Part shown: positions 1-57,328 of the stretch, one piece after another
Layout of the letters: the number at the start of each line of letters is the position of its first letter
How positions within the stretch are numbered: the stretch's first letter is position 1
Assembly: GCA_964637465.1 (NCBI GenBank)
Contig: CAZWTE010000001.1
Coordinates: forward strand, 1 to 57,328
From: an uncultured Gammaproteobacteria bacterium
Lineage (GTDB): Bacteria; Patescibacteriota; Microgenomatia; Daviesbacterales; UBA10151
Length of the DNA stretch: 57,328 nucleotides
Direction: 5' to 3'
Translations under genes and position numbers: made by a program
The notes under the pieces: generated by a model
Told to the model about the DNA's origin: nothing
The model's input: only the letters and a program-made list of their open reading frames with translations
Databases searched by the model: none

Positions 1-1331
1 ATTTTCCCTTAATTGGTCCTCCGACTTCTGTTGGCAATATTTACCTTGGGCCGCTTTATTACTACATGATGGCTTTGCCGATGGCAATTTTTTATCTTAA
101 TCCGGTGGCGGCAGCTGGGATGAATGCATTTTTAGGTGTTGTAGCTGCGGCTTTTATTTATTATCTTGGTAAGATCTGGTTTAACAGACAGGCAGGTTTG
201 CTGGCAGCTTATTTATACGCCGTATCGCCCGTGACCATAATTTATTCCCGGTCTTCGTGGAATCCTAATCCTACCCCCCTTTTTGCCTTAGTTAGTATTT
301 TTAGTTTATATAAATTACATAAAACAGGTAATTTTTTGTGGCTTATTCTGACAGGTTTGTCGGTCGGAGCGGCATTACAAATGCATTACTTGGCTGCTAT
401 ATTGTTGCCGGTAACAGGAGCGATTTGGCTTTATGAGATTTTTTTAAAGGTGCGCAATAAACAAAAGATGCAGAATTTGTTAAGAGGTACTTTGTCTGGG
501 GTACTTGCTTTTATATTGATTATGTCACCGCTGATATTGTTTGATTTTAGGCATAACTTTTTAAACTACAGAGCATTAACAGAATTATTCAGCGGGGGAG
601 ATGCAGTTAGGGCGGATTTGATGGTAAATATTGCCCGGATGCCGGTTCTTTATTCTTACAATTTAATAGGGAGATATATCGCAGGAGAGAATCTCATTTT
701 AATCATCATTGTTTCTTTGGTAATTATCGCCACGATGATCTGGAAATTCTCATATTGGCCAAAATTAGTCCTGACTATCTGGCTAGTAGCAGGATTATTT
801 GGACTGACTTTTTATCAACAAGCGGTTTATGATCATTATTTGGGGTTTGTCAATCCTGTTCCGTTTCTGCTTTTAGGATCAGTCATGCTTTATATATCTG
901 GTTTGTCAAAGAGCAAAAGATGGTTGATGACTGGTATGATAATAATCTTGCTGATGTTTTTAACAGTGGTAAATTTACAAAAGAATCCTCTCAGGATACC
1001 ACCAAATAATCAACTTACAAGGACGCAAAAAGTGGCCAAATTTGTAATTGATCAGGCGGGTAATAAGGATTTTAATTTCGCCCTTATTGCCAAAAGTAAT
1101 TATGATTCGGCGTATCAGTTTTATTTGGATTTATATGGGCATAAACCAAAGCAAGCGCCTTTTAATATAACTGAACAATTATTTGTGGTATGCGAAGATA
1201 AAGTTTGTGATCCAACCCATAATGCGAAATATGAAGTGGCTGCTTTTGGTTGGTCAAAGATTGACTGGATGGAAGAAGGTTATGGAGTTAAAATATATAA
1301 ACTAATTCACAATCCATCAGGTAAACCATGA
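1..1331 (+). CDS. GT-C-fold membrane glycosyltransferase, ArnT/PMT_2 (GT39/GT83-like); 5' end cut by the window edge
   Basis: The frame of the 66..1331 ORF stays open back to nt 3 (FPLIGPPTSVGNIYLGPLYYYMMALP...), so the ATG at 66 is internal. The protein is strongly hydrophobic and multi-TM, with a soluble C-terminal tail. Its stop overlaps the next start (ATGA at 1328-1331). Confidence 0.75.
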   Translation, partial: FPLIGPPTSVGNIYLGPLYYYMMALPMAIFYLNPVAAAGMNAFLGVVAAAFIYYLGKIWFNRQAGLLAAYLYAVSPVTIIYSRSSWNPNPTPLFALVSIFSLYKLHKTGNFLWLILTGLSVGAALQMHYLAAILLPVTGAIWLYEIFLKVRNKQKMQNLLRGTLSGVLAFILIMSPLILFDFRHNFLNYRALTELFSGGDAVRADLMVNIARMPVLYSYNLIGRYIAGENLILIIIVSLVIIATMIWKFSYWPKLVLTIWLVAGLFGLTFYQQAVYDHYLGFVNPVPFLLLGSVMLYISGLSKSKRWLMTGMIIILLMFLTVVNLQKNPLRIPPNNQLTRTQKVAKFVIDQAGNKDFNFALIAKSNYDSAYQFYLDLYGHKPKQAPFNITEQLFVVCEDKVCDPTHNAKYEVAAFGWSKIDWMEEGYGVKIYKLIHNPSGKP

Positions 1332-2068
1332 AACTTTCAATTATTATACCGGCTTATAACGAAGAAAAAAACCTTAGAAAAGGCGTGTTGGATGAAGTAA
1401 AAGAATTTTTTACAGATGAAAACAAAGCTTTTGATTACGAGATTATTGTGGTAGATGATGGTTCAGCTGATAAAACAAAAGAAATTATTCAAAAAGAGTA
1501 TTTACATTTCCCGGAAATTAAGCTGATTGAAAATTTGCATGGGGGTAAAGCAAATACCGTTATGACAGGAATGCTCCGGGCTTCAGGGGATATTATTCTT
1601 TTTACTGATATGGATCAGGCAACGCCAATCAATCAGTTGGAAAAGTTTCTGCCAAAATTTGCCGGTGGTTATGATATTGTGATTGGGTCAAGAAAAGGCC
1701 GGAAAGGGGCGCCGCTAATTAGAAAATTATCGGCCTGGGGGTTTGCTGTTCTCCGTGGTGTTATCTTGGGTTTGCCCTTTAAAGATACTCAATGCGGTTT
1801 TAAGGCGTTTAGCAAAGAGTCTGTGGATAAAATCATACCTAAAATTAAAAATGAATGGGGAGTGGTGCATTTTAAAGGCGGGGCAGTTAATGCCGGATTT
1901 GATGTGGAGCTTCTATATTTGGCCAAAAAGTATGGTTTTAATATAGCTGAAGTTGGGGTGGAATGGAACTATGTGGATACGGAAAGGGTACAAGTGGTTA
2001 AAGATGCCATGGCTGCAATTTACGATATGTTCAGGATCAGGTGGAATGATTTAATGGGAAAGTATTAA
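1328..2068 (+). CDS. GT2 polyprenyl-phosphate hexose synthase (DPM1/Alg5/GtrB/ArnC type)
   Basis: 246 aa. Carries SIIIPAYNEE, VVDDGSADKT, a DMD (DxD) motif and DTQCGFK, which are typical of lipid-phosphate sugar synthase GT2s. It sits between two ArnT-like GT-C genes and shares an ATGA overlap with the upstream gene. Confidence 0.8.
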   Translation: MKLSIIIPAYNEEKNLRKGVLDEVKEFFTDENKAFDYEIIVVDDGSADKTKEIIQKEYLHFPEIKLIENLHGGKANTVMTGMLRASGDIILFTDMDQATPINQLEKFLPKFAGGYDIVIGSRKGRKGAPLIRKLSAWGFAVLRGVILGLPFKDTQCGFKAFSKESVDKIIPKIKNEWGVVHFKGGAVNAGFDVELLYLAKKYGFNIAEVGVEWNYVDTERVQVVKDAMAAIYDMFRIRWNDLMGKY

Positions 2069-2133
2069 TTGCCTTTTTGATTACCGGTAAGGAGCAAGAC
2101 CCCTAAGTAATTACTGATTAGTTACAAAATTGG

Positions 2134-2139
2134 TATAAT
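2134..2139 (+). promoter_or_regulatory. Candidate extended -10 element (TGGTATAAT, 2131-2139) placed for a leaderless transcript
   Basis: TATAAT is preceded by TGG. The GTG start at 2146 follows after 6 nt with no Shine-Dalgarno motif in between. It lies in the only 77-nt gap of this operon. Confidence 0.35.
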
Positions 2140-2145
2140 GTTAAA

Positions 2146-3666
2146 GTGAATTTTATTGTCAGACACCGCCTGGAAATTGTAATTCTTATATTTTTGGCTT
2201 TTTTTTATTTTGCCCTCCGGCTGCCTAACTTAACTTTGCAGCCTATTTTTGCCGATGAAGCAATTTATATCAGATGGGCCCAGGTAATTAAGGCTGAACC
2301 GACCTTGCGTTTTCTGCCTTTATCAGATGGCAAGACGCCGCTTTTTATGTGGGCAATGGTGCCGCTTTTTAAGTTTATTCACGACCCGCTGCTGGCGGGC
2401 CGGTTCTTATCAGTCACTTCAGGCTTTTTCACTTTAATGGGAGTATTTTTCTTATCATACAGAGTTTTTAATAAACGGACGGCTTTTTGGGCAGGCTTAC
2501 TTTATGTAATTACCCCTTACACGCTTTTTTTTGACCGGATGGCTTTGGTTGACCCTTTGCTTGCTGCTTTTACAATTTGGGTAGTTTATTTTGCATTATG
2601 GCTGGTGAGCAGTTTAAGGCTGGATATTGCTATGGTTGTGGGCTATTTGTTGGGAGGAGCGGTTTTGACAAAGACCCCCGGCATGTTAAATTTTTTCCTT
2701 CTCCCGCTGACTTTATTAGGTTTTAAGAATAAAGGAGGTAGCCATACCTTGGTAAAGCTGATAATGGTTTGGGGAGTGGCTATTGTGATTGGCTTTGTGA
2801 TGTACAATTTTTTAAGGCTGGGACCGAATTTCCAGATGCTATCTTCGCGTAATGCTGATTATGTTTTTTCGCCCCTGGAGCTGGCGGGGAGACCATTAGA
2901 TCCGTTTATTCCCCATTTTAATGATATTGCCGACTGGTTTCCCAAGCTCTTAACGTGGCCGATCTTATTAAGCGTAGTAATGGGGGCAGTCTATATTTTT
3001 TATGGATTGTGGCAGCAATCATTTAAAGGGACATCCCTGCCGGGCGCGATAGTTTTGCTTTGGGCATTGATACCGCTGCTGATTAATATGGCATTTTTAC
3101 GGACATTTACGGCCCGTTACCTTTTATCCTCAATACCGCTTCTTTTAATTGTGGCCGGATTTGGGGTAACTAAATTATTGCCGCCGCTTGCCTATATAAA
3201 AAGGTGGCCACTAGCCTTGATGCTAATTGTGCTCTTGCCATTGCCGCTTATGTTTGATTACCTGTTGTTAACTTCGCCGGGGAAGGCTCAATTACCAAAA
3301 GAAGAAAGAAAAGGTTATTTTGAAGATTGGACGGCAGGCTATGGATTCTCTGAAATTGCCAATTTTCTTTTGGAAAAGAACAAGGAACAAAAGGTTGTTT
3401 TAGGAACAGCAGGATTTTTCGGGACGCTACCTGATGGGATTCAAATTTATCTTGATAAATCAAACATACAAATAGTGGGTAGCAGCGCGACAATCTCAGC
3501 GCAAATTAGAAATGCCGCTAAAGACAATTTAACATACTTCCTTGGCAATAAAAAAGATTTGTCGGATAAAATCCGGGATATTGTTTTAATAAAAGAGTAT
3601 CCAAAACTTAAACCCTTAGATAATTCCTTACAGGACGCTACAGTTTTATATCAGGTATTGCCGTAA
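2146..3666 (+). CDS. GT-C-fold membrane glycosyltransferase, ArnT/PMT_2-like
   Basis: 506 aa with a GTG start and many TM helices. The first-loop acidic motif IFADEAIYIRWAQ is followed by GRFLSV...ITPYTLFFDRMALVDP, the pattern of ArnT/PMT_2 proteins. A soluble C-terminal region of about 120 aa follows. Confidence 0.8.
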   Translation: MNFIVRHRLEIVILIFLAFFYFALRLPNLTLQPIFADEAIYIRWAQVIKAEPTLRFLPLSDGKTPLFMWAMVPLFKFIHDPLLAGRFLSVTSGFFTLMGVFFLSYRVFNKRTAFWAGLLYVITPYTLFFDRMALVDPLLAAFTIWVVYFALWLVSSLRLDIAMVVGYLLGGAVLTKTPGMLNFFLLPLTLLGFKNKGGSHTLVKLIMVWGVAIVIGFVMYNFLRLGPNFQMLSSRNADYVFSPLELAGRPLDPFIPHFNDIADWFPKLLTWPILLSVVMGAVYIFYGLWQQSFKGTSLPGAIVLLWALIPLLINMAFLRTFTARYLLSSIPLLLIVAGFGVTKLLPPLAYIKRWPLALMLIVLLPLPLMFDYLLLTSPGKAQLPKEERKGYFEDWTAGYGFSEIANFLLEKNKEQKVVLGTAGFFGTLPDGIQIYLDKSNIQIVGSSATISAQIRNAAKDNLTYFLGNKKDLSDKIRDIVLIKEYPKLKPLDNSLQDATVLYQVLP

Positions 3667-3675
3667 ATAAATTCT

Positions 3676-5328
3676 ATGAAACGATCCTTTTTGATCCCGC
3701 TAATTTTAGTTCTGATAACCTTACCGACAATCTTACCTTTTTTTAATAACAAATTTTTTTATACCCAGGATTATATTTTTATAGCCAGGTTACAACAGAT
3801 GAGCGCCGCCCTTTTTGATGGGCAATTCCCGGTCAGGTGGGCGCCGGATTTACGGTATGGTGAACCGATTTTTAACTTTTATGCCCCGCTGCCTTATTAT
3901 ATAGGTGCAATAATTCATACTTTAGGTTTTAATATTATCTGGTCTGCTAAGATACTTTTTATTCTCTCCGCTATATTATCCGCAGCCGCCATGTATATTT
4001 TAGCAAACCGGTTATTTGGTAGAACTGCCGGTATTTTGGCAGCGGTTTTATATACTTATGCTCCATACCGGGCAGTCGATATGTATGTCAGGGGGTCTTT
4101 ATCAGAAACCTGGGCTTTTATCTTTTTCCCTTTAATTTTTTACAGTTCTGTTATATTAGCTGAAAAAGTAAATCTTAAGCGCTTAAGTCTGCTGGCACTT
4201 TCTTTGGCAGGATTATTTCTAACTCACAATGTCACTACTTTAATGTTTTTGCCGTTCTTATTTTTGTGGTGGGCCTATCTGGTAATCCGGGGAAAGAAAT
4301 GGCAGAGCATGTTACATCTGTTTTTAGCATCGCTTTTAGGGTTTAGTCTGGCTGCTTTCTTTTTATTGCCGGCTGTATTTGAAAGAGACTTAATTCAAAC
4401 TAAATATTTAATAGTCGGTTATTTTAATTTTCGGGCCCACTTTGTGGCTTTCAAACAGTTTTTTTCTTCATTTTGGGGTTATGGCTCATCGCTTTGGGGA
4501 CCTGATGACGGATTGTCTTTTCAGGTAGGCTTAGTAAATTTTGCCGTTTTGTTTATAGCGATTGTTTTAGGAATTTTCTACAGAAAAAACAGCAGATTTT
4601 TAGGACTACTTTTAATATTAGGAGTAAGTTTTCTGTTATCCTTATTTTTACAGCATAATAAATCAGCATTTATCTGGGAAGCTATTCCCTTAATGGCTTT
4701 TATCCAATTCCCCTGGCGTTTTTTGGGCATATCGGTTTTTATTGTTGCCTTGGCAGGCAGCGCTGTTGCTCCTTATTTAAAAAATAAATTACGACCTGTT
4801 TATTTCATTCTAATAATAGCCGCTGTTTTATCAACTTTAATTTACTTTAGACCGAAAGATTATGTTGACGACTCATTTTTTAATAAATTCTTAAATACTG
4901 AAGCTATGCATAAGGGTGTGGATTTAACTAAAGATTATCTGCCAATCTGGGTTGAAACAGTTGACGGCGGGAGGTTTGATATTCCCAGGGCAGAACAGGG
5001 TGAGATTGATGTATCAAATCTGCAGGTAAATTCCATTTCCCAATATTTTTCTGTCAAAGTAAACAAAAACAGCTTGATTGAAATGCCAATTACTTATTTC
5101 CCGGACTGGGAAGTAAAGGCAAATAATGAGATAATCCTACAAAGCTCCCCTTCAAAAACGGGGCTTATCAGGTTTGAACTGCCAAAAGGCGATTATAATG
5201 TGGCAGTTCGGTTTAAGGATACATTTATCAGAACTTTAGGCAATATAATATCCCTGGGTTCAATATTTTTAGTAGTAGTTATTTTAGTGCATGAACGGTC
5301 CAAATGGGGGAACCCTAAAAGAGAATAA
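3676..5328 (+). CDS. Polytopic membrane protein, PTPS_related/COG5617-like (predicted GT-C-type glycosyltransferase)
   Basis: 550 aa. The N-terminal signature is YTQDYIFIARLQQM...GQFPVRWAPDLRYGEPIFNFYAPLPYY. The C-terminus has a beta-rich module (ITYFPDWEVKANNE...YNVAVRF) followed by a terminal TM helix, as in YfhO-type proteins. Confidence 0.7.
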   Translation: MKRSFLIPLILVLITLPTILPFFNNKFFYTQDYIFIARLQQMSAALFDGQFPVRWAPDLRYGEPIFNFYAPLPYYIGAIIHTLGFNIIWSAKILFILSAILSAAAMYILANRLFGRTAGILAAVLYTYAPYRAVDMYVRGSLSETWAFIFFPLIFYSSVILAEKVNLKRLSLLALSLAGLFLTHNVTTLMFLPFLFLWWAYLVIRGKKWQSMLHLFLASLLGFSLAAFFLLPAVFERDLIQTKYLIVGYFNFRAHFVAFKQFFSSFWGYGSSLWGPDDGLSFQVGLVNFAVLFIAIVLGIFYRKNSRFLGLLLILGVSFLLSLFLQHNKSAFIWEAIPLMAFIQFPWRFLGISVFIVALAGSAVAPYLKNKLRPVYFILIIAAVLSTLIYFRPKDYVDDSFFNKFLNTEAMHKGVDLTKDYLPIWVETVDGGRFDIPRAEQGEIDVSNLQVNSISQYFSVKVNKNSLIEMPITYFPDWEVKANNEIILQSSPSKTGLIRFELPKGDYNVAVRFKDTFIRTLGNIISLGSIFLVVVILVHERSKWGNPKRE

Positions 5329-6146
5329 TGAAACGGCTTGTAACATCGAATATATATTTTTTAATTGGTTTGATACTAACCTTAATCTTGCTGTGGCCGC
5401 TTTTTACCGCTCCTTATTTTACCCATCATGATGATGTGCAGGTTATCAGGGTTTATGAGATGGATAAATGTTTTAAAGACGGCCAAATCCCCTGCCGTTG
5501 GGTGCCGGACTTAGGCGGGTTATACGGATATCCAATTTTTAATTATTATGCTCCGCTGCCTTATTATTTTGGAGAATTAATCTATTTGTTAACCGGCAGC
5601 CTGTTAATATCTGCAAAAGTGATGTTTGCCTTCAGTTTTTTAGCAGCGTATGTCTTTATGTATCTTTTAGCCGCAAAACTTTGGGGTAAAATGGGTGGTG
5701 CCCTTTCCGCGATTTTTTACAGCTTCGCACCATATCATGCACTTGATTTTTATATCAGGGGAGCGATGGGAGAAATGTGGGCTTTAATGTTTTTCCCGTT
5801 AAGCTTATGGGCCGCAACTAGACTAGAAGAAAAATCCGGCATTTTAAACCTACTATTGTTTGGAGCTGCATTAGCTGCGCTTATGACATCTCATAATTTA
5901 TCTGCCGTAATCTTTCTGCCGGTTGTTTTAGTTTGGATAGTAATAATATTTTTGAAAAGAAGAAACAAACGTTTTTTGTGGTTAGGTTTAGGTTCGGCAA
6001 TAATTGGGATCATGCTGTCGGCGTTTTATGTACTGCCTGCCATGCTTGAAAAAAACTTAGTGCATCTGGAAACTATGGTAGGAGGGTATTTTTCTTACAC
6101 AGAACACTTTAAAGGGGTGAAAAAATTATTTTTGGAGAGGTCTTAG
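5328..6146 (+). CDS. N-terminal fragment (272 aa) of a PTPS_related paralogue interrupted by an in-frame TAG; probable pseudogene
   Basis: Tandem paralogue of 3676..5328 (THHDDVQVIRVYEM...GQIPCRWVPDLGGLYGYPIFNYYAPLPYY). It ends at TAG 6144-6146, where the paralogue has Trp. It shares a TAATG junction with the upstream gene. Confidence 0.75.
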   Translation: MKRLVTSNIYFLIGLILTLILLWPLFTAPYFTHHDDVQVIRVYEMDKCFKDGQIPCRWVPDLGGLYGYPIFNYYAPLPYYFGELIYLLTGSLLISAKVMFAFSFLAAYVFMYLLAAKLWGKMGGALSAIFYSFAPYHALDFYIRGAMGEMWALMFFPLSLWAATRLEEKSGILNLLLFGAALAALMTSHNLSAVIFLPVVLVWIVIIFLKRRNKRFLWLGLGSAIIGIMLSAFYVLPAMLEKNLVHLETMVGGYFSYTEHFKGVKKLFLERS

Positions 6147-6308
6147 GAATATGGTTCATCAGTCAGGGAAGTCCCGGGCGGAGAAAAGGACGGTCTTTCT
6201 TACCAAATCGGTTGGGTACACCTGCTGGGCTGGTTTCTGGCACTGGTCACTATTAAAGCTTCATGGAAGAAGAACAAACAAACTTCTTTTATTATCATAC
6301 TTCTTTCT

Positions 6309-7037
6309 ATGGCAACTATCTTTGCGGCTTTCCTGATTCACCCAAGATCGGAATTTGTTTGGAAGATAATTGATCCGTTGAAGTATTTGCAGTTTCCGTG
6401 GCGGTTTTTGCTGTTAATTATTTTTTTCGTGTCACTTTCCTCAGGCAGTCTCTTTTTATCAGACGTTAAAAAAAGACGATTAATTTGGACTGCCTTGGTA
6501 TTGCTGGTAGTTGTTTTAAACTTTTCTTATTTCAAGCCGGAGAAATTTATTCAGACAAATGATCAGAAACTTTTAAGTGGGTTAGACTGGGATAAGCAAA
6601 TCAAGCGGTCAATCTTTGATTACTTGCCTATATATGCAAAAGAGCCGCCGGCGGAGCTTGCTAAAGAGAGATACCAAATTTTAACCGGGGACAGCAGGAT
6701 TTTTGATTTTAAAGAAGGAACAAACTGGTTAACTTTTAAAACAGAAACTCGGGAACATACCATTATCCGCCTGTCGCAATACTATTTCCCTGATTGGAAA
6801 ATATTTGTAGACGGGGAAGAGGTTAAGGTGGAGTACAAAAATAACAGTTTAGGCCTGATGACTTTTATTTTAGGCAAGGGTAACCACATAATCCAGGCCA
6901 GGCTTTATGATACACCTGTCAGGACTATTGCCAATTTAATTACTCTGGCGGGCATTGCAATAGTAGCAGTTTTATTTTTGATTTCTTCAGGCAGGATTAG
7001 GAAGTGGATAACATACTACAGGGAGAGAATGAATTAA
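6309..7037 (+). CDS. C-terminal fragment of the same interrupted PTPS_related paralogue; homology actually resumes at nt 6147
   Basis: Same reading frame as 5328..6146 with no further stop between 6147 and 7037. EYGSSV..DGLSYQIGWV aligns to GYGSSL..DGLSFQVGLV of the paralogue. FPWRFL and YYFPDWKIFVDGEEV plus a terminal TM helix are also conserved. ATG 6309 is merely the first Met. Confidence 0.75.
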   Translation: MATIFAAFLIHPRSEFVWKIIDPLKYLQFPWRFLLLIIFFVSLSSGSLFLSDVKKRRLIWTALVLLVVVLNFSYFKPEKFIQTNDQKLLSGLDWDKQIKRSIFDYLPIYAKEPPAELAKERYQILTGDSRIFDFKEGTNWLTFKTETREHTIIRLSQYYFPDWKIFVDGEEVKVEYKNNSLGLMTFILGKGNHIIQARLYDTPVRTIANLITLAGIAIVAVLFLISSGRIRKWITYYRERMN

Positions 7038-7041
7038 AATT

Positions 7042-8517
7042 ATGGATGAAAGTGTTGAGCAAATTGATCCAACTGAGGAGTTAACAACAGAAGCCATTAA
7101 GAAAAAAGCGGTTAAGGGTGCGGCGGTGCTGACAGGGAGGATGATCCTAATGCAGCCTATAAATTTTTTTTCAATGGCGCTGCTGACTGCTTTTCTGGCT
7201 CCTTCAGAGTTCGGTATCTACTTTATCGTATCAGCCGTTAAGAATTTCTTGGCTTATTTTAGCGATATTGGTTTTGCTCCGGCTTTAATCCAAAAAAAAG
7301 AGCAACTGACTGATATAGAACTGAAAACCATTTTCACGGCGCAACAAATGTTGATTTTAATAATAGTAACGATTGGTTTTATATTCTCCCCCTTTATACA
7401 AAGTATTTATCATTTAAACCAGCAGGGAATTTTTCTATTTTGGGCGCTTTTATTTTCTTTATTCTTTTCTTCGCTTAAGACCATTCCGTCAGTTTTGTTG
7501 GAAAGGAAATTGGAATTTAATAGGTGGGTAATTCCCCAGATTACTGAAACTATTATTTTTAACTCATTGGCAGTATTTTTAGCCTGGAAAGGTTTTGGGG
7601 TAACAAGTTATACGGTAGCTGTGCTTGTAGCGGGTTTTATCGGACTTATTATTATGTATTCTGTTCAACCTTGGTTGCCGGGAATTGCTTTTTCCCTCGC
7701 CGCTTTTAAATCAGTATTGAAGTTTGGTATTCCTTATCAGGCAAATACACTTCTTGCCATGGTTAAAGATGACGGGATGATCCTATTTTTGGGCAGTACT
7801 ATTGGCACTTCGGGTATTGGGTTTTTAGGATGGGCGCAAAAGTGGGCTTATGCGCCGTTACGTTTTTTTATGGATCAGGTTATAAAAGTAACGTTTCCCG
7901 CCTTCTCGAGATTACAGGATAACAGGAAAGAACTATCAGATTTAGTTTCAAAGTCAATCTTTTTTATTTGCCTTTTAGTTTTCCCTGCTTTGGTGATGTT
8001 AGTGCTGTTGTCGCCTGTTTTGGTGCAGATTATTCCTAAATATATTAAGTGGAGTCCTGCTTTATTCGCTTTATCAATTCTGGCCGTTACCTCGGCTCTG
8101 GCAGCAATTACTACCCCTTTAACTAATACTCTAAATGCGATTGGTAAAATATCCCTGACTTTTAAGTTAATGATTATGTGGACAGTTCTGACTTGGGTTT
8201 TTGTGCCGGCACTCTCTTTTTTATACGGGGTAAACGGAGCTGCCATAGGGTTTACTTTAGTCGGGTTGAGTTCGGTTGTAGCTTTATATTTAGTATCAAA
8301 GCATGTTGATATAGACTACTTACGAAGCGTAGGTAAACCACTGTTTGCCTCAGTTTTGATGGGAGTTTTGGTATTTATGACCAGAAATCTTTTTTCTGTT
8401 TCGATATTTCAAGTAATCGGTATGGTGGCGGCAGGTTTAATTTCTTATGCAGTGGTAGTTTGTATTCTTGAACCAAAATTGCCGGTTTTGATTAAAAATC
8501 AGTTTAGGAAAAGATAA
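7042..8517 (+). CDS. Wzx-type oligosaccharide/polysaccharide flippase (MOP superfamily)
   Basis: 491 aa with about 12-14 TM helices. The N-terminal pattern KGAAVLTGRMI...LLTAFLAPSEFGIYFIV...DIGFAPALIQKKE is typical of Polysacc_synt family flippases. Confidence 0.75.
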   Translation: MDESVEQIDPTEELTTEAIKKKAVKGAAVLTGRMILMQPINFFSMALLTAFLAPSEFGIYFIVSAVKNFLAYFSDIGFAPALIQKKEQLTDIELKTIFTAQQMLILIIVTIGFIFSPFIQSIYHLNQQGIFLFWALLFSLFFSSLKTIPSVLLERKLEFNRWVIPQITETIIFNSLAVFLAWKGFGVTSYTVAVLVAGFIGLIIMYSVQPWLPGIAFSLAAFKSVLKFGIPYQANTLLAMVKDDGMILFLGSTIGTSGIGFLGWAQKWAYAPLRFFMDQVIKVTFPAFSRLQDNRKELSDLVSKSIFFICLLVFPALVMLVLLSPVLVQIIPKYIKWSPALFALSILAVTSALAAITTPLTNTLNAIGKISLTFKLMIMWTVLTWVFVPALSFLYGVNGAAIGFTLVGLSSVVALYLVSKHVDIDYLRSVGKPLFASVLMGVLVFMTRNLFSVSIFQVIGMVAAGLISYAVVVCILEPKLPVLIKNQFRKR

Positions 8518-11500
8518 TGAGAAAGTTATTGTTTTTAGTGTTTTTTTTATTTTCGCTAATTTTAGTACCCCGGACTCTTGCTCAAAATAATTCTTTCATT
8601 TCAGTAGTAAATCCAGTTAGAGGGAATGATTTTTGGGACTTAAAGGATCAAAAGCCTGAAACTGCGGTAATTGGTCAAAGTGAAATATTAAATAAATTTG
8701 GTTTATCTGCCACCTGGTTAATCAGATTTGATGCGCTGGAAGATAAAAAAATTATTGAAGCAATGAAGGATAGATTATCTGATGAAAAGGGATTGTTTTT
8801 AGAAGTCACACCAGCTTGGACAACTCAAGCAAATGTTGAATATCACCAATCTGGTAGCTGGCATGCGGCAGGCAGCGCATTTCTAACCGGGTACGAAAGA
8901 GATGAACGGGAAAAATTGATAGATACAGCTTTTATTAAATTTAAAAGTATATTTGGCTATTTTCCTTCTTCAGCGGGAGCCTGGTGGATTGATGGTTATT
9001 CCCTAGGTTATATGCAAAAAAAGTATGGTCTATCTGCAGCTTTGATTGTTTCTGACCAATATTCTACAGATAATTACCAAATTTGGGGACAATACTTTTC
9101 AACCCCGTACTACCCGTCTAAAAAAAATGCACTTCACCCAGCTCAAAGTCTGGAAAATAAACTGGATGTAGTCATAATGCAGTGGGCACCAAGGGATCCG
9201 GTTAACAGTTATGGAAACGGAGTAATGGAAAGCACGTTCTCCGTACAGGCAAATGATTATATTGATTATCATAATCTCGATACAAAATATTTTTCAACAC
9301 TTATTGATGTTTATATAAAACAAAAATTTAATAAATTCTCGCAACTGGTAGTTGGTCTGGAAAATTCTTACAAGTGGAGTAAATATTCTGATGAATATCA
9401 AAAGCAGATAAAGGTTTTATCTAAAAAAAGAAATTCCGGTGAACTTGCAATTATTTCTTTAAAAGATTTTGCTGGTTGGTATAAATCAAGTTTCCCCAAG
9501 CTTTCTCCGGAACAGCTGATTATTGCCGACGACCCGTTAGGAGGAGTTAAAAAAAGTATCTGGTATATGAACCCTTATTACAGAGCGGGTTGGTTTTATA
9601 ACTTAGATGGTTCGGTATTAAGGGATATCAGACAGTATATTGACGGTGAAGAGGAGCTTTGTTCTAAGAGCAGGTGCGACAGTGTTAATTTTGCAACTTC
9701 AGCCACCAGGGTTTTAGATGAGGTAAGTTTCGGCCATAAGTGGATAATTGACCAGGGGAAAATCAGTGATCTTGAAGCGGAAAGAAAGGATGAAGAATTT
9801 ATACTTAGTTACAAAAATGAAGCAGGGAACTTAAGGAAAATAGGATTTTTGCCACGGGATATCAGTATCGACGGAAAAATCTTTTCCATTGACGGAGCAA
9901 TACTTAATGTCACTAAAAAGGAGGATATATTAGTATACAATACTGCCGTATCGGAGAGTTTCCTAAATTGGTCGTTTGTTTCTGTGACGCTGAAGATTTG
10001 TCAGTTTGTTATATTTTTAATATTTGCAATTATTTTACCCGGATTTGTATTAACCAACAAAGTTTTTAATAAGGATACGTCTGTTTTACTAAGGTTGTTT
10101 GTGTCCGCAACAGCAGGATTAGTGGTACTTACCCTGCTTTTTTATATAAGCAGCTTGTTTCATATCAAGCCGGTTATTTTTGTTTACTTCCTGATAAATT
10201 TTATTATCTTTTTCCGTTTCAAATTTTATGACCATCTGGTTAATCTGCCGGCAATAAAAAGCCCTTCTAATTTAATTCCCGTTTTGTTAATTTTAATGGG
10301 GACTGCTTTCCAAGCAATTCCGACATTTAAAAGCGGATTGAACTTTAGTTATGGTTTAGGTTTTTGGGGGCCCAATACTCATGACGGGATCTGGCATATA
10401 GCGCTGGTAAATCAATTGATTAAGTCGGTGCCGCCCGAAAACCCGATTTATTCCGCAGTAGTATTAAAAAATTACCACTTCTTTTATGATCTATTTATTG
10501 CGGCTACAAATTATTTTTCAAAAATTCCGGTTGGCGATTTAATATTTAGGTTTTACCCAATCCTGTTTTCTCTGATGCTTGGAATAGGCTCTTATTATTT
10601 AGTAATAAGGCTTTTTAATAATAAGACTGCTTCATTATTTAGCCTTTATTTAGTCTATTTTGCCGGCAGTTTTGGCTGGATAGTGGAGTTTTTACGGGAA
10701 AGGCATTTTGGGGGAGAATCTGCTTTTTGGGCTAACCAGTCAGTTTCATTTAATTTAAATCCACCCTTTGCAGTGTCTTTGGTAATTATAGTTGCATTAA
10801 TACATATCATTTTTTCCCGACCGGGAAATTTTGTTTTAACGGTAATTTTAGCGGGCAGTCTGATAGGTTTTAAATCTTACGGCGCGGTTTTATTTTTAAT
10901 ATCAATACTGCTTATAGGAATAATAAAGAGACAGATTCCTTATGTGTTTATTTTTATCGGAGCTGCAATAATTTCCGCCGGAATATTTTTGCCTAATTTT
11001 GACACAAGCTCAAGCCTTTTGATTTTAGCCCCATTTTGGTTTATTCACGCAATGATTGATTCTCCGGACCGGGTCGGGTGGACCAGGATTACCTTAATGA
11101 GGGAAGCAGGTTTTATTACAAGTAATTGGCTTAAAATATCGGTGGCAGAGATTTTGAGCTTATTATTATTTATCGCCGGCAATTTAGGCCTAAGAGTGAT
11201 TAGTCTGCTATCGCTTATTAAAATAAAAGGGATAATTAAAGACGAAAAACTTTTATTTATTTTTATATTTGCTTTTCTTTCATTTCTGATCCCTATCTTA
11301 TTTATCCAGTCGGGGAATCCTTGGAATACCATCCAATTTTCTTACTATGGTCTTTATATGGCTGCTATAATAAGCGGAGAGGTTCTTGTTTTAATAATTA
11401 TCAGATTACCAAAGTATGCGGCGGTTTTGATAGTACCGATGGTAATTATCCTGGCGCCAATTAATTCGGCCGTAACAGCCATCGGGTATTTAGGTCAAAA

Positions 11501-11918
11501 GCCGCATGCTTTTGTGCCTTCAAAAGAACTGGAAGCATTACAGTTTTTATCAAATCAGCCGGATGGAGCAGTATTAACTTATCCATACAATAGTAAATTA
11601 AAACAGAAGATTTCTGAACCATGGCCGATATTGGCATATGACAGTACGGCTTATGTTGCTGCTTTATCTAAAAAAAGCGTCTACCTGGAAGATGAGCCAC
11701 AAAATCTGATTTTGCTGACAGATTATAAAAAAAGGGTTGTTGCCTCAAAGGATTTTTTCTTAAAACCAATTACGGAAAGTACAAAATTTTTACAGGATAA
11801 CAAGATAAAATACATTTATCTGCCGAAGATACATAATGTCCGATTGGATGAAAGTGCTGCAAGTATTAAAAATATTTTTGAAAACGAAAAAGTTGTTATT
11901 TATGAGGCAAATATTTAA
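8517..11918 (+). CDS. Large fusion protein: a secreted domain of about 480 aa of unknown function joined to a polytopic module of an unnamed GT-C-like family (HDGxWH...NYHFF motif)
   Basis: 1133 aa with signal peptide MRKLLFLVFFLFSLILVPRTLA|QN. A hydrophilic N-domain is followed by many TM helices carrying GFWGPNTHDGIWHIALVNQL...ENPIYSAVVLKNYHFFYDLF. The C-terminal soluble part (ELEALQFL...NKIKYIYLP) is shared with 14396..16390. It has a TAATG junction with the flippase gene. Confidence 0.7.
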   Translation: MRKLLFLVFFLFSLILVPRTLAQNNSFISVVNPVRGNDFWDLKDQKPETAVIGQSEILNKFGLSATWLIRFDALEDKKIIEAMKDRLSDEKGLFLEVTPAWTTQANVEYHQSGSWHAAGSAFLTGYERDEREKLIDTAFIKFKSIFGYFPSSAGAWWIDGYSLGYMQKKYGLSAALIVSDQYSTDNYQIWGQYFSTPYYPSKKNALHPAQSLENKLDVVIMQWAPRDPVNSYGNGVMESTFSVQANDYIDYHNLDTKYFSTLIDVYIKQKFNKFSQLVVGLENSYKWSKYSDEYQKQIKVLSKKRNSGELAIISLKDFAGWYKSSFPKLSPEQLIIADDPLGGVKKSIWYMNPYYRAGWFYNLDGSVLRDIRQYIDGEEELCSKSRCDSVNFATSATRVLDEVSFGHKWIIDQGKISDLEAERKDEEFILSYKNEAGNLRKIGFLPRDISIDGKIFSIDGAILNVTKKEDILVYNTAVSESFLNWSFVSVTLKICQFVIFLIFAIILPGFVLTNKVFNKDTSVLLRLFVSATAGLVVLTLLFYISSLFHIKPVIFVYFLINFIIFFRFKFYDHLVNLPAIKSPSNLIPVLLILMGTAFQAIPTFKSGLNFSYGLGFWGPNTHDGIWHIALVNQLIKSVPPENPIYSAVVLKNYHFFYDLFIAATNYFSKIPVGDLIFRFYPILFSLMLGIGSYYLVIRLFNNKTASLFSLYLVYFAGSFGWIVEFLRERHFGGESAFWANQSVSFNLNPPFAVSLVIIVALIHIIFSRPGNFVLTVILAGSLIGFKSYGAVLFLISILLIGIIKRQIPYVFIFIGAAIISAGIFLPNFDTSSSLLILAPFWFIHAMIDSPDRVGWTRITLMREAGFITSNWLKISVAEILSLLLFIAGNLGLRVISLLSLIKIKGIIKDEKLLFIFIFAFLSFLIPILFIQSGNPWNTIQFSYYGLYMAAIISGEVLVLIIIRLPKYAAVLIVPMVIILAPINSAVTAIGYLGQKPHAFVPSKELEALQFLSNQPDGAVLTYPYNSKLKQKISEPWPILAYDSTAYVAALSKKSVYLEDEPQNLILLTDYKKRVVASKDFFLKPITESTKFLQDNKIKYIYLPKIHNVRLDESAASIKNIFENEKVVIYEANI

Positions 11919-12846
11919 AAATCACATTTTTATTGCCATTTTAGCTTATCTTTTTATTGTCGGACTGGCTACGGTTCCTGTTTATGGTTTCTTACAAAAG
12001 ATTAAGCTGGCGAATCAGGCAAATCAAGAGCGTTTCTCGGTTTATCAAAATCTTAAGATTACAGAGAAACAGTTTACAGGAAACTTACAGAAAGTGACTT
12101 GTGAAGGCAATTTATTTTTCCAGGCAGGAGTTCCAATAACCGCAATCCATATTAACAAAGATAATCTTTATCTTTCCCAAGCAGATAATCAGCTGGCGGT
12201 TATTGATTTGATTGCCCCTGATTATCCTGCAAAATTCCCGGTGCCTGTTTTAACTGATATTTATTCCGATACCAGTGATGTTTATGGTACAGATTTCTTT
12301 GGTGACAGAGTCGTCAGGCTTGTTATCGGAAAAGAAGAAGTTGTCGTCGAAAAAGTTTATCCCAAGATTGGCCGGGCTTCAGCTTTAACCAGGGATTCTA
12401 AAGGTTATTATTATGTTTCCGGTTACTCCTCAGGGAATATCACTAAAATAATTGGAAGGGATGGTTTCCTTTTCCTTTCGGATTTGGATAAAATTGTTGA
12501 CCTGGAAGCGAGCGGATCCGGTCGTTTACTAGCGGCGCGCTACGGCACCCAGCCGGCACTTATCAGTATAGATTTAAATGAAAAGAAGCAGACAATTATC
12601 GAAAATGATAAAAGTATTTCATCGCTTTCTTTTGACGGAGATTCCTTCTGGGTAGCATATGAATATAATGGTCAGTCTCAGATCGGAAAAGTGATAGACG
12701 AAAGATTGGCCGGCATTCAGCCTTTGAATTGCCCCTTTCCTTTAAAAATTGCCGTAGGGCAAGATAGATTTTTCTATACCTCTCTTAATGATAGCGAAGG
12801 GAAGGTTTATTGGATTAATAAAAATCTCCAAAAAAACGGCAAATAA
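11902..12846 (+). CDS. Membrane-anchored hypothetical protein, beta-propeller-like repeats
   Basis: The ORF-track start at 11836 lies deep inside the upstream gene. ATG 11902 gives MRQIFKNHIFIAILAYLFIVGLATVPVYGF, an N-terminal TM anchor. The remainder is hydrophilic with repeated strand-like segments (LYLSQADNQLAVIDL, YYYVSGYSSGNITKI, FWVAYEYNGQSQIGKV, FFYTSLNDSEGKVYWI). Confidence 0.5.
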   Translation: MRQIFKNHIFIAILAYLFIVGLATVPVYGFLQKIKLANQANQERFSVYQNLKITEKQFTGNLQKVTCEGNLFFQAGVPITAIHINKDNLYLSQADNQLAVIDLIAPDYPAKFPVPVLTDIYSDTSDVYGTDFFGDRVVRLVIGKEEVVVEKVYPKIGRASALTRDSKGYYYVSGYSSGNITKIIGRDGFLFLSDLDKIVDLEASGSGRLLAARYGTQPALISIDLNEKKQTIIENDKSISSLSFDGDSFWVAYEYNGQSQIGKVIDERLAGIQPLNCPFPLKIAVGQDRFFYTSLNDSEGKVYWINKNLQKNGK

Positions 12847-14246
12847 GCACCGCTTAAAAATGTTCCCGGTCCATAAGGATATGATTTAGATTCGCTTGCT
12901 ATTGGAAAAGCAGAATAGATTATTTGGCTATTGAGGAAAAAACCCGCGATAATTACTCCCACCAGAACTATCTTGGTTAGTTTTTGGAAAACAGGTTTTT
13001 TAAAGAGAAAATAAAAAACTGCCGGAGAAACTAATAAGCTAATCAGCAGACGAAATTTCATTGGTTCTATTTGAGGTTTAAATTCGTTTGATAGAAAAGA
13101 GCGGCCGGAAAGAAGAAGACCGATAACTAAGATAGAAGTTATGAGATTCGGCTGCCGGATAATTTCAATGAGCAATAAAGCGGCAGAGATAGCTAGAAAA
13201 GGGAAAAAGGGAAAATGATACCAAAGCAGAATGTCAGTCTGGCCGCCGGAAAAAACTACCACTATTGCCCAAAAAATAAAAGCCAGGGAAATTAGTTGGA
13301 TGTGTTTGTCTGCAAACTTTGTAATTGACAAATAAACTGCAGCAAATAAGGAGAAAATATACCAGCCATCATAAAAAAAGTCGATACTGTAACCCGGGCT
13401 GCTGAGAAGAAAAGGCAGGCCTAAAAAGCCGACCGGTCTGCTGCTTTGCTGCAAATTTATTTGGCTAAATAAATTCCAGTCCACAGCTGCTCCGTAAGCT
13501 AAAAGCACTCCTACGAACCAGCTGACACCCAAAAAAACAAAAGCAGCTTCTTTCCACAGCTTATTTTTAGCCAGTAGAAAAATAATAAAGAAGACAATCA
13601 AAAATCCGGTTTGCTTCATCAGTCCGGCTAAGCCAATAGCAATCGGCAGGAATAATAAGAGGTACCATTTTTGCTTTTTAAGATAAAGAACGGTCAAATA
13701 TATGGCTAATATGTAAAAAAAGGTAATGCCATTTTCTGCCACAGAAAGACGTTGACCGAAAACAAAAAGCGGTGCTAGGGAGTAAATAGTTATGGCCAGC
13801 ATCCCCGTCCAAAAACCGAAAAGTTTTTTAGTCAGCAAAAAGAGAATTATGGTAGTTGCAAAGGCAAAGAACAAGGCAGGCAGACGGATATAGGAGGCAG
13901 GTAAAATTGACCATTGACTGGCTCCGTAAAGATGAGCTATGCCGCCTGATAGAAGACCATAAAGGGGCGGCAAATCAAGCCAAGGAGAGAGGATGTCAAC
14001 GTTTAATTCTATATCAAAACCGACTATTTTACCGCTAAAGACATTATCCTGAACCGGAAATTTACCTGCCGGAGACCAGGTTTTAGGAACACCGGATTCG
14101 ATTAAGTGAATTCCCATCCAAGAGTAAGCGTATTCCTCAAGATGACCCATTAAGGGATAGCGGTCATAGTTGACGCTTTTCAGGGTAAAGAAAAAAGCAA
14201 AAGCAACCAGAACCAGCAGGCATTTGCCCCATTGTAACTTATTCAA
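12807..14246 (-). CDS. GT-C-fold membrane glycosyltransferase, PMT_2/GT39-like
   Basis: 479 aa with a TTG start preceded by GAGGAA. The protein is polytopic, with a first-loop acidic motif GHLEEYAYSWMGIHL and then PPLYGLLSG...IRLPALFFAF, as in GT39-type proteins. Its 3' end overlaps the convergent gene by 40 nt. Confidence 0.65.
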   Translation of the reverse strand: MNKLQWGKCLLVLVAFAFFFTLKSVNYDRYPLMGHLEEYAYSWMGIHLIESGVPKTWSPAGKFPVQDNVFSGKIVGFDIELNVDILSPWLDLPPLYGLLSGGIAHLYGASQWSILPASYIRLPALFFAFATTIILFLLTKKLFGFWTGMLAITIYSLAPLFVFGQRLSVAENGITFFYILAIYLTVLYLKKQKWYLLLFLPIAIGLAGLMKQTGFLIVFFIIFLLAKNKLWKEAAFVFLGVSWFVGVLLAYGAAVDWNLFSQINLQQSSRPVGFLGLPFLLSSPGYSIDFFYDGWYIFSLFAAVYLSITKFADKHIQLISLAFIFWAIVVVFSGGQTDILLWYHFPFFPFLAISAALLLIEIIRQPNLITSILVIGLLLSGRSFLSNEFKPQIEPMKFRLLISLLVSPAVFYFLFKKPVFQKLTKIVLVGVIIAGFFLNSQIIYSAFPIASESKSYPYGPGTFLSGAYLPFFWRFLLIQ

Positions 14247-14268
14247 ATCTATTTTTCCTCACATTTAA

Positions 14269-14274
14269 ATTATA
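14269..14274 (-). promoter_or_regulatory. Candidate -10 (TATAAT on minus strand) for the 12807..14246 gene
   Basis: The reverse complement of attata is TATAAT. It lies 22 nt upstream of the TTG start at 14246, with a GAGGAA Shine-Dalgarno (complement of 14255-14260) in between. Confidence 0.3.
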
Positions 14275-14395
14275 CATAGTTTTAATGATATAGAGTATTT
14301 TGGTTTAACGGTGCATTTTTTATAGAGGTTTAATGTGAGTGTAACTGAGGTAGATTTTTGGGGTGTTTGTGTAGTAAGCTTAAGACATCCGGATT

Positions 14396-16390
14396 ATGGT
14401 TACCGCTATTTTTCTGCAGGTTATTTTGGGGATAGGTTTTTTAATTTTAACCCTGCTTTGTTTAGTATTGCCCGGTTTTGTTGTTTTGCGGAAATTTATA
14501 CCTGATTTGGATGATCTGGAAAAGTTTACGGTAGCGTCCGTCTTTGGTCTGGTTATATTTACTTTACTAGCTTACTTCTTGGCGGCGGTTCATCTGCGGT
14601 TTTTGATGTGGGGTTTTCCTGTGCTGGGTATATGGTCGTTATACAAATTCAGAGGGGAGATATTATCATACAGGCCAAAAATTACTCATAAGATATTTTT
14701 CCTTTCAGTTTTTATTATAGGAATAATCGGCATGGTGGCAGTTAATGCTCCTTCCGGGTTTCCATACAGGGACGGAATTTATTTTTGGAGCTCTCATGGA
14801 CATGATGGGGTTTGGCATCTGGCTTTAATGGAAAGCATGAAAACAGAGGTATTCCCTTTCCAAAATCCTGAACTTTCCGGCCACAGGTTACAAAATTATC
14901 ATTTTTTTGTGGATCTTTTAATGTCGGAATTTGGCAGAATATTCAGTTTTTCTTTTTTGGATATTTACTTTAGATTTATGCCGGTTGTATTTGCAATTTT
15001 ATTGGGGTTGGCAAGCTTTATATTTGTCAGGGCCTGGAGGAGGTCAGAAACAGCCGGAATTTGGGCAATGTTTTTTACTTATTTTGCCGGCAGTTTTGGT
15101 TATTTGCTGTATGTCCCGACCCACAAGAGTTTGGGAGGGGAGTCGATATTTTGGGTATCTCAAACACAATCCGTTTTAGGGAATCCTCCCCATGCTGCCG
15201 CATTTATAATTGTTACAGTGTTTTTATTTAGCCTTTTGAAGTATTTAACAAACAGAAAATTTATATATTTTTTTCTTTGCGCAATTTTGGGCGGCTTGGT
15301 GATCGAGTTTAAAGTTTACGCAGGAGTTTTAGTTTTGGGAGGACTGCTATTAATAGCGATTTATGAATTACTGACTAAAAAAATATTTAAAACTCTGCTG
15401 TTATTTTTAGCGACATTTGTTACCGCCCTGGTTATTTATCTTCCCAGCAGCCAAAACTCTCAAGATTTTTTACTTTGGCAACCCTGGTGGTTTATCAGGA
15501 CAATGGTGGTAGCGCCTGACAGATTAAACTGGATGGATCTGGAGCTTAGGAGGCAAACGTATATTGATGATGAGAATTGGAAAAGGGTTATACAAGTGGA
15601 GGTGACCGCATTTTTAATCTTTCTTTTCGGGAATTTGGGGATGAGATTCTTGGGGTTTTGGACTTTTGCCAGGAAGGTCAAACAAAACATTTTTAAAAAT
15701 ACTTTTGACGTCTTTTTTCTAAGTATTACCATTGCTGCATTTTTTATTCCGGTATTTTTTCTGCAGAAGGGAGTTGCTTGGAATACTATCCAATTTAACC
15801 AGTATTTTTTACTGCTGTTTGGTTTTCTGGCGGCAATCTCCGTAACAGATTTGTCATCCCTGGTAAAGAATACTGTTTTAAAATGGTTAATTGTAGCAAC
15901 GGTAATTATGCTATCCATACTAACCCAGTTAGGTCTGCTTTGGCAATTTTATTCTAATCCTCCATTGTCGAAAGTGTCTAATGAAGAGCTGGCAGCCTTA
16001 AGCTTTTTAAAAGAGCAGGAGTTAAAGGATGCGGTTATTCTAACAGCCCCTTTTAATAAATATGAACGAGATAAATATAATTATCCGCCTGTACCAATAT
16101 ATGCCTGGTATGATACAGGTTACGTTCCCGCATTTTCTGGTAAAAAAGCTTTATTGTCAGACGAAGAGCAGGTTAATATCATGGGGTATGATGTAAATAA
16201 ATTAGTGCGGGACAGAGTTGAAGCATTTGAAAGCATAAACTCTCAAAAGATGAATGACTTCCTGAAAAATTATAATATTGACTACATATACCTGGTTTGG
16301 GATCAGAAAATTGCTACCGGCAGCAGTTATCTTAATGCTGATTTAGTCTTTGAGAACAAAGACGCGAAAGTTTTTAAAGTCAGGAGATGA
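14396..16390 (+). CDS. Polytopic membrane protein of the unnamed HDGxWH...NYHFF family (predicted GT-C-like)
   Basis: 664 aa. FWSSHGHDGVWHLALMESM...FQNPELSGHRLQNYHFFVDLL aligns with 8517..11918. The shared C-terminal soluble region is ELAALSFL...YNIDYIYLV. Confidence 0.65.
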   Translation: MVTAIFLQVILGIGFLILTLLCLVLPGFVVLRKFIPDLDDLEKFTVASVFGLVIFTLLAYFLAAVHLRFLMWGFPVLGIWSLYKFRGEILSYRPKITHKIFFLSVFIIGIIGMVAVNAPSGFPYRDGIYFWSSHGHDGVWHLALMESMKTEVFPFQNPELSGHRLQNYHFFVDLLMSEFGRIFSFSFLDIYFRFMPVVFAILLGLASFIFVRAWRRSETAGIWAMFFTYFAGSFGYLLYVPTHKSLGGESIFWVSQTQSVLGNPPHAAAFIIVTVFLFSLLKYLTNRKFIYFFLCAILGGLVIEFKVYAGVLVLGGLLLIAIYELLTKKIFKTLLLFLATFVTALVIYLPSSQNSQDFLLWQPWWFIRTMVVAPDRLNWMDLELRRQTYIDDENWKRVIQVEVTAFLIFLFGNLGMRFLGFWTFARKVKQNIFKNTFDVFFLSITIAAFFIPVFFLQKGVAWNTIQFNQYFLLLFGFLAAISVTDLSSLVKNTVLKWLIVATVIMLSILTQLGLLWQFYSNPPLSKVSNEELAALSFLKEQELKDAVILTAPFNKYERDKYNYPPVPIYAWYDTGYVPAFSGKKALLSDEEQVNIMGYDVNKLVRDRVEAFESINSQKMNDFLKNYNIDYIYLVWDQKIATGSSYLNADLVFENKDAKVFKVRR

Positions 16391-18024
16391 AAACAGATAT
16401 TTTTAGAAATTACTTAATTATTCTAATCTTAATAATTTTTTTTGGATTTCTATTAAGAGTTGTATTTATTAATAGTAGTCCGCCCGCTCTGTATGGTGAT
16501 GAACTGACGATTGCATTAGACGCTTACTCTTTACTTAAAACCGGACAGGATCAATTAGGCAATTTTTTGCCGCTGACTTTTCCAATGGGGGCAGGCCGGC
16601 CGGCGGGATATGTTTACGGATCAATACCATTTATAGCGCTTTTTGGCCCCACCGCCTTAGGAGTTAGGGGGCTGTCAATCCTTTCAGGCTTAGGGATTAT
16701 CATCCTGCTTTTTTTAATCGGAAGAAAACTTTTTTCCCGCAAGGTGGGTTTGCTGGCAGCGGCAATTGGGGCAATATCTCCTTGGGGTATCTCTCTTAGC
16801 AGGGGAGGGTTTGAAGCCCATTTTGCCCTGTTTCTTGCTCTATCAGGTATTTATCTGTTTATGCAAGCCAGGCAGAGACCGATGTTTTATATCTTTTCAG
16901 CCCTGAGCTTTGGATTAATACTGCATACTTATCCTACATATAAGATTAGTTTATTGTTATTTTTGCCTTTATTATTTTGGTATGAAAGCAGGATAAGAGA
17001 AGTTGCCAAGAGAAAACACTTTTTACTAGGAATCTTTGTATATTTAATTTTAGGAGTTACGGCTTTGAGCCAAACTTTTATAGGGGGTTCTGAAGTTAGG
17101 TTCTCTGATATAAATATTTTTTCTCAAGATAAGCTTAAGGTTGCAATAGAACAAAAAATAAATCTTGAAAGGCAGATTAGTAACTTGTCTCCGGCTGAGT
17201 CTAAATTCTTTCATAATAAGCCTGTTGAATACACAAAAGTATTTATTGAGAACTACCTGCAGAATTTCTCTTTGGACTTTTTAGTCTTGCACGGCGATAG
17301 AAATCCCCGGCATAACATGGCAACTATGGGAGGTTTGTATGCGGTCGAAATGTTATTGATAATAATAGGAGTTTTGGCTTTTTGGCAACAAAAAAAGAGA
17401 GTAGTTCTTTTCCTCCTGTTTTGGATATTATTGGCTCCAATCCCCACCGCTATTATTGATTTGCCGCATGCTTTAAGAAGTTCTTTTATGCTGCCCCCCT
17501 TGATAATTCTTTCAGGATTAGGGCTGTTAGCGGTATTAAATTATCCCAGCAAGGCAGTTTTGGCAGTAGTCTTATCAGCCTTTATTATTCAATTTGTATT
17601 TTTTATACAAAAATTATTTTTCTTATCCCCCAATGAATACAGTAGCTTTTGGTCTTATCCGGCAAAATTGGCTTCAGAAATTGCGGATTTGAATAAGGAT
17701 AAATATGATTACATAATTCTTTCAGACATAATTAATGATATTGAATTTGCTTATCCTCTGTATGCAAAAATAGATCCGAAAGAAGTAATTTCTCAAAACA
17801 AGCAGCGCTTTGATTTGATTAATTACCCGATGAAAAAATTCGGCAACGTTTTTATCGGTTTTATTAAAGAAGAAGAGCTGCCAAAAGTCATAAGCAATCT
17901 GCCGGGTTCTGTTTTATACCTGGGTACAAAATCAGCAAGCGGACAATTTGAAGATTACGAGATTATTGAGAGTCTGAATAAAGAGGCAGCGCTTATTTTA
18001 AAAAGAAAAAGAAAAGTTTTCTAA
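16387..18024 (+). CDS. GT-C-fold glycosyltransferase, PMT_2-like (outlying member of the WDE..GYNAYS..PHALR family)
   Basis: 545 aa. Carries PPALYGDELTIALDAYSLLKTGQDQLGNFLPLTF and, later, DLPHALRSSFMLPP. It shares an ATGA overlap with the upstream gene. Confidence 0.75.
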   Translation: MKTDIFRNYLIILILIIFFGFLLRVVFINSSPPALYGDELTIALDAYSLLKTGQDQLGNFLPLTFPMGAGRPAGYVYGSIPFIALFGPTALGVRGLSILSGLGIIILLFLIGRKLFSRKVGLLAAAIGAISPWGISLSRGGFEAHFALFLALSGIYLFMQARQRPMFYIFSALSFGLILHTYPTYKISLLLFLPLLFWYESRIREVAKRKHFLLGIFVYLILGVTALSQTFIGGSEVRFSDINIFSQDKLKVAIEQKINLERQISNLSPAESKFFHNKPVEYTKVFIENYLQNFSLDFLVLHGDRNPRHNMATMGGLYAVEMLLIIIGVLAFWQQKKRVVLFLLFWILLAPIPTAIIDLPHALRSSFMLPPLIILSGLGLLAVLNYPSKAVLAVVLSAFIIQFVFFIQKLFFLSPNEYSSFWSYPAKLASEIADLNKDKYDYIILSDIINDIEFAYPLYAKIDPKEVISQNKQRFDLINYPMKKFGNVFIGFIKEEELPKVISNLPGSVLYLGTKSASGQFEDYEIIESLNKEAALILKRKRKVF

Positions 18025-18029
18025 ATTTG

Positions 18030-20435
18030 CTAAAATCTTCGGATTTTGATTGTAAAGACAGAAATTAAAATTATTGATAACAGACTTGCCAGTGATATTT
18101 TCAAACCGGCATCAAATGATTTTGGCCAATATTTAAATACAACTTCGTGAGATCCGGCGGGGATTTTGATAGCCCTAAAGATCAGGTTGACAGGACTGAT
18201 ATCAGTTGGTTTGTCATCGATCGTTGCTTGCCAGCCAGTTTCATATTGGTCAGCCAGGATTAATACCTCATCATCTGCTGTGTCTGTTTTGACCTTAACT
18301 ATATTGGGAGAATAAAAAGTGGTTGTTACGCTTCCTTGACCGGAAACCGTAGAGATTTTTAGATCATTTGATAGCATGCCTGTTTCTTTAGGGTTAAAGC
18401 TTTTATCCTCCATAAATTTATCCCCAATTTCTTTAGTTGAGGCTTTGATAATTTTTTTTGCCAGGTAAGCCCGATCTTTTGCGTGAGGATTTTCTAAAAC
18501 AGCAGAGGATCTATCTTGAAAAACTACTTTTAGGTCAGTTTCCTTAAATTTGTAATTTAATAAATCGCCGGGGATCTGGCCATAACGGTCACGCAGGATA
18601 GCGATAAAATATTTAACATTTGCCGCGTCCAGATAAGGTGATTGGTAGCCGGAAGCAACCTCGGCATATCTGCCGGTTGTCCCAAAGCGGATGTCGCCTC
18701 CGTTTAAAAAATGCATGAATTTGGCGTATCTGCTAAGATAAATAGGATCATAACCCTCGATTGAATATAACTGATAAGCAGTCCAAGTATTGGGCGGTAA
18801 TACTTCAGCATATTCACGTCCTGTTCTGAACAATCCCTTTTGTTTCTGTAGGAACTCTAGCGAGGGGGTTTTGGGAAAAATTAAATTATTTGGGACAAAA
18901 GGATTAAATTTCAAAAAGTATCTGCCAAGATCCAAGATCATAAGAATAAGGAAAACAGAAAAAAATATTGTTAGTTTAGTTGAATGTTTTGATTTAATTC
19001 GGTTGATGATAAGCGAAAATAGCAATAAAATTGAAGTAAAAGCAAGCGGAACCAGACTATTTTTTGCGGCAATCAAAAAATTTCGTAGCGCATAGTCGTA
19101 ATTGTTTAAGTAGAATTTTAAATATTGCCCGTTTGGCGCCCAAGCAATAATTTCTCCAATATAGAAATATGTCAGAAGCGTGCCCCCGATTATACCAATG
19201 ATGGCAGCCCAGGACCAAAGTACAGTTTTACGCAAAAAGGGGAAATCGTGGTGTTTTAAGATATGATCGATTGCCAAGACAGAAATCATGCCGGTAGAAA
19301 AGAGCACGACAAAGAGCATCCTGCTGGCGTAAGAAGATGTCAGTAATGGAATCTTCAGATTATAGAAAGCTTGAGAAAGAGGGTTGTCAAATGCAGCAAT
19401 CAAACTAAACAAAAATAATAAAGAAAAGAAAAGTATATCCTTAGACCTGATTTTTATAACAGCATAGATTAATAATGGTAAAGAAAGTATGCCTAAAAAG
19501 CCGCTTGTTTCTGAATAATTAAGTGTGCCCCAGTAATTTCTTGTTACTGTATTACCAAAATAGTCCGGGATAAAGAATTTAAGTCCGTCCTTAATATTTA
19601 GTAAGCCAAAGTTAGCATCTTGAGTATAAGAATCTGCTTGTCTGATTGAATTGGATAACAGGTCAAAACTGGGTAGTAATTGCAATGCTGTTAAACCGAC
19701 AGATCCGAAAAACGCCAAAAACAAAATAGTAGTTTTTATGGTTTTGTTTTTGTTTCCCCAACAAAACCATAGACAATATGAAGATACAACAATAAAAGTA
19801 TAGGTGGTAATTTGGGCATTTCCAGCCAGAATGACCGCTGATAAAGAGAGAATCAGCAGAAATACAAACCTGAACTTTCTCTCTATGATAAATTTACTGA
19901 CTGCATATAAAGCAAGAGGCAACCAGGCTATTGCGTGACCGGCGGTGCCTAACTCTAACCAGGTAGCCATTAATCCTCCTAAGGAAAATATGACTGCACC
20001 AATCAGCCCTGCTAGTTTCGATCTGACAGATAAAGATGCGAATAAATAAAAAGTAAGTGCGGCAATGAGTGTTTGGGAATAAATATAAAGTCCCCAGCCC
20101 AAATACTTGGGAAGCAGCAGTAAGATATTTAATGGATAAAGAGTGGCAGAATGATAAGTGGCAAGTAGGGGTGTACCCATAAATGAATATGGATTCCACA
20201 ACGGCCACTGCCAATTTTTGAAGGATTCTAAGCTTAAGTATTTCCATAAAAAGAATTGCGAAAATACATCGGAAATCAACGGGTTTTGAACGGGGAATTT
20301 ATAATAGTCTAACCAGGGAGAGTAGCTGACGATTAGCAGATCGCCCGGAAAGGGGATTTTTCCAAAAAAAAATAATTTATAATAAATAGCACTGACAATG
20401 AGGGTTAGTAAGAAAAAGGGGAATAGTTTTTTCAC
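18030..20435 (-). CDS. YfhO-family polytopic membrane glycosyltransferase
   Basis: 801 aa with a GTG start. The N-terminus has FPGDLLIVSYSPWLDYYKFPVQNPLISDVFSQFFLW. The C-terminal module QYETGWQATIDDKPTDISPVNLIFRAIKIPAGSHEVVFKYWP plus a terminal TM helix is the architecture I associate with YfhO. Confidence 0.75.
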   Translation of the reverse strand: MKKLFPFFLLTLIVSAIYYKLFFFGKIPFPGDLLIVSYSPWLDYYKFPVQNPLISDVFSQFFLWKYLSLESFKNWQWPLWNPYSFMGTPLLATYHSATLYPLNILLLLPKYLGWGLYIYSQTLIAALTFYLFASLSVRSKLAGLIGAVIFSLGGLMATWLELGTAGHAIAWLPLALYAVSKFIIERKFRFVFLLILSLSAVILAGNAQITTYTFIVVSSYCLWFCWGNKNKTIKTTILFLAFFGSVGLTALQLLPSFDLLSNSIRQADSYTQDANFGLLNIKDGLKFFIPDYFGNTVTRNYWGTLNYSETSGFLGILSLPLLIYAVIKIRSKDILFFSLLFLFSLIAAFDNPLSQAFYNLKIPLLTSSYASRMLFVVLFSTGMISVLAIDHILKHHDFPFLRKTVLWSWAAIIGIIGGTLLTYFYIGEIIAWAPNGQYLKFYLNNYDYALRNFLIAAKNSLVPLAFTSILLLFSLIINRIKSKHSTKLTIFFSVFLILMILDLGRYFLKFNPFVPNNLIFPKTPSLEFLQKQKGLFRTGREYAEVLPPNTWTAYQLYSIEGYDPIYLSRYAKFMHFLNGGDIRFGTTGRYAEVASGYQSPYLDAANVKYFIAILRDRYGQIPGDLLNYKFKETDLKVVFQDRSSAVLENPHAKDRAYLAKKIIKASTKEIGDKFMEDKSFNPKETGMLSNDLKISTVSGQGSVTTTFYSPNIVKVKTDTADDEVLILADQYETGWQATIDDKPTDISPVNLIFRAIKIPAGSHEVVFKYWPKSFDAGLKISLASLLSIILISVFTIKIRRF

Positions 20436-20442
20436 AATTTCC

Positions 20443-20448
20443 AGTATA
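20443..20448 (-). promoter_or_regulatory. Candidate -10 (TATACT on minus strand), 7 nt from the GTG start at 20435
   Basis: The reverse complement of agtata is TATACT. Seven nt separate it from the start codon, and there is no Shine-Dalgarno motif. Confidence 0.3.
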
Positions 20449-20484
20449 CCCTCTTTCCCATTTTACTTAAACCCGCTTAATTGG

Positions 20485-20490
20485 TAACAT
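20485..20490 (+). promoter_or_regulatory. Candidate extended -10 (TGGTAACAT, 20482-20490), 7 nt from the ATG at 20498
   Basis: It has the same AATTGGTA..AT.TTAA context as the element at 2131-2139. No Shine-Dalgarno motif is present. It lies upstream of the 22.8-kb operon. Confidence 0.3.
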
Positions 20491-20497
20491 TTAATCT

Positions 20498-21397
20498 ATG
20501 GCTGCAAAAATATCCGTGGTGGTAAATACCTTGAATGAAGAAAAAAGTATAGAGCGTGCCTTAAAGTCTGTATCATGGGCAGATGAGATTGTAGTTTGTG
20601 ATATGCATTCAGAGGATCAAACTATTGAAATAGCAAAGAAATTTGGTGCAAAAGTATTTTGCCATCAAAGAGAAGATTACGTGGAGCCGGCCAGGAATTT
20701 TGCTTTATCAAAAGCCTCCGGAGACTGGATTTTAGTCCTTGATCCTGATGAAGAGGTTCCGGAAAGCCTGGTCAGAAGGTTACAGGAAATTGCCGGCAGT
20801 ATTAAGCAAATAAATTATGTCAGGTTACCCAGGAAGAATTTAATCTTCGGCCATTTTATGAAAGCTGCAAATTGGTGGCCGGATTATAATATCAGGTTTT
20901 TCAAAAAAGGAGGAGTTAAGTGGACAGATCAAATCCATCGGCCTCCCGAGGTTATAGGAGAAGGAATAGATTTACCTGCTGATGAAAAATGGGCGATTAC
21001 GCATAATCACTATAATTCTGTGACGCAATTTTTAGAAAGAATGATCAGATATACCAAAGTGCAGGCAGAAGAGTTAAAAGAGGCAGGATATAAATTTAAC
21101 TGGCAGGATTTAATTAAAAAACCCTTAAGTGAATTCTTAAGCAGGTTTTTTGCTAATAGAGGGTTTGAAGACGGTTTACATGGTTTAGTCCTAAGTTTAC
21201 TGCAGGCTTTTTCTTTTGTGGTGGTTTACCTGCGGGTTTGGGAAATGGAAGGATTTAAATCTCAAGCAGTAAATTTGCCGGATCTTAAACAACTAAGTAA
21301 GCATTCCGGGATTGAGATAGATTATTGGTTTAAGTATGCCAATTTATCTAAAAATAACTTTAAGAGATTTCTCCAGAAATTAAAGGACAAATTTTAA
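20498..21397 (+). CDS. GT2 glycosyltransferase (KdtX/WaaE-like subclass)
   Basis: 299 aa. Carries VVVNTLNEEKSIERAL...WADEIVVCDMHSEDQT, the DxD motif DPDEEV, and the C-terminal helix GFEDGLHGLVLSLLQAFSFVVVYLRVWE that is shared with 21399 and 33802. Confidence 0.75.
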   Translation: MAAKISVVVNTLNEEKSIERALKSVSWADEIVVCDMHSEDQTIEIAKKFGAKVFCHQREDYVEPARNFALSKASGDWILVLDPDEEVPESLVRRLQEIAGSIKQINYVRLPRKNLIFGHFMKAANWWPDYNIRFFKKGGVKWTDQIHRPPEVIGEGIDLPADEKWAITHNHYNSVTQFLERMIRYTKVQAEELKEAGYKFNWQDLIKKPLSEFLSRFFANRGFEDGLHGLVLSLLQAFSFVVVYLRVWEMEGFKSQAVNLPDLKQLSKHSGIEIDYWFKYANLSKNNFKRFLQKLKDKF

Positions 21398-21398
21398 T

Positions 21399-22202
21399 AT
21401 GTTAAGTATAATTGTATTAACAAAAGATGAGGAAGAGAGAATTACAGCTTGCTTGGAGTCTATTAAATGGGCAGATGAAATTATTGTTTTAGATAGCGGT
21501 TCCACGGACAACACGCTTAAAATAGCAAAAAGCTATACGGACAAAATTTTTCAAGTTGATTTGCCGGATTTTTCCGCAATAAGAAATTTTGCTATGGAAA
21601 AGGCCGAGGGGGACTGGGTTCTTTTTGTGGACGCGGACGAGCGGGTACTCAAGCCGCTCAAAGAAGAAATTGAGATAATGATTAGTTTTGCGGATTTTTC
21701 CGCATATGCACTCTCCAGAAAGAATATAATTTTTGGGACTGAAGTCACGTACGGTCCGTTTCGGCCAGATTGGGTTATCCGGCTGTTGAGAAAAAGTGAT
21801 TTTGAGGGCTGGGTTGGCAAAGTGCATGAGTATCCAAAATTCAAAGGCAAATTAGGATACAGCAAAAATTCACTGCTTCATTTAACGCACCGGAATATTG
21901 ACCAGATTGTTCTAAAAAGTTTGGCATGGTCAAAAATTGATGCGAACCTAAGATTAAACGCCAATCACCCGAAAATGTCAGACTGGCGTTTTTTAAGGAT
22001 TTTCATTACTGAAGTTTTTAATCAGGGAGTTTTAAGGAAGGGGTTTTTTAACGGAACAATAGGGGTGATGGATTGTCTTCTGCAAGCTTTTAGTCTGTAT
22101 ATGACTTATGTAAGGTTGTGGGAACTTCAGCAATCTAAGCCCCGGGATAAAATTTATGAAGAGATTGATGAAAACTTGATAAAAAATAAATTCAATTATT
22201 AA
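21399..22202 (+). CDS. GT2 glycosyltransferase (KdtX/WaaE-like subclass), tandem with 20498
   Basis: 267 aa. Carries IIVLTKDEEERI...WADEIIVLDSGSTDNT, DADERV, and GFFNGTIGVMDCLLQAFSLYMTYVRLWE. Confidence 0.75.
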   Translation: MLSIIVLTKDEEERITACLESIKWADEIIVLDSGSTDNTLKIAKSYTDKIFQVDLPDFSAIRNFAMEKAEGDWVLFVDADERVLKPLKEEIEIMISFADFSAYALSRKNIIFGTEVTYGPFRPDWVIRLLRKSDFEGWVGKVHEYPKFKGKLGYSKNSLLHLTHRNIDQIVLKSLAWSKIDANLRLNANHPKMSDWRFLRIFITEVFNQGVLRKGFFNGTIGVMDCLLQAFSLYMTYVRLWELQQSKPRDKIYEEIDENLIKNKFNY

Positions 22203-23285
22203 TTGATTATGAAAGTCGCCATTTATTCCCCTTACCTTGATAGTTTTGGCGGTGGTGAGAGATATATGATGACAATTGCAGAAGCTTTTTCTTTAGGAAA
22301 CCCGGTAGATGTATTTTTGGATCAACATCTAACAAGCTTAGGAGGGGAAATTTTAAAAAATGAATTAGCAAAAAGGTTTGATTTAAACCTAAATCAGGTA
22401 AATTTTATAACCGCCCCATTTGGTAAGAGCTCATCTTCGGTCTCCAGAGTATTTTGTCTTCAAAATTATGACCTGCTTTTTTATCTGACTGACGGAAGTA
22501 TTTTTTATCCAACAGCCAAGAAAAATATTTTACATATCCAATCTCCCCTTATCGGCCAGCCTGCCAAAAGTCTTTGGGGCAAATTAAAGCTCAGAGGATG
22601 GAGTTTAATTATTTACAATTCAAAGTTTACTAAAGATCATTCCCAAAAGAATTGGCCTATTCAGTCTGAAATTATTTACCCGCCGGTTGATGTAATAAAG
22701 ATTAAACCTTTGAGAAAGAAAAAATATATATTATCAGTAGGCCGTTTTTTTGGTTACCTAAAGGACAAGAAACACAGAGTTTTAATAAAAGTTTTCAAAG
22801 AGCTTCTTCAAACAGCCGGTATTAATGATTGGAGTTTACATTTGGTGGGATCTGCCGGCAGCGGGGATACAGATTATTTACGGCAGTTGCAGGATGCGGC
22901 AGAAGGGGCTCCGGTAAAATTTTATCCGAATTTAGAATATGATAAACTGGTTGAGCTTTACGGGCAGTCGTGTATTTATTGGCATGCATCGGGGTTTGGT
23001 GAAGATGATCCGACAAAAATGGAACATTTCGGTATCTCTACTGTTGAAGCGATGGCCGGAGGCTGTGTGCCGGTGGTTATTGGTAAAGGAGGACAGAGAG
23101 AAATTGTAGAATCGGGAAAGTCAGGGTACTTGTGGGATACGCTGGAGGAACTCAAGGAATTTACTTTGCAGTTAACAAAAGATGTGAGCTTAAGGGAAAG
23201 AATAGCTGCAGAGGCTTTAGAGAAAGCAAAGGAATTTAGTAAAGAAAATTTTACAAATAAAATTCTTAACATAACTAAAATATGA
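22203..23285 (+). CDS. GT4 (Glycos_transf_1) glycosyltransferase
   Basis: 360-aa ORF. The TTG at 22203 is the ORF-track start, but ATG 22209 (MKVAIYSPY) is the more likely start. The C-terminal half carries the EX7E-type region EHFGISTVEAMAGGCVPVV..GGQREIV. Confidence 0.75.
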   Translation: MIMKVAIYSPYLDSFGGGERYMMTIAEAFSLGNPVDVFLDQHLTSLGGEILKNELAKRFDLNLNQVNFITAPFGKSSSSVSRVFCLQNYDLLFYLTDGSIFYPTAKKNILHIQSPLIGQPAKSLWGKLKLRGWSLIIYNSKFTKDHSQKNWPIQSEIIYPPVDVIKIKPLRKKKYILSVGRFFGYLKDKKHRVLIKVFKELLQTAGINDWSLHLVGSAGSGDTDYLRQLQDAAEGAPVKFYPNLEYDKLVELYGQSCIYWHASGFGEDDPTKMEHFGISTVEAMAGGCVPVVIGKGGQREIVESGKSGYLWDTLEELKEFTLQLTKDVSLRERIAAEALEKAKEFSKENFTNKILNITKI

Positions 23286-24421
23286 GAAAGACTTTTTGGA
23301 TCACTATCATTTTAGGAATAGTTGTGCGGATAGTATTATCCCTGGTTACATCCCATTCCGACATGCAGGCTTTTGATTTAGCCGGTAAGCTGGTAGCATC
23401 AGGAAACATCTTAAACCTTTATGATTTTAGCTCAAGCTCGGCAGTATTGAATTACCCCCCGGCAATATATATTTTCCATGGAATATTCAGCTTTTTGTTT
23501 AAACTTTCAGGTTTGTCTTCCGTCAGTCAATTGGATTTGTTGCTTTTAAAATTGCCGTATCTTATTTTTGATTTATTAATAGGATTTATTCTTTTGAAAT
23601 TGTTTGATTTTTCCAAAAAGGGGCAGTTGGCATTTATATTATGGATATTTAATCCGATTAATCTTTATGCTACCTATATGATGGGTCAATTTGATATTAT
23701 TCCTACCTTTTTTATTATTTTGGCAACCTTCTTTGTTGTTAAGAATAAATTAGAATGGGCGGCCTTGGCTTTAGGCGGAGGAATAGCCTTTAAATTATCC
23801 CCCGTATTTTTAGTAGTTCCGCTAATGATTTTTGGCAAAAATTACATGGATAGGTTTAAATTGCTTGTTTTGGCAATACTACCATATTTACTTTCAATCG
23901 CTCCGTACCTTTTTTCCCCCGGCTTTAGGACAACCGCTCTTTTTGCCAACCAAAGCTCGAAAAGCTTTTATGCCGGTATTCCCGTTTCCGGCGGGGAGTC
24001 AATCATTTTATTTCCGGCTTTTTTGTTGCTTTTCTACATTATTATATGGGGTATGTCCGGTAAGATTGATATTGGTAAATTATTCTTAATTCCATTATTG
24101 TTGTTTTTCATTTTTACCCATTATCATCCCCAATGGCTTATTTGGATAACTCCCCTATTAATTTTGGATTTAGTTAATACCGGATTTAAAAACATTCTGC
24201 CGGTTACCCTGATTTTTATTAGCTGGTTTGCTTCGCTTTTCTTTTTCGACCCCTCGCTTACTGTGGGGATATTCTCTCCTTTACAAACCTTTCCCGGTAT
24301 CTGGTCTATTTTAAATATTAACCCTGATTACAATTTATCCCGAAGTATTCTGCAAACAATCTTTACATCAGCTGCGCTTTATTTAATTTATAAAAATTCT
24401 CCCAGGAAAATTCATGCTTAA
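23282..24421 (+). CDS. Polytopic membrane protein, GT87/DUF2029-like mannosyltransferase-type GT-C
   Basis: 379 aa with about 10 TM helices. The first loop reads HSDMQAFDLAGKLVASGNILNLYDF...NYPPAIYIF. It shares an ATGA overlap with the GT4 gene. Confidence 0.55.
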   Translation: MRKTFWITIILGIVVRIVLSLVTSHSDMQAFDLAGKLVASGNILNLYDFSSSSAVLNYPPAIYIFHGIFSFLFKLSGLSSVSQLDLLLLKLPYLIFDLLIGFILLKLFDFSKKGQLAFILWIFNPINLYATYMMGQFDIIPTFFIILATFFVVKNKLEWAALALGGGIAFKLSPVFLVVPLMIFGKNYMDRFKLLVLAILPYLLSIAPYLFSPGFRTTALFANQSSKSFYAGIPVSGGESIILFPAFLLLFYIIIWGMSGKIDIGKLFLIPLLLFFIFTHYHPQWLIWITPLLILDLVNTGFKNILPVTLIFISWFASLFFFDPSLTVGIFSPLQTFPGIWSILNINPDYNLSRSILQTIFTSAALYLIYKNSPRKIHA

Positions 24422-25913
24422 TACTCAAAAAGTGCATGTAATTATTGTTATTTCCCTCTTTTTTATTTTTGGGTGGCTCTTATTTACATATAGAATTGTG
24501 GATGTACCTCCCGGCATAAATGGGGATGAAGCGGTGATAGGCTATAACGCTGCGCTGATTGCTAAAAATGGTAACGATTCAAACGGCAGGTTTTTACCGT
24601 TATTTACAGCAATGGAAGGATCGAACGACTGGAAACAGCCGGTGACTCTTTATTCAGCGGTCTTAGCATTTAAAATCTTTGGAGTCTCTTATTTTACTTT
24701 GAGAGCAGTTGGTGTCTTTTTTGCTTTGTTTTCCGGTGCGGTAATTTTTTTCTTAATCCGTGAACTTGTTGGATTGAAAGCTGCAATTTTTGGGGTACTT
24801 CTCTTTGTGACAACACCAATAATAATGATTCAGTCTCATTTGGCTCTGGAAAATATTGCCCCTGTTCCATTTATTGCTTTTTGGCTTTGGATGATTGTTA
24901 AATATAGTAAAAAAGCAAAAACCAGATATCTGGTTTTTGCGGGAATTAGCTTAGGTTTAAGTCTTTACTCTTATCTTGGATTAAGGTTAATTATGCCGCC
25001 CCTTGCAGCTGCAACTGTTGTACTTGTTTGCTGTCTTGGTAGGAGATTGTCTCAGGTAGTTATTCACAGAGTACTGATTTTTATTCTGGTAAGTATTCCC
25101 TTTCTGGTAATTTTCCTAATGATAAAAAATCAGTATCCGGGTTCTTTCCTTGGTCAATACAGGCCTTACCAAATAGCTTCATACCAACAACTTGCTTTAC
25201 CTTATATCTCTTCTTTTGACCCTTCCTTCTTATTTCTAAAAGGTGATGCCACACCATATCATTCCACAGGTAAACAGGGTATGTTTCTTCTGGCAAGCCT
25301 GCCTTTGTTTGTTTTGGGTATAGTGAAAATATTACAGGGAAAAAAACTAGCTCCGGTTTTTATATTAATTACTTTTTTCTTAATACCTGTTTTATATGGT
25401 TTTGCTTCAGATATTCATCGCGGAAGCAGGTTATTAAGTTTGATTCCGTCTTATATTGTTATTTGCTCTTTTGGAATAATGGTTTTGATTAAAATGAGAA
25501 ATAAATTATGTCGTTTTCTTCTTATATCACTCATGTTTTTTTTGATTATCATTAATTTTACCGATTTTTTGAACGATTATTGGTATGAGTATCCTAAAAG
25601 AGTTAAATCTGAATTTTCAAAGCCATATCAGGTAGTTTTCGAAGAGGCTTTCAATCTAAGTAAAACAAACAATCTTAATCTATTTATTCAAAGTGATTTT
25701 CGTATGCAGAACCCTTTGGCAGAGAAATTTTTTGAACAAGTATATTTTCCAGACGGATTAAAGCTTTGGAAAGATGAACATCTTCTTCCTCAAAACAGTG
25801 TTGTGATTGTGTCAGATTATATTCTTTCCCAAAAAAAGGATGTAAATTATAAAACAATGGGTGATGGTGACTTTGGCATCTTAATAAACCTGGATAAGAA
25901 TGGAAATAAATAA
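24414..25913 (+). CDS. PMT_2-like GT-C glycosyltransferase, array copy 1
   Basis: 499 aa. Carries PPGINGDEAVIGYNAALIAKNGNDSNGRFLPLF and, later, SDIHRGSRLLSLIP. It overlaps the upstream gene by 8 nt. Confidence 0.75.
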   Translation: MLNTQKVHVIIVISLFFIFGWLLFTYRIVDVPPGINGDEAVIGYNAALIAKNGNDSNGRFLPLFTAMEGSNDWKQPVTLYSAVLAFKIFGVSYFTLRAVGVFFALFSGAVIFFLIRELVGLKAAIFGVLLFVTTPIIMIQSHLALENIAPVPFIAFWLWMIVKYSKKAKTRYLVFAGISLGLSLYSYLGLRLIMPPLAAATVVLVCCLGRRLSQVVIHRVLIFILVSIPFLVIFLMIKNQYPGSFLGQYRPYQIASYQQLALPYISSFDPSFLFLKGDATPYHSTGKQGMFLLASLPLFVLGIVKILQGKKLAPVFILITFFLIPVLYGFASDIHRGSRLLSLIPSYIVICSFGIMVLIKMRNKLCRFLLISLMFFLIIINFTDFLNDYWYEYPKRVKSEFSKPYQVVFEEAFNLSKTNNLNLFIQSDFRMQNPLAEKFFEQVYFPDGLKLWKDEHLLPQNSVVIVSDYILSQKKDVNYKTMGDGDFGILINLDKNGNK

Positions 25914-27279
25914 CAAGTTATTGCTTGGTTTGATAATCCTTCTTGCCGTTTTCATCAGGCTGATACCGCTTGATTTTCCCCAATTTACTGCAGATGATGC
26001 AAGAATTGCTTACAGGGGATATGTTTTGGCAACAGAAGGTAAAGATGAACTGGGTAGAACCTTACCTCTTGTCTTTAATTCCCTAGACGATTATCAATTG
26101 CCTGTTGTCTCCTATGTTACAGCACTAGGAGTGTTGATATTCGGAAAAACGGACTCGGGAGTGCGAATACCCTTTATTTTAATCGGAACAGCTGTAATCC
26201 TTTTTATTTATGAATTATCAAGAATTTTTTTAAAAGATGAGCGTTTTAGTCTTTACGCTGCTGCCGTTGCAGGTTTGTCGCCCGGGTTAATATTCTTCTC
26301 CAAATTTCCCAATGAATTTATTATAACAACTTTTCTCATGTTGGTTTTGATTGTTAAGTTATTTGAAGAAAAGATCAGAATACTCCGGCTTTTGGTAATT
26401 ATTTTACTTCTGCTTTTAACATCCAAATTATCCTGGTTTATCTTAATCCCAGTTCTTTTGCTTACTATATATCTAAATAATCAAATGCAAAAAAAGACAA
26501 AAATAATCCTGCTTGCTTTTGGCTTAGTTTCTGTTTTTCTGGCAGTTGTTATTTTTTTAGCTATACCGCAGGGACAGAGAAGTTTAACAGAAAATAATTT
26601 TTCAATAGTAAATGATGTTACAGTAAAAAATAGTATAGAGAAAATAAGAGGTCAGACAATTCCCGGTTGGCCGGTTTTTCTTGACAGGATTTTATTCAAT
26701 AAAGCATACGTTGTAGTTGCCGGTATTTTTTATTGGCTTTCTCAGATTAATTTGAGTAAGTTGTTTGCGGAATTGGATCCGGGCAGCAGTTATGGTTATT
26801 TAAAAACGGGCGCATTTTCCAAAATAGCAATAATTCCTTTTGTAACAGGGTTAATATTTTTGATAAAAGAAAGCAGGAGGATTAAATTTTTAATTTTTTA
26901 TATCATACTTGTTACTTTCCCCTTAATATTTTTATACCCTTCAGAGCAGTCAGGACTAATTTTACCTGCACTGCCTTTTATTGTTTTAATTTCTGCTTTA
27001 AGTTGTCAGGTTTTCGGCCGGAAGATATTAACGGTCTTGCTGATTTTATTAACCTTAGAGTGGACAATTAATCTCTGGTTTATTCAAGCCAGTATTCTGA
27101 ATGCTAATGATAACAGACCAGGCTGGATCAGGGAGATAATAAAAGAAGCGGATGCTTATTCTGCCAATAATGTTGTATTTTCTGATGATATCGTCAATGA
27201 CTTGGCGCCTTTTATTGAGTGGTATACAAAGTTTAATCCAACAGATGGCTATGAAAATATTAAATTTCCGTACAGGTAA
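25900..27279 (+). CDS. PMT_2-like GT-C glycosyltransferase, array copy 2; truncated by an in-frame TAA and probably degenerating
   Basis: 459 aa. Carries FTADDARIAYRGYVLATEGKDELGRTLPLVF, with DD in place of the family DE. The PH..R motif position reads PSEQSGLILPALP, so the His is lost. The frame continues past TAA 27277-27279 into a conserved C-terminal module. Confidence 0.7.
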   Translation: MEINNKLLLGLIILLAVFIRLIPLDFPQFTADDARIAYRGYVLATEGKDELGRTLPLVFNSLDDYQLPVVSYVTALGVLIFGKTDSGVRIPFILIGTAVILFIYELSRIFLKDERFSLYAAAVAGLSPGLIFFSKFPNEFIITTFLMLVLIVKLFEEKIRILRLLVIILLLLLTSKLSWFILIPVLLLTIYLNNQMQKKTKIILLAFGLVSVFLAVVIFLAIPQGQRSLTENNFSIVNDVTVKNSIEKIRGQTIPGWPVFLDRILFNKAYVVVAGIFYWLSQINLSKLFAELDPGSSYGYLKTGAFSKIAIIPFVTGLIFLIKESRRIKFLIFYIILVTFPLIFLYPSEQSGLILPALPFIVLISALSCQVFGRKILTVLLILLTLEWTINLWFIQASILNANDNRPGWIREIIKEADAYSANNVVFSDDIVNDLAPFIEWYTKFNPTDGYENIKFPYR

Positions 27280-27489
27280 CGGCAAACAAATATTGCAAAT
27301 ATAACAATGGCCGGATCCGATGCTACTTTCTATGATTGCAATCAAGCTAAACCAGTCAGGATCTTTGCTTCTAAAAGGGATTTACATAGAATACAAAGTG
27401 TCATCAAAACCTTGCCCGAAAAGATCTACAAAGATTACCTAGGAAATGAGGTAGTTTATATCTTACAGCCAGTAATATGTATACGTTAA
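27280..27489 (+). pseudogene. Orphaned C-terminal module of array copy 2, downstream of the in-frame TAA
   Basis: Same frame as 25900..27279. KPVRIFASKRDL...KIYKDYLGNEVVYILQP aligns to KLLFVGRKGDFP...RLFSVDFLNGENAFDIVE at the end of 29160..30812. Its stop overlaps the next start by 13 nt, matching other junctions in the array. Confidence 0.6.
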
Positions 27490-29111
27490 TCAACAGAAAA
27501 AATCTAATTTTAGTCTTAATTATTTTAACTGGAGCTTTCTTTAGATTTTTTTATTTGAGCGGGTATCCCATTCAATTAAACCATGATGAAATAAGCCAAT
27601 TGTATGATCTGAAATCAATTATAGAAACAAAAAAGGATATCTACAGAAACTTTTTGCCGTTGGCTTTTCCTTCCACCGGGGATTACAAAGTGGGGCATTA
27701 TATATACATCAGCACTGTTCCTTATTTTTTTTCCGGGGACAGAGAAATTACAGTTAGGCTCCCTGCCGCATTTTTCAGTACCCTGACAATATTGGCAACG
27801 TTTTTATTTATTAAGGTGTTAACCAGGAATTGGTTGCTGGCCATCATCTCGGCTGCAGTCATATCGTTTACCCCTTCGGAGATATTCTATGGTCGGAAAA
27901 GCTTTGAAAACGTCATCGGTTCCAGTTTGGATATTTTCGGGTTATTTTTCCTTTTAAAATATTTAAAAGACAAGAAAAGTCAAATATGGGCAACCATAGG
28001 GGTGATGTTGTTGACTGCTGCTATGTATGTTTATACATCTCATACAATGTTGGTGCCTATGTTGCTTATTTTCCTTATTGCCCTGTTTAAGAAAAGATTA
28101 TTGACAAGGAAGAAAGAGTTTTTTGCAATTATCGCCATTTGGGTTATTAGTATGATTCCTTTAATTTTTTTAACAGCCCAAAATGCCGGTTTAAGGTTTA
28201 GGGCGGCTTCTGTTTTTGTTACTCAGGATGCCAATCTAGGAAGAGTAATTGGTTTAAACAACAGCCAACTTAAATCCTTAATAGATTTTATTCCGGCCAA
28301 ATTCCTTAATCAATTCGATCCGGCTTATCTTTTTTTAAGCGGTTTGGATCTGACTGAGAAAAATGCTTTTGGAATTGGCCCGCTTTTGTTTTGGCAGGCG
28401 CCTTTTCTCTTGGGAGGAATAATTTATTTAATCAGGAGAAAGGAACTTTATATAGCAAGAAATTTGTTGTTTGGGTTAGTGGTTTTGGCGATGATCCCCG
28501 GCGCAGTCACGTTTGAGGATTTTAGCCCCCACCGGTCTGTTTTGGCATTTACTATGTTGAGCATTGTTTCTGCTTTTGGTTTATATTGGTTGGTAAGAAA
28601 AATCTTAAACTTTAAAAGTTTCCTTTTCAAATCCAGTATTTTTGCAATTATTGCCTTAAGTTTACTGTTCAACCTGATTTACTTCTTAAGGATGTATACA
28701 ATAACTTATCCTTTTGAAAAATCAGAAAAATTACAATATCCTTTTAAACAAGTAAGTCAGTATATCTGGTCGCAGTATAATAATTTTGACCAAATTGTTT
28801 TTGATCCAAAATTTGGAGATGTATCTCCGTTTATTGGTGCAGGAGCCCATTATTATCTGGCTTATTACGGGAATTATCCTCCGGATAAATTCCAAAGAGA
28901 ATACCGCATTGGGGAAAAACCCAGAGAAATAATTTTTGATAAATTTTCTATCCGCGAAGTATATTGGCCTGCTGATAAGGATTTAAAAAATACTTTAGTG
29001 ATTGTCAGCCCCTGGAGCGTTCCGGAAAAAGACATAGCCGACAAGACAAAAATAATTAGAAGATTTAATTTTTACAACGGACAATTGGCATTCTATGCGA
29101 TCAAGCTGTAG
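27477..29111 (+). CDS. PMT_2-like GT-C glycosyltransferase, array copy 3
   Basis: 544 aa. Carries YPIQLNHDEISQLYDLKSIIETKKDIYRNFLPLAF and, later, DFSPHRSVLAFTM. Confidence 0.75.
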   Translation: MYTLINRKNLILVLIILTGAFFRFFYLSGYPIQLNHDEISQLYDLKSIIETKKDIYRNFLPLAFPSTGDYKVGHYIYISTVPYFFSGDREITVRLPAAFFSTLTILATFLFIKVLTRNWLLAIISAAVISFTPSEIFYGRKSFENVIGSSLDIFGLFFLLKYLKDKKSQIWATIGVMLLTAAMYVYTSHTMLVPMLLIFLIALFKKRLLTRKKEFFAIIAIWVISMIPLIFLTAQNAGLRFRAASVFVTQDANLGRVIGLNNSQLKSLIDFIPAKFLNQFDPAYLFLSGLDLTEKNAFGIGPLLFWQAPFLLGGIIYLIRRKELYIARNLLFGLVVLAMIPGAVTFEDFSPHRSVLAFTMLSIVSAFGLYWLVRKILNFKSFLFKSSIFAIIALSLLFNLIYFLRMYTITYPFEKSEKLQYPFKQVSQYIWSQYNNFDQIVFDPKFGDVSPFIGAGAHYYLAYYGNYPPDKFQREYRIGEKPREIIFDKFSIREVYWPADKDLKNTLVIVSPWSVPEKDIADKTKIIRRFNFYNGQLAFYAIKL

Positions 29112-29159
29112 TCGTAGCTTTTTGTGGTGTAAATTGCTACTATTAAGTTTAAAAGCTCC

Positions 29160-30812
29160 ATGAAGCGAAAAATATATTTAACCCTTATTTTAATAATTAT
29201 ATTGTCGTTTTTCCTGCGATTTTATAAAGTTACGGAAAATCCCCCTGCTTTAAATTGGGATGAAGTATCGATCGGTTATAATGCCTATTCAATTTTAAAA
29301 ACAGGCAAAGACGAGTGGAATCAGCCTTTTCCGATACATTTTAAAGCTTATGGGGAATATAAATTACCGGCGCAAATATATGCCAGTATCCCGGGTATAT
29401 ACCTTTTTGGACTCAATGAGTTAGGTATTAGGATAACCCCTGTTATTTACGGAACACTGACTGTGCTGGTGATGTTTTTCTTAGGTAAGCAGTTATTTCA
29501 GAGCAGTTTGGCCGGGTTGATAGCGTCTCTTTTGCTTGCTGTTTCACCCTGGCACATTCATCTTACCCGGGCTTCTTTTGAATCTTCTTTGGCCACATTT
29601 TTAGTCACAACGGGAATCTGGTTACTCATCAGGGGATTTCAGGATCAAAAATGGTTTGTAATATCAATGATTCCGTTTGCTCTGTCTGTGTTTACTTATA
29701 ATTCAGCCAGGATTTTTACTCCGGTGTTTTTAATAGCGGCAGTATTACTATACAGGAAAACTTTAATCAAATTTAGAAGAATAGCCGTTTTTTCCATAAT
29801 AGTTTTTACTGTTTTGGTCTTGCCGCTGGTGCCTTATTTATTTAGCGGCGAAAGAAGTGCCAGATATAAACTAGTCAGCGTGACTGATGATCCGGGACTC
29901 ATTCCCAGAATTAACGAAAACAGGGGACACTCGCGTTTACCCCGGCCTTTACCCAGGCTTGTGCATAATAAAATCACTTATGCAGCATTTTATTTTAGCA
30001 GAAATTATTTGACGCACTTTACTCCCCGGTTTTTATTTGTCTCAGGTGCTCCTCATAAACAGCATCATGTCCAAAATATGGGTGAATTATATTATTTCCA
30101 GGCACCGTTTCTATTGTTAGGTCTATATGCGCTTTTTAAGTTAAGAAACAAGTTTACCGGGTTGCTAATGGCTTGGGTATTGCTGGCATTTATTCCCGTT
30201 TCCGTCACCAATGATAGTATTCCCCATGCTTTAAGAACTCTAATTGCCGTCCCTTTTTATCAGCTGGTATCCGCTTTAGGCTTTGTATTTAGCTTAAGTT
30301 GGTTCAGTAAACTGTCTCCATTACAAAAAATTACCGGGGGTGTAGTATTGTTGTTTGTGGTTGCAGTAAGCATAGTTTACTACTTATATCAATATTACAT
30401 AATATATCCGGTCAAATATTCGCGGGACTGGCAATATGGTTACAAACAGGTGGTGGATTATATCGGTAAACACAGTAATGAATATGACCAGATTGTTTTT
30501 ACCAGACACTATGGCGAACCGCATATGTTTACCTTATTCTATCTAAGCTATGACCCGTCTCAGTATCAGAATAACCCAAATTTAGTCAGATTTGAGACAC
30601 ATGATTGGGCATGGGTTTTAAGATTTGATAAATATTATTTTCCTGATTTAGGTGATGAGGGAACCCAGTTTGCCGATGTTGTAAAGGCAAATCCTGATAA
30701 GAAATTATTGTTTGTTGGAAGAAAAGGCGATTTTCCTAAGGAGATTCCCAGATTGTTTTCCGTAGATTTTTTAAACGGCGAAAATGCTTTTGATATAGTT
30801 GAAACTAAATAA
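29160..30812 (+). CDS. PMT_2-like GT-C glycosyltransferase, array copy 4
   Basis: 550 aa. Carries PPALNWDEVSIGYNAYSILKTGKDEWNQPFPIHFKAYGEYKLPAQIY and, later, DSIPHALRTLIAVPFY. Confidence 0.8.
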   Translation: MKRKIYLTLILIIILSFFLRFYKVTENPPALNWDEVSIGYNAYSILKTGKDEWNQPFPIHFKAYGEYKLPAQIYASIPGIYLFGLNELGIRITPVIYGTLTVLVMFFLGKQLFQSSLAGLIASLLLAVSPWHIHLTRASFESSLATFLVTTGIWLLIRGFQDQKWFVISMIPFALSVFTYNSARIFTPVFLIAAVLLYRKTLIKFRRIAVFSIIVFTVLVLPLVPYLFSGERSARYKLVSVTDDPGLIPRINENRGHSRLPRPLPRLVHNKITYAAFYFSRNYLTHFTPRFLFVSGAPHKQHHVQNMGELYYFQAPFLLLGLYALFKLRNKFTGLLMAWVLLAFIPVSVTNDSIPHALRTLIAVPFYQLVSALGFVFSLSWFSKLSPLQKITGGVVLLFVVAVSIVYYLYQYYIIYPVKYSRDWQYGYKQVVDYIGKHSNEYDQIVFTRHYGEPHMFTLFYLSYDPSQYQNNPNLVRFETHDWAWVLRFDKYYFPDLGDEGTQFADVVKANPDKKLLFVGRKGDFPKEIPRLFSVDFLNGENAFDIVETK

Positions 30813-32222
30813 ATGTTTAAGACCAAATACCTATTGGGTTTAATCATTATTCTCTTTCTTTTTACGCGGCTCTATAAAATTAACGAGATTCCGTCTGCTG
30901 TTTATTGGGATGAAGCTTCGATTGGTTATAATGCCTATTCGGTTTCATTAAGCGGTCAGGATGAATGGGGGGAATTTTTACCAATCCATTTCAGGGCTTT
31001 TGGGGAATTTAAATTACCGGTTTACATTTATGCTGCCGTTGTTAGTGTTAAACTCTTCGGGCTAAACGAATTTGCAGTTAGAATTCCTGCAGTTTTATTC
31101 TCTTTAGGCGTAGTCATCATAACCTATTTTTTAGCCAAGAAGCTTTCAGGCAGTATAAACGCTGGTTTATTTAGCAGTTTCTTTGTTGTCATTTCTCCCT
31201 GGTTTTTTATTTTTTCAAGAACAGGATATGAAGTAACGGCCGGTTTGATGTTTTACCTATTGGCAGTATATCTTTTCCTGAAATACAGCAGCAATGCCTG
31301 GTATTTATTCTTTGCTGTTGCGAGTTTTATTTTTAGCGCTTACAGCTATAACAGTTTTAGGATAATTGCTCCGTTAACAATTTTGGTATTAATCTTCTAT
31401 AGCTTAAACAATTTAAGGAATGTTTTTAAGAAGGGAATGACTTTTTTAATAGCCTCTTTTTTTATTTTGATAGTCAGCACCATTCCCATTTATAGGTTAT
31501 ATACATATGATGCAGGAGCTTCACGCCTACAAGCTATTGGTGCGACCCCTGCAAATTTCATGACAAACTTTTTGTCGCATTTTGACCCGGATTTTTTAAT
31601 TTGGCAGGGAGATAAAAACTTCAGAAGCCAGCAAGCAGGTTTCGGGCAGCTTTATCTTCCGGAACTGGTACTATTGATACTGGGGTTAATATATATGATA
31701 GGCAGGAAACCAAAAAATGGCGCTCTTATAATAGTATTATCCTTACTTGGTCCTATTCCTGCTGCGCTTACCAGGGAATCTCCGCATGCTCTTCGGGCCC
31801 TTTCCATTGTGCCGTATTTGTCCATTATTTCGGCACTGGGCATAGATCAACTTTGCCGGTGGATAAAAAGATCAGGAATTGTTTATATAACAGTAATAAT
31901 AATCTTCCTTATTTTTTTTGCCAATTATTTCTTAAATTTTTTAAACGTTTACCCGTCGGAGTCAGCAAAAGATTGGCAGGATGAATACAAAAAGATCTTT
32001 ACCGGCCATAAGGATAGTTTAGACCAGTATAAGAAAGTTGTAATTTCTGATAAATATGCCCAGCCTTATATTTTTGCCCTTTTTTATTTAAAATATGATC
32101 CGCAAAAATTTAGACAAGAGGTAGTCCGGAGTAATGCCGGAGACTGGGGATTTTCGGCTGTTAAGGAGTTTGGAAAATTTGAATTTGTAAAGTCTCAGCA
32201 ATTATTTTCTTTTGAAAAATGA
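30813..32222 (+). CDS. PMT_2-like GT-C glycosyltransferase, array copy 5
   Basis: 469 aa. Carries SAVYWDEASIGYNAYSVSLSGQDEWGEFLPIHFRAFGEFKLPVYIY and, later, ESPHALRALSIVPY. Its start immediately follows the upstream stop (TAAATG). Confidence 0.8.
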   Translation: MFKTKYLLGLIIILFLFTRLYKINEIPSAVYWDEASIGYNAYSVSLSGQDEWGEFLPIHFRAFGEFKLPVYIYAAVVSVKLFGLNEFAVRIPAVLFSLGVVIITYFLAKKLSGSINAGLFSSFFVVISPWFFIFSRTGYEVTAGLMFYLLAVYLFLKYSSNAWYLFFAVASFIFSAYSYNSFRIIAPLTILVLIFYSLNNLRNVFKKGMTFLIASFFILIVSTIPIYRLYTYDAGASRLQAIGATPANFMTNFLSHFDPDFLIWQGDKNFRSQQAGFGQLYLPELVLLILGLIYMIGRKPKNGALIIVLSLLGPIPAALTRESPHALRALSIVPYLSIISALGIDQLCRWIKRSGIVYITVIIIFLIFFANYFLNFLNVYPSESAKDWQDEYKKIFTGHKDSLDQYKKVVISDKYAQPYIFALFYLKYDPQKFRQEVVRSNAGDWGFSAVKEFGKFEFVKSQQLFSFEK

Positions 32223-33805
32223 AAATAAAGATATTACTTATCTTAATTGTTATCCTGGCAGGACTATTAAGGTTATACAAATTAGATTCTGTTCCTCCTT
32301 CAATTTCCTGGGATGAGGCGGCAGTGGGATATAACGCCTGGACTATTGCTAATTGGGGAAGGGATGAATACGGGAAATTGCTGCCTGTATATTTTAAGTC
32401 ATTTGCTGATGATAAGCACCCGGTGCATATTTATACTACTGCTTTGTCAGTAAAATTTTTCGGGCTTTCCGAATTCAGCACCAGATTACCATCAGCTCTT
32501 TTTGGAATATTTAATGTGATACTAATATTTTTCCTGGCTAAATTAATGTTTTCATCAGAGATTTTAGGCCTTTTTGCCGCTTTTTCCTTAACCATTTCCC
32601 CCGCAAATATCCATTTTTCCAGATTTAACCATGAAGCAAATTTTGCGCTTTTTTTCCTCATGTTAGGACTGACGTTATTTTATTTGGCAGTGAAAAAGAA
32701 AAAATCATTGTTAGCTTTATCGGTTTTAAGTTTCGGGCTGGCTTTTTTAACCTACCATCCGTCAAAGGTAGTAGTTCCTGCAGTTGCAATCTTACTTTCG
32801 GTATTATATGGCAAGCAGTTATTAAGAAGCCGGTTTAATTTGGCCGGGGTGTTTACGGTATCAGCAGCTTTTTCCTTATTAATAATTCTAAATCCGCAGC
32901 TTTTAGGGATTGCAAGGGTAAATCAAACTTCACTAAGTAAAGACATTGTTAAAAAAACACAACTTTTCCAGATGACTAATAACGAATTGCTGGGCCGGTT
33001 AGAGTTAGTATTTACCCAATACAGCTGGCATTTTTCTCCCCAGTATTTATTTCTTTCCGGCGATAAAAATCCCCGCTTATCTGATCAAAAAACCGGTCAG
33101 TTTTATCCTCTTGAAGCGTTTTTTTTGCTGTTAGGTATTATCTTTTTGGGATACAGAAGGTCTAAAGAGGGTGTAGTGCTGTTGGCTTGGGCGTTTGTTG
33201 CTCCGCTCCCGTCTGCTTTAGTGGCAGAGGCGCCACATTCGGCCAGAGCCATGTTTATGATGGGGAGCTGGCACTTAATTGCAGCCCTGGGTTTTTACTG
33301 GTTATTTAATTTATTTAAAAAACCTGTATTTAAATTAGGTATTTTAATATTGACTTTGGGAGTACTTTTATTTTCTTTATCTGTATATACCGGCCATTAC
33401 TTCGTGGAATATGCCAGAAGAAATGCCATTGACTGGCAATACGGGATGAAGCAGATCGTTGAGTATGCAAAAGATCATCCTGAATATAGCCAGGTTTATA
33501 CAACTGCTGTCAGGTCTCAGCCGTACATTTTTTTCCTCTATTATTTAAAAACGCCTTTACCGCAATACTTAAATACAGTAATTTACAATAATTCCCAAGA
33601 TAAAAGTTATAATAGCGTATCGTATTTTGAAAGATATGAATTTGGAGGATGGAGTCCATTTGAAAGTGATGCCCGTAAAGGGGTACTATATGCTTTGAGT
33701 CCCAGTGAGTATGACGGATTAAAGTATCGCTCAAATTTTGAGGTAAAGAAAATAGTATATTACCCAAATGATGCAACCGCCTTCTTTTTGGTGACCTTAA
33801 AATGA
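32219..33805 (+). CDS. PMT_2-like GT-C glycosyltransferase, array copy 6
   Basis: 528 aa. Carries PPSISWDEAAVGYNAWTIANWGRDEYGKLLPVYFKSF and, later, EAPHSARAMFMMG. It has ATGA overlaps on both sides. Confidence 0.8.
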   Translation: MKIKILLILIVILAGLLRLYKLDSVPPSISWDEAAVGYNAWTIANWGRDEYGKLLPVYFKSFADDKHPVHIYTTALSVKFFGLSEFSTRLPSALFGIFNVILIFFLAKLMFSSEILGLFAAFSLTISPANIHFSRFNHEANFALFFLMLGLTLFYLAVKKKKSLLALSVLSFGLAFLTYHPSKVVVPAVAILLSVLYGKQLLRSRFNLAGVFTVSAAFSLLIILNPQLLGIARVNQTSLSKDIVKKTQLFQMTNNELLGRLELVFTQYSWHFSPQYLFLSGDKNPRLSDQKTGQFYPLEAFFLLLGIIFLGYRRSKEGVVLLAWAFVAPLPSALVAEAPHSARAMFMMGSWHLIAALGFYWLFNLFKKPVFKLGILILTLGVLLFSLSVYTGHYFVEYARRNAIDWQYGMKQIVEYAKDHPEYSQVYTTAVRSQPYIFFLYYLKTPLPQYLNTVIYNNSQDKSYNSVSYFERYEFGGWSPFESDARKGVLYALSPSEYDGLKYRSNFEVKKIVYYPNDATAFFLVTLK

Positions 33806-34575
33806 TGAAAAAAATATCTGTTGTTTTGGCCGTTTTTAACGAAGAAGGAAATTTAAGGAATTGTCTAAGTTCCGTAAAAGATTTTGCAGATGAGATAGTC
33901 ATTGTTGACGGCGGCTCCGCAGACAGAACCTTGGATATTGCCGAAGAGTTTAAAGCCAGAGTAATTTTAACCAACAATCCGCCTGTTTTCCATATTAATA
34001 AGAATAAGGCAATTGATGCGGCAAAAGGAGAGTGGATTTTACAACTAGATGCTGATGAGGTAGTAACTGAAGAATTGGCAGAAGAAATAAAAAAAGTAGT
34101 ATCTGTAAAATCTTTGGCTTACGGGTACTGGATACCCCGTAAGAATTTTTTCTTGGGAAAATTTTTAACAAAAGGCGGACAATATCCGGATTATACTCTC
34201 AGGCTTTACCGTAATGGCTTTGGCAGGTTTCCGGCAAAGGATGTCCATGAGCAGGCAGATGTTAAGGGTCAAGTCGGTTATTTAAAAAACGATCTTTTAC
34301 ATTTAAGAGATAAGAATTTTTCGGTGTATTCAGAAAGGTTTAACAGATATACAAATTTACTGGCATTGCAACTGAAAGAAGCCGGCCTTAAGATTGGGAT
34401 ATTTTCTTTTCTTAATTTTATTTTGGTTAAACCTTTGTTTTGGTTTATTAAAGCTTATCTCCGCCATCGGGGTTATGTGGATGGTTTTCCCGGTTTTGTT
34501 TTTGCCTTATTTTCCTCACTGAGATTTCCGGTGGCTTACATTAAATTAATGATAAATCCGATTTCAAAGATATGA
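33802..34575 (+). CDS. GT2 glycosyltransferase (KdtX/WaaE-like subclass)
   Basis: 257 aa. Carries VVLAVFNEEGNL...FADEIVIVDGGSADRT, DADEVV, and the C-terminal YVDGFPGFVFALFSSLRFPVAYIKL. Confidence 0.75.
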   Translation: MMKKISVVLAVFNEEGNLRNCLSSVKDFADEIVIVDGGSADRTLDIAEEFKARVILTNNPPVFHINKNKAIDAAKGEWILQLDADEVVTEELAEEIKKVVSVKSLAYGYWIPRKNFFLGKFLTKGGQYPDYTLRLYRNGFGRFPAKDVHEQADVKGQVGYLKNDLLHLRDKNFSVYSERFNRYTNLLALQLKEAGLKIGIFSFLNFILVKPLFWFIKAYLRHRGYVDGFPGFVFALFSSLRFPVAYIKLMINPISKI

Positions 34576-35648
34576 AAGTCGCAATTAATAATCTGCCTTT
34601 AAAGAGCGGTCATAAAACAAGAGGTATAGGATACTATACAGAACATTTAATCAGGGCTCTGCAGCAGGATAAAACAATTGAAGTCCGCGAATTTGTAAAT
34701 CCGTCGGAAGTTTTGGGGGTTGAGGTAGTCCATTATCCCTGGTTTGATTTATTTTTTCATACATTACCCATAATAAGAAGGTTTCCTACAGTAGTTACCA
34801 TTCATGATGTGATACCGTTGGTATTCCCTCAATATTACCCGGTAGGATTTCGGGGTAAAATTAATTTTACAATGCAAAAAATGGCTTTAAAAAGTTGTAA
34901 GTATATTATTACCGATTCTCATACATCAAAAGCGGATATTATTAGACATTTAAAGATTAAAGAAAGGAAAATTACGGTTATCCCGTTGGCAGCCGATCAA
35001 AAATTCCAAGTTTTGAAAAATGATACGAAGTTGCTTCATACACAAAGACAGTACCGTTTACCTGAGCAGTTTCTGCTTTATGTCGGGGATGCCAACAGGG
35101 TTAAAAATCTGCCTTTATTAATTGAGGGGTTTCGGCAGCTATTGAAACTCCCGGGTCTGCAGAATATAAAGCTGGTTTTAGCAGGCGGTATGTTTTTAAA
35201 AGACGTAGAAAATATCAACCATCCGGAATTGGAAAGCTTAAAGTTAGTTAGTCAATTAATCAAACAATACGGGCTTGAAGGCCATATAATTAGGCCCGGG
35301 CAAATTGAGGATGAGGATTTAGTTTCTTTCTATAACCTCGCAACAGTATATGTCCAGCCCTCGATTTACGAAGGTTTTGGGTTACCTGTTTTGCAGGCAT
35401 TTGCTTGCGGAACTCCGGTTGTTTCATCAAACCGGGGAAGTTTAAGTGAAGTAGGGGGACGTGCGGCAGTTTATTTTGATCCGGCCAATATCAGACATTT
35501 TATTTCAGTTGTCCAAGAGCTTTTGCAGAACAGATCACTCCGAAGTAAGTTATCTAAATTAGGTTTGGAACAAGCTGCCCGGTTTTCTTGGGACAAAGTA
35601 GCTGAAGAAACAAAATCAGTTTACCTCAAAGCAAGCAAAAATGAATAG
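34572..35648 (+). CDS. GT4 (Glycos_transf_1) glycosyltransferase
   Basis: 358 aa. Carries VQPSIYEGFGLPVLQAFACGTPVVSSNRGSLSEV, the classic GT4 EX7E region. Confidence 0.8.
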   Translation: MKVAINNLPLKSGHKTRGIGYYTEHLIRALQQDKTIEVREFVNPSEVLGVEVVHYPWFDLFFHTLPIIRRFPTVVTIHDVIPLVFPQYYPVGFRGKINFTMQKMALKSCKYIITDSHTSKADIIRHLKIKERKITVIPLAADQKFQVLKNDTKLLHTQRQYRLPEQFLLYVGDANRVKNLPLLIEGFRQLLKLPGLQNIKLVLAGGMFLKDVENINHPELESLKLVSQLIKQYGLEGHIIRPGQIEDEDLVSFYNLATVYVQPSIYEGFGLPVLQAFACGTPVVSSNRGSLSEVGGRAAVYFDPANIRHFISVVQELLQNRSLRSKLSKLGLEQAARFSWDKVAEETKSVYLKASKNE

Positions 35649-36804
35649 CCGTATAAAGTTTAATTCGCCAATTTTTAAAGTTCTCCTTATTTTTTTAACC
35701 TGGCGGTTTTTATTGGAGGTAATCTTTCTTTTTTCAATGAATTTTATTCCACTGGGGTATAAAGACCGCTTTTTAGGGGGCGGCCATTTTAATTACAGGG
35801 TTTCACCCCAACTTTTTTCCTGGGCCAATTTTGACGGGGAGCATTATTTGTCAATTGCGATATTTGGTTATAAAAATTTAGAACAGGCTTTCTTCCCTGT
35901 TTATCCTCTTTTGATATCATTTTTTGCCAAGCCTAATCCTTTTGATTTACTCCCTTCGCTGGTAAATTCCACAATAACAGGCTTAATTATTTCTAATGTA
36001 TCATTTGTTCTTGCCCTAATATTTCTTTGGGAACTTATTAGAATTGATTTTCCGAAAAAGATTGCTTACTTGGCCGTTATTCTCATATTACTTTTTCCAA
36101 CCTCTTTTTATTTTGGGGCAGTTTATAATGAATCATTATTTTTGTTATTAACAGTATTATCCTTTTACAGCGCCCGAAAAGGTCATTGGTTTTTGGCAAG
36201 TTTTTTTGCCATGGTTTCATCTGCCACCAGAGTATTTGGTATTTTGCTTTTGCCGGCGCTTCTTATTGAGGCGTATCAACAGAAAATCAGATTATCTAAA
36301 GTGTTTTGGATTTGTCTTGTGCCGTTGGGATTAGGAGCCTATATGTGGTATTTAAATATAACAGCGAATGATCCTTTGGCTTTTTATCATTTTCAGAAAT
36401 TAGTTGGCGAGCAACACCAGGAAGGAATTATATTACTACCACAAGTATACTTTCGTTATATTAAAATGTTGACGTCAACTGCCGTACAAAACCCGATTTT
36501 TCAAACAATAGTTTTAGAACTTGGTGTAGGTTTAGTATTTTTTTTGCTTCCGATCTATGGTTACCTAAAAAAAATTAGATTATCGTATGTTGTTTATGCG
36601 ATATTAAGTTTTTTGGCGCCGGCTATTCAAGGCAGTTTTTCGTCAGCTCCCCGTTATGCGATAGTTTTATTCCCTTCTTTTTTAGCTGCTGCTTTGTGGT
36701 TTAGCGGGTGGCCAAGGGTATTGCAAATATTAATTTTTCTTCTATCTCTTTTGTTACTGATAATTGAAACAGCCTTATTCTTAAGGGGGTATTGGATAGC
36801 ATGA
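35641..36804 (+). CDS. Polytopic membrane protein, PIG-V/Mannosyl_trans2-like GT-C
   Basis: 387 aa. WANFDGEHYLSIAIFGYKNLEQAFFPVYPLLISFF matches the W.DG..Y..IA..GY....AFFP.YPLL signature of PIG-V-like mannosyltransferases. About 9-10 TM helices. Confidence 0.65.
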   Translation: MNSRIKFNSPIFKVLLIFLTWRFLLEVIFLFSMNFIPLGYKDRFLGGGHFNYRVSPQLFSWANFDGEHYLSIAIFGYKNLEQAFFPVYPLLISFFAKPNPFDLLPSLVNSTITGLIISNVSFVLALIFLWELIRIDFPKKIAYLAVILILLFPTSFYFGAVYNESLFLLLTVLSFYSARKGHWFLASFFAMVSSATRVFGILLLPALLIEAYQQKIRLSKVFWICLVPLGLGAYMWYLNITANDPLAFYHFQKLVGEQHQEGIILLPQVYFRYIKMLTSTAVQNPIFQTIVLELGVGLVFFLLPIYGYLKKIRLSYVVYAILSFLAPAIQGSFSSAPRYAIVLFPSFLAAALWFSGWPRVLQILIFLLSLLLLIIETALFLRGYWIA

Positions 36805-38042
36805 GAAAAATCTTAGGTTTAACTTCACACCCTCTTTTTGCCGGAAGTTTTATTATGATTTTTGGAAGTAATGCAGTCAGCTTTTTAAATTATTTATACC
36901 ATTTAATAATGGGAAGACTATTAGGACCGGCAGGTTACGGGGAATTGGCAGCAATAATTTCATCTATCGGACTTTTTGGTATCATTCCCTCGTCAATTAC
37001 TCTTGTAATAATCAAGTATGTCTCTGCTGCAAAGGATGAAAAGGAAACGGGAAGTTTGATAGTATGGTTTAAGAATAAAATCTTTTTATTGTCATTAATA
37101 TATAGCCTTCTGATTTTGATGCTCACACCTTTTATGGGATCTTTTTTGAAAATTCCGGATCTGTCCTATTTTATACTTCTTGCCGTATTTACTTTTTTTT
37201 CATTACAGTCTTCGTTAAACAGGGCCATCTTACAGGGACTTTTAAAATTTAAAGAGATGGTCTTTAGCGTATTAACTGAAAGTGCTTTAAAACTCCTCGT
37301 CAGTATAATTCTGGTATATCTTGGATTTAAGGTTGGAGGCGCTATCCTAGCTCTTGTTATTTCTGCAATACTGGGATTTTATATCACTATTCGTTATTTG
37401 AAACAAAGGAATCTTTCAGTTGATGATAAAGTTATACCTGATATAAGAGCAATGCTGAAATTCAGCATTCCCGTAGCTCTGCAATCTTTTGCGATAACTT
37501 CACTTTATTCATCTGATGTAATTTTAGTAAAACATTTTTTTTCTTCCCATGAGGCGGGGATCTATGCCGCGCTTTCAAACCTGGGTAAAATAATCTTTTT
37601 TGGCGCTGGTCCAATTGGAGCCGTGATGTTCCCGCTGGTTTCCCAAAGAAAGGCAAGAGGTCAGGTTTACGGGCAGATTTTTATATATAGTTTCTTCGGG
37701 ACGTTAATGCTTGCAGGCAGCGTTTTATTGTTTTATTGGTTTTTTCCTGATCTTGCCATAAGTCTGCTTTATGGCAAGCTTTATTTAGAAGCTTCGAATT
37801 TATTGGTTTGGTTTGGAATATTTATCAGTTTGTTTACTCTCTCGACGCTTCTTATCAGTTATGGTCTTTCATTGGGCAGGACTTCCATAGTCTATTTACC
37901 GCTTATTGCAGCCTTGGTCCAAATTATTCTGATATGGTTTTTTCACCAGAGTTTATTTATGGTCATATTAATCTCTATTGCAGTGAATGCTTTACTACTG
38001 GTAGCCTTACTTATATACTCTACCTATGCAAAGCGAAATTAG
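36792..38042 (+). CDS. Wzx-type oligosaccharide flippase (MOP superfamily), second copy in the window
   Basis: 416 aa with about 12 TM helices. The N-terminus has NYLYHLIMGRLLGPAGYGELAAIISSIGLFGI. Confidence 0.65.
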   Translation: MDSMRKILGLTSHPLFAGSFIMIFGSNAVSFLNYLYHLIMGRLLGPAGYGELAAIISSIGLFGIIPSSITLVIIKYVSAAKDEKETGSLIVWFKNKIFLLSLIYSLLILMLTPFMGSFLKIPDLSYFILLAVFTFFSLQSSLNRAILQGLLKFKEMVFSVLTESALKLLVSIILVYLGFKVGGAILALVISAILGFYITIRYLKQRNLSVDDKVIPDIRAMLKFSIPVALQSFAITSLYSSDVILVKHFFSSHEAGIYAALSNLGKIIFFGAGPIGAVMFPLVSQRKARGQVYGQIFIYSFFGTLMLAGSVLLFYWFFPDLAISLLYGKLYLEASNLLVWFGIFISLFTLSTLLISYGLSLGRTSIVYLPLIAALVQIILIWFFHQSLFMVILISIAVNALLLVALLIYSTYAKRN

Positions 38043-38838
38043 GCTGCTCTCTTTGATAGTACCCTGTTATAAACAAGAGCAAACAGTAGTCCGTGATCTT
38101 AAAAGAATCAAGGGAGTTTTAGACCAACTCCGTTATCCTGCTGAATTAATTTGTGTGGTTGACGGCCAGATTGATAAAACTTACAAAAGAGCTGCGAAAT
38201 TTGCCAAAAATAATGAAAACATTAAAGTCGTCGGTTACGACACCAATAAAGGCAAGGGTTATGCTGTCCGTTTTGGCATGGGACAAAGTAAAGGGGACAT
38301 CATCGGTTTTATTGATGCCGGAATGGATTTAAACCCAAATGGTTTGGCAATGCTTTTGGAACATTTTGAGTGGTATAACGCGGATATTATAGTCGGATCC
38401 AAAAGGCACCCTGTTTCTAAAGTATACTACCCCTGGCAAAGAAAATTGCTCTCCATGGGTTATCAGCTTCTGGTGTTTTTACTTTTCGGGTTAAAAGTCC
38501 GCGATACACAAGTTGGGATGAAATTCTTCAAACGTGAGGTCTTGAAAAAAGTGTTACCCAGACTTTTGGTGAAGGCTTTTGCTTTTGATGTGGAGATATT
38601 GACTGTAGCAAATGATTTGGGATATAGCCGTATTTATGAGGCGCCTGTGGATATCAAGCTCCGGTTCGGAGGAACTTCCACATTGACCAATCAAAAATTT
38701 ATTAAAACAGTTCTGGCTATGCTTATAGATACACTGGCAATATTTTATAGACTCCGGATATTAAATTATTATTCAAACAAAAATCACAGAAAGTGGAGAT
38801 TTGACCCGGAACTAAATTTTAGGATAAATATCGGATGA
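38026..38838 (+). CDS. GT2 glycosyltransferase (DPM1-like polyprenyl-phosphate sugar synthase type)
   Basis: 270 aa. Carries LSLIVPCYKQEQTV, VVDGQIDKT, a DAG position, and VRDTQVGMKFFKREVL (compare DTQCGFK in 1328..2068). Confidence 0.7.
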   Translation: MQSEIRLLSLIVPCYKQEQTVVRDLKRIKGVLDQLRYPAELICVVDGQIDKTYKRAAKFAKNNENIKVVGYDTNKGKGYAVRFGMGQSKGDIIGFIDAGMDLNPNGLAMLLEHFEWYNADIIVGSKRHPVSKVYYPWQRKLLSMGYQLLVFLLFGLKVRDTQVGMKFFKREVLKKVLPRLLVKAFAFDVEILTVANDLGYSRIYEAPVDIKLRFGGTSTLTNQKFIKTVLAMLIDTLAIFYRLRILNYYSNKNHRKWRFDPELNFRINIG

Positions 38839-39944
38839 ATATATTATTGCTATCTTGGAGAGGCCCGGGTCATCCAAATGCCGGAGGAGCAGAGATTTCC
38901 ACCCATGAACATGCCAGAGGATGGGTTAAAGCCGGGCATAATGTGACTTTGTTTACTTCTTATTACGAGGGAGCTAAAAAGCAAGAATCAATTGATGGAG
39001 TGATGCTGATAAGAAAAGGCAGACAGTTTTTTGAAGTGCAGTGGGAAGCTTTTAAATGGTATATGTTTACAGATCATCCCAGGTACGATTTAGTTATTGA
39101 TGAGTTTCATGGCATTCCGTTTTTTACGCCGTTTTATGTAAAAACCGAAAAACTGGGATTTATCCACGAGGTAACTAAGGAAGTTTGGAAACTGAATCAA
39201 TTTCCCATACCTTTTGCGGGCGCTATAGGAATTATAGCAGAGCCTTTAATATTTAAGTTATACAGAGGCATCCCTTTTATGACTGTATCGCAGTCAACCA
39301 AAGATGATTTAATCTGCTGGGGAATACCGGCTGATAATATTACGGTCATTCATAATGGAGTCGGAGTATCATCTCTCCAAAGAACGCCAAAAAAAGAGAA
39401 AAGAAAGACCCTGATTTATTTGGGAGCTTTAGCAAAAGATAAGGGAATTGAAGATGCAATTAGCGCCTTCTATTTATTGAGCAAAACTTCTAAAGATTGG
39501 CAATTTTGGGTAATCGGAAAATCTGACCCGGAATATTTAAAAGAATTAAAGAAACAAAGCAACAGATTAAAACTTCAAAAACAGATCAAGTTTTGGGGAT
39601 TTGTCAGCGAGCAAAGGAAATTTGAACTTTTGGCGAGAGCGCATATTTTAGTTAATCCTTCTGTCCGTGAAGGTTGGGGATTAGTGGTGATTGAGGCAGC
39701 AAGAGTTGGAACGCCGACTATAGCATATAATGTTTCAGGACTTAAAGATTCAGTGTTGGATGGTAAGACAGGAATGCTTTGTGATTGTTTCCCGCAGTCT
39801 TTAGCTACAAAGGTTACACAACTTTTGGCAGATAATACAAAATACAAGCAGCTTTGCAAAAATGCAATTGCTTGGAGCAAAAATTTTTCCTGGGATAAAG
39901 CTTCGAAACTAAGCTTGGAGTTAATACAAAAAATAGCCGGTTGA
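38835..39944 (+). CDS. GT4 (Glycos_transf_1) glycosyltransferase
   Basis: 369 aa. The N-terminus has GGAEISTHEHARGW, and VNPSVREGWGLVVIEAARVGTPTIAYNVSGLKDSV is the EX7E region. Confidence 0.8.
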   Translation: MNILLLSWRGPGHPNAGGAEISTHEHARGWVKAGHNVTLFTSYYEGAKKQESIDGVMLIRKGRQFFEVQWEAFKWYMFTDHPRYDLVIDEFHGIPFFTPFYVKTEKLGFIHEVTKEVWKLNQFPIPFAGAIGIIAEPLIFKLYRGIPFMTVSQSTKDDLICWGIPADNITVIHNGVGVSSLQRTPKKEKRKTLIYLGALAKDKGIEDAISAFYLLSKTSKDWQFWVIGKSDPEYLKELKKQSNRLKLQKQIKFWGFVSEQRKFELLARAHILVNPSVREGWGLVVIEAARVGTPTIAYNVSGLKDSVLDGKTGMLCDCFPQSLATKVTQLLADNTKYKQLCKNAIAWSKNFSWDKASKLSLELIQKIAG

Positions 39945-39978
39945 AATTTTCATAAAATACGATTAAACTCTAAAAACG

Positions 39979-40956
39979 ATGAAGAAAAAAAAGAAAGTAT
40001 TGGTGACCGGAGCCGGGGGGTTCATCGGTCATCATTTAGGCACATACTTAAGGAAAAAAGGTTATTGGGTGCGTGGTATAGACATAAAGCTTCCCGAATT
40101 CAAAAAATCTGATGTTGATGAGTTTTTAAAATTAGACTTAAGAGAGAAAAAAAGTGCTTTAAAAGCCACCGAAGGAATGGATTATGTGTATGCCTTGGCA
40201 GCTGATATGGGAGGAATGGGTTTTATTTCCTCAAATCATGCCACTATTTTATACAATAATGCCACTATTAATCTTAATACAATAGAGGCGGCTAAAATAA
40301 ACAAGGTAAAGAGGTATTTTTACTCATCTTCTGCCTGTATTTATCCCCACTACCGGCAGACTAGGAGCAAACTAAAACCCTTAAAAGAGGAAGATGCATA
40401 TCCGGCACAGCCGCAGGATGCTTATGGATGGGAGAAATTAGTTTCAGAAATTCTTGCCAAGTATTACCGTGAGGAACATGGTTTAGAAACACGTATTGCC
40501 CGTTTTCATAATATTTTTGGTCCCTTTGGAACCTGGGATGGAGGAAGGGAGAAGGCACCGGCCGCCATCTGCAGAAAAGTTGCGATAGCCAAGTTAACAG
40601 GTAAAAAGGAAATAGAAATTTGGGGAGACGGAAAACAGACAAGGTCTTTTTGTTATATAGACGATTGCCTGGAAGGAATTTACAAATTAATGACGTCTGA
40701 TTTTGCCGAGCCTCTAAATATTGGTCAAGATAGGATGGTGACAATAGATCAACTGGTAGATATTATTTCTAAAGCTGCCGGTGTAAAACTTAAGAAAAAC
40801 CATATCCCCGGACCTCAAGGCGTCAGGGGCAGGAATTCCGATAACAGTAAATTGCGGCAGGTATTAAAATGGGAACCAAAGATTTCTTTGGAAGAAGGTT
40901 TGGCAAAAACATATCAATGGATCGAAGATCAGGTAAGAGCTAAACTTACTAACTAA
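39979..40956 (+). CDS. gme: GDP-mannose 3,5-epimerase-like SDR (GME family)
   Basis: 325 aa. Long collinear matches to the plant GME sequence as I remember it: TGAGGFIG, LAADMGGMGFISSNH, YNN, YSSSACIYP, PQDAYGWEKL, RFHNIFGPFGTWDGGREKAPAAICRK, WGDGKQTRSF, HIPGPQGVRGRNSDN. Confidence 0.8.
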   Translation: MKKKKKVLVTGAGGFIGHHLGTYLRKKGYWVRGIDIKLPEFKKSDVDEFLKLDLREKKSALKATEGMDYVYALAADMGGMGFISSNHATILYNNATINLNTIEAAKINKVKRYFYSSSACIYPHYRQTRSKLKPLKEEDAYPAQPQDAYGWEKLVSEILAKYYREEHGLETRIARFHNIFGPFGTWDGGREKAPAAICRKVAIAKLTGKKEIEIWGDGKQTRSFCYIDDCLEGIYKLMTSDFAEPLNIGQDRMVTIDQLVDIISKAAGVKLKKNHIPGPQGVRGRNSDNSKLRQVLKWEPKISLEEGLAKTYQWIEDQVRAKLTN

Positions 40957-41441
40957 TGCTGCTGTTTTTGTTGTATCTTATCCCAATTTTGGCAGCCGGT
41001 GTACTTATTCTACGGAAAATCAGTTCGCTAAACAGATTGGAATTACTGCTTCCTGCAGGTAGCATCTTAGGTCTTGCTTTATTTACCTTTCTTTTGAACC
41101 TGACCGCTTTTTTTATCAAGGACGGCATAGGAATCCTTATTTCTTATCTGGTGGCGCTTTTGGCGGGGTTTATATTTTTAAGATCAAAAAACAAAAAAAT
41201 ATATTTACCTGAAGGCAAAGGACTTTTTTTCTGGCCGGCGGGCATTTTTATCTGGGGAGCATTTATCTATTGGAAAGCAGCGCATGCTTTAACCGGAAGC
41301 GATGTGAACCTTTACTATGCTATTGCGCATTCTTTTGCAAAAGGGAATTTTCCACTTCTTACTCCGTGGCAACCGGATATTTCACTTTCGTATCATGTAG
41401 GAGTGTCGGAACTCTTGGGCGCATTTTACTATTTTTCCTGA
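40956..41441 (+). CDS. N-terminal fragment (161 aa) of a third HDGxWH...NYHFF-family polytopic protein; probable pseudogene
   Basis: NLYYAIAHSFAKGNFPLLTPWQPDISLSYHVGVSELLGAF aligns to the HDGxWHxAL...NP...LxNYHFFxDL region of 8517 and 14396. It ends at an in-frame TGA (41439-41441), after which frame 0 still reads family-like sequence (LDFQLLHLFFFAFVIF). Confidence 0.6.
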   Translation: MLLFLLYLIPILAAGVLILRKISSLNRLELLLPAGSILGLALFTFLLNLTAFFIKDGIGILISYLVALLAGFIFLRSKNKKIYLPEGKGLFFWPAGIFIWGAFIYWKAAHALTGSDVNLYYAIAHSFAKGNFPLLTPWQPDISLSYHVGVSELLGAFYYFS

Positions 41442-41488
41442 CTTGATTTTCAACTGCTGCATCTATTTTTTTTTGCTTTTGTTATTTT

Positions 41489-43255
41489 TTGTCCCGTTCC
41501 GATCATGTCATGATAAGTTTTCTTTTTGCTTATCTCGTGGCGGCAGTGATTTTCATTAGTTTTGGTTTTTTTTATATTTCCTGGCCTTCTTTTCCTCTTC
41601 AGTTTCCATCCGTCAGCAGTATTCAGCAATTAGTTTTGTGGCTGCGGGATTTACCTTCAGTTAATCAAGCGATTGAGGTATACGGAGCTCCAATAAATTT
41701 AGATGCATTGATTTATTTTATCTTTCAAGCATTTGGGTTGAGCATCTTTTTTTCACTTATGGTCCTAATACTTCACTATGATAAAAGAAAACCTTTAACA
41801 GGATGGATTATGCTCTGTGTTGGTTTAGCTACTGTAGCTTTGGTTAATGAATCATTGTTTGCGGCAGCTTTTCCGGCTCTTGCCGGAGGTATATTTTTGA
41901 TCGAATGGGGACGGAAGACCTTGTTTAAAAACCTAAAAATTCTGCTATTGCTTTTGATATCGACTATTTTGGTGGTACTTTTGCAAGGAGGAATGATATC
42001 TTCTTTTCTAAACTCTCCCCAGAATTTACAAAACTCAACCATAATTTTTCCCAAAAAAGAAGACATAAAAGAAGATTTTAACAGTTATCATGCTGGTCAG
42101 ATGATCTCCAAATTATTACCCGTCCAGTTAGAATGGTTGCCTCTAAGATGGTTTCATGTAGGAATAGATTCTTTATTAATATTAAGCCTGATAGCGATGT
42201 TTGCCATTAGAAGCACTCCTTATCAATTATTGCTAATAAAAATTCTATTTATTGCAGGTTTTTCTTCTCTAATAGCGTATAATGTAATAGTTCCAAAGTT
42301 TCTGGTGGCTAATGGTAACAGATTATTAGCTGCTTCATTCTTATTTTTTTCACTTCTTTTAAGCTTGTCACTAATATTCTTTTTTGAAAATATCCGACTG
42401 AAGGGGATAAAAAAGATATTATTGCTTATTTTGGTCGGATGGATTTTAATTCCGACCATCTTGCCACCTCTAACACTTCTGTCAAAAACCAGGTTCGGTG
42501 AAAATAAATTAACCCCTAAAACCCTACAAAGCAGCCAGGGCATCTTATGGTTTAAGGATAATATAAATTTTAACGAAAGAGTAATAGTGTTGGATAAAAA
42601 TGCCCCTCACCCCAGCGGCCAAGTCCGCGCTTTAGTTGAAGCAGGTGTATTTGCACCGGTATTCCCCGGAGATTTCAGGGCCTTCACAATTGAAGCATCT
42701 CCCCAATATATAGACATTGCCTATTATTTAAGCCCTCAAGCTTTGAGGAAACTGAAAATTAATTCTTTGCTCATTGATGACGTCTTTTTTGAAACTTTAC
42801 CGGATAACAGGAAACAGCAATTAGAAAATGCTGCTTATTTTGAAAAAGTTTTTGACGATTCAAAGTACAATCGCAATTGGGAGAAAATATATAAAATTAA
42901 AGATGAATATTTGAAAAACGGTGGCGAGACAGACGGAACTTTTGAACAACTTACACAAGTTATACCGGCTGAAGGAAAAGTATTTATAGATAATGAAGAA
43001 AATTTTAGGCCAAGCTTTTTAAGGAGGCCGCTGATTTTTAGTTTAAGGAACAGAGAAATCTACTATTTGCCGCAGTCAGGGGTGTATTTAAATGTGGAAG
43101 CAAATATAAATTCACATCCCCCTTTGGATAATGGCAATTATGATTATTTAGTTTTAGGCACATACACTTTGCCTTCAGAAATTTGCAAATGTCAAACCCG
43201 GCTTGTATGGAAAGGAATTAAGGGTGAGGTTTTTGTTTGGAAGAAGAACGATTAA
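41489..43255 (+). CDS. C-terminal fragment (about 581-588 aa) of the same disrupted polytopic gene
   Basis: It lies in a different frame from 40956..41441. The track start is TTG 41489 and the first ATG is at 41510. It is multi-TM, and its C-terminal soluble part (VIVLDKNAPHPSG...LRKLKINSLLIDD) resembles the tail of 14396..16390. T9 (41466-41474) and T6 (41485-41490) runs sit in the junction. Confidence 0.6.
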   Translation: MSRSDHVMISFLFAYLVAAVIFISFGFFYISWPSFPLQFPSVSSIQQLVLWLRDLPSVNQAIEVYGAPINLDALIYFIFQAFGLSIFFSLMVLILHYDKRKPLTGWIMLCVGLATVALVNESLFAAAFPALAGGIFLIEWGRKTLFKNLKILLLLLISTILVVLLQGGMISSFLNSPQNLQNSTIIFPKKEDIKEDFNSYHAGQMISKLLPVQLEWLPLRWFHVGIDSLLILSLIAMFAIRSTPYQLLLIKILFIAGFSSLIAYNVIVPKFLVANGNRLLAASFLFFSLLLSLSLIFFFENIRLKGIKKILLLILVGWILIPTILPPLTLLSKTRFGENKLTPKTLQSSQGILWFKDNINFNERVIVLDKNAPHPSGQVRALVEAGVFAPVFPGDFRAFTIEASPQYIDIAYYLSPQALRKLKINSLLIDDVFFETLPDNRKQQLENAAYFEKVFDDSKYNRNWEKIYKIKDEYLKNGGETDGTFEQLTQVIPAEGKVFIDNEENFRPSFLRRPLIFSLRNREIYYLPQSGVYLNVEANINSHPPLDNGNYDYLVLGTYTLPSEICKCQTRLVWKGIKGEVFVWKKND

Positions 43256-43970
43256 CTGATGCCGGGTATTTAGGCAGATCACTAAGCGATACTTTAGCAA
43301 TTGCTTTGCAAACATTTATTCCATCCCGGAGTGCTCTAATACCGGATACTCCGCCTATCCTTTTTGTGTATGTAATAGGAATTTGTACCAGATTCATGGC
43401 CATTTTACATGCTTTGGTGACAGTTTCCGCTTCATATTCAAAATGCCTTTCTTTTAAGTCCAGCGCCAAAAATGCCTCTTTCCTAAACCCCTTAAATCCG
43501 GCCATTACATCAGTAATCCGGCGGCCGCATGCCAGACTGGTTAATGCTGACATAACCCAGTTGCCAAAAAGATTACGGGTAGTAACTGATCCCTTTTGAA
43601 TTTTGCCTCCGCCAAACCTGGTACCAATTACCACATCTGCACCTTTTTCCAAAGCTTCAACAAAAAGCGGAATTTCATTTGGCTGGAATTGGTGGTCCGT
43701 ATCTATCTGTATGATGTAATTTCCGCTTGCTGCCAGTCCGCCTGCCCAAAAATCAGCTCCCTTGCCTCTTTTAAAAGGAAACCTGATAATCCGGTCAACC
43801 TTTAGTTTTTTGGCAATCTCGACAGTTTTATCTTTCGAGGCCGCATCAACAACAATGATTTCCACCGGAAAAAACTTTTTAAGTAACTTACAATCTTTAA
43901 TCGTCCTGCCAATATTTTTTTCCTCGTTATAGGAAGTTAAAATTATACTAACTAATTTTTTGTTTTTCAT
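43218..43970 (-). CDS. GT2 polyprenyl-phosphate sugar synthase type glycosyltransferase
   Basis: 250 aa. Carries VSIILTSYNEEKNI, VVDAASKDKT, QIDTDHQ, and ITDVMAGFKGFRKEAF. Its 3' end overlaps the convergent gene by 38 nt. Confidence 0.75.
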   Translation of the reverse strand: MKNKKLVSIILTSYNEEKNIGRTIKDCKLLKKFFPVEIIVVDAASKDKTVEIAKKLKVDRIIRFPFKRGKGADFWAGGLAASGNYIIQIDTDHQFQPNEIPLFVEALEKGADVVIGTRFGGGKIQKGSVTTRNLFGNWVMSALTSLACGRRITDVMAGFKGFRKEAFLALDLKERHFEYEAETVTKACKMAMNLVQIPITYTKRIGGVSGIRALRDGINVCKAIAKVSLSDLPKYPASVNRSSSKQKPHP

Positions 43971-44073
43971 TTTAACTGGTGGTTAGCTTATCCCATATAA
44001 AAAATATTGTCAATGAGATTTCTTTTACGGGCTTGATTTTTATTCACTAGTCTAGTAGGATCATTGCTATTCT

Positions 44074-45408
44074 ATGGACCTAAACAAAATAGCAATTTTT
44101 GGTGTAGGCAGAGTCGGTCTTCCGCTGGCACTGGTTTTGGCAGACAAAGGCTTTCAGGTAACAGGTATTGATGTAGATCCCTACAGGATTAATCTTTTGA
44201 AACACAAAATAATGCCGTTTTTAGAAGAGGGAGCCCAGCCGCTACTTTCAAAACACAGCGGTAAAAATTTCCAAGTCTTTTCCCAGGAACATATTGATAG
44301 GGTAATAGCGGAAAACGGCGTAATCATTTTTACATTGGGTACCCCTATTGACGATACCTACAGCCCGAATTTTTCCGATATAGAAAAATTAATCCGCAGG
44401 ATTTCGCCGGTTATTAAACCAGGTCATACGATAATTTTAAGGAGTACAGTTTCTCCCGGTGCCACTGAGCAGTTAGCCAGACAACTTGAGGAACAGACCA
44501 AATTGACAATGGGAGAAAATTTATTTTTGGCATATTGTCCCGAGAGAATAGCAGAAGGTAAATCCGTAGAGGAGCTTACCCAGATTCCGCAAATTATCGG
44601 TACCCTTGATGAAATAAGCGCAAAAAAGGCAGCTGAGATTTTTGAGAAAATTGCCCCGTCAATACTGCTTACAAATCCCAGATCCGCAGAACTAGCAAAA
44701 CTATTTTGCAATATGTACAGGTATATAGATTTTGCAATTGGTAATGAATTTATGATGATCGCGGAAAGCTATGGCACAGATATTTATGAGGTTTTAAATT
44801 TGGTAAACAAAGATTACAAGAGAGGTAACCTAAAATCTCCTGGATTTACCGCAGGACCTTGTTTAGTAAAAGACGGTTTTTTCCTGATAGATAAAAGTCC
44901 GTATATGGAGTTGGTCACTGCTGCCTGGAGATTGAATGAAAATATTCCGGGTTATCTCTTATCTCGGGTCAAGGCGGAAATAAAAGATTTGCATAGAAAA
45001 AAAGTAGCCATTTTAGGACTGGCTTTTAAGAAAAATATCGATGATACCCGTTATTCCCTCTCTCCGAAACTGCAACGGTATTTTTTGGCAGAAGGAGCTC
45101 AAGTTTCTATCCACGATCCGTTAATTGATTCAGAGCCTTTGGAAAATACTTTAAAAGGAGCCGAAATTTTAATTATGGGTATTAATCACGATGAATTTCG
45201 TAAAATTACTTTTAACTATTTAGAAAATTCACTTGCGGAAGATTGTTTGATAGTTGATATCTGGAATATGTTTGGAACAGGCAAAATTGTTTTCTATCTT
45301 AAAGATATTTTAGTAGTCAAAGGAGCAAAGGTAAAAGGTAACGGAGAAATAAAGATATACGGCAAAAAACGTCTGCCGGATCGTAGATTGCCTCTTTCCC
45401 AAGCATGA
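44074..45408 (+). CDS. Nucleotide-sugar dehydrogenase (UDP-glucose/GDP-mannose dehydrogenase family)
   Basis: 444 aa. The Rossmann N-terminus reads IAIFGVGRVGLPLALVLADKGFQVTGIDVD. It also carries LGTPID, CPERIAEG, the catalytic-Cys context TAGPCLVKDGFF, and GLAFKKNIDDTRYS. Confidence 0.8.
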   Translation: MDLNKIAIFGVGRVGLPLALVLADKGFQVTGIDVDPYRINLLKHKIMPFLEEGAQPLLSKHSGKNFQVFSQEHIDRVIAENGVIIFTLGTPIDDTYSPNFSDIEKLIRRISPVIKPGHTIILRSTVSPGATEQLARQLEEQTKLTMGENLFLAYCPERIAEGKSVEELTQIPQIIGTLDEISAKKAAEIFEKIAPSILLTNPRSAELAKLFCNMYRYIDFAIGNEFMMIAESYGTDIYEVLNLVNKDYKRGNLKSPGFTAGPCLVKDGFFLIDKSPYMELVTAAWRLNENIPGYLLSRVKAEIKDLHRKKVAILGLAFKKNIDDTRYSLSPKLQRYFLAEGAQVSIHDPLIDSEPLENTLKGAEILIMGINHDEFRKITFNYLENSLAEDCLIVDIWNMFGTGKIVFYLKDILVVKGAKVKGNGEIKIYGKKRLPDRRLPLSQA

Positions 45409-46361
45409 AAAAAAAGAAAATATTGGTTACCGGCGGAGCCGGTTTTATTGGCAGTGAAGTGGTTAAACAACTTTTGAAAAAAGGTTACCAAGTCCGGGTG
45501 GCAGATGATTTATCAAAAAAGGAAGCGAAAATCCCCCAAGTTTGTGAGTTTTTTAAAGTTGACTTAACAAATAAGAAGAGTGCGCTTAAGACAATGGAGG
45601 GAGTGGATTTTTGTATCCACCTTGCTGCCAAAATCGGGGGAATCGGTTATTTTCATAAATACCCTGCCACAATTTTGTCAGAAAATAATAAAATGTATTC
45701 CGCTGTTTTTGAAGCGGCTGTTGCAAAAAAAATAAAAAGAATTATTTATCTTTCATCGTCAATGGTTTTTGAATCGACGGAACATTTTCCAAGTCATGAA
45801 AAAGATTTGGCTGTAATTCCTCCTCCGGTAAGCGCTTATGGTTTTTCCAAGCTGGTGGGTGAGTGGTATTGTTATGCTTTTAGAGATGAGTTTGGATTAA
45901 ACTATACTATTATCAGGCCGTTTAATGCCTACGGCATCAATGAAGCTCCCGGTGAAGAGGTAGGTTATGCCCATGTGATTCCTGACTTAATAAAAAAGAT
46001 TATTTCAGGGCAATATCCGCTTCAGCTTTTAGGTAATGGTAAGCAGACAAGGTGTTTTACTCATGTTTCAGATATTGCCAGAGGAATAATTATGGCGATG
46101 GAATCAAAAAATGCAGAGAATGAAGATTTTAATATTGGTTCAGAAAAGGAAATTCAAATGATAGATTTGGCAAAATTAATTTGGAAAAAATGCGGGATGA
46201 TTAAACCATTTAAAGTGAGATACGTTACAGGATTTAAATATGATATCAAAAGAAGAGTGCCATCTTCAAAAAAGGCGGCGAGAATTTTAGGTTGGAAACC
46301 CAAGATAAACTTGTATAAAGAGCTGCCGATTATCATTGAATGGGTTAAGGATATATTGTAA
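45405..46361 (+). CDS. NAD-dependent nucleotide-sugar epimerase/dehydratase (extended SDR)
   Basis: 318 aa. Carries ILVTGGAGFIGSEV, SSSMVF, and the YGFSK (YxxxK) catalytic motif. It shares an ATGA overlap with the dehydrogenase gene. Confidence 0.8.
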   Translation: MKKKKILVTGGAGFIGSEVVKQLLKKGYQVRVADDLSKKEAKIPQVCEFFKVDLTNKKSALKTMEGVDFCIHLAAKIGGIGYFHKYPATILSENNKMYSAVFEAAVAKKIKRIIYLSSSMVFESTEHFPSHEKDLAVIPPPVSAYGFSKLVGEWYCYAFRDEFGLNYTIIRPFNAYGINEAPGEEVGYAHVIPDLIKKIISGQYPLQLLGNGKQTRCFTHVSDIARGIIMAMESKNAENEDFNIGSEKEIQMIDLAKLIWKKCGMIKPFKVRYVTGFKYDIKRRVPSSKKAARILGWKPKINLYKELPIIIEWVKDIL

Positions 46362-46362
46362 A

Positions 46363-46866
46363 ATGAATAAGATGAAATTCTTTTTGAAATTGTTTTTAGC
46401 TCTGATAATATTTTCTTTAGTACAAGCAGGATTAATTTATGCTCAGGAGTCAGTACAATTAGAATTGCCAAAAACCACGGTAAATCCCGGATCGTTTTAT
46501 TATCCTTTTAAAAGATTGATAGAAAAAGGCAGGGAAAGAGTAATTTTTTCTCAAGAGGAAAAGATATCTTTTTATAAATCTCTGCTTAAAATCAGGCTCT
46601 CGGAATTAAATTATGTGATTAGTAAAAAATTCTTGTCAGAAATCCAGGGCAGCAGTGAAAGATTTGCTTATACTGCGGGAATTTTGGCTGAAGAAGTAAA
46701 AGTACAGGATAAGGTAGAGGAGAAGCAGTATCACATTAGGCAATTTGGGTTGTATAGTAAATTTTTGGATTCTCTAAGAGATCAATACCCAGCCAATTCC
46801 AGTTTTTGGATGTTAATTCAGCATGATATAAATACCTTAAGTATTTTATCAGAACAATTGAAATAA
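46363..46866 (+). CDS. Small secreted helical protein, DUF5667-like (hypothetical)
   Basis: The ORF-track start at 46336 overlaps the upstream gene. ATG 46363 gives MNKMKFFLKLFLALIIFSLVQAGLIYA, a signal peptide. VNPGSFYYPFKRLIEKGRERV...LKIRLSEL resembles the PGS.FY.LKR..E motif of DUF5667 proteins. Confidence 0.45.
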   Translation: MNKMKFFLKLFLALIIFSLVQAGLIYAQESVQLELPKTTVNPGSFYYPFKRLIEKGRERVIFSQEEKISFYKSLLKIRLSELNYVISKKFLSEIQGSSERFAYTAGILAEEVKVQDKVEEKQYHIRQFGLYSKFLDSLRDQYPANSSFWMLIQHDINTLSILSEQLK

Positions 46867-46888
46867 TGCTTTCTGTCATAAGTAGTAT

Positions 46889-48133
46889 ATGCTAGTAAAT
46901 CAAAAGGAAGTTTTCCAGCTAGAAGTTTGCAGGGCATGTGATAGCAGCAATCTTTTATTATTTCTTCAGCTTGGTCCTACCCCTGTCCCAAATGGTTTTT
47001 TAAAAGTCCATCGTCATAGAGCAGAGAAGTTTTATCCTTTGGATGTTTGTTTTTTTTTTTTTTTTGGGCTAGTGCAGCTTGCTCATGTGGTATCTCCAAA
47101 AGTGATGTTTAAAAATTATGTATATATCCCTTCTACATCGGAAACTATGAGAGCACATTTTGCTGCTTTGGCAAAAAAGGCTGTCAAAAAGTCCGGAGCA
47201 CAGAAAGAAGATTTGGTGGTGGATATTGGCAGTAATGATGGGACCCTCCTTAAGGCATTTCAAACTTTGGGGGTAAGAACAATCGGTATTGACCCTGCTG
47301 AAAATCTGGCTAGGAAAGCCAACCAGGAAGGAATAAAAACAATATGTGATTTATTTACTCTGAAATTGGCTAAGCAGATTAAGAAAACAGAAGGGAAAGC
47401 TAAAATTATTACGGGAACAAATGTTGTCGCTCATGTGCATGATCTGCATAATTTTTTCGAAGGTATTAAAGTTTTACTATCTGAAGATGGATTGTTTATC
47501 TGCGAATTTCCGTATTTAGTTAATTTAATTGAAAAAATTGAGTTTGACACTATTTATCAGGAACATCTTTCTTACTTTTCGATTACCCCATTTGATAGGC
47601 TTCTAAAAAGGCATAATCTTTGTTTAACAGATATTCAAAGAATACCAGTTCATGGCGGTTCTGTAAGAGTGTTTGTGAGCAAAAAACCAATCAAGCAGGA
47701 TAAAGAAATTAAACGATTGCTTGAGGTTGAAAAAAAGAAAGGGATATTAAATGCGGAGACTTATCTAAAATTCAGAAGAAAAGTAGACAAAGTGAGACAT
47801 GAATTAGTTCAGCTGTTATGGGACTTACGCCTGAAAAAGAAAAAAATTGTGGGATATGGGGCATCCGCGAAAGGAAATATTATCTTAAATTACTGCAGGA
47901 TTGGACCTGAAACGCTTGATTACATTGTTGACTCAATTCCCTATAAGCAGGGAAAATATACACCGGGGATGCATATCTTAATATATCCCGAGGAGAAACT
48001 CTTAGAAGACCAACCTGATTATACGCTGCTTCTGGCTTGGAATTTTGCCGATGAGATCATAAAAAAACAGAAAGAGTATAGCAAGAGGGGAGGGAAATTT
48101 ATTCTGGTTCTCCCGAAGCTTACAGTTGTTTAG
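46889..48133 (+). CDS. NDP-sugar C-methyltransferase (Methyltransf_13 / SAM MTase / Methyltransf_14 architecture, TylCIII-like)
   Basis: 414 aa. The N-terminus has CRACDSS..LGPTPVPNGFL and YPLDVC....GLVQL. The SAM motif is VVDIGSNDGTLL. The C-terminal region is GYGASAKGNIILNYC...YIVDSIPYKQGKYTPG...LLLAWNFADEI...GGKFI. Confidence 0.8.
   Translation: MLVNQKEVFQLEVCRACDSSNLLLFLQLGPTPVPNGFLKVHRHRAEKFYPLDVCFFFFFGLVQLAHVVSPKVMFKNYVYIPSTSETMRAHFAALAKKAVKKSGAQKEDLVVDIGSNDGTLLKAFQTLGVRTIGIDPAENLARKANQEGIKTICDLFTLKLAKQIKKTEGKAKIITGTNVVAHVHDLHNFFEGIKVLLSEDGLFICEFPYLVNLIEKIEFDTIYQEHLSYFSITPFDRLLKRHNLCLTDIQRIPVHGGSVRVFVSKKPIKQDKEIKRLLEVEKKKGILNAETYLKFRRKVDKVRHELVQLLWDLRLKKKKIVGYGASAKGNIILNYCRIGPETLDYIVDSIPYKQGKYTPGMHILIYPEEKLLEDQPDYTLLLAWNFADEIIKKQKEYSKRGGKFILVLPKLTVV
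47050..47065 (+). repeat. Poly-T homopolymer (16 nt) inside the C-methyltransferase CDS
   Basis: Read directly as tgt tttttttttttttttt ggg, encoding C-FFFFF-G at the position where the family normally has CxxCG. Confidence 0.95.
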
Positions 48134-49001
48134 CCAAATCATCGATTATTTCTTCCCAAGTCATAAATTTTAATCCAAGCGCATCCTCTGTCTTTTTCAC
48201 TTTCAGGCCACCATGTTGTGGGTATCTTAAAGGATTATTTTTGAGAAAGTGTTCAATAGTGGCTGGCTGGACAGCATTTTTTGCTCCACGCACCTTTTCG
48301 ATTAAATAAGTAACTAGCTTAAAGGGGGTAAAAACGTTGCTGCTTGAGGTATGGAAAATGCCGGTCTGTCTTTTTTCAAGAAGAATTTGCAAAACCTTTG
48401 TAACTTCATTTATGTATGTGAGTGTTAAATATTGATCGGAAAACATCGGGTAAAGCTTATCTTCATCATAAAGCTTTAAGACTTGGCGCACATAATCTGT
48501 TTTTTGTTCGAAGACGGCTCTGACAGGATTGGAGATGCGCAAAATAGCGTAATTTTCCATATTATCAGCAACTACTTTTTCTGCCTCTCTTTTGGTCCAA
48601 CCATACCATGATAAAAGATTCGGATTATTTGCAGGTGGATGGTTTTCGGGATAAGGGCCAGGATCTTCTTTGCTGCCCTGGAAAATTACGTCAGTAGAAA
48701 TATGAATAAAATAGTTTTTCGGATTTACAGCGTGAACTAAATTATAAGTTCCATCAACATTAATAATCCAACAGGGAGCTTTTTTATTATCCCTTTGTTC
48801 TTCGGCTAGGGAAACATCAGTAAATGCTGCAAAATGTATGACAGCATCCGATTGATGTGAACCAAAGAACTCTCCTACAGATTTTTTATTTGTAATATCA
48901 AGTTCCTCTAAGGAAGGTGATAAGATATTCTCCTTCGGATTATAGTTTTGAGTAAAGTGAGATCCGACTAAACCATTAGCGCCGGTAACAAGTAATTTCA
49001 T
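48120..49001 (-). CDS. RmlD-like NDP-4-keto-sugar reductase (dTDP-4-dehydrorhamnose reductase family SDR)
   Basis: 293 aa. Carries MKLLVTGANGLVGSHF, HFAAFTDV, ISTDVIF, and YGWTKREAE (YxxxK). It shares an ATGA overlap (minus strand) with the upstream GT2 gene. Its 3' end overlaps the convergent methyltransferase gene by 14 nt. Confidence 0.7.
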   Translation of the reverse strand: MKLLVTGANGLVGSHFTQNYNPKENILSPSLEELDITNKKSVGEFFGSHQSDAVIHFAAFTDVSLAEEQRDNKKAPCWIINVDGTYNLVHAVNPKNYFIHISTDVIFQGSKEDPGPYPENHPPANNPNLLSWYGWTKREAEKVVADNMENYAILRISNPVRAVFEQKTDYVRQVLKLYDEDKLYPMFSDQYLTLTYINEVTKVLQILLEKRQTGIFHTSSSNVFTPFKLVTYLIEKVRGAKNAVQPATIEHFLKNNPLRYPQHGGLKVKKTEDALGLKFMTWEEIIDDLAKQL

Positions 49002-49735
49002 AAATTAAAAAGACTGATTTTAAATCCTGTTTTGGCTAGAATAAATAAAAGTAGGACCTTAAATGTACCTAAAGAGTATTTGATGCTATTTTTAAAACTT
49101 GCTCCTCTTTTTTTGCCTGAATAAGCTGTTTCCACCGGCACCTGGGTTATTTTAATATCACGATATACAGCTTGCGTTATCAGTTCAAAACTAAATAAAT
49201 AACCATTAGAATTTAGAGAATAATTTATTTTTTCCAGCATTTTTTTTGTATACACTCTAAAGCCTTGATGAAAATCATCTAAATTAATTCCTAATATTAG
49301 TTTGTCTATATAATTTAGAAATCTGATGGGAATCCATTTCCAAACAAACATACCGCTTTTCAATGGGTTATTTGAAGTAGTGAATCTGTTGCCTAAAACA
49401 AACTCTGCGCCTGATTCAATCTGTTTTAAAGCTGTTGGTATGGCAGATGATTTATATTCTCCATCCGGATGAATATCAATGATGACGTCCGCTCCTTTCT
49501 CTAATGCCAAATTTAAAGCTCTTTTCATATTGCCTCCGTAACCTAAATTTACGCAGTTACTGTAAGAATGAATACCTAGTTTTTTTGCTAGTTCAAAAGT
49601 ATTATCATGCGACGCGTCATCTACTAAAATAATATCATCTACTAGATGTTTGGGGAAATCTTTATAAAATTTCTCTAGAGATTTGTCTGCATTATAAGCT
49701 ATAAATATAGCAACGATCTTTTTTGTTTTTCTCAT
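48998..49735 (-). CDS. GT2 glycosyltransferase (polyprenyl-phosphate sugar synthase type)
   Basis: The ORF-track start at 49768 would overlap the divergent gene. ATG 49735 (MRKTKKIVAIFIAYNADKS) is the more plausible start. Carries ILVDDASHDNT, NLGYGGN, IDIHPDGEY, and DDFHQGFRVYTKKML. Confidence 0.75.
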   Translation of the reverse strand: MRKTKKIVAIFIAYNADKSLEKFYKDFPKHLVDDIILVDDASHDNTFELAKKLGIHSYSNCVNLGYGGNMKRALNLALEKGADVIIDIHPDGEYKSSAIPTALKQIESGAEFVLGNRFTTSNNPLKSGMFVWKWIPIRFLNYIDKLILGINLDDFHQGFRVYTKKMLEKINYSLNSNGYLFSFELITQAVYRDIKITQVPVETAYSGKKRGASFKNSIKYSLGTFKVLLLFILAKTGFKISLFNL

Positions 49736-49742
49736 CTGGTAT

Positions 49743-49748
49743 ATTATA
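49743..49748 (-). promoter_or_regulatory. Candidate -10 (perfect TATAAT on minus strand), 7 nt from the ATG at 49735
   Basis: The reverse complement of attata is TATAAT. The intergenic region is only 22 nt long, which leaves no room for a 5' UTR or Shine-Dalgarno motif. Confidence 0.35.
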
Positions 49749-49752
49749 TAAG
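49747..49752 (+). promoter_or_regulatory. Candidate -10 (TATAAG), 5 nt from the ATG at 49758; the alternative is TGGTATATT at 49737-49745
   Basis: It overlaps the minus-strand -10 in the 22-nt divergent gap, and no Shine-Dalgarno motif is present. Confidence 0.25.
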
Positions 49753-49757
49753 CTTCT

Positions 49758-51626
49758 ATGGTGAACATAAAGGCTTTGCTAGTCCTTGGTCTAACTGCTG
49801 CCTTGATTATTTTTTTAGGCTATGATTTTTTGAAACCAGCTTTTGACATCGGCCTTACGCCAGAGGATCGGGAATTTATTTTAAGGTATAAATTACTTGG
49901 CCCAAATCCTTTAAGTAAAATATTTCAGGTTTGGTTAGAACGCGGCGCCTACACCACTGTACCCATATATTATATTGGAATAGTACAGAGTATCGCAGGT
50001 TTTAACTACCAATTAATCCAGTCTATAGGTATCTTGTTTAGAACGTTGACTATTTTATCTATATTTCCTTTAGTTGCGATTATTTTTCGAAATATTTGGT
50101 TGGCTACTTTTACAACCATCTTATTTGGTTTTAGCTATACGACAACAGGAGCTTTAGAAACAGGGGTTGAGCCAAGTGAATATTTAGGATTTTTGATGAT
50201 GAATATTTTTTTAATTGCTTATTATTTTTTGAATAGCAAATATTTACTAAATTTTAAATGGTTAATATTAACGTCTTTTCTGCTATTTATTGCGATAATG
50301 ACATCAATAATGAGAGTGTATCCAATTTTATTTTTGATCCCTTTGATTGAAATATTTCTGTCATTTCTAAATTACAAAAAATATAGCTTTAAATATCTTT
50401 TTTTAAAGCTATTGATTCTCTATTTGCCTTTTCTTTTTCTTATTTTTATATCATCTTTTGCGGGATCAGGTCATTTTTCGCTTCCAACAATAATAACAAA
50501 AGTTAGCCAGGGAAATTGGCATTTGTTATTAACCCCCCTGCAAGGCTTAGGTTTCATGATTCCTGTAGGAAAATATTATGCTTATTTGGGAATTTTAGAT
50601 CTAAGTAGTTTTGCTAACTATTTGACGTTCTTATTAGGAGGACCTTTGTTTGTATTTGGTTTTCTTAGTATAATTATTTCTATAACTTATGCAAAAGAGA
50701 AACTGTCTTTCTTTTTTAGGATATTCTTTACAAATTTTGGACTTGAAATATTAATCTACTGGATAGTGCAACAAAGGTTATTTGTTTCTCATGAATTAAG
50801 ATTAAATTTTGATACGCAGCGCCTCTATCCTGTTTTTTTTGGGTTATTTATCTTATCGCTTATGGTGAATTATTTAATCCTTTGGTTAAAAAGTGATAAG
50901 AAACTTAATCAACTTTTTGCCTTATGGGTGGGACCTTCTATTGCATTATTTTTTATAATCATGACTTATTTTTTTGCTGGTTTAGATCTTTCCTTTGGAG
51001 GAGCGCAAGATCATTATCTTTTAATACCAACTCTGGGGATCAGCCTATTTATGGGCGGATTATTGCTGATGCTGTATGAAAAATTATTAGCTTTGAGGCT
51101 AAAATTTGTTGGAATTTTGATGGTGATAATTATATTTGGTTTTCTTTACATTCTTAATAGAGAGATAACTCACAATTATTTCATAGCTGCAAATTTTAAC
51201 GGCAGAGCAGCGGATGGTCAGCAGTTGTTGCAGGAGAAAATCAGAGAGAAATTTAAAAATTATGATTATACCAAACCGGTACTTGTCTATTTTGACACCT
51301 CGGATATACCGCAATATTATGGTCCATTTTATTCAGAAGGCTTACTTACTCCTTTTCCGATCCTGATGTATTCTCAAGGGGAGAAGGTGGTTAGCGGTTG
51401 CGTGAGTATTGTTTATGAGGACAGAAAGATGAATAAACTGAAAAAATTAATAAAAACAATTAACAGTCAGCAAGTGATAGCATATCAAACAGCTTGTGTT
51501 GAAAATAATAGAATAGTTGTTCAAGATGTCATCTATAAACCGGAGAATCTATACGCTTTGAAAATTAAAGATGGTGATTTTGTTGATATTAAAGACCAGA
51601 TTTTGGAGGAACTGAATCTCAAATGA
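49758..51626 (+). CDS. Polytopic membrane protein, unnamed family (DDW-loop family), predicted GT-C-like; copy 1
   Basis: 622 aa with many TM helices. The first loop reads GLTPEDREFILRYKLLGPNPLS...ERGAYTT. The mid motif is MRVYPILFLIPLIE. The soluble C-terminal domain is PVLVYFDTSDIPQYYGPFYSEG...NLYALKIKDGDFVDIKD. Confidence 0.6.
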   Translation: MVNIKALLVLGLTAALIIFLGYDFLKPAFDIGLTPEDREFILRYKLLGPNPLSKIFQVWLERGAYTTVPIYYIGIVQSIAGFNYQLIQSIGILFRTLTILSIFPLVAIIFRNIWLATFTTILFGFSYTTTGALETGVEPSEYLGFLMMNIFLIAYYFLNSKYLLNFKWLILTSFLLFIAIMTSIMRVYPILFLIPLIEIFLSFLNYKKYSFKYLFLKLLILYLPFLFLIFISSFAGSGHFSLPTIITKVSQGNWHLLLTPLQGLGFMIPVGKYYAYLGILDLSSFANYLTFLLGGPLFVFGFLSIIISITYAKEKLSFFFRIFFTNFGLEILIYWIVQQRLFVSHELRLNFDTQRLYPVFFGLFILSLMVNYLILWLKSDKKLNQLFALWVGPSIALFFIIMTYFFAGLDLSFGGAQDHYLLIPTLGISLFMGGLLLMLYEKLLALRLKFVGILMVIIIFGFLYILNREITHNYFIAANFNGRAADGQQLLQEKIREKFKNYDYTKPVLVYFDTSDIPQYYGPFYSEGLLTPFPILMYSQGEKVVSGCVSIVYEDRKMNKLKKLIKTINSQQVIAYQTACVENNRIVVQDVIYKPENLYALKIKDGDFVDIKDQILEELNLK

Positions 51627-53500
51627 GAAAAGATCTAATCATAATTTTTGTCTTGATACCCCTTGTAAGTATTCTTCAATATTACTTACTTAGTAATTCG
51701 TTAACTTTGGGTTTTAAGCCTGATGATTGGATTCTTTATTTTACTTACAAAGCCCTTGGTTCAAATCCTTTATCAAACTTACCAGCTGTTTGGGCAGAAC
51801 GAGGGCTCTATACCACCTACCAAGTTTATTATATGGGTTTACTCGATAGTTTGTTTAGCTTAAATTATTTCGCGTTCCATCTGAGCAATCTCATTTTAAA
51901 GATTGTAGCAACTTTAGGTTTGTATCCTCTAATTTTAATAATTTTTAAAAAAAGATTATTGGCAGTTTTAACTGTTATCCTGTTTTCTATCAGTCCTTCA
52001 GCAGTAGGCCCCCTGGAATTTGTAGTCAAAGGCAGTGATTATCTGGCCATAATCTTTATGGAGGGGTTTTTGTTGATATATTATTTGCTGATTAGTGGTA
52101 AGCTTTCTGGCTGGAAATATTACTTTCTATTATTTATTTTTTTTATTTTCTCATTTTCCTCCTCACCTATTAGAATGTTTCCTCTTCTTGTGATACCGTT
52201 ACTTATTGAGAGCTTTTTAATATTGAAAAATCTTTCTAGAAATACGATTAAACATTCACTCAAGAGACTTTTGGTTCTTTACTTTCCTTTTATTGCTGCT
52301 TTTATTTTTTTGAGTAATGTTTCCTTAATAGGTGATGCATATGCTCCTGCAAGAATACTTAAAAAAGTTTTAGAGGGAAACTTGTATTTGATTCTGGCGC
52401 CATTTTCCGGCATAGGCTACTTATTTATTACCAATGATTACGTGGGGAAAATATTCGGTTTAATTTCAACCGATAACTTCAGAGATTATCTGACTTTCAT
52501 ATTGGGTGGGCCAACAGTTATTTTGGGATTAATAACAATTTTGGTAAGTTGGTCGCTAATTGCAAAAGGCAAGCTTATTTTTATTATCCTTACTTCCATA
52601 TTAAATTTTCTGGTACAAATACTATTTTTTTTCATTTCTACTTACCACTTTAGATTTTCTTCCTTAAATGTAAACTACGATTTTACTAATCTCTATTCGG
52701 TTATATTTGGAGGTTATATATTGACAGTAGGAGTCATGGCGTTTCTTTTCTCGCTCAAACACGAGGGTAGTCAAAATAAGCTTTTGGCGTCATTTTGGGT
52801 GGGTTCTGCTTTTTTGTTTATTTTTACCTTCTTTACTTGGGCTTTCGCGCCTTTGGGAACAGGATTTAACAGTACCAGTTACTACTTGGTGGTTGCCTCT
52901 ATAGGATCTTCCCTGATGACAGCGACTCTTTTAGTAGCAGTTTATAATAAAATAAAGTATAGCCGAATAAGATCACTGGTTAATCTTGTTTCCTTAATTC
53001 TGATCCTGATCCTGATCCTGATTTTTGTAACGGGTAGTAAGGAGATTCGTTTAAGATACTCTTCCCTAAATAGGGATGGGCGTGGCGCCTGGGGACAGAT
53101 TATATTGCAGAAAGAAGCAAGAAGAGTATTAACAAAGTATAAAGAAGGTGATTCTGCACTATTTTATTTTGACACTTCCGGTATTGTAGGTTATGGGCCA
53201 TTCTATTCCGAGGGTTTTTTGGTAAGTTTTCCACTATTTATGCTTTTTCAACGAGGTAAAGTAATTGATGGTTGTATCGGAATAATTTATGAAGATAATA
53301 AGATGTTGGTATTGAAAAACTCATTCCAGGTTCAAAATGGAATTAAAGGATTCTATTATCAAACCTTGTGTGTCAAGAACGGAAAGATGGGTGTTGTAAA
53401 TTTATTTTTCACACCCGATAATTTTTATGCATTGAAAATTAAGGACAAAAAATTGATTGATATTAAAGAAATTGTTTTGGATAAGCTAAATATTGACTAA
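51623..53500 (+). CDS. Polytopic membrane protein, same unnamed family; copy 2 (tandem)
   Basis: 625 aa. Carries GFKPDDWILYFTYKALGSNPLS...ERGLYTT, IRMFPLLVIPLLIE, and ALFYFDTSGIVGYGPFYSEG...NFYALKIKDKKLIDIKE. It shares an ATGA overlap with copy 1. Confidence 0.6.
   Translation: MRKDLIIIFVLIPLVSILQYYLLSNSLTLGFKPDDWILYFTYKALGSNPLSNLPAVWAERGLYTTYQVYYMGLLDSLFSLNYFAFHLSNLILKIVATLGLYPLILIIFKKRLLAVLTVILFSISPSAVGPLEFVVKGSDYLAIIFMEGFLLIYYLLISGKLSGWKYYFLLFIFFIFSFSSSPIRMFPLLVIPLLIESFLILKNLSRNTIKHSLKRLLVLYFPFIAAFIFLSNVSLIGDAYAPARILKKVLEGNLYLILAPFSGIGYLFITNDYVGKIFGLISTDNFRDYLTFILGGPTVILGLITILVSWSLIAKGKLIFIILTSILNFLVQILFFFISTYHFRFSSLNVNYDFTNLYSVIFGGYILTVGVMAFLFSLKHEGSQNKLLASFWVGSAFLFIFTFFTWAFAPLGTGFNSTSYYLVVASIGSSLMTATLLVAVYNKIKYSRIRSLVNLVSLILILILILIFVTGSKEIRLRYSSLNRDGRGAWGQIILQKEARRVLTKYKEGDSALFYFDTSGIVGYGPFYSEGFLVSFPLFMLFQRGKVIDGCIGIIYEDNKMLVLKNSFQVQNGIKGFYYQTLCVKNGKMGVVNLFFTPDNFYALKIKDKKLIDIKEIVLDKLNID
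52999..53022 (+). repeat. Hexanucleotide microsatellite (tctgat)(cctgat)x3 inside the CDS
   Basis: Read directly from the sequence. It encodes LILILILI within a TM helix of 51623..53500. Confidence 0.9.
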
Positions 53501-53504
53501 CTAA

Positions 53505-53711
53505 ATGAATAAAAGGATAAAAGTTGCAGTTATTATACCGGCATATAATTCAGAAAATACCCTGGGATGGGTTTATAGAAATATACCTAAAAAGGGTATT
53601 GATGGGGTTATCATAGTTGATGATGGTTTTAAAGATAACACGGTTGGATTAATGAAAAGCCTGTTAATATTTTTGGCAATTTTATTTTCTGCCGGTTATA
53701 ATAATTTCTAA
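53505..53711 (+). pseudogene. Remnant of a GT2 glycosyltransferase (only the first ~50 residues are recognisable)
   Basis: KVAVIIPAYNSENTL...IDGVIIVDDGFKDNTV matches the N-terminus of 48998..49735-type GT2s. The sequence then degenerates into a hydrophobic tail and a stop. It is followed by the only sizeable non-coding stretch of the window (53712-53877). Confidence 0.65.
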
Positions 53712-53877
53712 GACTGCGTCGGTTTCTGCCTGCTGTCCTTTTACCAAAAGCAACACCGCCGTATCTTACCTTTGTTTTTCCCGGGATAAATGTATTATTA
53801 GTTTTCACTGCCAGATATTTTAGTTCTGATTTTACTCAAAACATATATAGAGCGCAATAGTGTGATCGATTGGGGAA

Positions 53878-55638
53878 TTAAGGTTTAATTTCTGATCTGA
53901 TCTCTTCCAGTTTGTTTCTTGCTACATCAGTAATATTTACTAAATTATCTTTTCCCTGCAAATGAAAAGCATAAATCCGCTCAATAGGTACGGGTTTTAC
54001 CGGATATCCATAAGCAGGCATGGATTTACCATCGATTGCCGCTGAAGCAACTTGCCTAAAATCCTCCATCGGGACAGGAAACCCGCCGTCTTCCTCCCTT
54101 AAATTATAAAGTATGGCAGTGTGAGGTGGAAAGCCAAAAGTAATAGTGTCGTGTAAGGTTCCTCCGTTAGTCCCGTCTCCTTCAAAATAAAAAATAATAG
54201 GTTCTTTGCTCTTGCCGATTTCAGGGATACGGGGAATGGCAGACCAGATTTTTTTACTTATGTCCGCGCCGTGGCTACTTAATAAATTATTAATATAAAT
54301 TCTTGTTGCTATGACCTGAATAATCAATATTATAGAAAATGATACAAATAAGGATATCTGATTTTTTCTTTCCTTTCCCAGGCTAATTATTGTGGCCAAA
54401 AGTATAGTAATGCCTACTGCCGATACAATTAAATACCGGTAAGTAGTGGGGAATATTGAATTCGGGACCCACCACCAGGCGAAAAAGAAGGAAAGTATTG
54501 ACCAGGAAAGTCCCAAAAAAAGAGCTGTTGAAGTATTTTCCCTGTCAAAAAACTTTATCATTAGAAAGGCTGTCAAGATTGCGCCAAAACCACCAATCAA
54601 AAGCAAGAGAATATACCGGCTATCATTAAACGTAAGCAGATTAGTTTGATGTATTAATATAATTAATACAATCCAGCAAACTGCGCCTATGATAATTCTT
54701 TTTATGAATTTGACTTTAGCAACGGGCAGGTCTTTTACCACCAGGGCGGTTATTGCAGCAAATCCAAAAAATGAAGGCAATAATGCCGACCATAATAATT
54801 GTTTTTTGGAAAGAATCTGGAAAGATGACAAAATAAAATCCGGTATGATCATGCTGCCAAACATAACCAGGGGATAGAAAATGAAATCGAATCTGCCCGC
54901 TTGCAGCATTTCAGACATCGCTTTAATTCCCAAACCCATCCGTTGGGTCACTTCTTCGGCAGGGCCCTGTGAATGACCTGTGTAGCGGATGACCAGGAAT
55001 ATCCCTATAATAAGCGCCAACCGCACTCCGACTTTTTTAAGTGTTCTAATGTTTCTTTCCTGGATTATCCAGAAGGTTTCAATCAAGAAAATAAACGGCA
55101 AAGAACCGTGCATTCTGATGGGAGTTGTAATATAAGCAAGATAATAAAGTGAACCGGCTGTTATCAAAATTAATATATTTTTGTCCTCCCTTGCCCTAAG
55201 AAAGAAAAAGAGGAACAGATTAAATAAAGCAATGGTGATATAAGATGGCATATTAAAGACCCAATTAGTGGCATCAAATCCCACGACGGTAATGGAGAAA
55301 AAAATGACGGCAAACAAAGAAGCAATCCTACTTTTTGTCAGATACAAGACCAAAGGATAAAAAGAGAAAGCGGCAAGAATTCTTAATAAATAAGAAAGCA
55401 AATAATACCAGGACGATTCAAATCCAAATATTTTCTGCACCAGTCCCATTAAAATATCCTGCGCACCGTATGGCGTGAGATAGTATGTTACAAGGTTCCA
55501 TTGACCAGGAGATTTTGGTCCCAGATGCTGAAAATATCTGAAAAAGGCCAGCCAGTCATCTCCAAACAGCCCGAGCGAAAAAGTTTGATACAGGGTGAAT
55601 AAACTAACCAAAATGACAGTAATGAAGAAAAAAAGCAT
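53878..55638 (-). CDS. Polytopic membrane protein, same unnamed DDW-loop family; copy 3
   Basis: 586 aa. Carries GLFGDDWLAFFRYFQHLGPKSPG...TPYGAQDILMGLVQKIFG, IRMHGSLPFIFLIE, and FPTTYRYLIVSAVGI. The soluble C-terminal domain is EPIIFYFEGDGTNGG...RIYAFHLQGKDNLVNITD. Confidence 0.6.
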   Translation of the reverse strand: MLFFFITVILVSLFTLYQTFSLGLFGDDWLAFFRYFQHLGPKSPGQWNLVTYYLTPYGAQDILMGLVQKIFGFESSWYYLLSYLLRILAAFSFYPLVLYLTKSRIASLFAVIFFSITVVGFDATNWVFNMPSYITIALFNLFLFFFLRAREDKNILILITAGSLYYLAYITTPIRMHGSLPFIFLIETFWIIQERNIRTLKKVGVRLALIIGIFLVIRYTGHSQGPAEEVTQRMGLGIKAMSEMLQAGRFDFIFYPLVMFGSMIIPDFILSSFQILSKKQLLWSALLPSFFGFAAITALVVKDLPVAKVKFIKRIIIGAVCWIVLIILIHQTNLLTFNDSRYILLLLIGGFGAILTAFLMIKFFDRENTSTALFLGLSWSILSFFFAWWWVPNSIFPTTYRYLIVSAVGITILLATIISLGKERKNQISLFVSFSIILIIQVIATRIYINNLLSSHGADISKKIWSAIPRIPEIGKSKEPIIFYFEGDGTNGGTLHDTITFGFPPHTAILYNLREEDGGFPVPMEDFRQVASAAIDGKSMPAYGYPVKPVPIERIYAFHLQGKDNLVNITDVARNKLEEIRSEIKP

Positions 55639-55658
55639 GATTAGATAATACTTTAGAT

Positions 55659-57328
55659 TTAAGGGTTAGACAAGAGCTCCCGCAGTTTTTGCCTGGCAGC
55701 ATCAGTGATATTTACTAAGTTATCTTTCCCAATAAGTTGGAAGGCATATATTCTTTCGATACCGATTGGTTTATCTTTACCAATGGATTTTCCGTCTGTA
55801 ACTGCCGATAAAACCTCTTTCCAGTCGCTCATTGGTTGCGGAATCTTTTCTTCCCCGGGGATTTTATAGAGAATGGCCATATGGGGAGGGAAACCGAATG
55901 TGACTGAATCGCGCAAAATCGTTTCATTTGTGCCGTCACCCTGAAAATAAAAAATCATTGGTTCTGAATTTTTGCCAACTTCCGGAATATTTGGCATCTG
56001 GGACCAGATTTTATTTACTGTTTCTTTGTTGCGGGTTATATATTCTCCCGCCAGGAAATTTTTTGTAATTAGGGCATGACTGATTTGCAAAATTCCCGCA
56101 ACAAATAAAAAGATGAGTATACTTTTTTGATTTTTGCCAAGACTGATGATTTTTGCAAGTAGCAGCGAGATGCCGACAGCGGAGATTATCAAATAACGAT
56201 GAGTTGTTGGGAATATGGCCGAGGTGTTTGTTTGCCACCAGGGGTAAAGATTTGAAATTATTGTCCAGCCCAAAGCGATAATCAAACCAGCCTTAATCAG
56301 GTAATCTGTTTTAAGGTATAAAAACAGGTTAAAAACCAGGATTATTGAGTAACCGCCTACCAGCAGAGAAGATGCATTGTTGGCATTGGCGAGAACTTCA
56401 GGATTTAATTTAAGAGCGGTTAAGACTATAATCGACCAGATTGTCCCCACAAAGGTTCCGGTCCGGAGAAATTTGAAATTTAGATTGCCGATATGATGTT
56501 TTAAAATAATTAAGAGGATGAGATAAACGAGAAAAAAGGGTAAGAAAATATTAAAAAGATATTGACTCAAACTGACTATGCGTAAACCTTGTGGCAGGAA
56601 AAAATCCGGTATGACGATATTGCCTAATGTAGCCACAGGATAAAGTAAAAAATCGAAATTACCCTGGGAAAGGAGTTGAAACTTGTATTTTAGGCCGATT
56701 ACAAAACCGACGGTAGGGCTTCCACTGATAGTTTCTTTAAAACCGAGCAGGTAAATTACAAAATAAATAACAAAAAAACCCAAAATTTTTAAGCCTGATT
56801 CGGTAAAGTTCAGTTTTTTCTTAACAGCCATCAGTATTTCTAAAAAAATCAGAAAAGGAATAAGGCCATGAGCCCTGATAGGTGTTGCTAAAAAAGTTAA
56901 ACCAAAGAAAAAATAAATTAGCAAAAGGGTTTTAATATTGCTGTTTTGATAATACTTTAAGGAAAAAAACAGCAGGAAACTGAAAAAGGTAATTGCAAGG
57001 TAGGATGGCATGTTAAACACCCAGCTGCTGGCGCCCAGTCCTACCGGGGAGAATAAGAAGAAGAAAACAGCAAACCAAGAAGTAAGTTTTTGTTTAGTTA
57101 AAAGAAAAGCCGGGAAGTAGAGGGAGAAAGCAGCGATTACTCTTAGGGTATAAGAAAGGAGAAAGTAAATATTAGATTCGCTCCCAAAAGATTTATAGAG
57201 GAAAGCCATTATAGCGTCTTGGGAACCATAAGCATTAAGGAGGTATTTAAAATTATTAAAATATTCTGTTGAGTAAAGCCCCAGATGCTTTGGTTCGTCT
57301 AAATAATAGGAGTATCTAAATATGGCCA
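55659..57328 (-). CDS. Polytopic membrane protein, same family; copy 4, with its 5' end beyond the window edge
   Basis: The frame stays open upstream of the ATG at 57209 to the window end (..AIFRYSYYLDEPKHLGLYSTEYFNNFKYLLNAYGSQDAIMAFLYKSFG). That stretch aligns to FFRYFQHLGP...TPYGAQDILMGLVQKIFG of copy 3. It also carries IRAHGLIPFLIFLE, FPTTHRYLIISAVGI, and RIYAFQLIGKDNLVNITD. Confidence 0.65.
   Translation of the reverse strand, partial: AIFRYSYYLDEPKHLGLYSTEYFNNFKYLLNAYGSQDAIMAFLYKSFGSESNIYFLLSYTLRVIAAFSLYFPAFLLTKQKLTSWFAVFFFLFSPVGLGASSWVFNMPSYLAITFFSFLLFFSLKYYQNSNIKTLLLIYFFFGLTFLATPIRAHGLIPFLIFLEILMAVKKKLNFTESGLKILGFFVIYFVIYLLGFKETISGSPTVGFVIGLKYKFQLLSQGNFDFLLYPVATLGNIVIPDFFLPQGLRIVSLSQYLFNIFLPFFLVYLILLIILKHHIGNLNFKFLRTGTFVGTIWSIIVLTALKLNPEVLANANNASSLLVGGYSIILVFNLFLYLKTDYLIKAGLIIALGWTIISNLYPWWQTNTSAIFPTTHRYLIISAVGISLLLAKIISLGKNQKSILIFLFVAGILQISHALITKNFLAGEYITRNKETVNKIWSQMPNIPEVGKNSEPMIFYFQGDGTNETILRDSVTFGFPPHMAILYKIPGEEKIPQPMSDWKEVLSAVTDGKSIGKDKPIGIERIYAFQLIGKDNLVNITDAARQKLRELLSNP

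Follow-up and report, generated by a model that had tools for sequence, protein, structure and literature searches.

A DNA segment in which about half of the genes specify membrane glycosyltransferases of the type that acts outside the cell, carried by a groundwater bacterium with a tiny genome, raises the question of what such a cell assembles with so many of these enzymes. The window (the whole 57,328-nt stretch analysed) is one complete NCBI contig whose nearest relatives are Candidatus Daviesbacteria (Microgenomates, CPR). A surface-sugar cluster is of interest for what it may reveal about the make-up of their envelope.

Gene content of the locus

Gene calling, with a floor of 150 aa, rendered 43 ORFs of at least that length, to which a 68-aa GT2 stub was added (Table 1); the coding share of the window was 97.4%. 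Neither tRNA nor Rfam matches were found in the window, and a Pfam search of its ORFs returned no mobile-element genes. Overlapping or abutting pairs made up 22 of the 33 same-strand neighbours, implying long operons. The cluster extends beyond the window, its two outermost genes (g01 and g43) being incomplete at the contig ends. G+C dipped to 0.31–0.34 at 50–54 kb, the composition being uniform elsewhere.

The census of the initial annotation was reproduced by gene calls and Pfam searches: 22 polytopic genes, seven GT2 genes (g02, g14, g15, g24, g28, g33 and g39) plus one remnant, three GT4 genes (g16, g25 and g29), two Polysacc_synt flippases (g07 and g27) and five nucleotide-sugar enzymes (g30, g34, g35, g37 and g38). 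Its statement that all genes are glycan-related held for most of them, but not for g09 and g36 (DUF5667), which have no demonstrated glycan function. The former, with no Pfam or NCBIfam match, has an orthologue at the same position in the related loci L001 and L002; the latter is kept in the operon, its place being unchanged in L003 and L004. No NCBIfam equivalog was reached by g30. The polytopic genes (g01, g03, g04, g05+g06, g08, g10–g13, g17–g23, g26, g31+g32 and g40–g43) comprise 24 ORFs, two genes being broken and two truncated by the contig ends. The acidic first-loop motif ascribed to them was read from the sequences of all the intact proteins (e.g. DE in g12 and g18–g23, DD in g19, g41 and g42, HDG in g08 and g11).

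Table 1. Predicted features of the 57,328-nt window
Gene	Position	Strand	Predicted product	Matches and remarks
g01	1..1331	+	PMT_2-type GT-C	PF13231 E 1.5e-11; 5′ end missing at contig start; ORF called from 66, frame open to base 1
g02	1328..2068	+	DPM1/GtrB/ArnC-type GT2	PF00535; no TM segment
g03	2146..3666	+	PMT_2 GT-C	PF13231 32.4 bits (cut-off 26.1)
g04	3676..5328	+	PTPS_related/PMT_2 GT-C	PF10131 E 5e-10
g05+g06	5328..7037	+	g04 paralogue	broken by in-frame TAG at 6144–6146
g07	7042..8517	+	MOP/Wzx-type flippase	PF13440 E 5.6e-50
g08	8517..11918	+	~500-aa extracytoplasmic domain fused to g11-type GT-C	1133 aa
g09	11836..12846	+	single-TM protein	kept beside g08
g10	12807..14246	-	PMT_2/PMT GT-C	PF13231 E 1.2e-13, PF02366
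g11	14396..16390	+	GT-C, STT3/AglB/PglB-like predicted architecture	Pfam-less
g12	16387..18024	+	PMT_2 GT-C, 7-paralogue family	PF13231
g13	18030..20435	-	YfhO-family GT-C	PF09586 E 3.6e-20
g14, g15	20498..22202	+	soluble GT2s, second GT2 subfamily	PF00535
g16	22203..23285	+	GT4	PF00534 E 2.8e-22
g17	23282..24421	+	GT87/PIG-M-like GT-C	placed via orthologues
g18–g23	24414..33805	+	tandem run of six PMT_2 GT-C paralogues	PF13231/PF02366 above cut-off 6/6; 24414–25913, 25900–27279, 27477–29111, 29160–30812, 30813–32222, 32219–33805
g24	33802..34575	+	GT2 of g14/g15 subfamily	
g25	34572..35648	+	GT4	PF00534 E 4e-31
g26	35641..36804	+	PIG-V-like GT-C	PF04188 E 5.8e-11, 42.8 bits (cut-off 22.4)
g27	36792..38042	+	second MOP/Wzx-type flippase	PF01943, PF13440
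g28	38026..38838	+	DPM1/GtrB-type GT2	PF00535; PDB 5mlz 1.2e-13, GtrB 6e-12
g29	38835..39944	+	GT4	PF00534 E 1e-37
g30	39979..40956	+	NDP-sugar epimerase/dehydratase (SDR)	PF01370 E 3e-45
g31+g32	40956..43255	+	one polytopic gene, family I	Pfam-less; frameshift at T9 tract (41466–41474)
g33	43218..43970	-	AglJ/DPM1-type GT2	PDB 5mlz 1.3e-18
g34	44074..45408	+	nucleotide-sugar dehydrogenase	TIGR03026 312 bits (cut-off 190)
g35	45405..46361	+	NDP-sugar epimerase/dehydratase (SDR)	PF01370 E 4e-58
g36	46336..46866	+	secreted DUF5667 protein	PF18915 25.1 bits, under cut-off 27
g37	46889..48133	+	NDP-sugar C-methyltransferase	PF08484 E 4e-57
g38	48120..49001	-	RmlD-like 4-keto-sugar reductase	PF04321 E 1.7e-46
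g39	48998..49768	-	PpgS/AglJ/DPM1-type GT2	PF00535; PDB 5mlz 2.3e-6
g40	49758..51626	+	GT-C, family H	Pfam-less
g41	51623..53500	+	GT-C, family H	Pfam-less
GT2 remnant	53505..53711	+	N-terminal part of a GT2 only	68 aa
g42	53878..55638	-	GT-C, family H	24% identity to g41, 40% to g43
g43	55659..57328	-	GT-C, family H	N-terminus cut by contig end, ORF called to 57209

Assignment of the polytopic proteins

The polytopic proteins, about 8–9 families in all, are predicted to be GT-C enzymes, as had been proposed, rather than transporters. Fourteen genes scored above the Pfam gathering cut-off for GT-C families: PMT_2 or PMT (g01, g03, g10, g12 and g18–g23), PTPS_related (g04 and g05), YfhO (g13) and PIG-V (g26). 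The GT87 score of g17 was 19.5 bits, under the cut-off of 25; among 30 orthologues, however, 19 matched GT87 and 9 PIG-M, and the family profile matched GPI mannosyltransferase 1 in the PDB (E 1.8e-10). For the AF2 models of g11 (pLDDT 82, pTM 0.88) and g41 (pLDDT 89.7, pTM 0.90), all significant Foldseek matches were GT-C enzymes, transporters appearing only at E > 0.01. Those of g41 were led by PglB, DPY19, STT3, ArnT and Pmt4 (E down to 7e-5), and hhalign related family H to PTPS_related (81–86% probability) and PMT_2 (84%). The structural side of the proposal thus stood for g08/g11 and g40–g43, while for g31/32 the evidence is suggestive of a GT-C. The latter gave no Pfam or PDB match, and its hhalign probability with PTPS_related was 49–82%, a weak link that counts against the pathway proposed below; full-length homologues (757 and 788 aa) span both pieces, and the family motif RGDFPIH reads KGNFPLL in the window.

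GT2 enzymes and disrupted genes

The initial annotation held that DPM1-type GT2s provide polyprenyl-P-sugars to the GT-C enzymes. This logic fits four of the seven GT2s: g02, g28, g33 and g39 appear closest to polyprenyl-phosphate sugar synthases (Dol-P-Man synthase, GtrB, ArnC, AglJ and PpgS). The best match of each was P. furiosus Dol-P-Man synthase, with GtrB or ArnC next (for g02, 5mlz at 1.4e-16, then both). The nearest NCBIfam models were PgfS and Dol-P hexose transferase for g02, AglJ for g33 (1.8e-34) and PpgS for g39 (2.3e-18). All four, however, lack TM helices and fall under the NCBIfam equivalog cut-offs, which counts against the pathway proposed below. The remaining three (g14, g15 and g24) had GmaR and SunS as nearest PDB matches and are not DPM1-type, a distinction that had been missed.

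Three genes are disrupted (g05/06 by a TAG codon, g31/32 by a frameshift, and the GT2 stub), and g37 bears a further lesion. The TAG corresponds to TGG (Trp) in g04, and the orthologue in L001 is unbroken (569 aa); an intact 244-aa GT2 occupies the position of the stub in L003. In g37, a T16 run (47050–47065) replaces two Zn-ligand Cys codons, giving CFFFFFG instead of the CFCKDCG of its orthologues. All these lesions, whether they reflect errors in the MAG or real decay, also weigh against the pathway proposed below.

The g08/g11 family

The proteins g08 and g11 share 31% identity across 650 aa. No PDB match was found for either by sequence, nor a Pfam match for g08, whose N-terminal domain weakly matched DUF3863 in 6 of 30 relatives. 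The g11 family comprises 1754 clusters, with D137, Y168, H169 and K306 invariant. For the g11 model, Foldseek placed OST catalytic subunits (STT3, AglB and PglB) in all of the top 18 positions, with E values as low as 4e-9; the AglB C-terminal domain on its own was matched as well (prob 1.0, TM 0.51–0.54). These are the best-conserved genes of the locus and are almost always flippase-adjacent: in 14 out of 15 loci a MOP flippase is followed by a family member, and in one g08 relative the two are fused (Wzx–g08). The flippase g07 itself is nearest to the NCBIfam models for MOP flippase, O-glycosylation flippase and TuaB. Given this conservation, the flippase adjacency and the STT3-like predicted fold, the g08/g11 pair probably carries out a central transfer step, and an en-bloc, 'ligase-like' reaction would be possible. 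Neither the architecture nor the adjacency had been noticed initially.

Conservation across Microgenomates

The locus had been regarded as an accessory island for combinatorial diversification; synteny argued against both ideas. In relatives it sits centrally in a 770-kb contig and within 0.8–1.0-Mb chromosomes, and g10–g24 are collinear with two other Daviesbacteria loci (L005 and L007) at 54–89% identity. Woesebacteria, Amesbacteria and other Microgenomates also carry the window's families near their g17 orthologues; in 35 species-representative genomes, GT-C-like ORFs there numbered 6–12 per 21 kb (median 10). The g18–g23 proteins share 21–32% identity among themselves versus 54–78% with their positional orthologues in L005 and L007; that such divergent paralogues are kept one-to-one by position fits a fixed multi-step pathway. 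Among Daviesbacteria genomes, copy number varies only at the right-hand end (g39–g43); part of the locus is therefore not fixed, a point against the pathway proposed below. PMT_2 and PTPS_related paralogue numbers also differ between lineages.

Alternative explanations

A pathway that glycosylates proteins by way of lipid-linked oligosaccharides, much as in archaea and eukaryotes, would use the same genes differently. The GT4 and GT2 enzymes would assemble a polyprenyl-(P)P-linked oligosaccharide, g07 would flip it, the GT87/PIG-M-like, PIG-V-like and PMT_2 enzymes would extend it with polyprenyl-P-sugars on the outer side of the membrane, and STT3-fold g08/g11 would transfer it en bloc onto S-layer, pilin or other surface proteins. 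In haloarchaea AglJ initiates on polyprenyl-P; were an AglJ-like GT2 to do so here, a PGT would be dispensable, and g33 is closest to AglJ. The Foldseek ranking of g11, the AglB C-terminal domain and the flippase neighbourhood all speak for this pathway, as do a low-confidence loop (354–379) at the position of the flexible EL5 loop of OSTs and a WYDTGY motif in g11 orthologues at the OST WWDYG site. However, W571 and D573 are not kept across 132 diverse members (consensus YxxTAYVSA), no STT3 Pfam match was seen at E ≤ 10 among 29 g08/g11-family members, and hhalign found no link from this family to the other GT-C families of the locus; as far as sequences go, the OST hallmarks are absent family-wide. 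Moreover, g11 scored no higher against OSTs (TM-scores 0.45–0.52) than against AftA (0.51/0.56) or ArnT (0.44/0.52), and g41 also ranks PglB first, so that the ranking is partly generic for GT-C enzymes of such size. We consider this pathway unlikely.

An accessory island, with strain-specific surface glycans arising as GT-C genes are gained, lost or inactivated, would agree with the differences between genomes in how many copies of family H and neighbouring genes they carry, the lineage-dependent PMT_2/PTPS_related counts, the three inactivated glycosyltransferase genes and the lowered G+C at 50–54 kb. Yet the locus is chromosomal and for the most part collinear and orthologous between species, its paralogues are ancient, its composition is elsewhere uniform with no mobile-element genes, and the lesions may be consensus errors, all of which makes this decidedly improbable. 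A conventional Wzx/Wzy-dependent (O-antigen/EPS-like) locus, with its polymerase or ligase among the Pfam-less polytopic proteins and the PGT elsewhere, appears more remote still. In its favour, two Wzx-type flippases with GT2, GT4 and sugar-nucleotide genes make up a typical gene set for such a locus, family I is without fold assignment, g05 shows a sub-threshold Wzy_C match and the contig covers a genome only in part, but no window ORF matched Bac_transf, Glycos_transf_4, Wzz or Wzy_C above threshold. The g05 match, the only one of its kind (16.6 bits versus a cut-off of 31.7), lies beneath the PMT_2/PTPS_related match of this gene. As the initial annotation had stated, the contig showed no canonical PGT, Wzy, Wzz or WaaL; the flanks of 43 related loci yielded none either, nor was a match to these profiles evident among the 82 unmatched ORFs of 47 related loci. 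Of the Pfam-less families, those that were modelled resemble GT-C enzymes rather than Wzy, WaaL or SEDS proteins, and a Wzy pathway would have no use for 22 GT-C genes.

Proposed pathway

The folds and families assigned, together with the order and conservation of the genes, lead us to favour, with a confidence somewhat above even, the reading that this contig of a Candidatus Daviesbacteria bacterium belongs to a chromosomal locus, kept across Microgenomates, for the assembly of cell-envelope glycan. The donors, the flipping step and the order of steps, as we infer them, would be as follows. Activated sugars would be supplied by g30, g34, g35, g37 and g38; the Leloir GT4s (g16, g25 and g29) and the GT2s g14, g15 and g24 would make a primer or oligosaccharide at the cytoplasmic face, and the TM-less GT2s (g02, g28, g33 and g39) would put single sugars onto polyprenyl phosphate. 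The MOP flippases g07 and g27 would carry the lipid-linked sugars across the membrane, outside which an envelope glycoconjugate would be extended step by step, each of the 22 GT-C enzymes contributing a defined sugar or linkage. The YfhO, GT87/PIG-M and PIG-V relatives make a lipoglycan or a wall polymer the somewhat likelier acceptor, though a protein might also serve. Against this pathway stand the lack of a GtrA-type flippase in the window and of an initiating enzyme on the contig. To our knowledge, a ratio of four synthases to 22 GT-C enzymes is also unlike that of any characterised system. A MOP/MATE flippase in a synthase, flippase and GT-C system has a precedent (PMC11127046). The multi-step assembly-line logic proposed resembles that of mycobacterial lipomannan/LAM/arabinogalactan synthesis and of the lumenal ALG steps more than the one-sugar decoration of Gtr-type systems.

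Gene content of the locus

The window is one complete contig of 57,328 bp. Gene calling with a minimum length of 150 aa returned 43 ORFs (g01–g43, numbered in order along the contig), plus a GT2 stub of 68 aa. The coding share of the window was 97.4%, and 36 genes lay on the + strand. Among same-strand neighbours, 22 of 33 pairs overlapped or abutted, which indicates long operons. Since the frames of g01 and g43 stay open up to the two contig ends, the cluster extends beyond the window. Scans for tRNAs and Rfam families returned no match in the window, and G+C content varied between 31 and 40% without sharp breaks; the lowest values (0.31–0.34, against 0.35–0.40 elsewhere) were found at the site of the copy-number-variable genes of family H (g40–g43).

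Families were called by Pfam gathering score (see the table), with PDB and NCBIfam profile searches and all-against-all BLAST in addition. BLAST grouped the polytopic genes into a seven-member PMT_2 family (g12 plus g18–g23; mutual identity 21–32%), three solitary PMT_2 genes, g04 with g05/06, g08 with g11, and g40–g43, while g13 (YfhO), g17, g26 and g31/32 stood alone. With g05/06 and g31/32 each taken as one gene, the polytopic non-flippase genes numbered 22, the same count as in the initial annotation. That annotation had also described every gene as glycan-related, which holds for all but two: neither g09, which had no match, nor g36, whose DUF5667 match was below cut-off, has a link to glycans. 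The former encodes a membrane-anchored protein and adjoins g08, the latter a secreted protein within a sugar-nucleotide operon, and the positions of both are kept in relatives; each is a candidate for an acceptor or for an accessory role.

Gene families and positioned features of the window. Families are those called by Pfam; coordinates are given for individual features.
Feature	Gene(s)	Coordinates (nt)	Source
PMT_2/PMT above gathering score	g01, g03, g10, g12, g18–g23		Pfam
PTPS_related	g04, g05		Pfam
YfhO	g13		Pfam
PIG-V	g26		Pfam
GT2	g02, g14, g15, g24, g28, g33, g39		Pfam
GT4	g16, g25, g29		Pfam
Polysacc_synt (MOP/Wzx)	g07, g27		Pfam
Nucleotide-sugar enzymes	g30, g34, g35, g37, g38		Pfam
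In-frame TAG	g05/g06	6144–6146	
N-terminal domain (~500 aa)	g08	8517–10013	
Membrane-anchored protein	g09	11836–12846	
T9 tract with frameshift	g31/g32	41466–41474 (region 41442–41488)	
Secreted DUF5667 protein	g36	46336–46866	
T16 run	g37	47050–47065	
Lowest G+C		50001–54000	
GT2 remnant		53505–53711	

Assignment of the polytopic proteins to GT-C

Hydropathy analysis gave 7–19 TM segments in the polytopic proteins, and D/E motifs were readable in their sequences: the ten genes matching PF13231 or PF02366 have DE or DD in their first loop, D35 is invariant in family H, and D137 is invariant in 132 sequences of the g11 family. GT-C Pfam models scored above cut-off in 14 window genes. Alone, g17 fell below the GT87 cut-off; 19 of 30 of its orthologues matched GT87 (best E 2e-11), nine of 30 matched PIG-M, and the family profile found GPI mannosyltransferase 1 in the PDB (E 1.8e-10). 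The orthologues and this PIG-M structure place g17 with the GT87/PIG-M mannosyltransferases.

Three predicted or probable GT-C families were without a model in Pfam or NCBIfam; one of them is large and has an STT3-like architecture. The profiles of the g11, g41 and g31/32 families retrieved nothing meaningful from PDB sequences. Only 65 homologues were found for g41, of family H. Its AF2 model (pLDDT 89.7, pTM 0.90) was matched by Foldseek at E <0.01 to GT-C enzymes exclusively (PglB, DPY19, STT3, ArnT, AglB and Pmt4), transporters appearing only at E >0.02 and with low probability; hhalign aligned the family with PTPS_related (81–86%) and PMT_2 (84%). The predicted structures of g41 and g11 place both among the GT-C enzymes, and by paralogy the same holds for g08, g40, g42 and g43. 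Family I, represented by g31/32, gave no match in Pfam or PDB searches and just a weak NCBIfam match to LIC_10190 for g31; hhalign related it to PTPS_related with a probability of 49–82%, and it is probably a GT-C enzyme as well. The possibility raised at the outset that the polytopic proteins might be transporters is answered in favour of GT-C by Pfam for 14 genes, by orthologues for g17 and by Foldseek for g11 and g41.

Disrupted genes

Three glycosyltransferase genes are disrupted in the window. g05 and g06 belong to a single gene read in one frame, which is interrupted by a TAG codon opposite a Trp of the paralogue g04 (PTPS_related); the orthologue in the related locus L001 is intact (569 aa). 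g31 and g32 are likewise pieces of one gene, spanned by homologues of 757 and 788 aa and separated by a frameshift at a T9 tract; in g31 the catalytic-loop consensus of family I, RGDFPIH, reads KGNFPLL. Slipped-strand switching between on and off states, gene decay or an error in the MAG could each explain this break. The third is the GT2 remnant, an N-terminal stub in the 377-bp gap after g41, where locus L003 carries an intact 244-aa GT2.

In g37, a C-methyltransferase gene, a T16 run stands in place, base for base, of the TGCAAGGACTGC stretch of the orthologues. The frame is kept, CFCKDCG becomes CFFFFFG, and two predicted Zn-ligand Cys are lost. The run has the look of an artefact of sequencing or assembly, or else of an inactivating lesion of an unusual kind.

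Putative donor synthases, flippases and the missing classical set

Four GT2 proteins (g02, g28, g33 and g39) were related to each other by BLAST, and their best PDB match was the Dol-P-Man synthase of P. furiosus (5mlz), followed by GtrB/ArnC. The nearest NCBIfam models were AglJ, haloarchaeal Dol-P hexose transferase, PpgS and PgfS, all below equivalog cut-offs. All four lack TM segments, as do human DPM1 and mycobacterial Ppm1. g14, g15 and g24 form a separate GT2 subfamily, nearest to GmaR and SunS, and the earlier description of the GT2 proteins as DPM1-type therefore suits the first four but not these three. No Pfam match to the GtrA family of small flippases was found in the window, and the 97% coding share leaves no hidden small polytopic ORF; two MOP flippases, g07 and g27, stand in place of GtrA.

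None of the window ORFs matched Bac_transf, Glycos_transf_4, Wzz or Wzy_C above threshold; the sole Wzy_C match, in g05 (16.6 bits against a cut-off of 31.7), lies beneath the PMT_2 match of that protein. Wzy and WaaL were absent from the Foldseek lists of g11 and g41. In 47 related loci, 82 ORFs were unmatched to the window, including methyltransferases, another GT2 family and more polytopic proteins, and no PGT-like sequence was evident among them. A recurrent ORF of 190–225 aa was considered as a PglC-type PGT and rejected, being bitopic and without PGT-like sequence. No canonical PGT, Wzy, Wzz or WaaL was thus found on the contig, in agreement with the initial annotation, nor did the unmatched ORFs in the related loci show a PGT; of the features of a Wzx/Wzy locus, only the Wzx (MOP) flippase is present, as g07 and g27.

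Conservation of the locus

The named close homologues were mostly from Candidatus Daviesbacteria MAGs, with protein identities of up to about 78% in database matches; the highest identity in the related loci was 89%, between g10 orthologues. The organism is accordingly taken to be probably a Daviesbacterium (Microgenomates, CPR). On a 769,731-bp Daviesbacteria contig, the g11 orthologue lies at 384–406 kb, flanked by the genes of the window in unchanged order. When species-representative genomes were scanned with g17, 43 loci came up, in Daviesbacteria, Woesebacteria, Amesbacteria, Microgenomatus and others, among them chromosomes of 0.80 and 0.98 Mb. Two of these loci (L005 and L007) were collinear with g10–g24 at 54–89% identity in an ORF/BLAST map, and more distant genomes carried the same families in rearranged blocks (e.g. 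g01-g02-g03-g04x3-g17-g05/6-g07-g08-g11-g12-g14). The 35 full-length loci, covering ~21 kb around g17, had a median of 10 GT-C-like ORFs (range 6–12), and a median of 88% of their ORFs matched a window gene. Each PMT_2 copy was far closer to its positional orthologue than to its paralogues, which argues that the duplications are old and that every copy has been kept.

The right-hand end was an exception: in the surroundings of g41 homologues, genomes differed in how many family H genes and neighbouring genes they carried, the extra genes in relatives including an intact GT2 (the stub in the window), a DegT aminotransferase and methyltransferases. The locus is thus a conserved core with a plastic margin and not the accessory island first proposed, synteny with relatives leaving only the right end variable. 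An origin as a phage, plasmid or mobile island was rejected, as orthologous loci lie inside chromosomal contigs of 0.77–0.98 Mb and mobility genes are absent.

Fifteen loci (L006, L012, L016, L017, L019, L025, L026, L032–L034, L037, L039, L040, L042 and L043) contain a triad missing from the window: another g17-like (GT87/PIG-M-like) gene, a gene for a bitopic protein of 190–225 aa and an inverted g11-like gene (~40% identity). Many records bearing the Microgenomates locus (L005, L006, L009, L011, L012 and many more; binchicken MAGs) go under the title 'uncultured Gammaproteobacteria bacterium', and one under 'Bdellovibrionales'; these titles are apparently placeholder names or mislabels.

The g08/g11 family

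Searching 1.84 billion representatives with the profile of the g11 family returned 1754 clusters at E ≤1e-3, 925 of them at E ≤1e-30. The members fall into three size classes (approximately 560, 650 and 1000–1160 aa), and the listed homologues carry no precomputed Pfam domain. Besides D137, which lies in GHDGxWH, all of 132 diverse members share Y168-H169 and K306. g08 is a g11-type module behind a large extracytoplasmic N-terminal domain for which Pfam and PDB sequence searches were empty; weak DUF3863 matches to this domain were seen in six of 30 relatives, and g08-type relatives range from about 850 to 1640 aa.

The top 18 Foldseek matches of the AF2 model of g11 (pLDDT 82, pTM 0.88) were catalytic subunits of oligosaccharyltransferases (OSTs), with all three domains of life represented and E-values of 4e-9 to 3e-6; AftA, AftD and ArnT came next, and the isolated C-terminal domain of AglB was also matched (TM 0.51–0.54). 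The model accordingly resembles the OST architecture of a 13-TM GT-C core with a C-terminal extracytoplasmic alpha/beta domain, but this architecture does not discriminate, since TM-scores were 0.45–0.52 for OSTs against 0.51/0.56 for AftA, and similar for ArnT. PF02516 (STT3) was not matched by g08/g11 at E ≤0.01, nor by 29 family members at E ≤10, where Pfam gave only noise; the g11 profile found no OST among PDB sequences; no bridge to STT3 appeared among the best 150 of the 1754 matches, all close family members; and hhalign probabilities did not exceed 12% when the family was aligned with PMT_2, PTPS_related, YfhO and GT87-like proteins of the locus. The C-terminal motif is WYDTGY in g11 orthologues and AYDSTAY in g08; WYDTGY was considered as the OST WWDYG motif and rejected as a family feature, the consensus in 132 diverse members being YxxTAYVSA. 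Membership of GT66 is not supported, given the lack of a PF02516 or PDB match, the unconserved motif and TM-scores no better than that of AftA.

Proposed function

The best-supported reading is a multi-step extracytoplasmic assembly line, supplied with putative polyprenyl-P-sugars. It retains from the initial annotation, whose observation was confirmed, the logic of donors and GT-C enzymes, and drops the accessory island. Since YfhO acts on teichoic acids, and GT87/PIG-M and PIG-V enzymes on lipid-anchored glycans, the acceptor may lean towards a lipoglycan or wall polymer; PMT_2 and the STT3-like fold would also suit protein glycosylation. We consider it unlikely that the locus is instead a Microgenomates LLO pathway in the style of eukaryotes and archaea, ending in a new OST family of STT3 fold (g08/g11). 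The glycan would there be started by cytoplasmic GT4 and GT2 steps, flipped by a MOP protein, extended outside by PIG-M-, PIG-V- and PMT_2-type GT-Cs fed by DPM1-like synthases, and transferred en bloc onto surface proteins by the divergent, unannotated g08/g11 (at least 1754 clusters, 50% identity). An OST-like way of working is possible for these proteins, as theirs is the best-conserved gene of the locus and follows the MOP flippase in 14 of 15 loci, and as one g08-type relative (P0210, 1639 aa) is a Polysacc_synt_3-g08 fusion, which may be a gene-calling artefact. If this pathway were real, it would be a new bacterial protein-glycosylation system, with an OST lineage besides the PglB group of Campylobacterota and Desulfobacterota.

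A conserved locus of this size, with more than 57 kb and at least 22 predicted extracytoplasmic glycosyltransferases, would take up a large share of a genome of about 0.8–1.0 Mb (the size in relatives), an investment which argues for a central part of a complex surface glycoconjugate in the life of these bacteria. A plausible role would be to help epibiotic cells attach to their hosts or recognise them. What the CPR cell envelope consists of and how it is made are poorly understood, and metaproteomic, glycomic and heterologous-expression studies can draw on the locus as a defined set of genes. The literature found by full-text search describes no GT-C arrays or OST-like proteins in CPR, and is confined to general remarks on the many glycosyltransferases of CPR genomes and on an envelope that is not understood (PMC5220378).

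Comparison with known systems

The three-component systems, i.e. GtrA/B/V, CsbB-GtcA-YfhO and the GT136 system with a polyprenyl-P-ribose synthase and a MATE flippase (Kelly et al. 2024; PMC11127046), encode a GT2 polyprenyl-phosphate sugar synthase, a flippase and a GT-C together, as does the window with its putative synthases. The GT136 system also has in common a MOP/MATE-type flippase, and CsbB-GtcA-YfhO a YfhO-family member. They have, however, one synthase, one flippase and one GT-C for a single side-chain sugar, whereas the window has four, two and 22, with GT-Cs from 8–9 families; it also has no GtrA-family flippase, and its putative synthases have no TM helices.

In the actinobacterial synthesis of LM/LAM and arabinogalactan (Ppm1, PimE, MptA-C, AftA-D, EmbA-C and PpgS/Rv3779), GT-C enzymes act serially outside the cytoplasm, fed by polyprenyl-P-sugars from GT2 synthases that are separate or lack TM segments. 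Many different GT-Cs, GT87-like and PpgS-like relatives, and AftA and AftD among the structural matches of g11 are points in common. The actinobacterial genes are scattered across a 4-Mb genome, whereas those of the window are packed in one cluster of more than 57 kb, related chromosomes having about 0.8–1.0 Mb; in addition, no Emb-type Pfam match was found in the window, and three of its predicted or probable GT-C families have no Pfam model.

N-glycosylation pathways (archaeal Agl, with AglJ/AglD, AglR, AglS and AglB; eukaryotic ALG/DPM1/Rft1/STT3; Campylobacter Pgl) share Leloir GT4/GT2 enzymes, a DPM1/AglJ-like synthase, a MOP flippase, PIG-M- and PIG-V-like GT-Cs and a predicted STT3-like protein. 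They differ in that g08/g11 fail the sequence tests for STT3 (PF02516, WWDXG) and in that the contig has no initiator of the ALG7/WecA/PglC type. To our knowledge, the PMT_2-type genes in the window far exceed those of any N-glycosylation pathway. With PMT/ArnT enzymes (PMT_2/PMT, GT39/GT83) the window shares ten matching genes with a first-loop DE/DD, but identity is low and MIR domains are absent from the window proteins; g21, g04 and g10 were unmatched in the NCBIfam search. We know of no counterpart among characterised systems to the tandem array of six paralogues with a seventh (g12) elsewhere in the locus. The scale and clustering seen here (four putative synthases, two flippases and 22 predicted or probable GT-Cs in one block) are without counterpart among the systems compared; the closest precedents of the proposed assembly line would be the three-component systems, one with a MATE/MOP flippase (PMC11127046), and actinobacterial LM/LAM/AG synthesis.

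Follow-up and report, generated by a model that had tools for sequence, protein, structure and literature searches.

The general model of a GT-C glycosyltransferase comprises a core of 11 transmembrane (TM) helices, a long first extracytoplasmic loop, and an acidic residue (DxD, DD, or a single D/E) soon after core TM1 (PMC6801728). Among the described systems, the oligosaccharyltransferases (OSTs) STT3, AglB, and PglB (CAZy GT66, PF02516) have such an acidic residue in the first outside loop, carry a C-terminal extracytoplasmic domain after the polytopic core, and act on flipped lipid-linked glycans. ArnT and the PMT_2 enzymes (GT83/GT39, PF13231) are of the same GT-C(A) fold. Exopolysaccharide synthase operons may also encode periplasmic glycoside hydrolases, such as BcsZ, PslG, and PelA (GH8, GH39, and GH166). 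For bacteria of the candidate phyla radiation, which live attached to other cells, surface glycans are to our knowledge almost unstudied. Searching the literature on Patescibacteria for GT-C enzymes or OSTs returned nothing relevant.

The window analyzed here is a stretch of 57,328 nt (contig CAZWTE010000001.1 of GCA_964637465.1, positions 1-57,328, forward strand). It comes from an uncultured member of the Daviesbacteria (candidate phyla radiation), labeled by NCBI as an uncultured Gammaproteobacteria bacterium and placed by GTDB in Patescibacteriota; Microgenomatia; Daviesbacterales; UBA10151. Membrane glycosyltransferases account for more than half of the genes in this 57-kb island, which also holds four or five DPM1-like GT2 genes (at 1328, 38026, 43218, and 48998). 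A preliminary description grouped three forward-strand genes by shared elements, and open reading frames are present for each: P0001 (8517-11918, 1133 aa), P0002 (14396-16390, 664 aa), and a third gene (40956-43255). P0001 probably helps build a cell-surface glycan, and we place the probability of a glycan-assembly role, together with the fold and architecture described below, at roughly 0.7.

P0001 begins with a cleavable Sec signal peptide (residues 1-22, cleavage between RTLA and QN; 8517..8582), recognized from its sequence and from homolog conservation, with Ala at position -1 in 59/59 homologs and V/A/T at -3. The hydrophilic domain of about 460 aa that follows, termed the N-domain (residues 23 to about 470; 8583..9926), is modeled by AF2 (pLDDT 92.8, pTM 0.90) as a beta/alpha barrel of seven strands (about 23-330) followed by a beta-sandwich (about 333-457). 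The preliminary description had recognized both the signal peptide and the hydrophilic domain, and had suggested for the latter a glycoside hydrolase/deacetylase-like barrel. Foldseek bears out the fold. The top match is 3LM3 (E 1.5e-16, TMq 0.60, TMt 0.66, 423 columns), which is BDI_3119 of Parabacteroides distasonis (DUF3863, PF12979), annotated as a “putative glycoside hydrolase/deacetylase”, and the whole N-domain, barrel and beta-sandwich, superposes on it. GH57 and GH38, of the same barrel superfamily, match at E 3e-5 to 6e-3. The outcome named beforehand as counting against a carbohydrate-related domain, a lipoprotein or solute-binding fold, was not what emerged.

A sequence profile (A3) also matches the 3LM3 sequence (E 1.4e-7), with a shared block of GYxPxS...DQ..D..G...P.YPS...PAQ; identity to 3LM3 is 15%. 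Only this more diverse profile reached 3LM3; single proteins and a profile of 59 close orthologs found no match in Pfam, NCBIfam, or PDB sequences. DUF3863 (PF12979) has no Pfam match to P0001 at E<=1, N-domain homologs score 12-18 bits against it, under the gathering score of 27 bits, and a DUF3863 search of the window’s genome gave no match, with no usable comparator from control genomes. The profile match and the fold support homology of the N-domain to DUF3863 at the superfamily or sister-family level. By its model, the N-domain is a (beta/alpha)7 barrel of the glycoside hydrolase/deacetylase superfamily, with 3LM3/DUF3863 nearest. While 3LM3 is a soluble Bacteroidota protein, the N-domain is tethered to the membrane and joined to GT-C modules. 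No relevant literature was retrieved for DUF3863, 3LM3, or BDI_3119.

After the N-domain, the AF2 secondary structure places three extra TM helices (residues 487-513, 523-547, and 553-567; 9975..10217). With K/R-rich short loops at 514-522 and 568-582, these are predicted to lead the chain from the outside back to the cytoplasmic face ahead of the core. More distant family members start at about query residue 70-125 and are without them. The membrane core (residues 583-991; 10263..11489), delimited by Foldseek, conservation, and topology, has about 11 TM helices. Its first outside loop, EL1 (residues 605-671; nt 10329-10529), contains HDGIWH and NYHFFYDL, with the D623 codon at 10383-10385, and the other outside loops contain GGES/NPP (729-750), PDRVGW (849-855), and QSGNPWNTIQ (931-940). 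The chain ends in an extracytoplasmic alpha/beta domain (residues 998-1133; 11508..11918), defined by AF2, HMM, and the A3 consensus, in which Y1046, D1059, and Q1062 are invariant. The K/R distribution predicts loop 605-671 to be outside; D623 and D658 lie in this long loop, which follows the fourth helix. Short loops rich in K/R take turns with long ones that bear the motifs, so the predicted topology is N-out and C-out with an 11-TM core, matching the general GT-C model. The acidic residue of that model has its counterpart in D623, which is a single Asp rather than a DxD, invariant across 119 sequences and kept in the family of the third gene.

The membrane module had not been placed in a named GT-C family, and by sequence it matches no named family: neither Pfam nor NCBIfam yields a match at E<=1, and PDB sequences yield none. 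Yet the AF2 model (full-length pLDDT 86.6) has a GT-C fold. Foldseek with this model retrieves STT3A (5.2e-8), AglB (1e-6), DPY19 (2.4e-6), PglB (1.1e-5), AftA (3.5e-4), and ArnT (9.6e-4), six different solved GT-C(A) families, each with a probability of 1.00. TM-scores to these are modest (TMt 0.33-0.50) and do not favor the OSTs over ArnT or AftA. On this model, the membrane module is of the GT-C(A) fold.

STT3, AglB, and PglB provide the best structural matches by E-value (5e-8 to 1e-5, about 650 columns) and share with P0001 the C-terminal extracytoplasmic domain and the acidic loop residue; action on a flipped lipid-linked glycan would be a further likeness. The P0001 family differs in having no sequence similarity to them. 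STT3 (PF02516) has no Pfam match at E<=1, the best STT3 match of the genome lies elsewhere and below the cut-off, and the WWD of the OST hallmark WWDYG occurs in 0/119 family members. P0001 moreover adds the three N-terminal helices and the barrel, and its loop motifs are HDGxWH, NYHFFxDL, GGES, and PDRxxW. To ArnT (5ezm, E 1e-3) the likeness is one of fold. Against the many PMT_2 copies of the window, hhalign gives a weak 36% (E 3.7e-4) that is nonetheless consistent in position, in which TM4, EL1, and TM5 of the family align with TM1, EL1, and TM2 of PMT_2. Neither P0001 nor P0002 nor any of eight orthologs matches PF13231 at E<=1; the P0001 family has no match to the DE motif of PMT_2, and its C-terminal soluble domain sets it apart. 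A confident match to Wzy, WaaL, or YfhO, which the preliminary description had raised as a possible outcome, did not occur. Wzy_C (PF04932) and YfhO (PF09586) have no Pfam match at E<=1, a genome-wide Wzy_C search matches other loci only, and hhalign of the family with the window’s YfhO gives 0.2%. The family, here called HDGxWH, seems to be restricted to a single class of Patescibacteria.

P0002 (14396..16390) is a stand-alone paralog consisting of the membrane module and the C-terminal domain, without the N-domain. Residues 487-1132 of P0001 align with the entire P0002 at 31-32% identity (E 1.6e-82 to 3e-82, of the order of 1e-82), which confirms the proposed kinship for this pair. The soluble C-terminal domain, ending in IKYIYL or IDYIYL, is common to both, and the HDGxWH and NYHFFxDL motifs noted earlier are genuine family signatures, with D623, W626, and H627 of the former and N652, Y653, H654, and D658 of the latter invariant in 119 homologs of both subfamilies. 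P0002 orthologs are found across Daviesbacteria at 52-78% identity, and L007 has a syntenic 663-aa gene. P0002 is probably the transferase of P0001 minus the barrel, with a neighboring step its likely place of action.

The gene immediately upstream of P0001 encodes a Wzx/MOP-type flippase of 491 aa (7042..8517, forward strand; Pfam Polysacc_synt_3, E 5.6e-50), and one base is shared between its TAA stop (8515-8517) and the P0001 ATG (TAATG). Downstream, a gene for a 314-aa protein (11902..12846, forward strand, ATG at 11902) overlaps the end of P0001 by 17 nt; its product has one N-terminal TM helix and then an NHL/PknD-type beta-propeller (phmmer to Pizza6 designer propellers, E 1.1e-6). L007 has the identical 17-nt overlap with a 313-aa ortholog of the propeller gene. 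A Wzx homolog lies immediately 5' of the fusion gene in L007, L002, and L006. The order of Wzx, fusion, propeller, (PMT_2), and stand-alone paralog is the same in GCA_016184225.1, and the pairing with Wzx is kept in 4/4 genomes examined in which the N-domain is fused to an HDGxWH-family membrane module. A short N-domain homolog (P0433) is located outside any glycan cluster, and the Wzx linkage is thus true of the GT-C fusions rather than of the entire N-domain family.

In the mechanism that we propose, P0001 would be a three-part enzyme with all working parts on the outer side of the cytoplasmic membrane. The signal peptide would export the DUF3863-like barrel and beta-sandwich, the three linker helices would bring the chain back to the cytoplasmic face, and the GT-C core of about 11 TM helices would follow, presenting invariant D623 in the first outside loop and the remaining conserved polar motifs likewise in outside loops. 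The small outside C-terminal domain would close the protein. The core would transfer sugar that a polyprenyl-(di)phosphate-linked donor carries on the outer face. Translational coupling of the P0001 gene to the Wzx flippase would make a flipped lipid-linked oligosaccharide the likeliest donor, passed on by en bloc transfer or polymerization as in an OST. The fused barrel would then bind and cut, trim, or remodel the same glycan. The earlier proposal of a glycan-processing type of domain and a membrane transferase in one chain is supported by both modeled folds. The arrangement would be analogous to BcsZ, PslG, and PelA in setting a glycan-cleaving or trimming activity beside a membrane glycan-assembly machine; those are separate polypeptides of other folds, whereas P0001 has its hydrolase-fold domain, of putative activity, within the GT-C chain.

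Among 235 sequences, the conserved N-domain residues are R35, E96, Y126, R131, W156, D180, Q181, D185, W190, W223, R226, Q244, and E282. At the strand ends of the barrel, conservation is 95-99% for E96, D180, D185, E282, and three arginines across sequences of 30-75% identity, and tryptophans are retained there as well. From this pattern, the putative site is a carboxylate/arginine/tryptophan site (E96, D180, D185, E282, R35, R131, R226) of a non-metal type. The deacetylase half of the original proposal would instead make the domain a CE4/NodB-type metal-dependent de-N-acetylase or deformylase, comparable to PgdA or ArnD, that edits the sugar before or after transfer. The next-best structural matches are indeed CE4-like (HP0310, ArnD 8t0j, PA1517, and PdaC; E 8e-8 to 1e-4), and ArnD already offers, within a GT-C pathway, the example of a NodB-fold enzyme that works on a lipid-linked sugar. 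However, their TMq of 0.28-0.39 is well under the 0.60 of 3LM3, NPVRG takes the place of TFDD after strand 1, and the Asp-His-His metal triad (TFDD, HSxxH, LxH) is absent from the 235 sequences. Because no His is conserved among these (H116 55%, H252 30%), the CE4 reading was rejected as very improbable. The absence of known CE4 catalytic sets suits another alternative, that the N-domain is a non-catalytic pseudoenzyme that binds carbohydrate or positions the acceptor, as do the CBMs of EmbA-C and AftD. Its many conserved Trp and Tyr residues would suit a sugar platform, and CE4 pseudoenzymes do exist (BA3943, among the structural matches). Four carboxylates and three arginines conserved to this degree are nevertheless commoner in catalysis than in binding, and the domain is also found alone as a secreted protein; we regard a purely binding role as rather unlikely.

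The donor of the membrane core can be viewed differently as well. The core could be the third part of a Gtr-like three-component system, transferring single sugars from polyprenyl-phosphate-monosaccharides made by the DPM1-like GT2s of the island, in which case the Wzx adjacency would reflect a shared pathway only and the N-domain would merely hold the acceptor. The four GT2 positions given above are consistent with this, three-component systems that include GT-C enzymes occur widely (PMC11127046), and by TM-score the core resembles ArnT and AftA, both users of monosaccharide donors, about as closely as it does the OSTs. Against it, the island GT2s adjoin PMT_2-type or other GT-Cs, whereas the fusion gene is coupled to Wzx by a one-base overlap, and the pairing with Wzx is kept in 4/4 examined genomes with the fusion. 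A monosaccharide donor is possible on these grounds, though doubtful. Transfer en bloc of a Wzx-flipped oligosaccharide, which we prefer, is itself held tentatively, at somewhat less than even odds. The Pfam search finds no Wzy_C gene in the island, and it was considered that P0001 must supply the missing Wzy of the genome; this was ruled out by six Wzy_C-family genes on other contigs, found in the genome-wide search, which leaves another enzyme as a possible consumer of the Wzx product.

These assignments define a GT-C family that is unnamed in Pfam and NCBIfam, and they give DUF3863-like barrels a first functional context, namely recurrent fusion to GT-C enzymes on the outer face of the cytoplasmic membrane. 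A catalytic barrel would mean that a transferase and an activity that cuts or remodels glycan reside in a single chain, with D623 and E96/E282 as testable residues for a family with a solved structure (3LM3). A broader and more speculative view, unlikely to hold in all its parts, is that the HDGxWH family is specific to Microgenomatia, is coupled to Wzx, and acts as the terminal enzyme in assembling surface glycans. It would then be a second OST-like GT-C lineage, sequence-unrelated to GT66, that ligates or polymerizes flipped lipid-PP-oligosaccharide. The N-domain and C-terminal domain would together form an undescribed extracytoplasmic glycan-cleaving or transglycosylating enzyme, a DUF3863 sister with a carboxylate/arginine active site, occurring either as a two-TM protein or with the GT-C core inserted between its halves.

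For the third gene (40956..43255, forward strand, as 40956-41441 and 41489-43255), the proposed sharing of elements stands only in a remote sense. It has no BLASTP match and no significant hmmsearch match to P0001 or P0002, and was initially read as a non-member; this was overturned by a profile built from six sequences of its intact orthologs. Against the family profile, hhalign gives 95.6% (E 1.2e-8, 565 columns, colinear end to end), while the same profiles reach at most 36% with eight other polytopic families of the window. The third-gene family also keeps the counterpart of D623 and the YH pair at the identical 30-residue spacing. With a score far above the controls and this conserved spacing, the gene is, by profile comparison, a remote relative and not a close paralog. 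Congeners have intact third-gene ORFs of 776-777 aa. In this assembly the gene reads as broken, a pseudogene here, with an in-frame TGA at 41439-41441, beyond which frame 0 is still ortholog-like, a frameshift before about 41489, and nine consecutive T (about 41467-41475) between the two lesions.

The N-domain family as a whole has 754 representatives. Its fusion partners are the HDGxWH-family membrane module and, elsewhere, PMT_2 GT-Cs (P0315, P0327, and P0380). N-domain proteins of 600-690 aa have two TM helices and the same C-terminal domain, with HMM positions 470-659 matched. In a single case (P0244), the N-domain, Wzx, and the HDGxWH-family membrane module are joined in one chain, a fusion that could be a one-base sequencing artifact at the TAATG junction.

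The fusion protein P0001 (8517-11918, 1133 aa) and its stand-alone paralog P0002 (14396-16390, 664 aa) are both real open reading frames, and the genome has no other close copy. Over its residues 487-1132, P0001 aligns with full-length P0002 (31-32% identity, E 1e-82). In an alignment of 59 fused and 60 stand-alone homologs (n = 119), residues D623, W626, and H627 of the HDGxWH motif and N652, Y653, H654, and D658 of the NYHFFxDL motif are invariant in both subfamilies, which bears out the motifs and membrane module that the preliminary description saw as shared. Also invariant are R678, G733-E734 (of GGES), N748-P749-P750, K786, R852, R862, E878, Q931, N937, Q940, D1059, and Q1062. The fusion architecture is kept in more than 100 clusters of 1110-1176 aa, with identities of 57-70% over the full protein and 62-75% over the N-domain.

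The membrane module could not at first be placed in a named family, and searches of Pfam, NCBIfam, and PDB sequences likewise give no match. A full-length AF2 model of P0001 (pLDDT 86.6, pTM 0.69) matches solved GT-C enzymes from six families in Foldseek: STT3A (9n9j_I and 8b6l_I, E 5e-8 to 1.5e-7), AglB (E 1e-6), DPY19 (E 2.4e-6), PglB (E 1e-5), AftA (E 3.5e-4), and ArnT (E 1e-3). TM-scores to these structures are 0.33-0.50 and single out no one family. Although the predicted fold matches the oligosaccharyltransferases STT3A, AglB, and PglB, the WWDYG motif of such enzymes is missing from the HDGxWH family. Since it is carried by none of the 119 aligned sequences and a genome-wide search found no STT3-family gene, the module is filed as a predicted enzyme of the GT-C(A) fold whose family has no name and is distinct from GT66, PMT_2, YfhO, and Wzy_C.

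Short loops of P0001 rich in lysine and arginine (514-522, 568-582, 767-771, 804-806) alternate with long motif-bearing loops (605-671, 729-748, 828-870, 929-934). From this alternation, the N-domain and the C-terminal domain are placed outside the membrane together with the HDGxWH/NYHFFxDL loop and every other conserved polar motif, with three additional N-terminal helices preceding a core of about 11 transmembrane (TM) helices. The arrangement agrees with the general GT-C model, in which an acidic motif stands just past TM1 of an 11-TM core (PMC6801728), as an acidic residue follows soon after core TM1 here too. The predicted topology also fits distant relatives, which begin at about P0002 residue 70-125 without the three extra helices, and a weak profile match that aligns TM4-EL1-TM5 of the family (EL1 being the first outside loop) with TM1-EL1-TM2 of the window's PMT_2 array.

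The third gene (40956-43255, plus strand, read as 40956-41441 plus 41489-43255) had been grouped with P0001 and P0002. Neither this gene nor its intact orthologs show a relation to the pair by BLASTP or hmmsearch, but the grouping holds at the superfamily level because a profile of six sequences built from its relatives aligns end to end with the HDGxWH family profile over 565 columns (hhalign probability 95.6%, E 1.2e-8), whereas comparison of either profile with eight other polytopic families from the window gives 0.1-36%. The loop Asp falls in register, as do a Pro-rich stretch and a YH pair, and in each family Asp and Tyr are spaced 30 residues apart. Congeners carry an intact reading frame of 776-777 aa (67% identity). 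The copy in the window has an in-frame TGA at 41439-41441, where orthologs have N or G; frame 0 past this codon remains ortholog-like (LDFQ.LHLFF), and a frameshift then occurs before about 41489, near a run of nine T downstream of the TGA (within 41439-41500). Either the copy is a pseudogene or the assembly is wrong here.

The N-domain follows a signal peptide whose Ala at -1 is invariant among homologs. Its AF2 model, built from 70 diverse homologs (pLDDT 92.8, pTM 0.90), is a seven-stranded beta/alpha barrel followed by a beta-sandwich. The best Foldseek match by a wide margin is 3LM3 (E 1.5e-16, TMq 0.60, TMt 0.66, 423 columns), which is BDI_3119, a DUF3863 protein annotated as a ‘putative glycoside hydrolase/deacetylase’. 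The divergent CE4-like proteins HP0310, ArnD, PuuE, and PA1517 rank second, and GH57 and GH38 barrels third. The profile of the 70 homologs also reaches the 3LM3 sequence in two colinear stretches (E 1.4e-7), while the homologs score under the threshold of Pfam DUF3863; the N-domain is therefore a sister family of DUF3863 in the glycoside hydrolase/deacetylase superfamily. A literature search for DUF3863 or 3LM3 found no paper. Among 235 sequences, R35, E96, Y126, R131, W156, D180, Q181, D185, W190, W223, R226, Q244, and E282 are strongly conserved (92-99%), and several conserved residues, including E96, W156, D180, W223, and E282, lie at barrel strand ends in the model. No histidine is conserved in the same set (H116 55%, H252 30%), which rules out the Asp-His-His mechanism of CE4. 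The hydrolase/deacetylase-like barrel first proposed thus stands as a fold but not as CE4 deacetylase chemistry. Judged from conservation, a glycan-active site built on carboxylates is favoured, or at the least one that binds sugar specifically.

Clustered at 50%, the N-domain family comprises 754 representatives, of which 410 have E below 1e-30. Among the best 150, 46 match the profile of the HDGxWH module, roughly half of them with the full module and most others with just its last helices and the C-terminal domain. Many of the best 150 are proteins of ~600-690 aa in which the N-domain and two TM helices are followed by the C-terminal domain that the GT-C module also carries (HMM positions 470-659), and some are a secreted N-domain alone. 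In P0315, P0327, and P0380 a PMT_2 GT-C core precedes the N-domain, so different GT-C families recruited the barrel independently. P0244 (1639 aa) joins Wzx (Polysacc_synt_3), N-domain, and HDGxWH module in a single predicted protein, which could be a true fusion or a one-base error at a TAATG-type junction like that in the window. Across 401 sampled Patescibacteria genomes, the N-domain is present in 7 and the membrane module, frequently in two copies, in 15; apart from one marginal match, the genomes with the module all belong to the window's own class.

The fusion gene is tightly and conservedly coupled to a Wzx flippase. Its start overlaps the stop of the Wzx gene (TAATG), and in two more distant genomes, too, the gene immediately before the fusion is Wzx. 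The gene order in GCA_016184225.1 is identical to that of the window: two PTPS_related genes, Wzx, fusion, propeller, PMT_2 (minus strand), stand-alone paralog, PMT_2-like, YfhO (minus strand), and two GT2 genes. The propeller gene (11902-12846, 314 aa) begins 17 nt ahead of the P0001 stop; its product has one TM helix and an ectodomain matching NHL/PknD-type six-bladed beta-propellers (Pizza6 designs, E 1e-6). Because the same 17-nt overlap occurs in another Daviesbacteria genome, this protein may partner the fusion enzyme.

P0001 combines a GT-C-fold core, whose conserved residues face outward, with a barrel of the hydrolase superfamily and a small C-terminal domain on the same side. The core would use a flipped polyprenyl-linked donor, with D623 as candidate catalytic base and R678, K786, R852, and R862 as candidate phosphate-binding residues. 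The GGES loop (733-736), of low confidence in the AF2 model, may be mobile, as EL5 is in PglB. The barrel would bind and cut or remodel the glycan. The likeliest donor would be the Wzx substrate itself, handed on by en bloc transfer or polymerisation (probability roughly 0.4). A polyprenyl-P-monosaccharide, the donor of Gtr-type three-component systems (PMC11127046), is the somewhat less likely alternative. The preliminary observation is confirmed and its interpretation supported; what is new is an unnamed, predicted GT-C family carrying a DUF3863-like fusion partner, with a putative function.

By gene content, the window (37% GC) is a surface-glycan island over nearly its entire length. Polytopic genes of the PMT_2 type or related to it number at least 14; alongside them are GT2 and GT4 transferases, two flippases of the Wzx type (7042-8517 and 36792-38042), YfhO (18030-20435, minus strand), and sugar-nucleotide enzymes (39979-49001). 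The assembly (104 contigs, 1.10 Mb) is 88% complete, and the closest homologs come from Candidatus Daviesbacteria (Microgenomates, candidate phyla radiation). The 57-kb island contains no Wzy_C gene; six genes of this O-antigen ligase/polymerase family lie outside it, on contigs C14, C15, C29, C30, C31, and C40 of the same genome. Neither Pfam nor NCBIfam matches two tandem pairs of polytopic paralogs (49758-53500 and 53878-57209, minus strand; 36% and 40% identity, 516-625 aa), and profile comparison does not link them to the HDGxWH family; they are probably further unnamed membrane glycosyltransferases. In the window, the second PTPS_related gene is in two pieces (5328-7037; 272 aa and 242 aa). 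GCA_016184225.1 has the syntenic ortholog (6810-8519 of that locus) as a single gene of 569 aa, so the copy here is interrupted, a second broken gene of the island.

Follow-up and report, generated by a model that had tools for sequence, protein, structure and literature searches.

Six consecutive genes in a 57,328-nucleotide stretch of DNA (referred to as the window) encode ancient, divergent paralogues of a single GT-C glycosyltransferase subfamily, designated PMT_2 in Pfam. With a probability of about 0.6, these enzymes use polyprenyl-phosphate donors to attach sugars to a glycoconjugate of the cell surface on the extracytoplasmic side of the membrane, each copy having its own specificity. 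The window is interpreted as a surface-glycan island of about 57 kb from Candidatus Daviesbacteria (Microgenomates, candidate phyla radiation), in which the array represents a real yet fairly ordinary glycan-building locus.

The array consists of copy 1 (499 aa, 24414..25913, PMT_2 E 4.5e-12), copy 2 (459 aa, 25900..27279, E 1.4e-7, truncated in the source genome), copy 3 (544 aa, 27477..29111, E 1.8e-7), copy 4 (550 aa, 29160..30812, matching PMT and PMT_2), which is the most conserved member, copy 5 (469 aa, 30813..32222, matching PMT_2 and PMT), which has a short C-terminal domain, and copy 6 (528 aa, 32219..33805, PMT_2 E 8e-17 and PMT). A seventh paralogue of this subfamily, the outlier (545 aa, PMT_2 E 3e-9), is located at 16387..18024. 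All seven genes are on the forward strand, at exactly the positions given in the original prediction. The proteins pass the gathering score of PMT_2 (PF13231) in all seven cases, with E-values from 1.8e-7 to 8e-17, and copies 4-6 also pass the threshold of the PMT model (PF02366), while copies 1-3 and the outlier fall below it. Their orthologues are named 'glycosyltransferase family 39 protein' by NCBI. In BLASTP, all pairwise comparisons among the seven were significant, the strongest between copies 4 and 5 (E 3e-75) and the weakest between copies 1 and 2 (6e-7), at 21-32% protein identity. The copies are true, though diverged, paralogues within a single family. As had been expected, copies 4-6 are the most alike, yet at 30-32% identity only, and the outlier (28% identity to copy 4, E 4e-46) is nearer to copy 4 than copies 1-3 are.

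Some details of the original prediction had to be modified. The LP..F segment was identified in all six copies and the outlier. However, the first-loop motif x-D-E..GYNA(Y/W)S is strict in copies 4-6 and mostly kept in copy 1, but degraded in copies 2 and 3 and the outlier, and the PH..R motif is carried by five copies but is missing from copy 2. Junctions of 8, 14, 0, 4 and 4 nt and the 48-nt gap were found as described, but 13 nt is not the annotated junction between copies 2 and 3: this overlap with copy 3 belongs to a continuation of the copy 2 frame after its stop codon, ending at 27489.

For copy 4, the AlphaFold (AF2) model (pLDDT 86.9, pTM 0.88) revealed a GT-C fold with 11 transmembrane helices and an extracytoplasmic C-terminal alpha/beta domain. 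The best fold matches were all GT-C enzymes, namely STT3/AglB/PglB (E 5e-9 to 1e-7), ArnT (TM-score 0.57), Pmt4, ALG12 and Emb; with TM-scores of about 0.5 throughout, this search does not separate glycan-modifying (ArnT, Emb, ALG) from protein-modifying (STT3, PMT) members. With a profile built from the seven proteins, both ArnT and STT3 were matched (E 3e-6); in the profile alignment, K68-x-P of the array family aligns with Lys-Pro-Pro of ArnT. Conserved over six orthologue groups are P28, D34, E35, D51, P58, Y74, G84, R91, E141, Y180, G296, G308, G321, R359 and G374. In the model topology these residues are located in extracytoplasmic loops or at helix ends, and none in cytoplasmic loops; the conserved residues thus face outward. 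D34/E35, K68 and R359 correspond to the clan-wide catalytic and phosphate-binding motifs (PMC7801869), and the three motifs noted originally coincide with the catalytic Asp-Glu pair, with loop 1 and with the Arg binding the lipid-carrier phosphate. In copy 1, the equivalents of D-E, K68 and R359 are conserved. The C-terminal domain is variable across orthologue groups, with no residue conserved among them, but is kept inside each group (conservation 0.61); it has no structural match in any PDB entry.

Copy 2 differs from the other members. An in-frame TAA at 27277..27279 (+) interrupts the gene at a position where orthologues have F, V or Y (PYK[FVY][HR]QT). Downstream of it, a remnant of 69 codons continues in the same frame (27280..27489, +), aligns with the C-termini of orthologues, and retains two conserved Cys residues and their terminal YKDxLG..VVYLL..ICI motif. 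Among the 17 orthologues compared, with lengths of 491-543 aa, none has a stop at this position; for one of them (L030) the N-terminus is cut by the contig start. The TAA might also reflect an error in sequencing or in the consensus of the metagenome assembly. Throughout the copy-2 orthologue group, K68 is replaced by Q and R359 by L or I. Since the phosphate-binding Lys and Arg are lost, the lineage may not be an active transferase, as judged from these two residues only. Purifying selection nevertheless persists in relatives (dN/dS 0.13), which implies that copy 2 has some function. Neither the nonsense codon nor the lineage-wide loss of phosphate-binding residues had been recorded in the original prediction.

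The age of the array was deduced from related genomes. The whole block including its flanks, with the order GT2-GT2-GT4-G87-c1..c6-GT2-GT4-PIGV-Wzx-GT2, is shared with at least nine further genome assemblies of Daviesbacteria, with orthologue identities of 41-78% over the copies, and the core c4-c5-c6-GT2-GT4-PIGV(-Wzx-GT2) reaches out to Woesebacteria. In 17-43 related loci, each copy forms a separate clade of orthologues, to which a locus contributes about one member: 21 loci for copy 1 (41-62% identity), 27 for copy 3, 43 for copy 4 (50-78% identity), 37 for copy 5 (bootstrap 97) and 36 for copy 6. Between the loci L001 and L007, the copies have dN/dS values of 0.07-0.17 and the flanking genes of 0.07-0.14. 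Because synteny is maintained, each copy has its own orthologues and dN/dS resembles that of the flanks, the copies are old paralogues under purifying selection. The originally suggested repeated duplication over a long period, rather than a single recent event, was thus supported by the separate orthologue groups and by the presence of copies 4-6 as far as Woesebacteria. The suggested 'seven acceptor/linkage specificities' are compatible with, rather than proven by, the 1:1 orthology, the dN/dS values and the group-specific C-terminal domain, and 'seven' is an undercount for the family in the window. Further PMT_2 genes were identified by Pfam at 66-1331, 2146-3666, 3676-5328, 5328-7037 (interrupted) and 12807-14246 (-).

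In total, at least 15 GT-C-type genes are present in the window, which also include YfhO-type, PIG-V-like and GT87-like members. Upstream of the array, a YfhO-family protein is encoded at 18030..20435 (-, E 3.6e-20), followed by two GT2 genes and one GT4 gene for predicted cytoplasmic nucleotide-sugar glycosyltransferases (20498..23285, +; Glycos_transf_2, Glycos_transf_1), which are syntenic in relatives. A polytopic membrane protein with about eight transmembrane helices (23282..24421, +), overlapping copy 1 by 8 nt, is probably another GT-C of the GT87-like type, with a Pfam match of E 9e-4, below threshold, and a conserved position in relatives. Downstream, a GT2 resembling GmaR/SunS (PDB GmaR E 9e-18), which is found in 48 of 50 related loci, and a GT4 (33802..35648, +) precede a PIG-V-like GT-C mannosyltransferase homologue (35641..36804, +; Mannosyl_trans2 E 5.8e-11), a Wzx-type (Polysacc_synt) flippase (36792..38042, +; PF01943, PF13440) and, adjoining the flippase, a further GT2 (38026..38838, +), termed GT2d. 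The latter resembles polyprenyl-phosphate sugar synthases (dolichol-P-mannose synthase 5mlz, E 1e-13; GtrB 5ekp, E 6e-12; PpgS/ArnC/PgfS-like NCBIfam matches below cut-offs) and is a candidate for making the lipid-linked donor. Like GT2d, the gene at 43218-43970 (-) matches dolichol-P-mannose synthase, GtrB and ArnC. An initiating phosphoglycosyltransferase was not identified in the window, nor was a clear candidate for a Ser/Thr-rich acceptor protein; both negative results weigh against the model proposed below.

On this basis, a model is proposed which follows the general paradigm of extracytoplasmic glycosylation with lipid-linked donors (PMC9574508). The DPM1/GtrB-like GT2s of the island would synthesize the donors at the cytoplasmic side of the membrane, and the neighbouring Wzx-type flippase would then flip them. 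For each enzyme, about 11 transmembrane helices are predicted, the N-terminus lying inside and the C-terminal alpha/beta domain outside, and the outward active site would comprise the first-loop Asp-Glu pair, the loop 1 Lys and the Arg of PHxxR before TM10. [quoted passage not shown] Copy 2, which in addition is truncated here, probably serves as a partner that is non-catalytic or has taken on another role. The proposed logic is that known from Gram-positive bacteria, with their three- and four-component systems of extracytoplasmic glycosylation, and from the Emb/Aft/Mpt enzymes of mycobacteria.

Instead of extending one glycan, the copies might be strict PMT-type protein O-glycosyltransferases, each initiating on Ser/Thr of its own set of surface or secreted proteins, such as pilins, S-layer proteins or adhesins, or using a sugar of its own. 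The match of copies 4-6 to the PMT model for protein O-mannosyltransferases favours a protein acceptor and counts against the glycan-extending reading. Additionally, a DE motif in loop 1, as found here, is the hallmark of PMTs, the top fold matches STT3/AglB/PglB as well as Pmt4 act on peptides, streptococcal GT-C enzymes modify Ser/Thr-rich protein regions, and DWQYG, conserved directly past the last transmembrane helix in copies 4 and 6, is superficially like the WWDYG of oligosaccharyltransferases. However, WWDYG itself and any match to the STT3 model are absent from the window proteins, copies 1-3 and the outlier fail the PMT model, MIR and PMT_4TMC domains are lacking, the genes nearby do not include a candidate substrate rich in Ser/Thr, and neighbours such as GT2, GT4, Wzx and sugar-nucleotide enzymes are typical of polysaccharide assembly. 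Protein O-glycosylation is regarded as possible but rather doubtful.

A role in hetero-oligomeric complexes like Pmt1-Pmt2 or EmbA-EmbB, with copy 2 as a non-catalytic structural or regulatory subunit and with tandem layout and stop/start overlaps serving stoichiometric co-production instead of independent specificities, is unlikely. The solved relatives among the fold matches are obligate dimers (the Pmt4 homodimer, Pmt1-Pmt2, EmbA-EmbB), selection is maintained on a copy-2 lineage devoid of K68 and R359, and the 14, 0 and 4 nt junctions are consistent with translational coupling without being evidence for it. However, in many related species the slot of copies 1-3 is occupied by other GT-C genes while copies 4-6 are retained, which argues against a fixed six-subunit complex, and for the truncated copy 2 a compensating change is not visible in the source genome. 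The slot variation, together with a mosaic of dS over the locus between two related genomes (0.00 to 2.0), which points to recombination of whole genes or segments between lineages, might also suggest a reservoir of interchangeable variants, arising by gene conversion, phase variation or copy-number change, or an expanded-repeat assembly artefact. This originally considered option is highly improbable and is largely refuted: at the low protein identity of the copies, DNA-level repeats linking them are limited to one 195-nt stretch at 70% identity, neither homogenisation among the copies nor invertible or repeat elements were found, the orthologue groups are 1:1 under purifying selection, and the gene order is identical in independent assemblies from different samples.

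Among the solved families, ArnT (undecaprenyl-phosphate-L-Ara4N:lipid A transferase, GT83; PDB 5ezm/5f15) is, with STT3, the only one detectable by sequence (E 3e-6, TM2-TM6), and its fold score is the best, tied with ALG12. In both ArnT and the array proteins, a polytopic membrane domain at the N-terminus precedes an extracytoplasmic domain at the C-terminus and loop 1 carries an acidic residue, and Lys85 of ArnT aligns with K68. However, the array proteins do not match the ArnT NCBIfam model, their C-terminal domain is without a counterpart in the PDB, and ArnT is single-copy in contrast to the tandem family. Its acceptor lipid A is not expected in these bacteria, since CPR bacteria are not known to have LPS. 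With PMT/POMT (GT39, including bacterial Pmt of actinobacteria), the array shares the PMT_2 and, for copies 4-6, PMT matches, the loop 1 DE motif and the family 39 name, but the MIR domain and the PMT_4TMC module are absent in the Pfam search, and solved PMTs align over only about 260 residues, at 16-19% identity.

The Gram-positive three- and four-component systems (CsdAB/CflA, GacI-L, GtrB/YfhO, Pgf) consist of the same parts as those gathered in the array locus, namely a GT-A enzyme resembling polyprenyl-P-sugar synthases, a Wzx-type flippase and GT-Cs with outward-facing catalytic residues; in the array locus, the functional link between these parts is suggested by synteny only. However, those systems employ a single GT-C, frequently a YfhO-type one, for each modification, whereas here six to seven PMT_2-type enzymes lie side by side among the at least 15 GT-C genes of the 57 kb. 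In mycobacteria (EmbA/B/C, AftA-D, PimE/Mpt) and in the ER lumen (ALG3/9/12/6/8/10), several GT-C paralogues act serially outside the cytoplasm on one glycan with polyprenyl-phosphate monosaccharide donors, and serial action of this kind is hypothesized for the array. These enzymes belong to other GT-C subfamilies, similarity to them was not found at the sequence level, and the Emb/Aft fold E-values are weaker (1e-3 to 5e-2). Nevertheless, both groups are among the fold matches of copy 4, and embCAB is a tandem array of paralogues, too.

Six consecutive genes on the forward strand, together with an outlying paralogue, had been proposed as one family, and ORF calling reproduced all seven. The array consists of copy 1 (24414-25913), copy 2 (25900-27279, ending at an in-frame TAA), copy 3 (27477-29111), copy 4 (29160-30812), copy 5 (30813-32222) and copy 6 (32219-33805), while the outlier is located at 16387-18024 on the same strand. 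All seven were assigned to the Pfam family PMT_2 (PF13231, GT-C clan) with scores of 31.9-62.3 bits, at a gathering threshold of 26.1 bits. Copies 4, 5 and 6 were additionally matched by the PMT model (PF02366) with 41.6, 28.6 and 34.9 bits (cut-off 22.7), and no match to this model was obtained for copies 1-3 and the outlier. An all-against-all BLASTP search gave significant similarity for every pair of the seven paralogues, so that the shared motifs cannot be dismissed as spurious. The highest similarity was identified among copies 4, 5 and 6 (30-32% identity, E 1e-69 to 3e-75), as had been anticipated, and the lowest between copies 1 and 2 (E 6e-7). Copy 4 is closer to the outlier (28% identity, E 4e-46) than to copies 1-3. 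Of the three motifs named in the original prediction, the D-E pair and the LP..F segment are present in all copies, the GYNA(Y/W)S motif is strictly kept only in copies 4-6, and the PH..R motif is found in five copies and is missing from copy 2.

For the product of copy 4, an AlphaFold (AF2) model with a pLDDT of 86.9 and a pTM of 0.88 was obtained, comprising about 11 TM helices and a C-terminal alpha/beta domain at about residues 426-550 (131 residues encoded at 30417-30809, pLDDT 90). In a fold search with this model, every one of the 25 PDB matches with E <= 1e-3 was a GT-C glycosyltransferase, among them STT3/AglB/PglB (E 5e-9 to 2e-5), Pmt4 (E 2e-6), ArnT and ALG12 (TM-score 0.57 for each), and ALG9 and Pmt1-Pmt2 (E about 6e-4); Emb, DPY19 and AftA/B/D were matched with weaker E values. 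On the sequence level, only ArnT and STT3 were detectable among the solved proteins (E 3e-6), over the region TM2-TM6. With the N-terminus placed inside, residues D34, E35, D51, K68, R137, E141, Y180, H356 and R359 (copy 4 numbering) are located outside the membrane in the model, as is the C-terminal domain.

The residues that are universally conserved in six orthologue groups are found only in extracytoplasmic loops or at helix ends, and the cytoplasmic loops and the C-terminal domain contain none of them. The pair D34-E35 is conserved to 92-100% in the groups of copies 1, 3, 4, 5, 6 and the outlier. K68 is K in 90-100% of the sequences in the groups of copies 1, 3, 4, 5 and 6 and R or K in the outlier group, and R359 is conserved to 95-100% in all six groups, the copy 2 group being without it. 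The motifs described for the GT-C clan as a whole are two features of the first extracytoplasmic loop (loop 1), namely an acidic pair (DD/DE/DxD) and a basic residue (K85 in ArnT), and an Arg before TM10, which contacts the phosphate of the lipid carrier (PMC7801869). The positions of D34/E35, K68 and R359 match these motifs, and its location before a TM helix suggests that R359 corresponds to R375 of PglB. The motif originally described as 'PHALR' is read as the predicted phosphate-contacting Arg before TM10.

The C-terminal domain has a conservation of 0.61 within orthologue groups and no residue common across the groups. Since a fold search with the isolated domain revealed no significant match in the PDB (best E 0.45), it gives no hint to the acceptor; the domain itself would be an obvious candidate for recognising the acceptor. 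Where the extracytoplasmic domain begins, immediately behind the last TM helix, a D-W-Q-Y-G sequence is present in copy 4 (residues 423-427, 30426-30440), which is kept in at least 90% of the copy 4 orthologues and occurs also in copy 6 (33431-33445). Its resemblance to the WWDYG sequon-binding motif of STT3/PglB/AglB is superficial and only partial, WWDYG itself being absent from the copies.

For copy 4, more than 100 clusters of orthologues were retrieved at 70-80% identity, and those which are named are labelled Candidatus Daviesbacteria or Microgenomates and annotated as 'glycosyltransferase family 39 protein'. The copy 4 subfamily comprises 3,045 clusters (50% identity) that match copy 4 at E <= 1e-30; a profile search with all seven paralogues brought up essentially the same orthologues without widening the diversity. 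When species-representative genomes were scanned, 79 loci were obtained, the ORFs of which were classified against the proteins of the window. The full block, in the order GT2-GT2-GT4-G87-c1-c2-c3-c4-c5-c6-GT2-GT4-PIGV-Wzx-GT2 (c1 to c6 for copies 1-6, G87 for a GT87-like gene, PIGV for a PIG-V-like gene), was identified in the loci L001/L005, L007, L009, L011, L012, L014, L022, L032 and L045. The core c4-c5-c6-GT2-GT4-PIGV(-Wzx-GT2) is also found in Woesebacteria and, partially, in Shapirobacteria. The slot of copies 1-3 is variable, and in many species it contains other GT-C genes, at times inverted. In the more distant Microgenomates (Levy-, Curtiss-, Gottesman-, Chisholm- and Blackburnbacteria), runs of copy-4-like genes are located upstream of the same GT2 gene. 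For the 50 loci of at least 18 kb, a median of 6 PMT_2-like genes per 21.6 kb (range 3-10) was counted, the longest run on one strand having a median of 4 genes (range 2-8). One locus deviates: L084, a Logan contig from SRR22388350, carries the closest relative of copy 4 (80% identity), followed, in place of copies 5 and 6, by small ORFs and by genes for a Peptidase_M78-like protein and a ResIII-like helicase. In this lineage, the locus has apparently been broken up or rearranged.

In a neighbour-joining tree of 268 proteins, each copy of the window falls into a group of its own with about one member per locus, covering 17-43 loci; the bootstrap value is 97 for the copy 5 group and lower at the outer limits of the other groups. 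This bears out the repeated, old duplication that had been proposed. Selection was analysed on L001 and L007, the two closest syntenic genomes, because the comparison of the window with its nearest syntenic relative, L001, is saturated at synonymous sites (pS 0.67-0.89). Between L001 and L007, the six copies have dN/dS values of 0.07-0.17, and those of the flanking genes are 0.07-0.14. The dS values of this pair form a mosaic, with 0.00 for the GT2 gene downstream of the flippase and a flanking GT4 gene (100% identical proteins), 0.11 for the flippase, 0.4-0.5 for copies 1 and 5, and 1.9-2.0 for copy 3, the GT87-like gene and a flanking GT2 gene. Such a pattern indicates recent recombination or transfer of segments of the glycan locus between lineages. 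The copies themselves are ancient duplications, each apparently retained for its own function, with no sign of homogenisation. The idea of a reservoir of variants is thereby essentially refuted. A collapsed or expanded repeat is excluded as well, because on the DNA level the only similarity between copies is one stretch of 195 nt with 70% identity, encoding loop 1 of copies 4 and 5. Reservoir and assembly artefact are together left with a negligible probability.

Copy 2 differs from the other members of the array. It is ended by the in-frame TAA at 27277-27279, and the same frame stays open for 69 more codons, to 27489. The predicted overlap of 13 nt with copy 3 exists, and is made by this continuation rather than by the annotated gene. 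The 17 compared copy 2 orthologues have 491-543 aa and contain F, V or Y at the position of the stop; in one further sequence, the N-terminus is cut by the contig start. The 69 codons after the stop still align with the orthologues, and two Cys conserved there are kept, as is the terminal motif. The stop is either a nonsense mutation of recent date or an error in the consensus. L084 is not a close comparator here, because its neighbourhood differs from that of the window. A second interrupted gene is the PTPS_related/PMT_2 paralogue at 5328-7037, split by an in-frame TAG at 6144-6146 into ORFs 5328-6146 and 6309-7037, the product of which is 32% identical to that of 3676-5328 over 537 aa. Stop-codon recoding was rejected for both, because TAA and TAG differ, both end ordinary genes elsewhere in the window, and the copy 2 orthologues carry sense codons. 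Two nonsense-interrupted GT-C genes in one contig of 57 kb suggest turnover of the family by birth and death, or consensus errors.

The copy 2 orthologues have Q at K68, L or I at R359, K at Y180 and F or L at G296, and the acidic pair is kept as D/E-E. Copy 2 is also the fastest-evolving copy, with 35-48% identity in most genome pairs and 70% in the closest one, L001/L007, where its dN/dS of 0.13 still reflects purifying selection. These substitutions suggest that copy 2 is a putative non-catalytic or re-purposed paralogue.

Seven family members had been counted originally, which proved too few, since the 57-kb window contains at least 15 genes of the GT-C type. Further PMT_2 genes were identified by Pfam at 66-1331, 2146-3666, 3676-5328 and, on the reverse strand, 12807-14246. 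In addition, a YfhO-type GT-C gene (18030-20435, reverse strand), the PIG-V-like GT-C gene (35641-36804) and a gene for a weakly GT87-like protein (23282-24421) are present. Several large polytopic proteins without a Pfam match look GT-C-like. Four paralogous ones of 516-625 aa are encoded at 49758-51626, 51623-53500, 53878-55638 and 55659-57209, the latter two on the reverse strand; they are 36-40% identical within pairs, have no Pfam match above threshold, and align with the PMT_2 core (TM2-TM5) in profile-profile comparison (probability 70%, E 4e-5). They probably form another, unrecognised GT-C-like family. Two further polytopic proteins (8517-11918 and 14396-16390), likewise without a Pfam match, share 31% identity over about 670 aa and the motif HDG(V/I)WH(L/I)AL; the larger one, from 8517-11918, starts with a secreted domain of about 480 aa, and in many of the related loci homologues adjoin the outlier PMT_2 gene. 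The remaining genes code for GT2 and GT4 enzymes, two Wzx-type flippases and sugar-nucleotide enzymes. No tRNA gene was found in the window, and a scan for promoters and terminators gave counts not above those of shuffled sequence and was uninformative on operon structure.

The array genes are members of Pfam PMT_2 and belong to the GT-C fold class. An assignment to narrower families was not obtained. The oligosaccharyltransferases (STT3/PglB/AglB) were ruled out, as the copies have no match to STT3 (PF02516) and no WWDYG. ArnT (GT83) was ruled out since the NCBIfam ArnT model is not matched by copies 4 and 6 and the similarity is confined to TM2-TM6. GT39 in the strict sense, the protein O-mannosyltransferases, is not demonstrable, with MIR and PMT_4TMC domains found in no copy at E <= 0.01 and the PMT model passed by copies 4-6 only.

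GT-C enzymes use lipid-phosphate-linked sugar donors and act outside the cytoplasm (PMC9574508; bioRxiv 10.1101/2024.05.05.592596). In the window, the GT2 gene at 38026-38838 resembles dolichol-phosphate mannose synthase (DPMS 5mlz, E 1e-13) and GtrB (E 6e-12), and a Wzx-type Polysacc_synt flippase gene (36792-38042) is located directly upstream of it. The GT2 gene at 43218-43970 (reverse strand) resembles dolichol-P-mannose synthase/GtrB/ArnC (E 1e-18), and those at 1328-2068 and 48998-49768 (reverse strand) are likewise synthase-like, below the family cut-offs. A lipid-linked primer could be built by the cytoplasmic GT2 and GT4 enzymes, and the donors would be supplied by the DPMS/GtrB/ArnC-like enzymes of the island. 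With a probability of roughly 0.6, we favour the reading that the paralogues act outside the membrane, where each one attaches a specific sugar or linkage to a surface glycoconjugate.

The main rival, which we regard as possible and on balance unlikely, is that the copies are PMT-like protein O-glycosyltransferases, each with different protein targets. The fold and domain data cannot separate it from glycan extension. Three related GT2 genes flank the array (20498-22202, 33802-34575), and the nearest solved relatives of the flanking GT2 products are GmaR, a flagellin O-GlcNAc transferase (E 9e-18), and the peptide S-glycosyltransferase SunS rather than polysaccharide synthases. This hints, if weakly, at peptides or proteins as possible acceptors at some step of the pathway. 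Among the proteins encoded in the window, none was identified as a Ser/Thr-rich candidate acceptor. A hetero-oligomer with copy 2 as a scaffold would agree with the substituted residues of copy 2 and its continued purifying selection, and is compatible with glycan extension or with PMT-like activity; we consider such an assembly rather improbable.

In the candidate phyla radiation (CPR), genomes measure about 1 Mb, and the bacteria presumably live attached to other cells; to our knowledge, almost nothing is known about their cell surfaces. In this Daviesbacteria genome, predicted extracytoplasmic glycosylation takes up at least 57 kb and at least 15 GT-C-type genes, and the six-gene core is kept gene for gene across many species. 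Both point to a complex and selectively important coat of surface glycan or glycoprotein. The locus provides a defined enzyme set for heterologous study, including a variable cassette (copies 1-3) and, with copy 2, a naturally occurring candidate pseudo-enzyme. It represents no new kind of system; its relevance for CPR surface biology is moderate, and it would not surprise a glycobiologist.

In the literature on Microgenomates, CPR, Patescibacteria or Daviesbacteria with PMT, GT-C or GT39, no description of such arrays was found, and for mannosyltransferases in CPR nothing was found beyond a brief remark on multiple dolichol-phosphate mannosyltransferase genes in Peribacteria. Already known are the public annotation of the genes as family 39 glycosyltransferases and the logic of GT-A/flippase/GT-C systems. 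Speculatively, and with considerable doubt, the locus might be a bacterial counterpart of ER-lumenal ALG or mycobacterial arabinogalactan assembly: a primer made by GT2 and GT4 enzymes would be flipped by Wzx and extended externally in an ordered way by at least six PMT_2-type GT-C enzymes fed by DPM1-like synthases, with a dead copy 2 as scaffold and the slot of copies 1-3 as a swappable cassette diversifying the surface glycan between species of these ultra-small episymbionts. GT-A, flippase and GT-C components are encoded together, in an arrangement kept in relatives. The multi-component GT-A/flippase/GT-C systems of Gram-positive bacteria follow the same logic, on which the presumed joint working of the components is modelled here, and many GT-C paralogues are found, as in this locus, in the mycobacterial Emb/Aft/Mpt enzymes and in the ER-lumenal ALG series.

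Follow-up and report, generated by a model that had tools for sequence, protein, structure and literature searches.

The closest described relatives of the enzyme discussed here are TcaB9 (3NDI), the MtmC-type D-mycarose 3-C-methyltransferase (4RV9), and TylC3, with all of which it shares the same three-domain architecture. In TcaB9, zinc is bound by four cysteines. The motifs that carry these cysteines, CRxC and, further on, CxxC-G-[LM]-VQL, align with those of the enzyme in the version read from independent contigs. The protein as it was deposited differs from these relatives in having neither cysteine of the second CxxC, and in coming from a bacterium of the candidate phyla radiation (CPR).

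What replaces the second motif is a long run of T, and this brings in a second kind of described system. Contingency loci are well known as poly-G tracts in the capsule and LOS modification genes of Campylobacter jejuni, and from the surface-glycan genes of Neisseria and Haemophilus. In such loci, the tract varies in length between reads or strains, is kept as a tract in relatives, and lies in a segment of the protein that tolerates repeats. The gene considered here resembles them in having a long mononucleotide run in the 5' part of a gene for a glycan-modifying enzyme, where a change of 1 nt truncates the product. It is unlike them in that its run of 16 T's (T16) shows neither length variation nor a tract in relatives, and in that it overwrites invariant metal ligands.

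A third comparison is with homopolymer junk and other local errors in MAGs. Reports of such junk usually concern poly-G produced by two-colour chemistry or, in Nanopore assemblies, long blocks. Like such errors, T16 preserves the reading frame, replaces conserved coding sequence, is not reproduced elsewhere, and has a second local error for company in its contig. Unlike the usual junk, it is very short (8 bases overwritten), stands in register, and is found in what is apparently a short-read assembly.

The gene lies in a contig of which 57,328 bases, here called the window, were analyzed (Table 1). The deposited protein matches three Pfam families: Methyltransf_13 (PF08421, "putative zinc binding domain"; 1.2e-12; at 48 bits, above the cutoff of 31), Methyltransf_23 (PF13489, a class I SAM methyltransferase domain; 3e-16) and, at its C-terminus, Methyltransf_14 (PF08484; 4e-57). 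The closest solved structures align over the full length; these are 4rv9, a D-mycarose 3-C-methyltransferase (1e-99), and 3ndi, TcaB9 (2e-84), whose N-terminal CRxC and later CxxC fall on the motifs of the query. The central SAM-dependent Rossmann domain and the C-terminal Methyltransf_14 domain are both present, as the C-methyltransferase family requires. As for the cysteines of the zinc domain, the deposited protein has those of the first CxxC only, and the protein from an independent contig has all four. In its independently assembled form, the gene is an ordinary putative NDP-sugar C-methyltransferase of the TcaB9/TylC3/MtmC family.

Neighboring genes encode a nucleotide-sugar dehydrogenase, an SDR epimerase, an RmlD-like reductase, a GT2 glycosyltransferase, and large membrane proteins resembling glycosyltransferases. 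The neighborhood is, as judged from these predicted products, a surface-glycan island. The closest homologues of the methyltransferase (54-83% identity) come from groundwater metagenomes and, where they are named, from Candidatus Daviesbacteria. The source genome is that of a Daviesbacteria-like CPR bacterium from groundwater.

Table 1. Positions, in window coordinates, of the methyltransferase gene and of the features within it.
Feature	Position	Strand	Remarks
NDP-hexose C-methyltransferase gene	46889..48133	+	414 aa as deposited; 415 aa in independent contig; relatives in Pfam and PDB
First zinc motif, CRAC (Cys14, Cys17), intact	46928..46939	+	CR[AIVS]C in 117/121 family members
Site of missing CAT (His)	47008..47009	+	contigs gtc CAT cat cgt cat; window has one CAT fewer
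T16 tract	47050..47065	+	last base of Cys54 and five Phe, in place of F-C-K-D-C (second CxxC)
Probable overwrite, 8 positions (47055-47061 and 47064)	47055..47064	+	window T; four runs G C A A A G A and G

An earlier sequence-only reading of the window had reported a 16-nt poly-T inside a sugar C-methyltransferase, and the tract is indeed present in the deposited contig. From 47042 to 47068, this reads gat gtt tgT TTT TTT TTT TTT TTT ggg, followed by cta gtg cag; the run is exactly 16 nt long. Its first T completes the codon of Cys54, and the other 15 T's make five Phe codons, giving YPLDVC-FFFFF-GLVQL within the 414-aa reading frame. No other homopolymer in the window (GC 36.7%) exceeds 9 nt, and base composition leads one to expect about 0.001 T runs of 16 nt or more.

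That reading proposed a slipped-strand phase switch. On this view, T16 would be a contingency tract, and changes of 1 nt in its length would turn the C-methyltransferase, and with it a modification of the surface glycan, on and off. A real 16-nt mononucleotide run would, of course, be prone to slippage, and the gene does lie within the glycan island. Further, the claim that a gain or loss of 1 nt truncates the enzyme after about 60 residues is borne out by computation; with one T fewer (T15) the product ends at 60 residues, and with one T more (T17) at 74.

The family, however, speaks against such a switch. An alignment was made of 121 sequences, these being the window protein and 120 homologues (54-83% identity). 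All 120 homologues have C-x-x-C at the site of the tract with the same spacing (most commonly CKDC, CKSC, or CQDC), and a run of four or more Phe is found there in none of the 120. Nor is there a repeat tract of any kind at this site among the orthologues compared. The sequence-only reading was therefore right to say that the tract takes the place of the family's second CxxC; both conserved cysteines are gone from the window protein. The cysteine that survives in DVC lies in a variable column (C, S, A, Y, H, G, or L), and is for this reason not the ligand. An invariant poly-Phe segment in the orthologues, which the same reading had held out as another outcome of such a comparison, occurs in none of them. 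Its statement that the tract had added two residues was mistaken; the segment has the length of the F-C-x-x-C of the 120 homologues, with nothing added.

This, in turn, bears on what the switch would be switching. Its in-frame "on" state would be an enzyme lacking two zinc ligands out of the four that never vary among 120 homologues, and this enzyme would probably be non-functional. Moreover, orthologues have no tract here that might have been maintained, and the 57 kb of glycan genes around T16 offer no second homopolymer longer than 9 nt.

The alignment also shows a second anomaly. The spacing between NGF and YPL is 18 residues in all 120 homologues and 17 in the window protein. Since all 120 have the extra residue, the loss of a CAT codon (Table 1) is as unique to the window as is the tract itself.

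Independent assemblies give a direct view of the site. The material for comparison consisted of Logan contigs from four groundwater metagenome runs of one study, at depths of 3-14. Logan contigs are assembled sequence from which rare variants are dropped, and the comparison is therefore made at the level of contigs, not of raw reads. It covered 46700-47400 (701 bases), with short cross-matching pieces of other organisms set aside. Over this range, the contigs are identical to the window except for 8 substitutions and one indel of CAT. The substitutions are those listed in Table 1, with the same eight bases in all four runs. The additional CAT follows 47008, 47 nt upstream of these substitutions, in three runs; in the fourth, this site is not covered. 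At 47050-47065, the contigs read TTTTTGCAAAGATTGT, which encodes F-C-K-D-C. The tract is thus an overwrite of F-C-K-D-C without any change of length.

A longer view is given by one contig of 2,479 bp (L001, run SRR12113385), which by direct alignment reads GGATGTTTG-TTTTTGCAAAGATTGT-GGGCTAGTG. Over 2,476 bases, only 14 positions distinguish it from the window. Its 415-aa protein (P0121) is the window protein with FCKDC for FFFFF and one His more. The rest of the gene, about 1.2 kb, is otherwise identical and shows no further decay.

Outside these four runs, a contig from another groundwater study of 2024 (run X5), ending at window position 47078, belongs to a related organism and carries TGTTTCTGTAAGGATTGCGGTTTGGTACAA. 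This encodes C-F-C-K-D-C-G-L-V-Q, and gives further independent support for the intact motif.

The deposited version was also sought in its own right. No indexed run holds the 31-mers that span T16 in the context of this gene (query 47022-47093); those holding poly-T 31-mers do so in unrelated poly-T or poly-A contigs. A pattern that joined the two flanks by any 8 to 30 bases, and so admitted a tract of any length, found 0 matches in the genome and metagenome contig collections. One groundwater study (He et al., 2021; PMC7906910) used MEGAHIT for assembly and IDBA-UD for scaffolding; run numbers are not listed there.

These results leave little of the switch. At the contig level, no variant in tract length is seen in any indexed run or contig collection, and the sole alternative allele is equal in length and non-repetitive, separated from T16 by 8 substitutions rather than by an indel. 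When the locus is held against the usual marks of a contingency locus, a long tract inside an open reading frame is what is found; length polymorphism, conservation of the tract, and (as predicted from the lost ligands) a functional "on" state are not. It is thus very unlikely that T16 is a slipped-strand switch; an equal-length allele, the want of length variants, and the want of a tract in orthologues all tell against that proposal. The sequence-only reading had itself said that a fixed short tract encoding CxxC would mean an artefact, and at the contig level precisely this is found in the independent contigs of four runs.

A different defense of the tract gives up regulation and keeps the DNA. 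In this account, T16 is a real allele, private to the source population, that destroyed two zinc ligands. The gene would be decaying, its methyltransferase crippled or inactive, and the tract would have no part in regulation. In favor of this, the contig has other alleles that are absent from the indexed runs (at 48482-95, at 41439-41538, and as isolated SNPs), and its source population is not identical to that of the four runs. Further, the frame is intact, and De Bruijn assemblers normally require read support for every k-mer. Some reads carrying T16 therefore probably existed, a point that counts, of course, against an artefact.

The difficulty lies in finding a process that could have made such an allele. 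Slippage alters the length of a tract, and does not produce an overwrite that leaves length unchanged. Expansion of a T5 with a compensating deletion would need a gain of 11 nt and the loss of exactly the 11 nt that follow. Diversity-generating retroelements change adenines only, and the bases changed in the intact allele (G, C, A, A, A, G, A, G) are not only adenines. A switch of template would need a second long T or A tract to copy from, and the window has none above 9 nt. There is no known mutational process by which 8 of 10 bases become T at constant length. To this may be added that the site is strongly conserved, in 120 of 120 family members, and that the remaining ~1.2 kb of the gene has none of the further decay that a dying gene might show. 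A real private lesion is accordingly judged improbable, though distinctly less so than a switch.

The background rate of divergence makes the same point in numbers. Over window positions 1-40000, the four runs depart from the deposited contig at only about 12 isolated SNPs, mostly transitions, and the population is nearly clonal across samples. Four of these SNPs recur, those at 7275 and 12810 in every run and those at 6145 and 15921 in three of them. Against a background of ~12 SNPs in 40 kb, 8 differences in 10 nt that all lead to T cannot be independent mutations; the probability of such a cluster is of the order of 1e-20.

The methyltransferase is not the only place where the deposited contig departs from the others. 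At 41439-41538, 11 substitutions and a 25-nt deletion set it apart from contigs of three runs. The cluster splits a gene for a membrane glycosyltransferase-like protein into two reading frames, 40956..41441 and 41489..43255 (161 aa and 588 aa), in a gene that is uninterrupted in the contigs of the three runs (in L002, as an open reading frame of at least 508 aa). The break is probably an assembly error or a private lesion, as far as the comparison of contigs can say. The window's own version of this region (41425-41550), like its version of 48455-48525, is absent from every indexed run.

A third cluster, at 48482-48495, consists of three differences (C/T, G/T, and A/G) from all four runs, and falls in the RmlD-like reductase gene (48120..49001, minus strand). 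Its effects are Q173K, V174I, and one synonymous change; it has the look of benign variation between strains.

Of the three private clusters, two destroy strongly conserved features, while the isolated SNPs resemble ordinary strain variation. This pattern fits local errors of assembly or consensus.

The isolated SNPs and the cluster at 48482-95 carry a different message. Because they differ from the four runs, the deposited contig probably comes, by this sequence evidence, from a sample or genotype outside those runs. Toward the end of the window, at 56019-56244, polymorphism is dense and the runs disagree with one another (X2 agrees with the window at 56211-56244; X1, X3, and X4 do not). Such disagreement means that the aquifer harbors several genotypes.

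On balance, it is probable that T16 is a local assembly or consensus artefact of the deposited metagenome contig, and not part of the organism's DNA. This was the fallback of the sequence-only reading, which had allowed for an assembly or sequencing artefact, and the intact allele of equal length in four runs now favors it. A technical origin is what one would infer from the equal length of the two versions, from the failure of independent assemblies of the same population to reproduce T16 (it is absent from all four runs), and from its uniqueness among the 121 family members, each of these being an observation. That the frame is kept across the tract would also be expected of a real allele under some selection.

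If T16 is an artefact, then TTTTTGCAAAGATTGT, the reading of the contigs, is the most likely true sequence at 47050-47065. With it, the N-terminal zinc domain would regain its second Cys-x-x-Cys and so its full four cysteines. Eight bases within a span of 10 nt would have been overwritten by T, in register, and the CAT codon 47 nt upstream would have been lost along with them. The two defects would lie inside one read length (56 nt). The cause may have been a burst of miscalled cycles in low-coverage reads, shared by duplicate reads; alternatively, it may have been a local error made when contigs were joined or a gap was closed.

A homopolymer switch would be the more arresting outcome. Were T16 to belong to a minor or sample-specific genotype and to slip in length there, it would be the first homopolymer contingency switch described in a surface-glycan gene of the Patescibacteria, and unusual in its origin, having overwritten a zinc knuckle. 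The likelihood of this is very small. As the first such locus in a CPR bacterium, a real tract would be of interest; the evidence, however, speaks against one.

The chief value of the artefact explanation is as a quality flag for the deposited record. In the deposited protein (414 aa, with FFFFF), 4 residues are probably wrong and one His is missing, and a second gene in the same contig appears to be falsely broken. Surveys of motifs, pseudogenes, or phase variation in CPR genomes would be misled if they used this record as it stands. For the organism itself, the conclusion is plainer. Because the true sequence is likely to be TTTTTGCAAAGATTGT, the gene would encode an ordinary, constitutively intact glycan-tailoring enzyme, with no switch.
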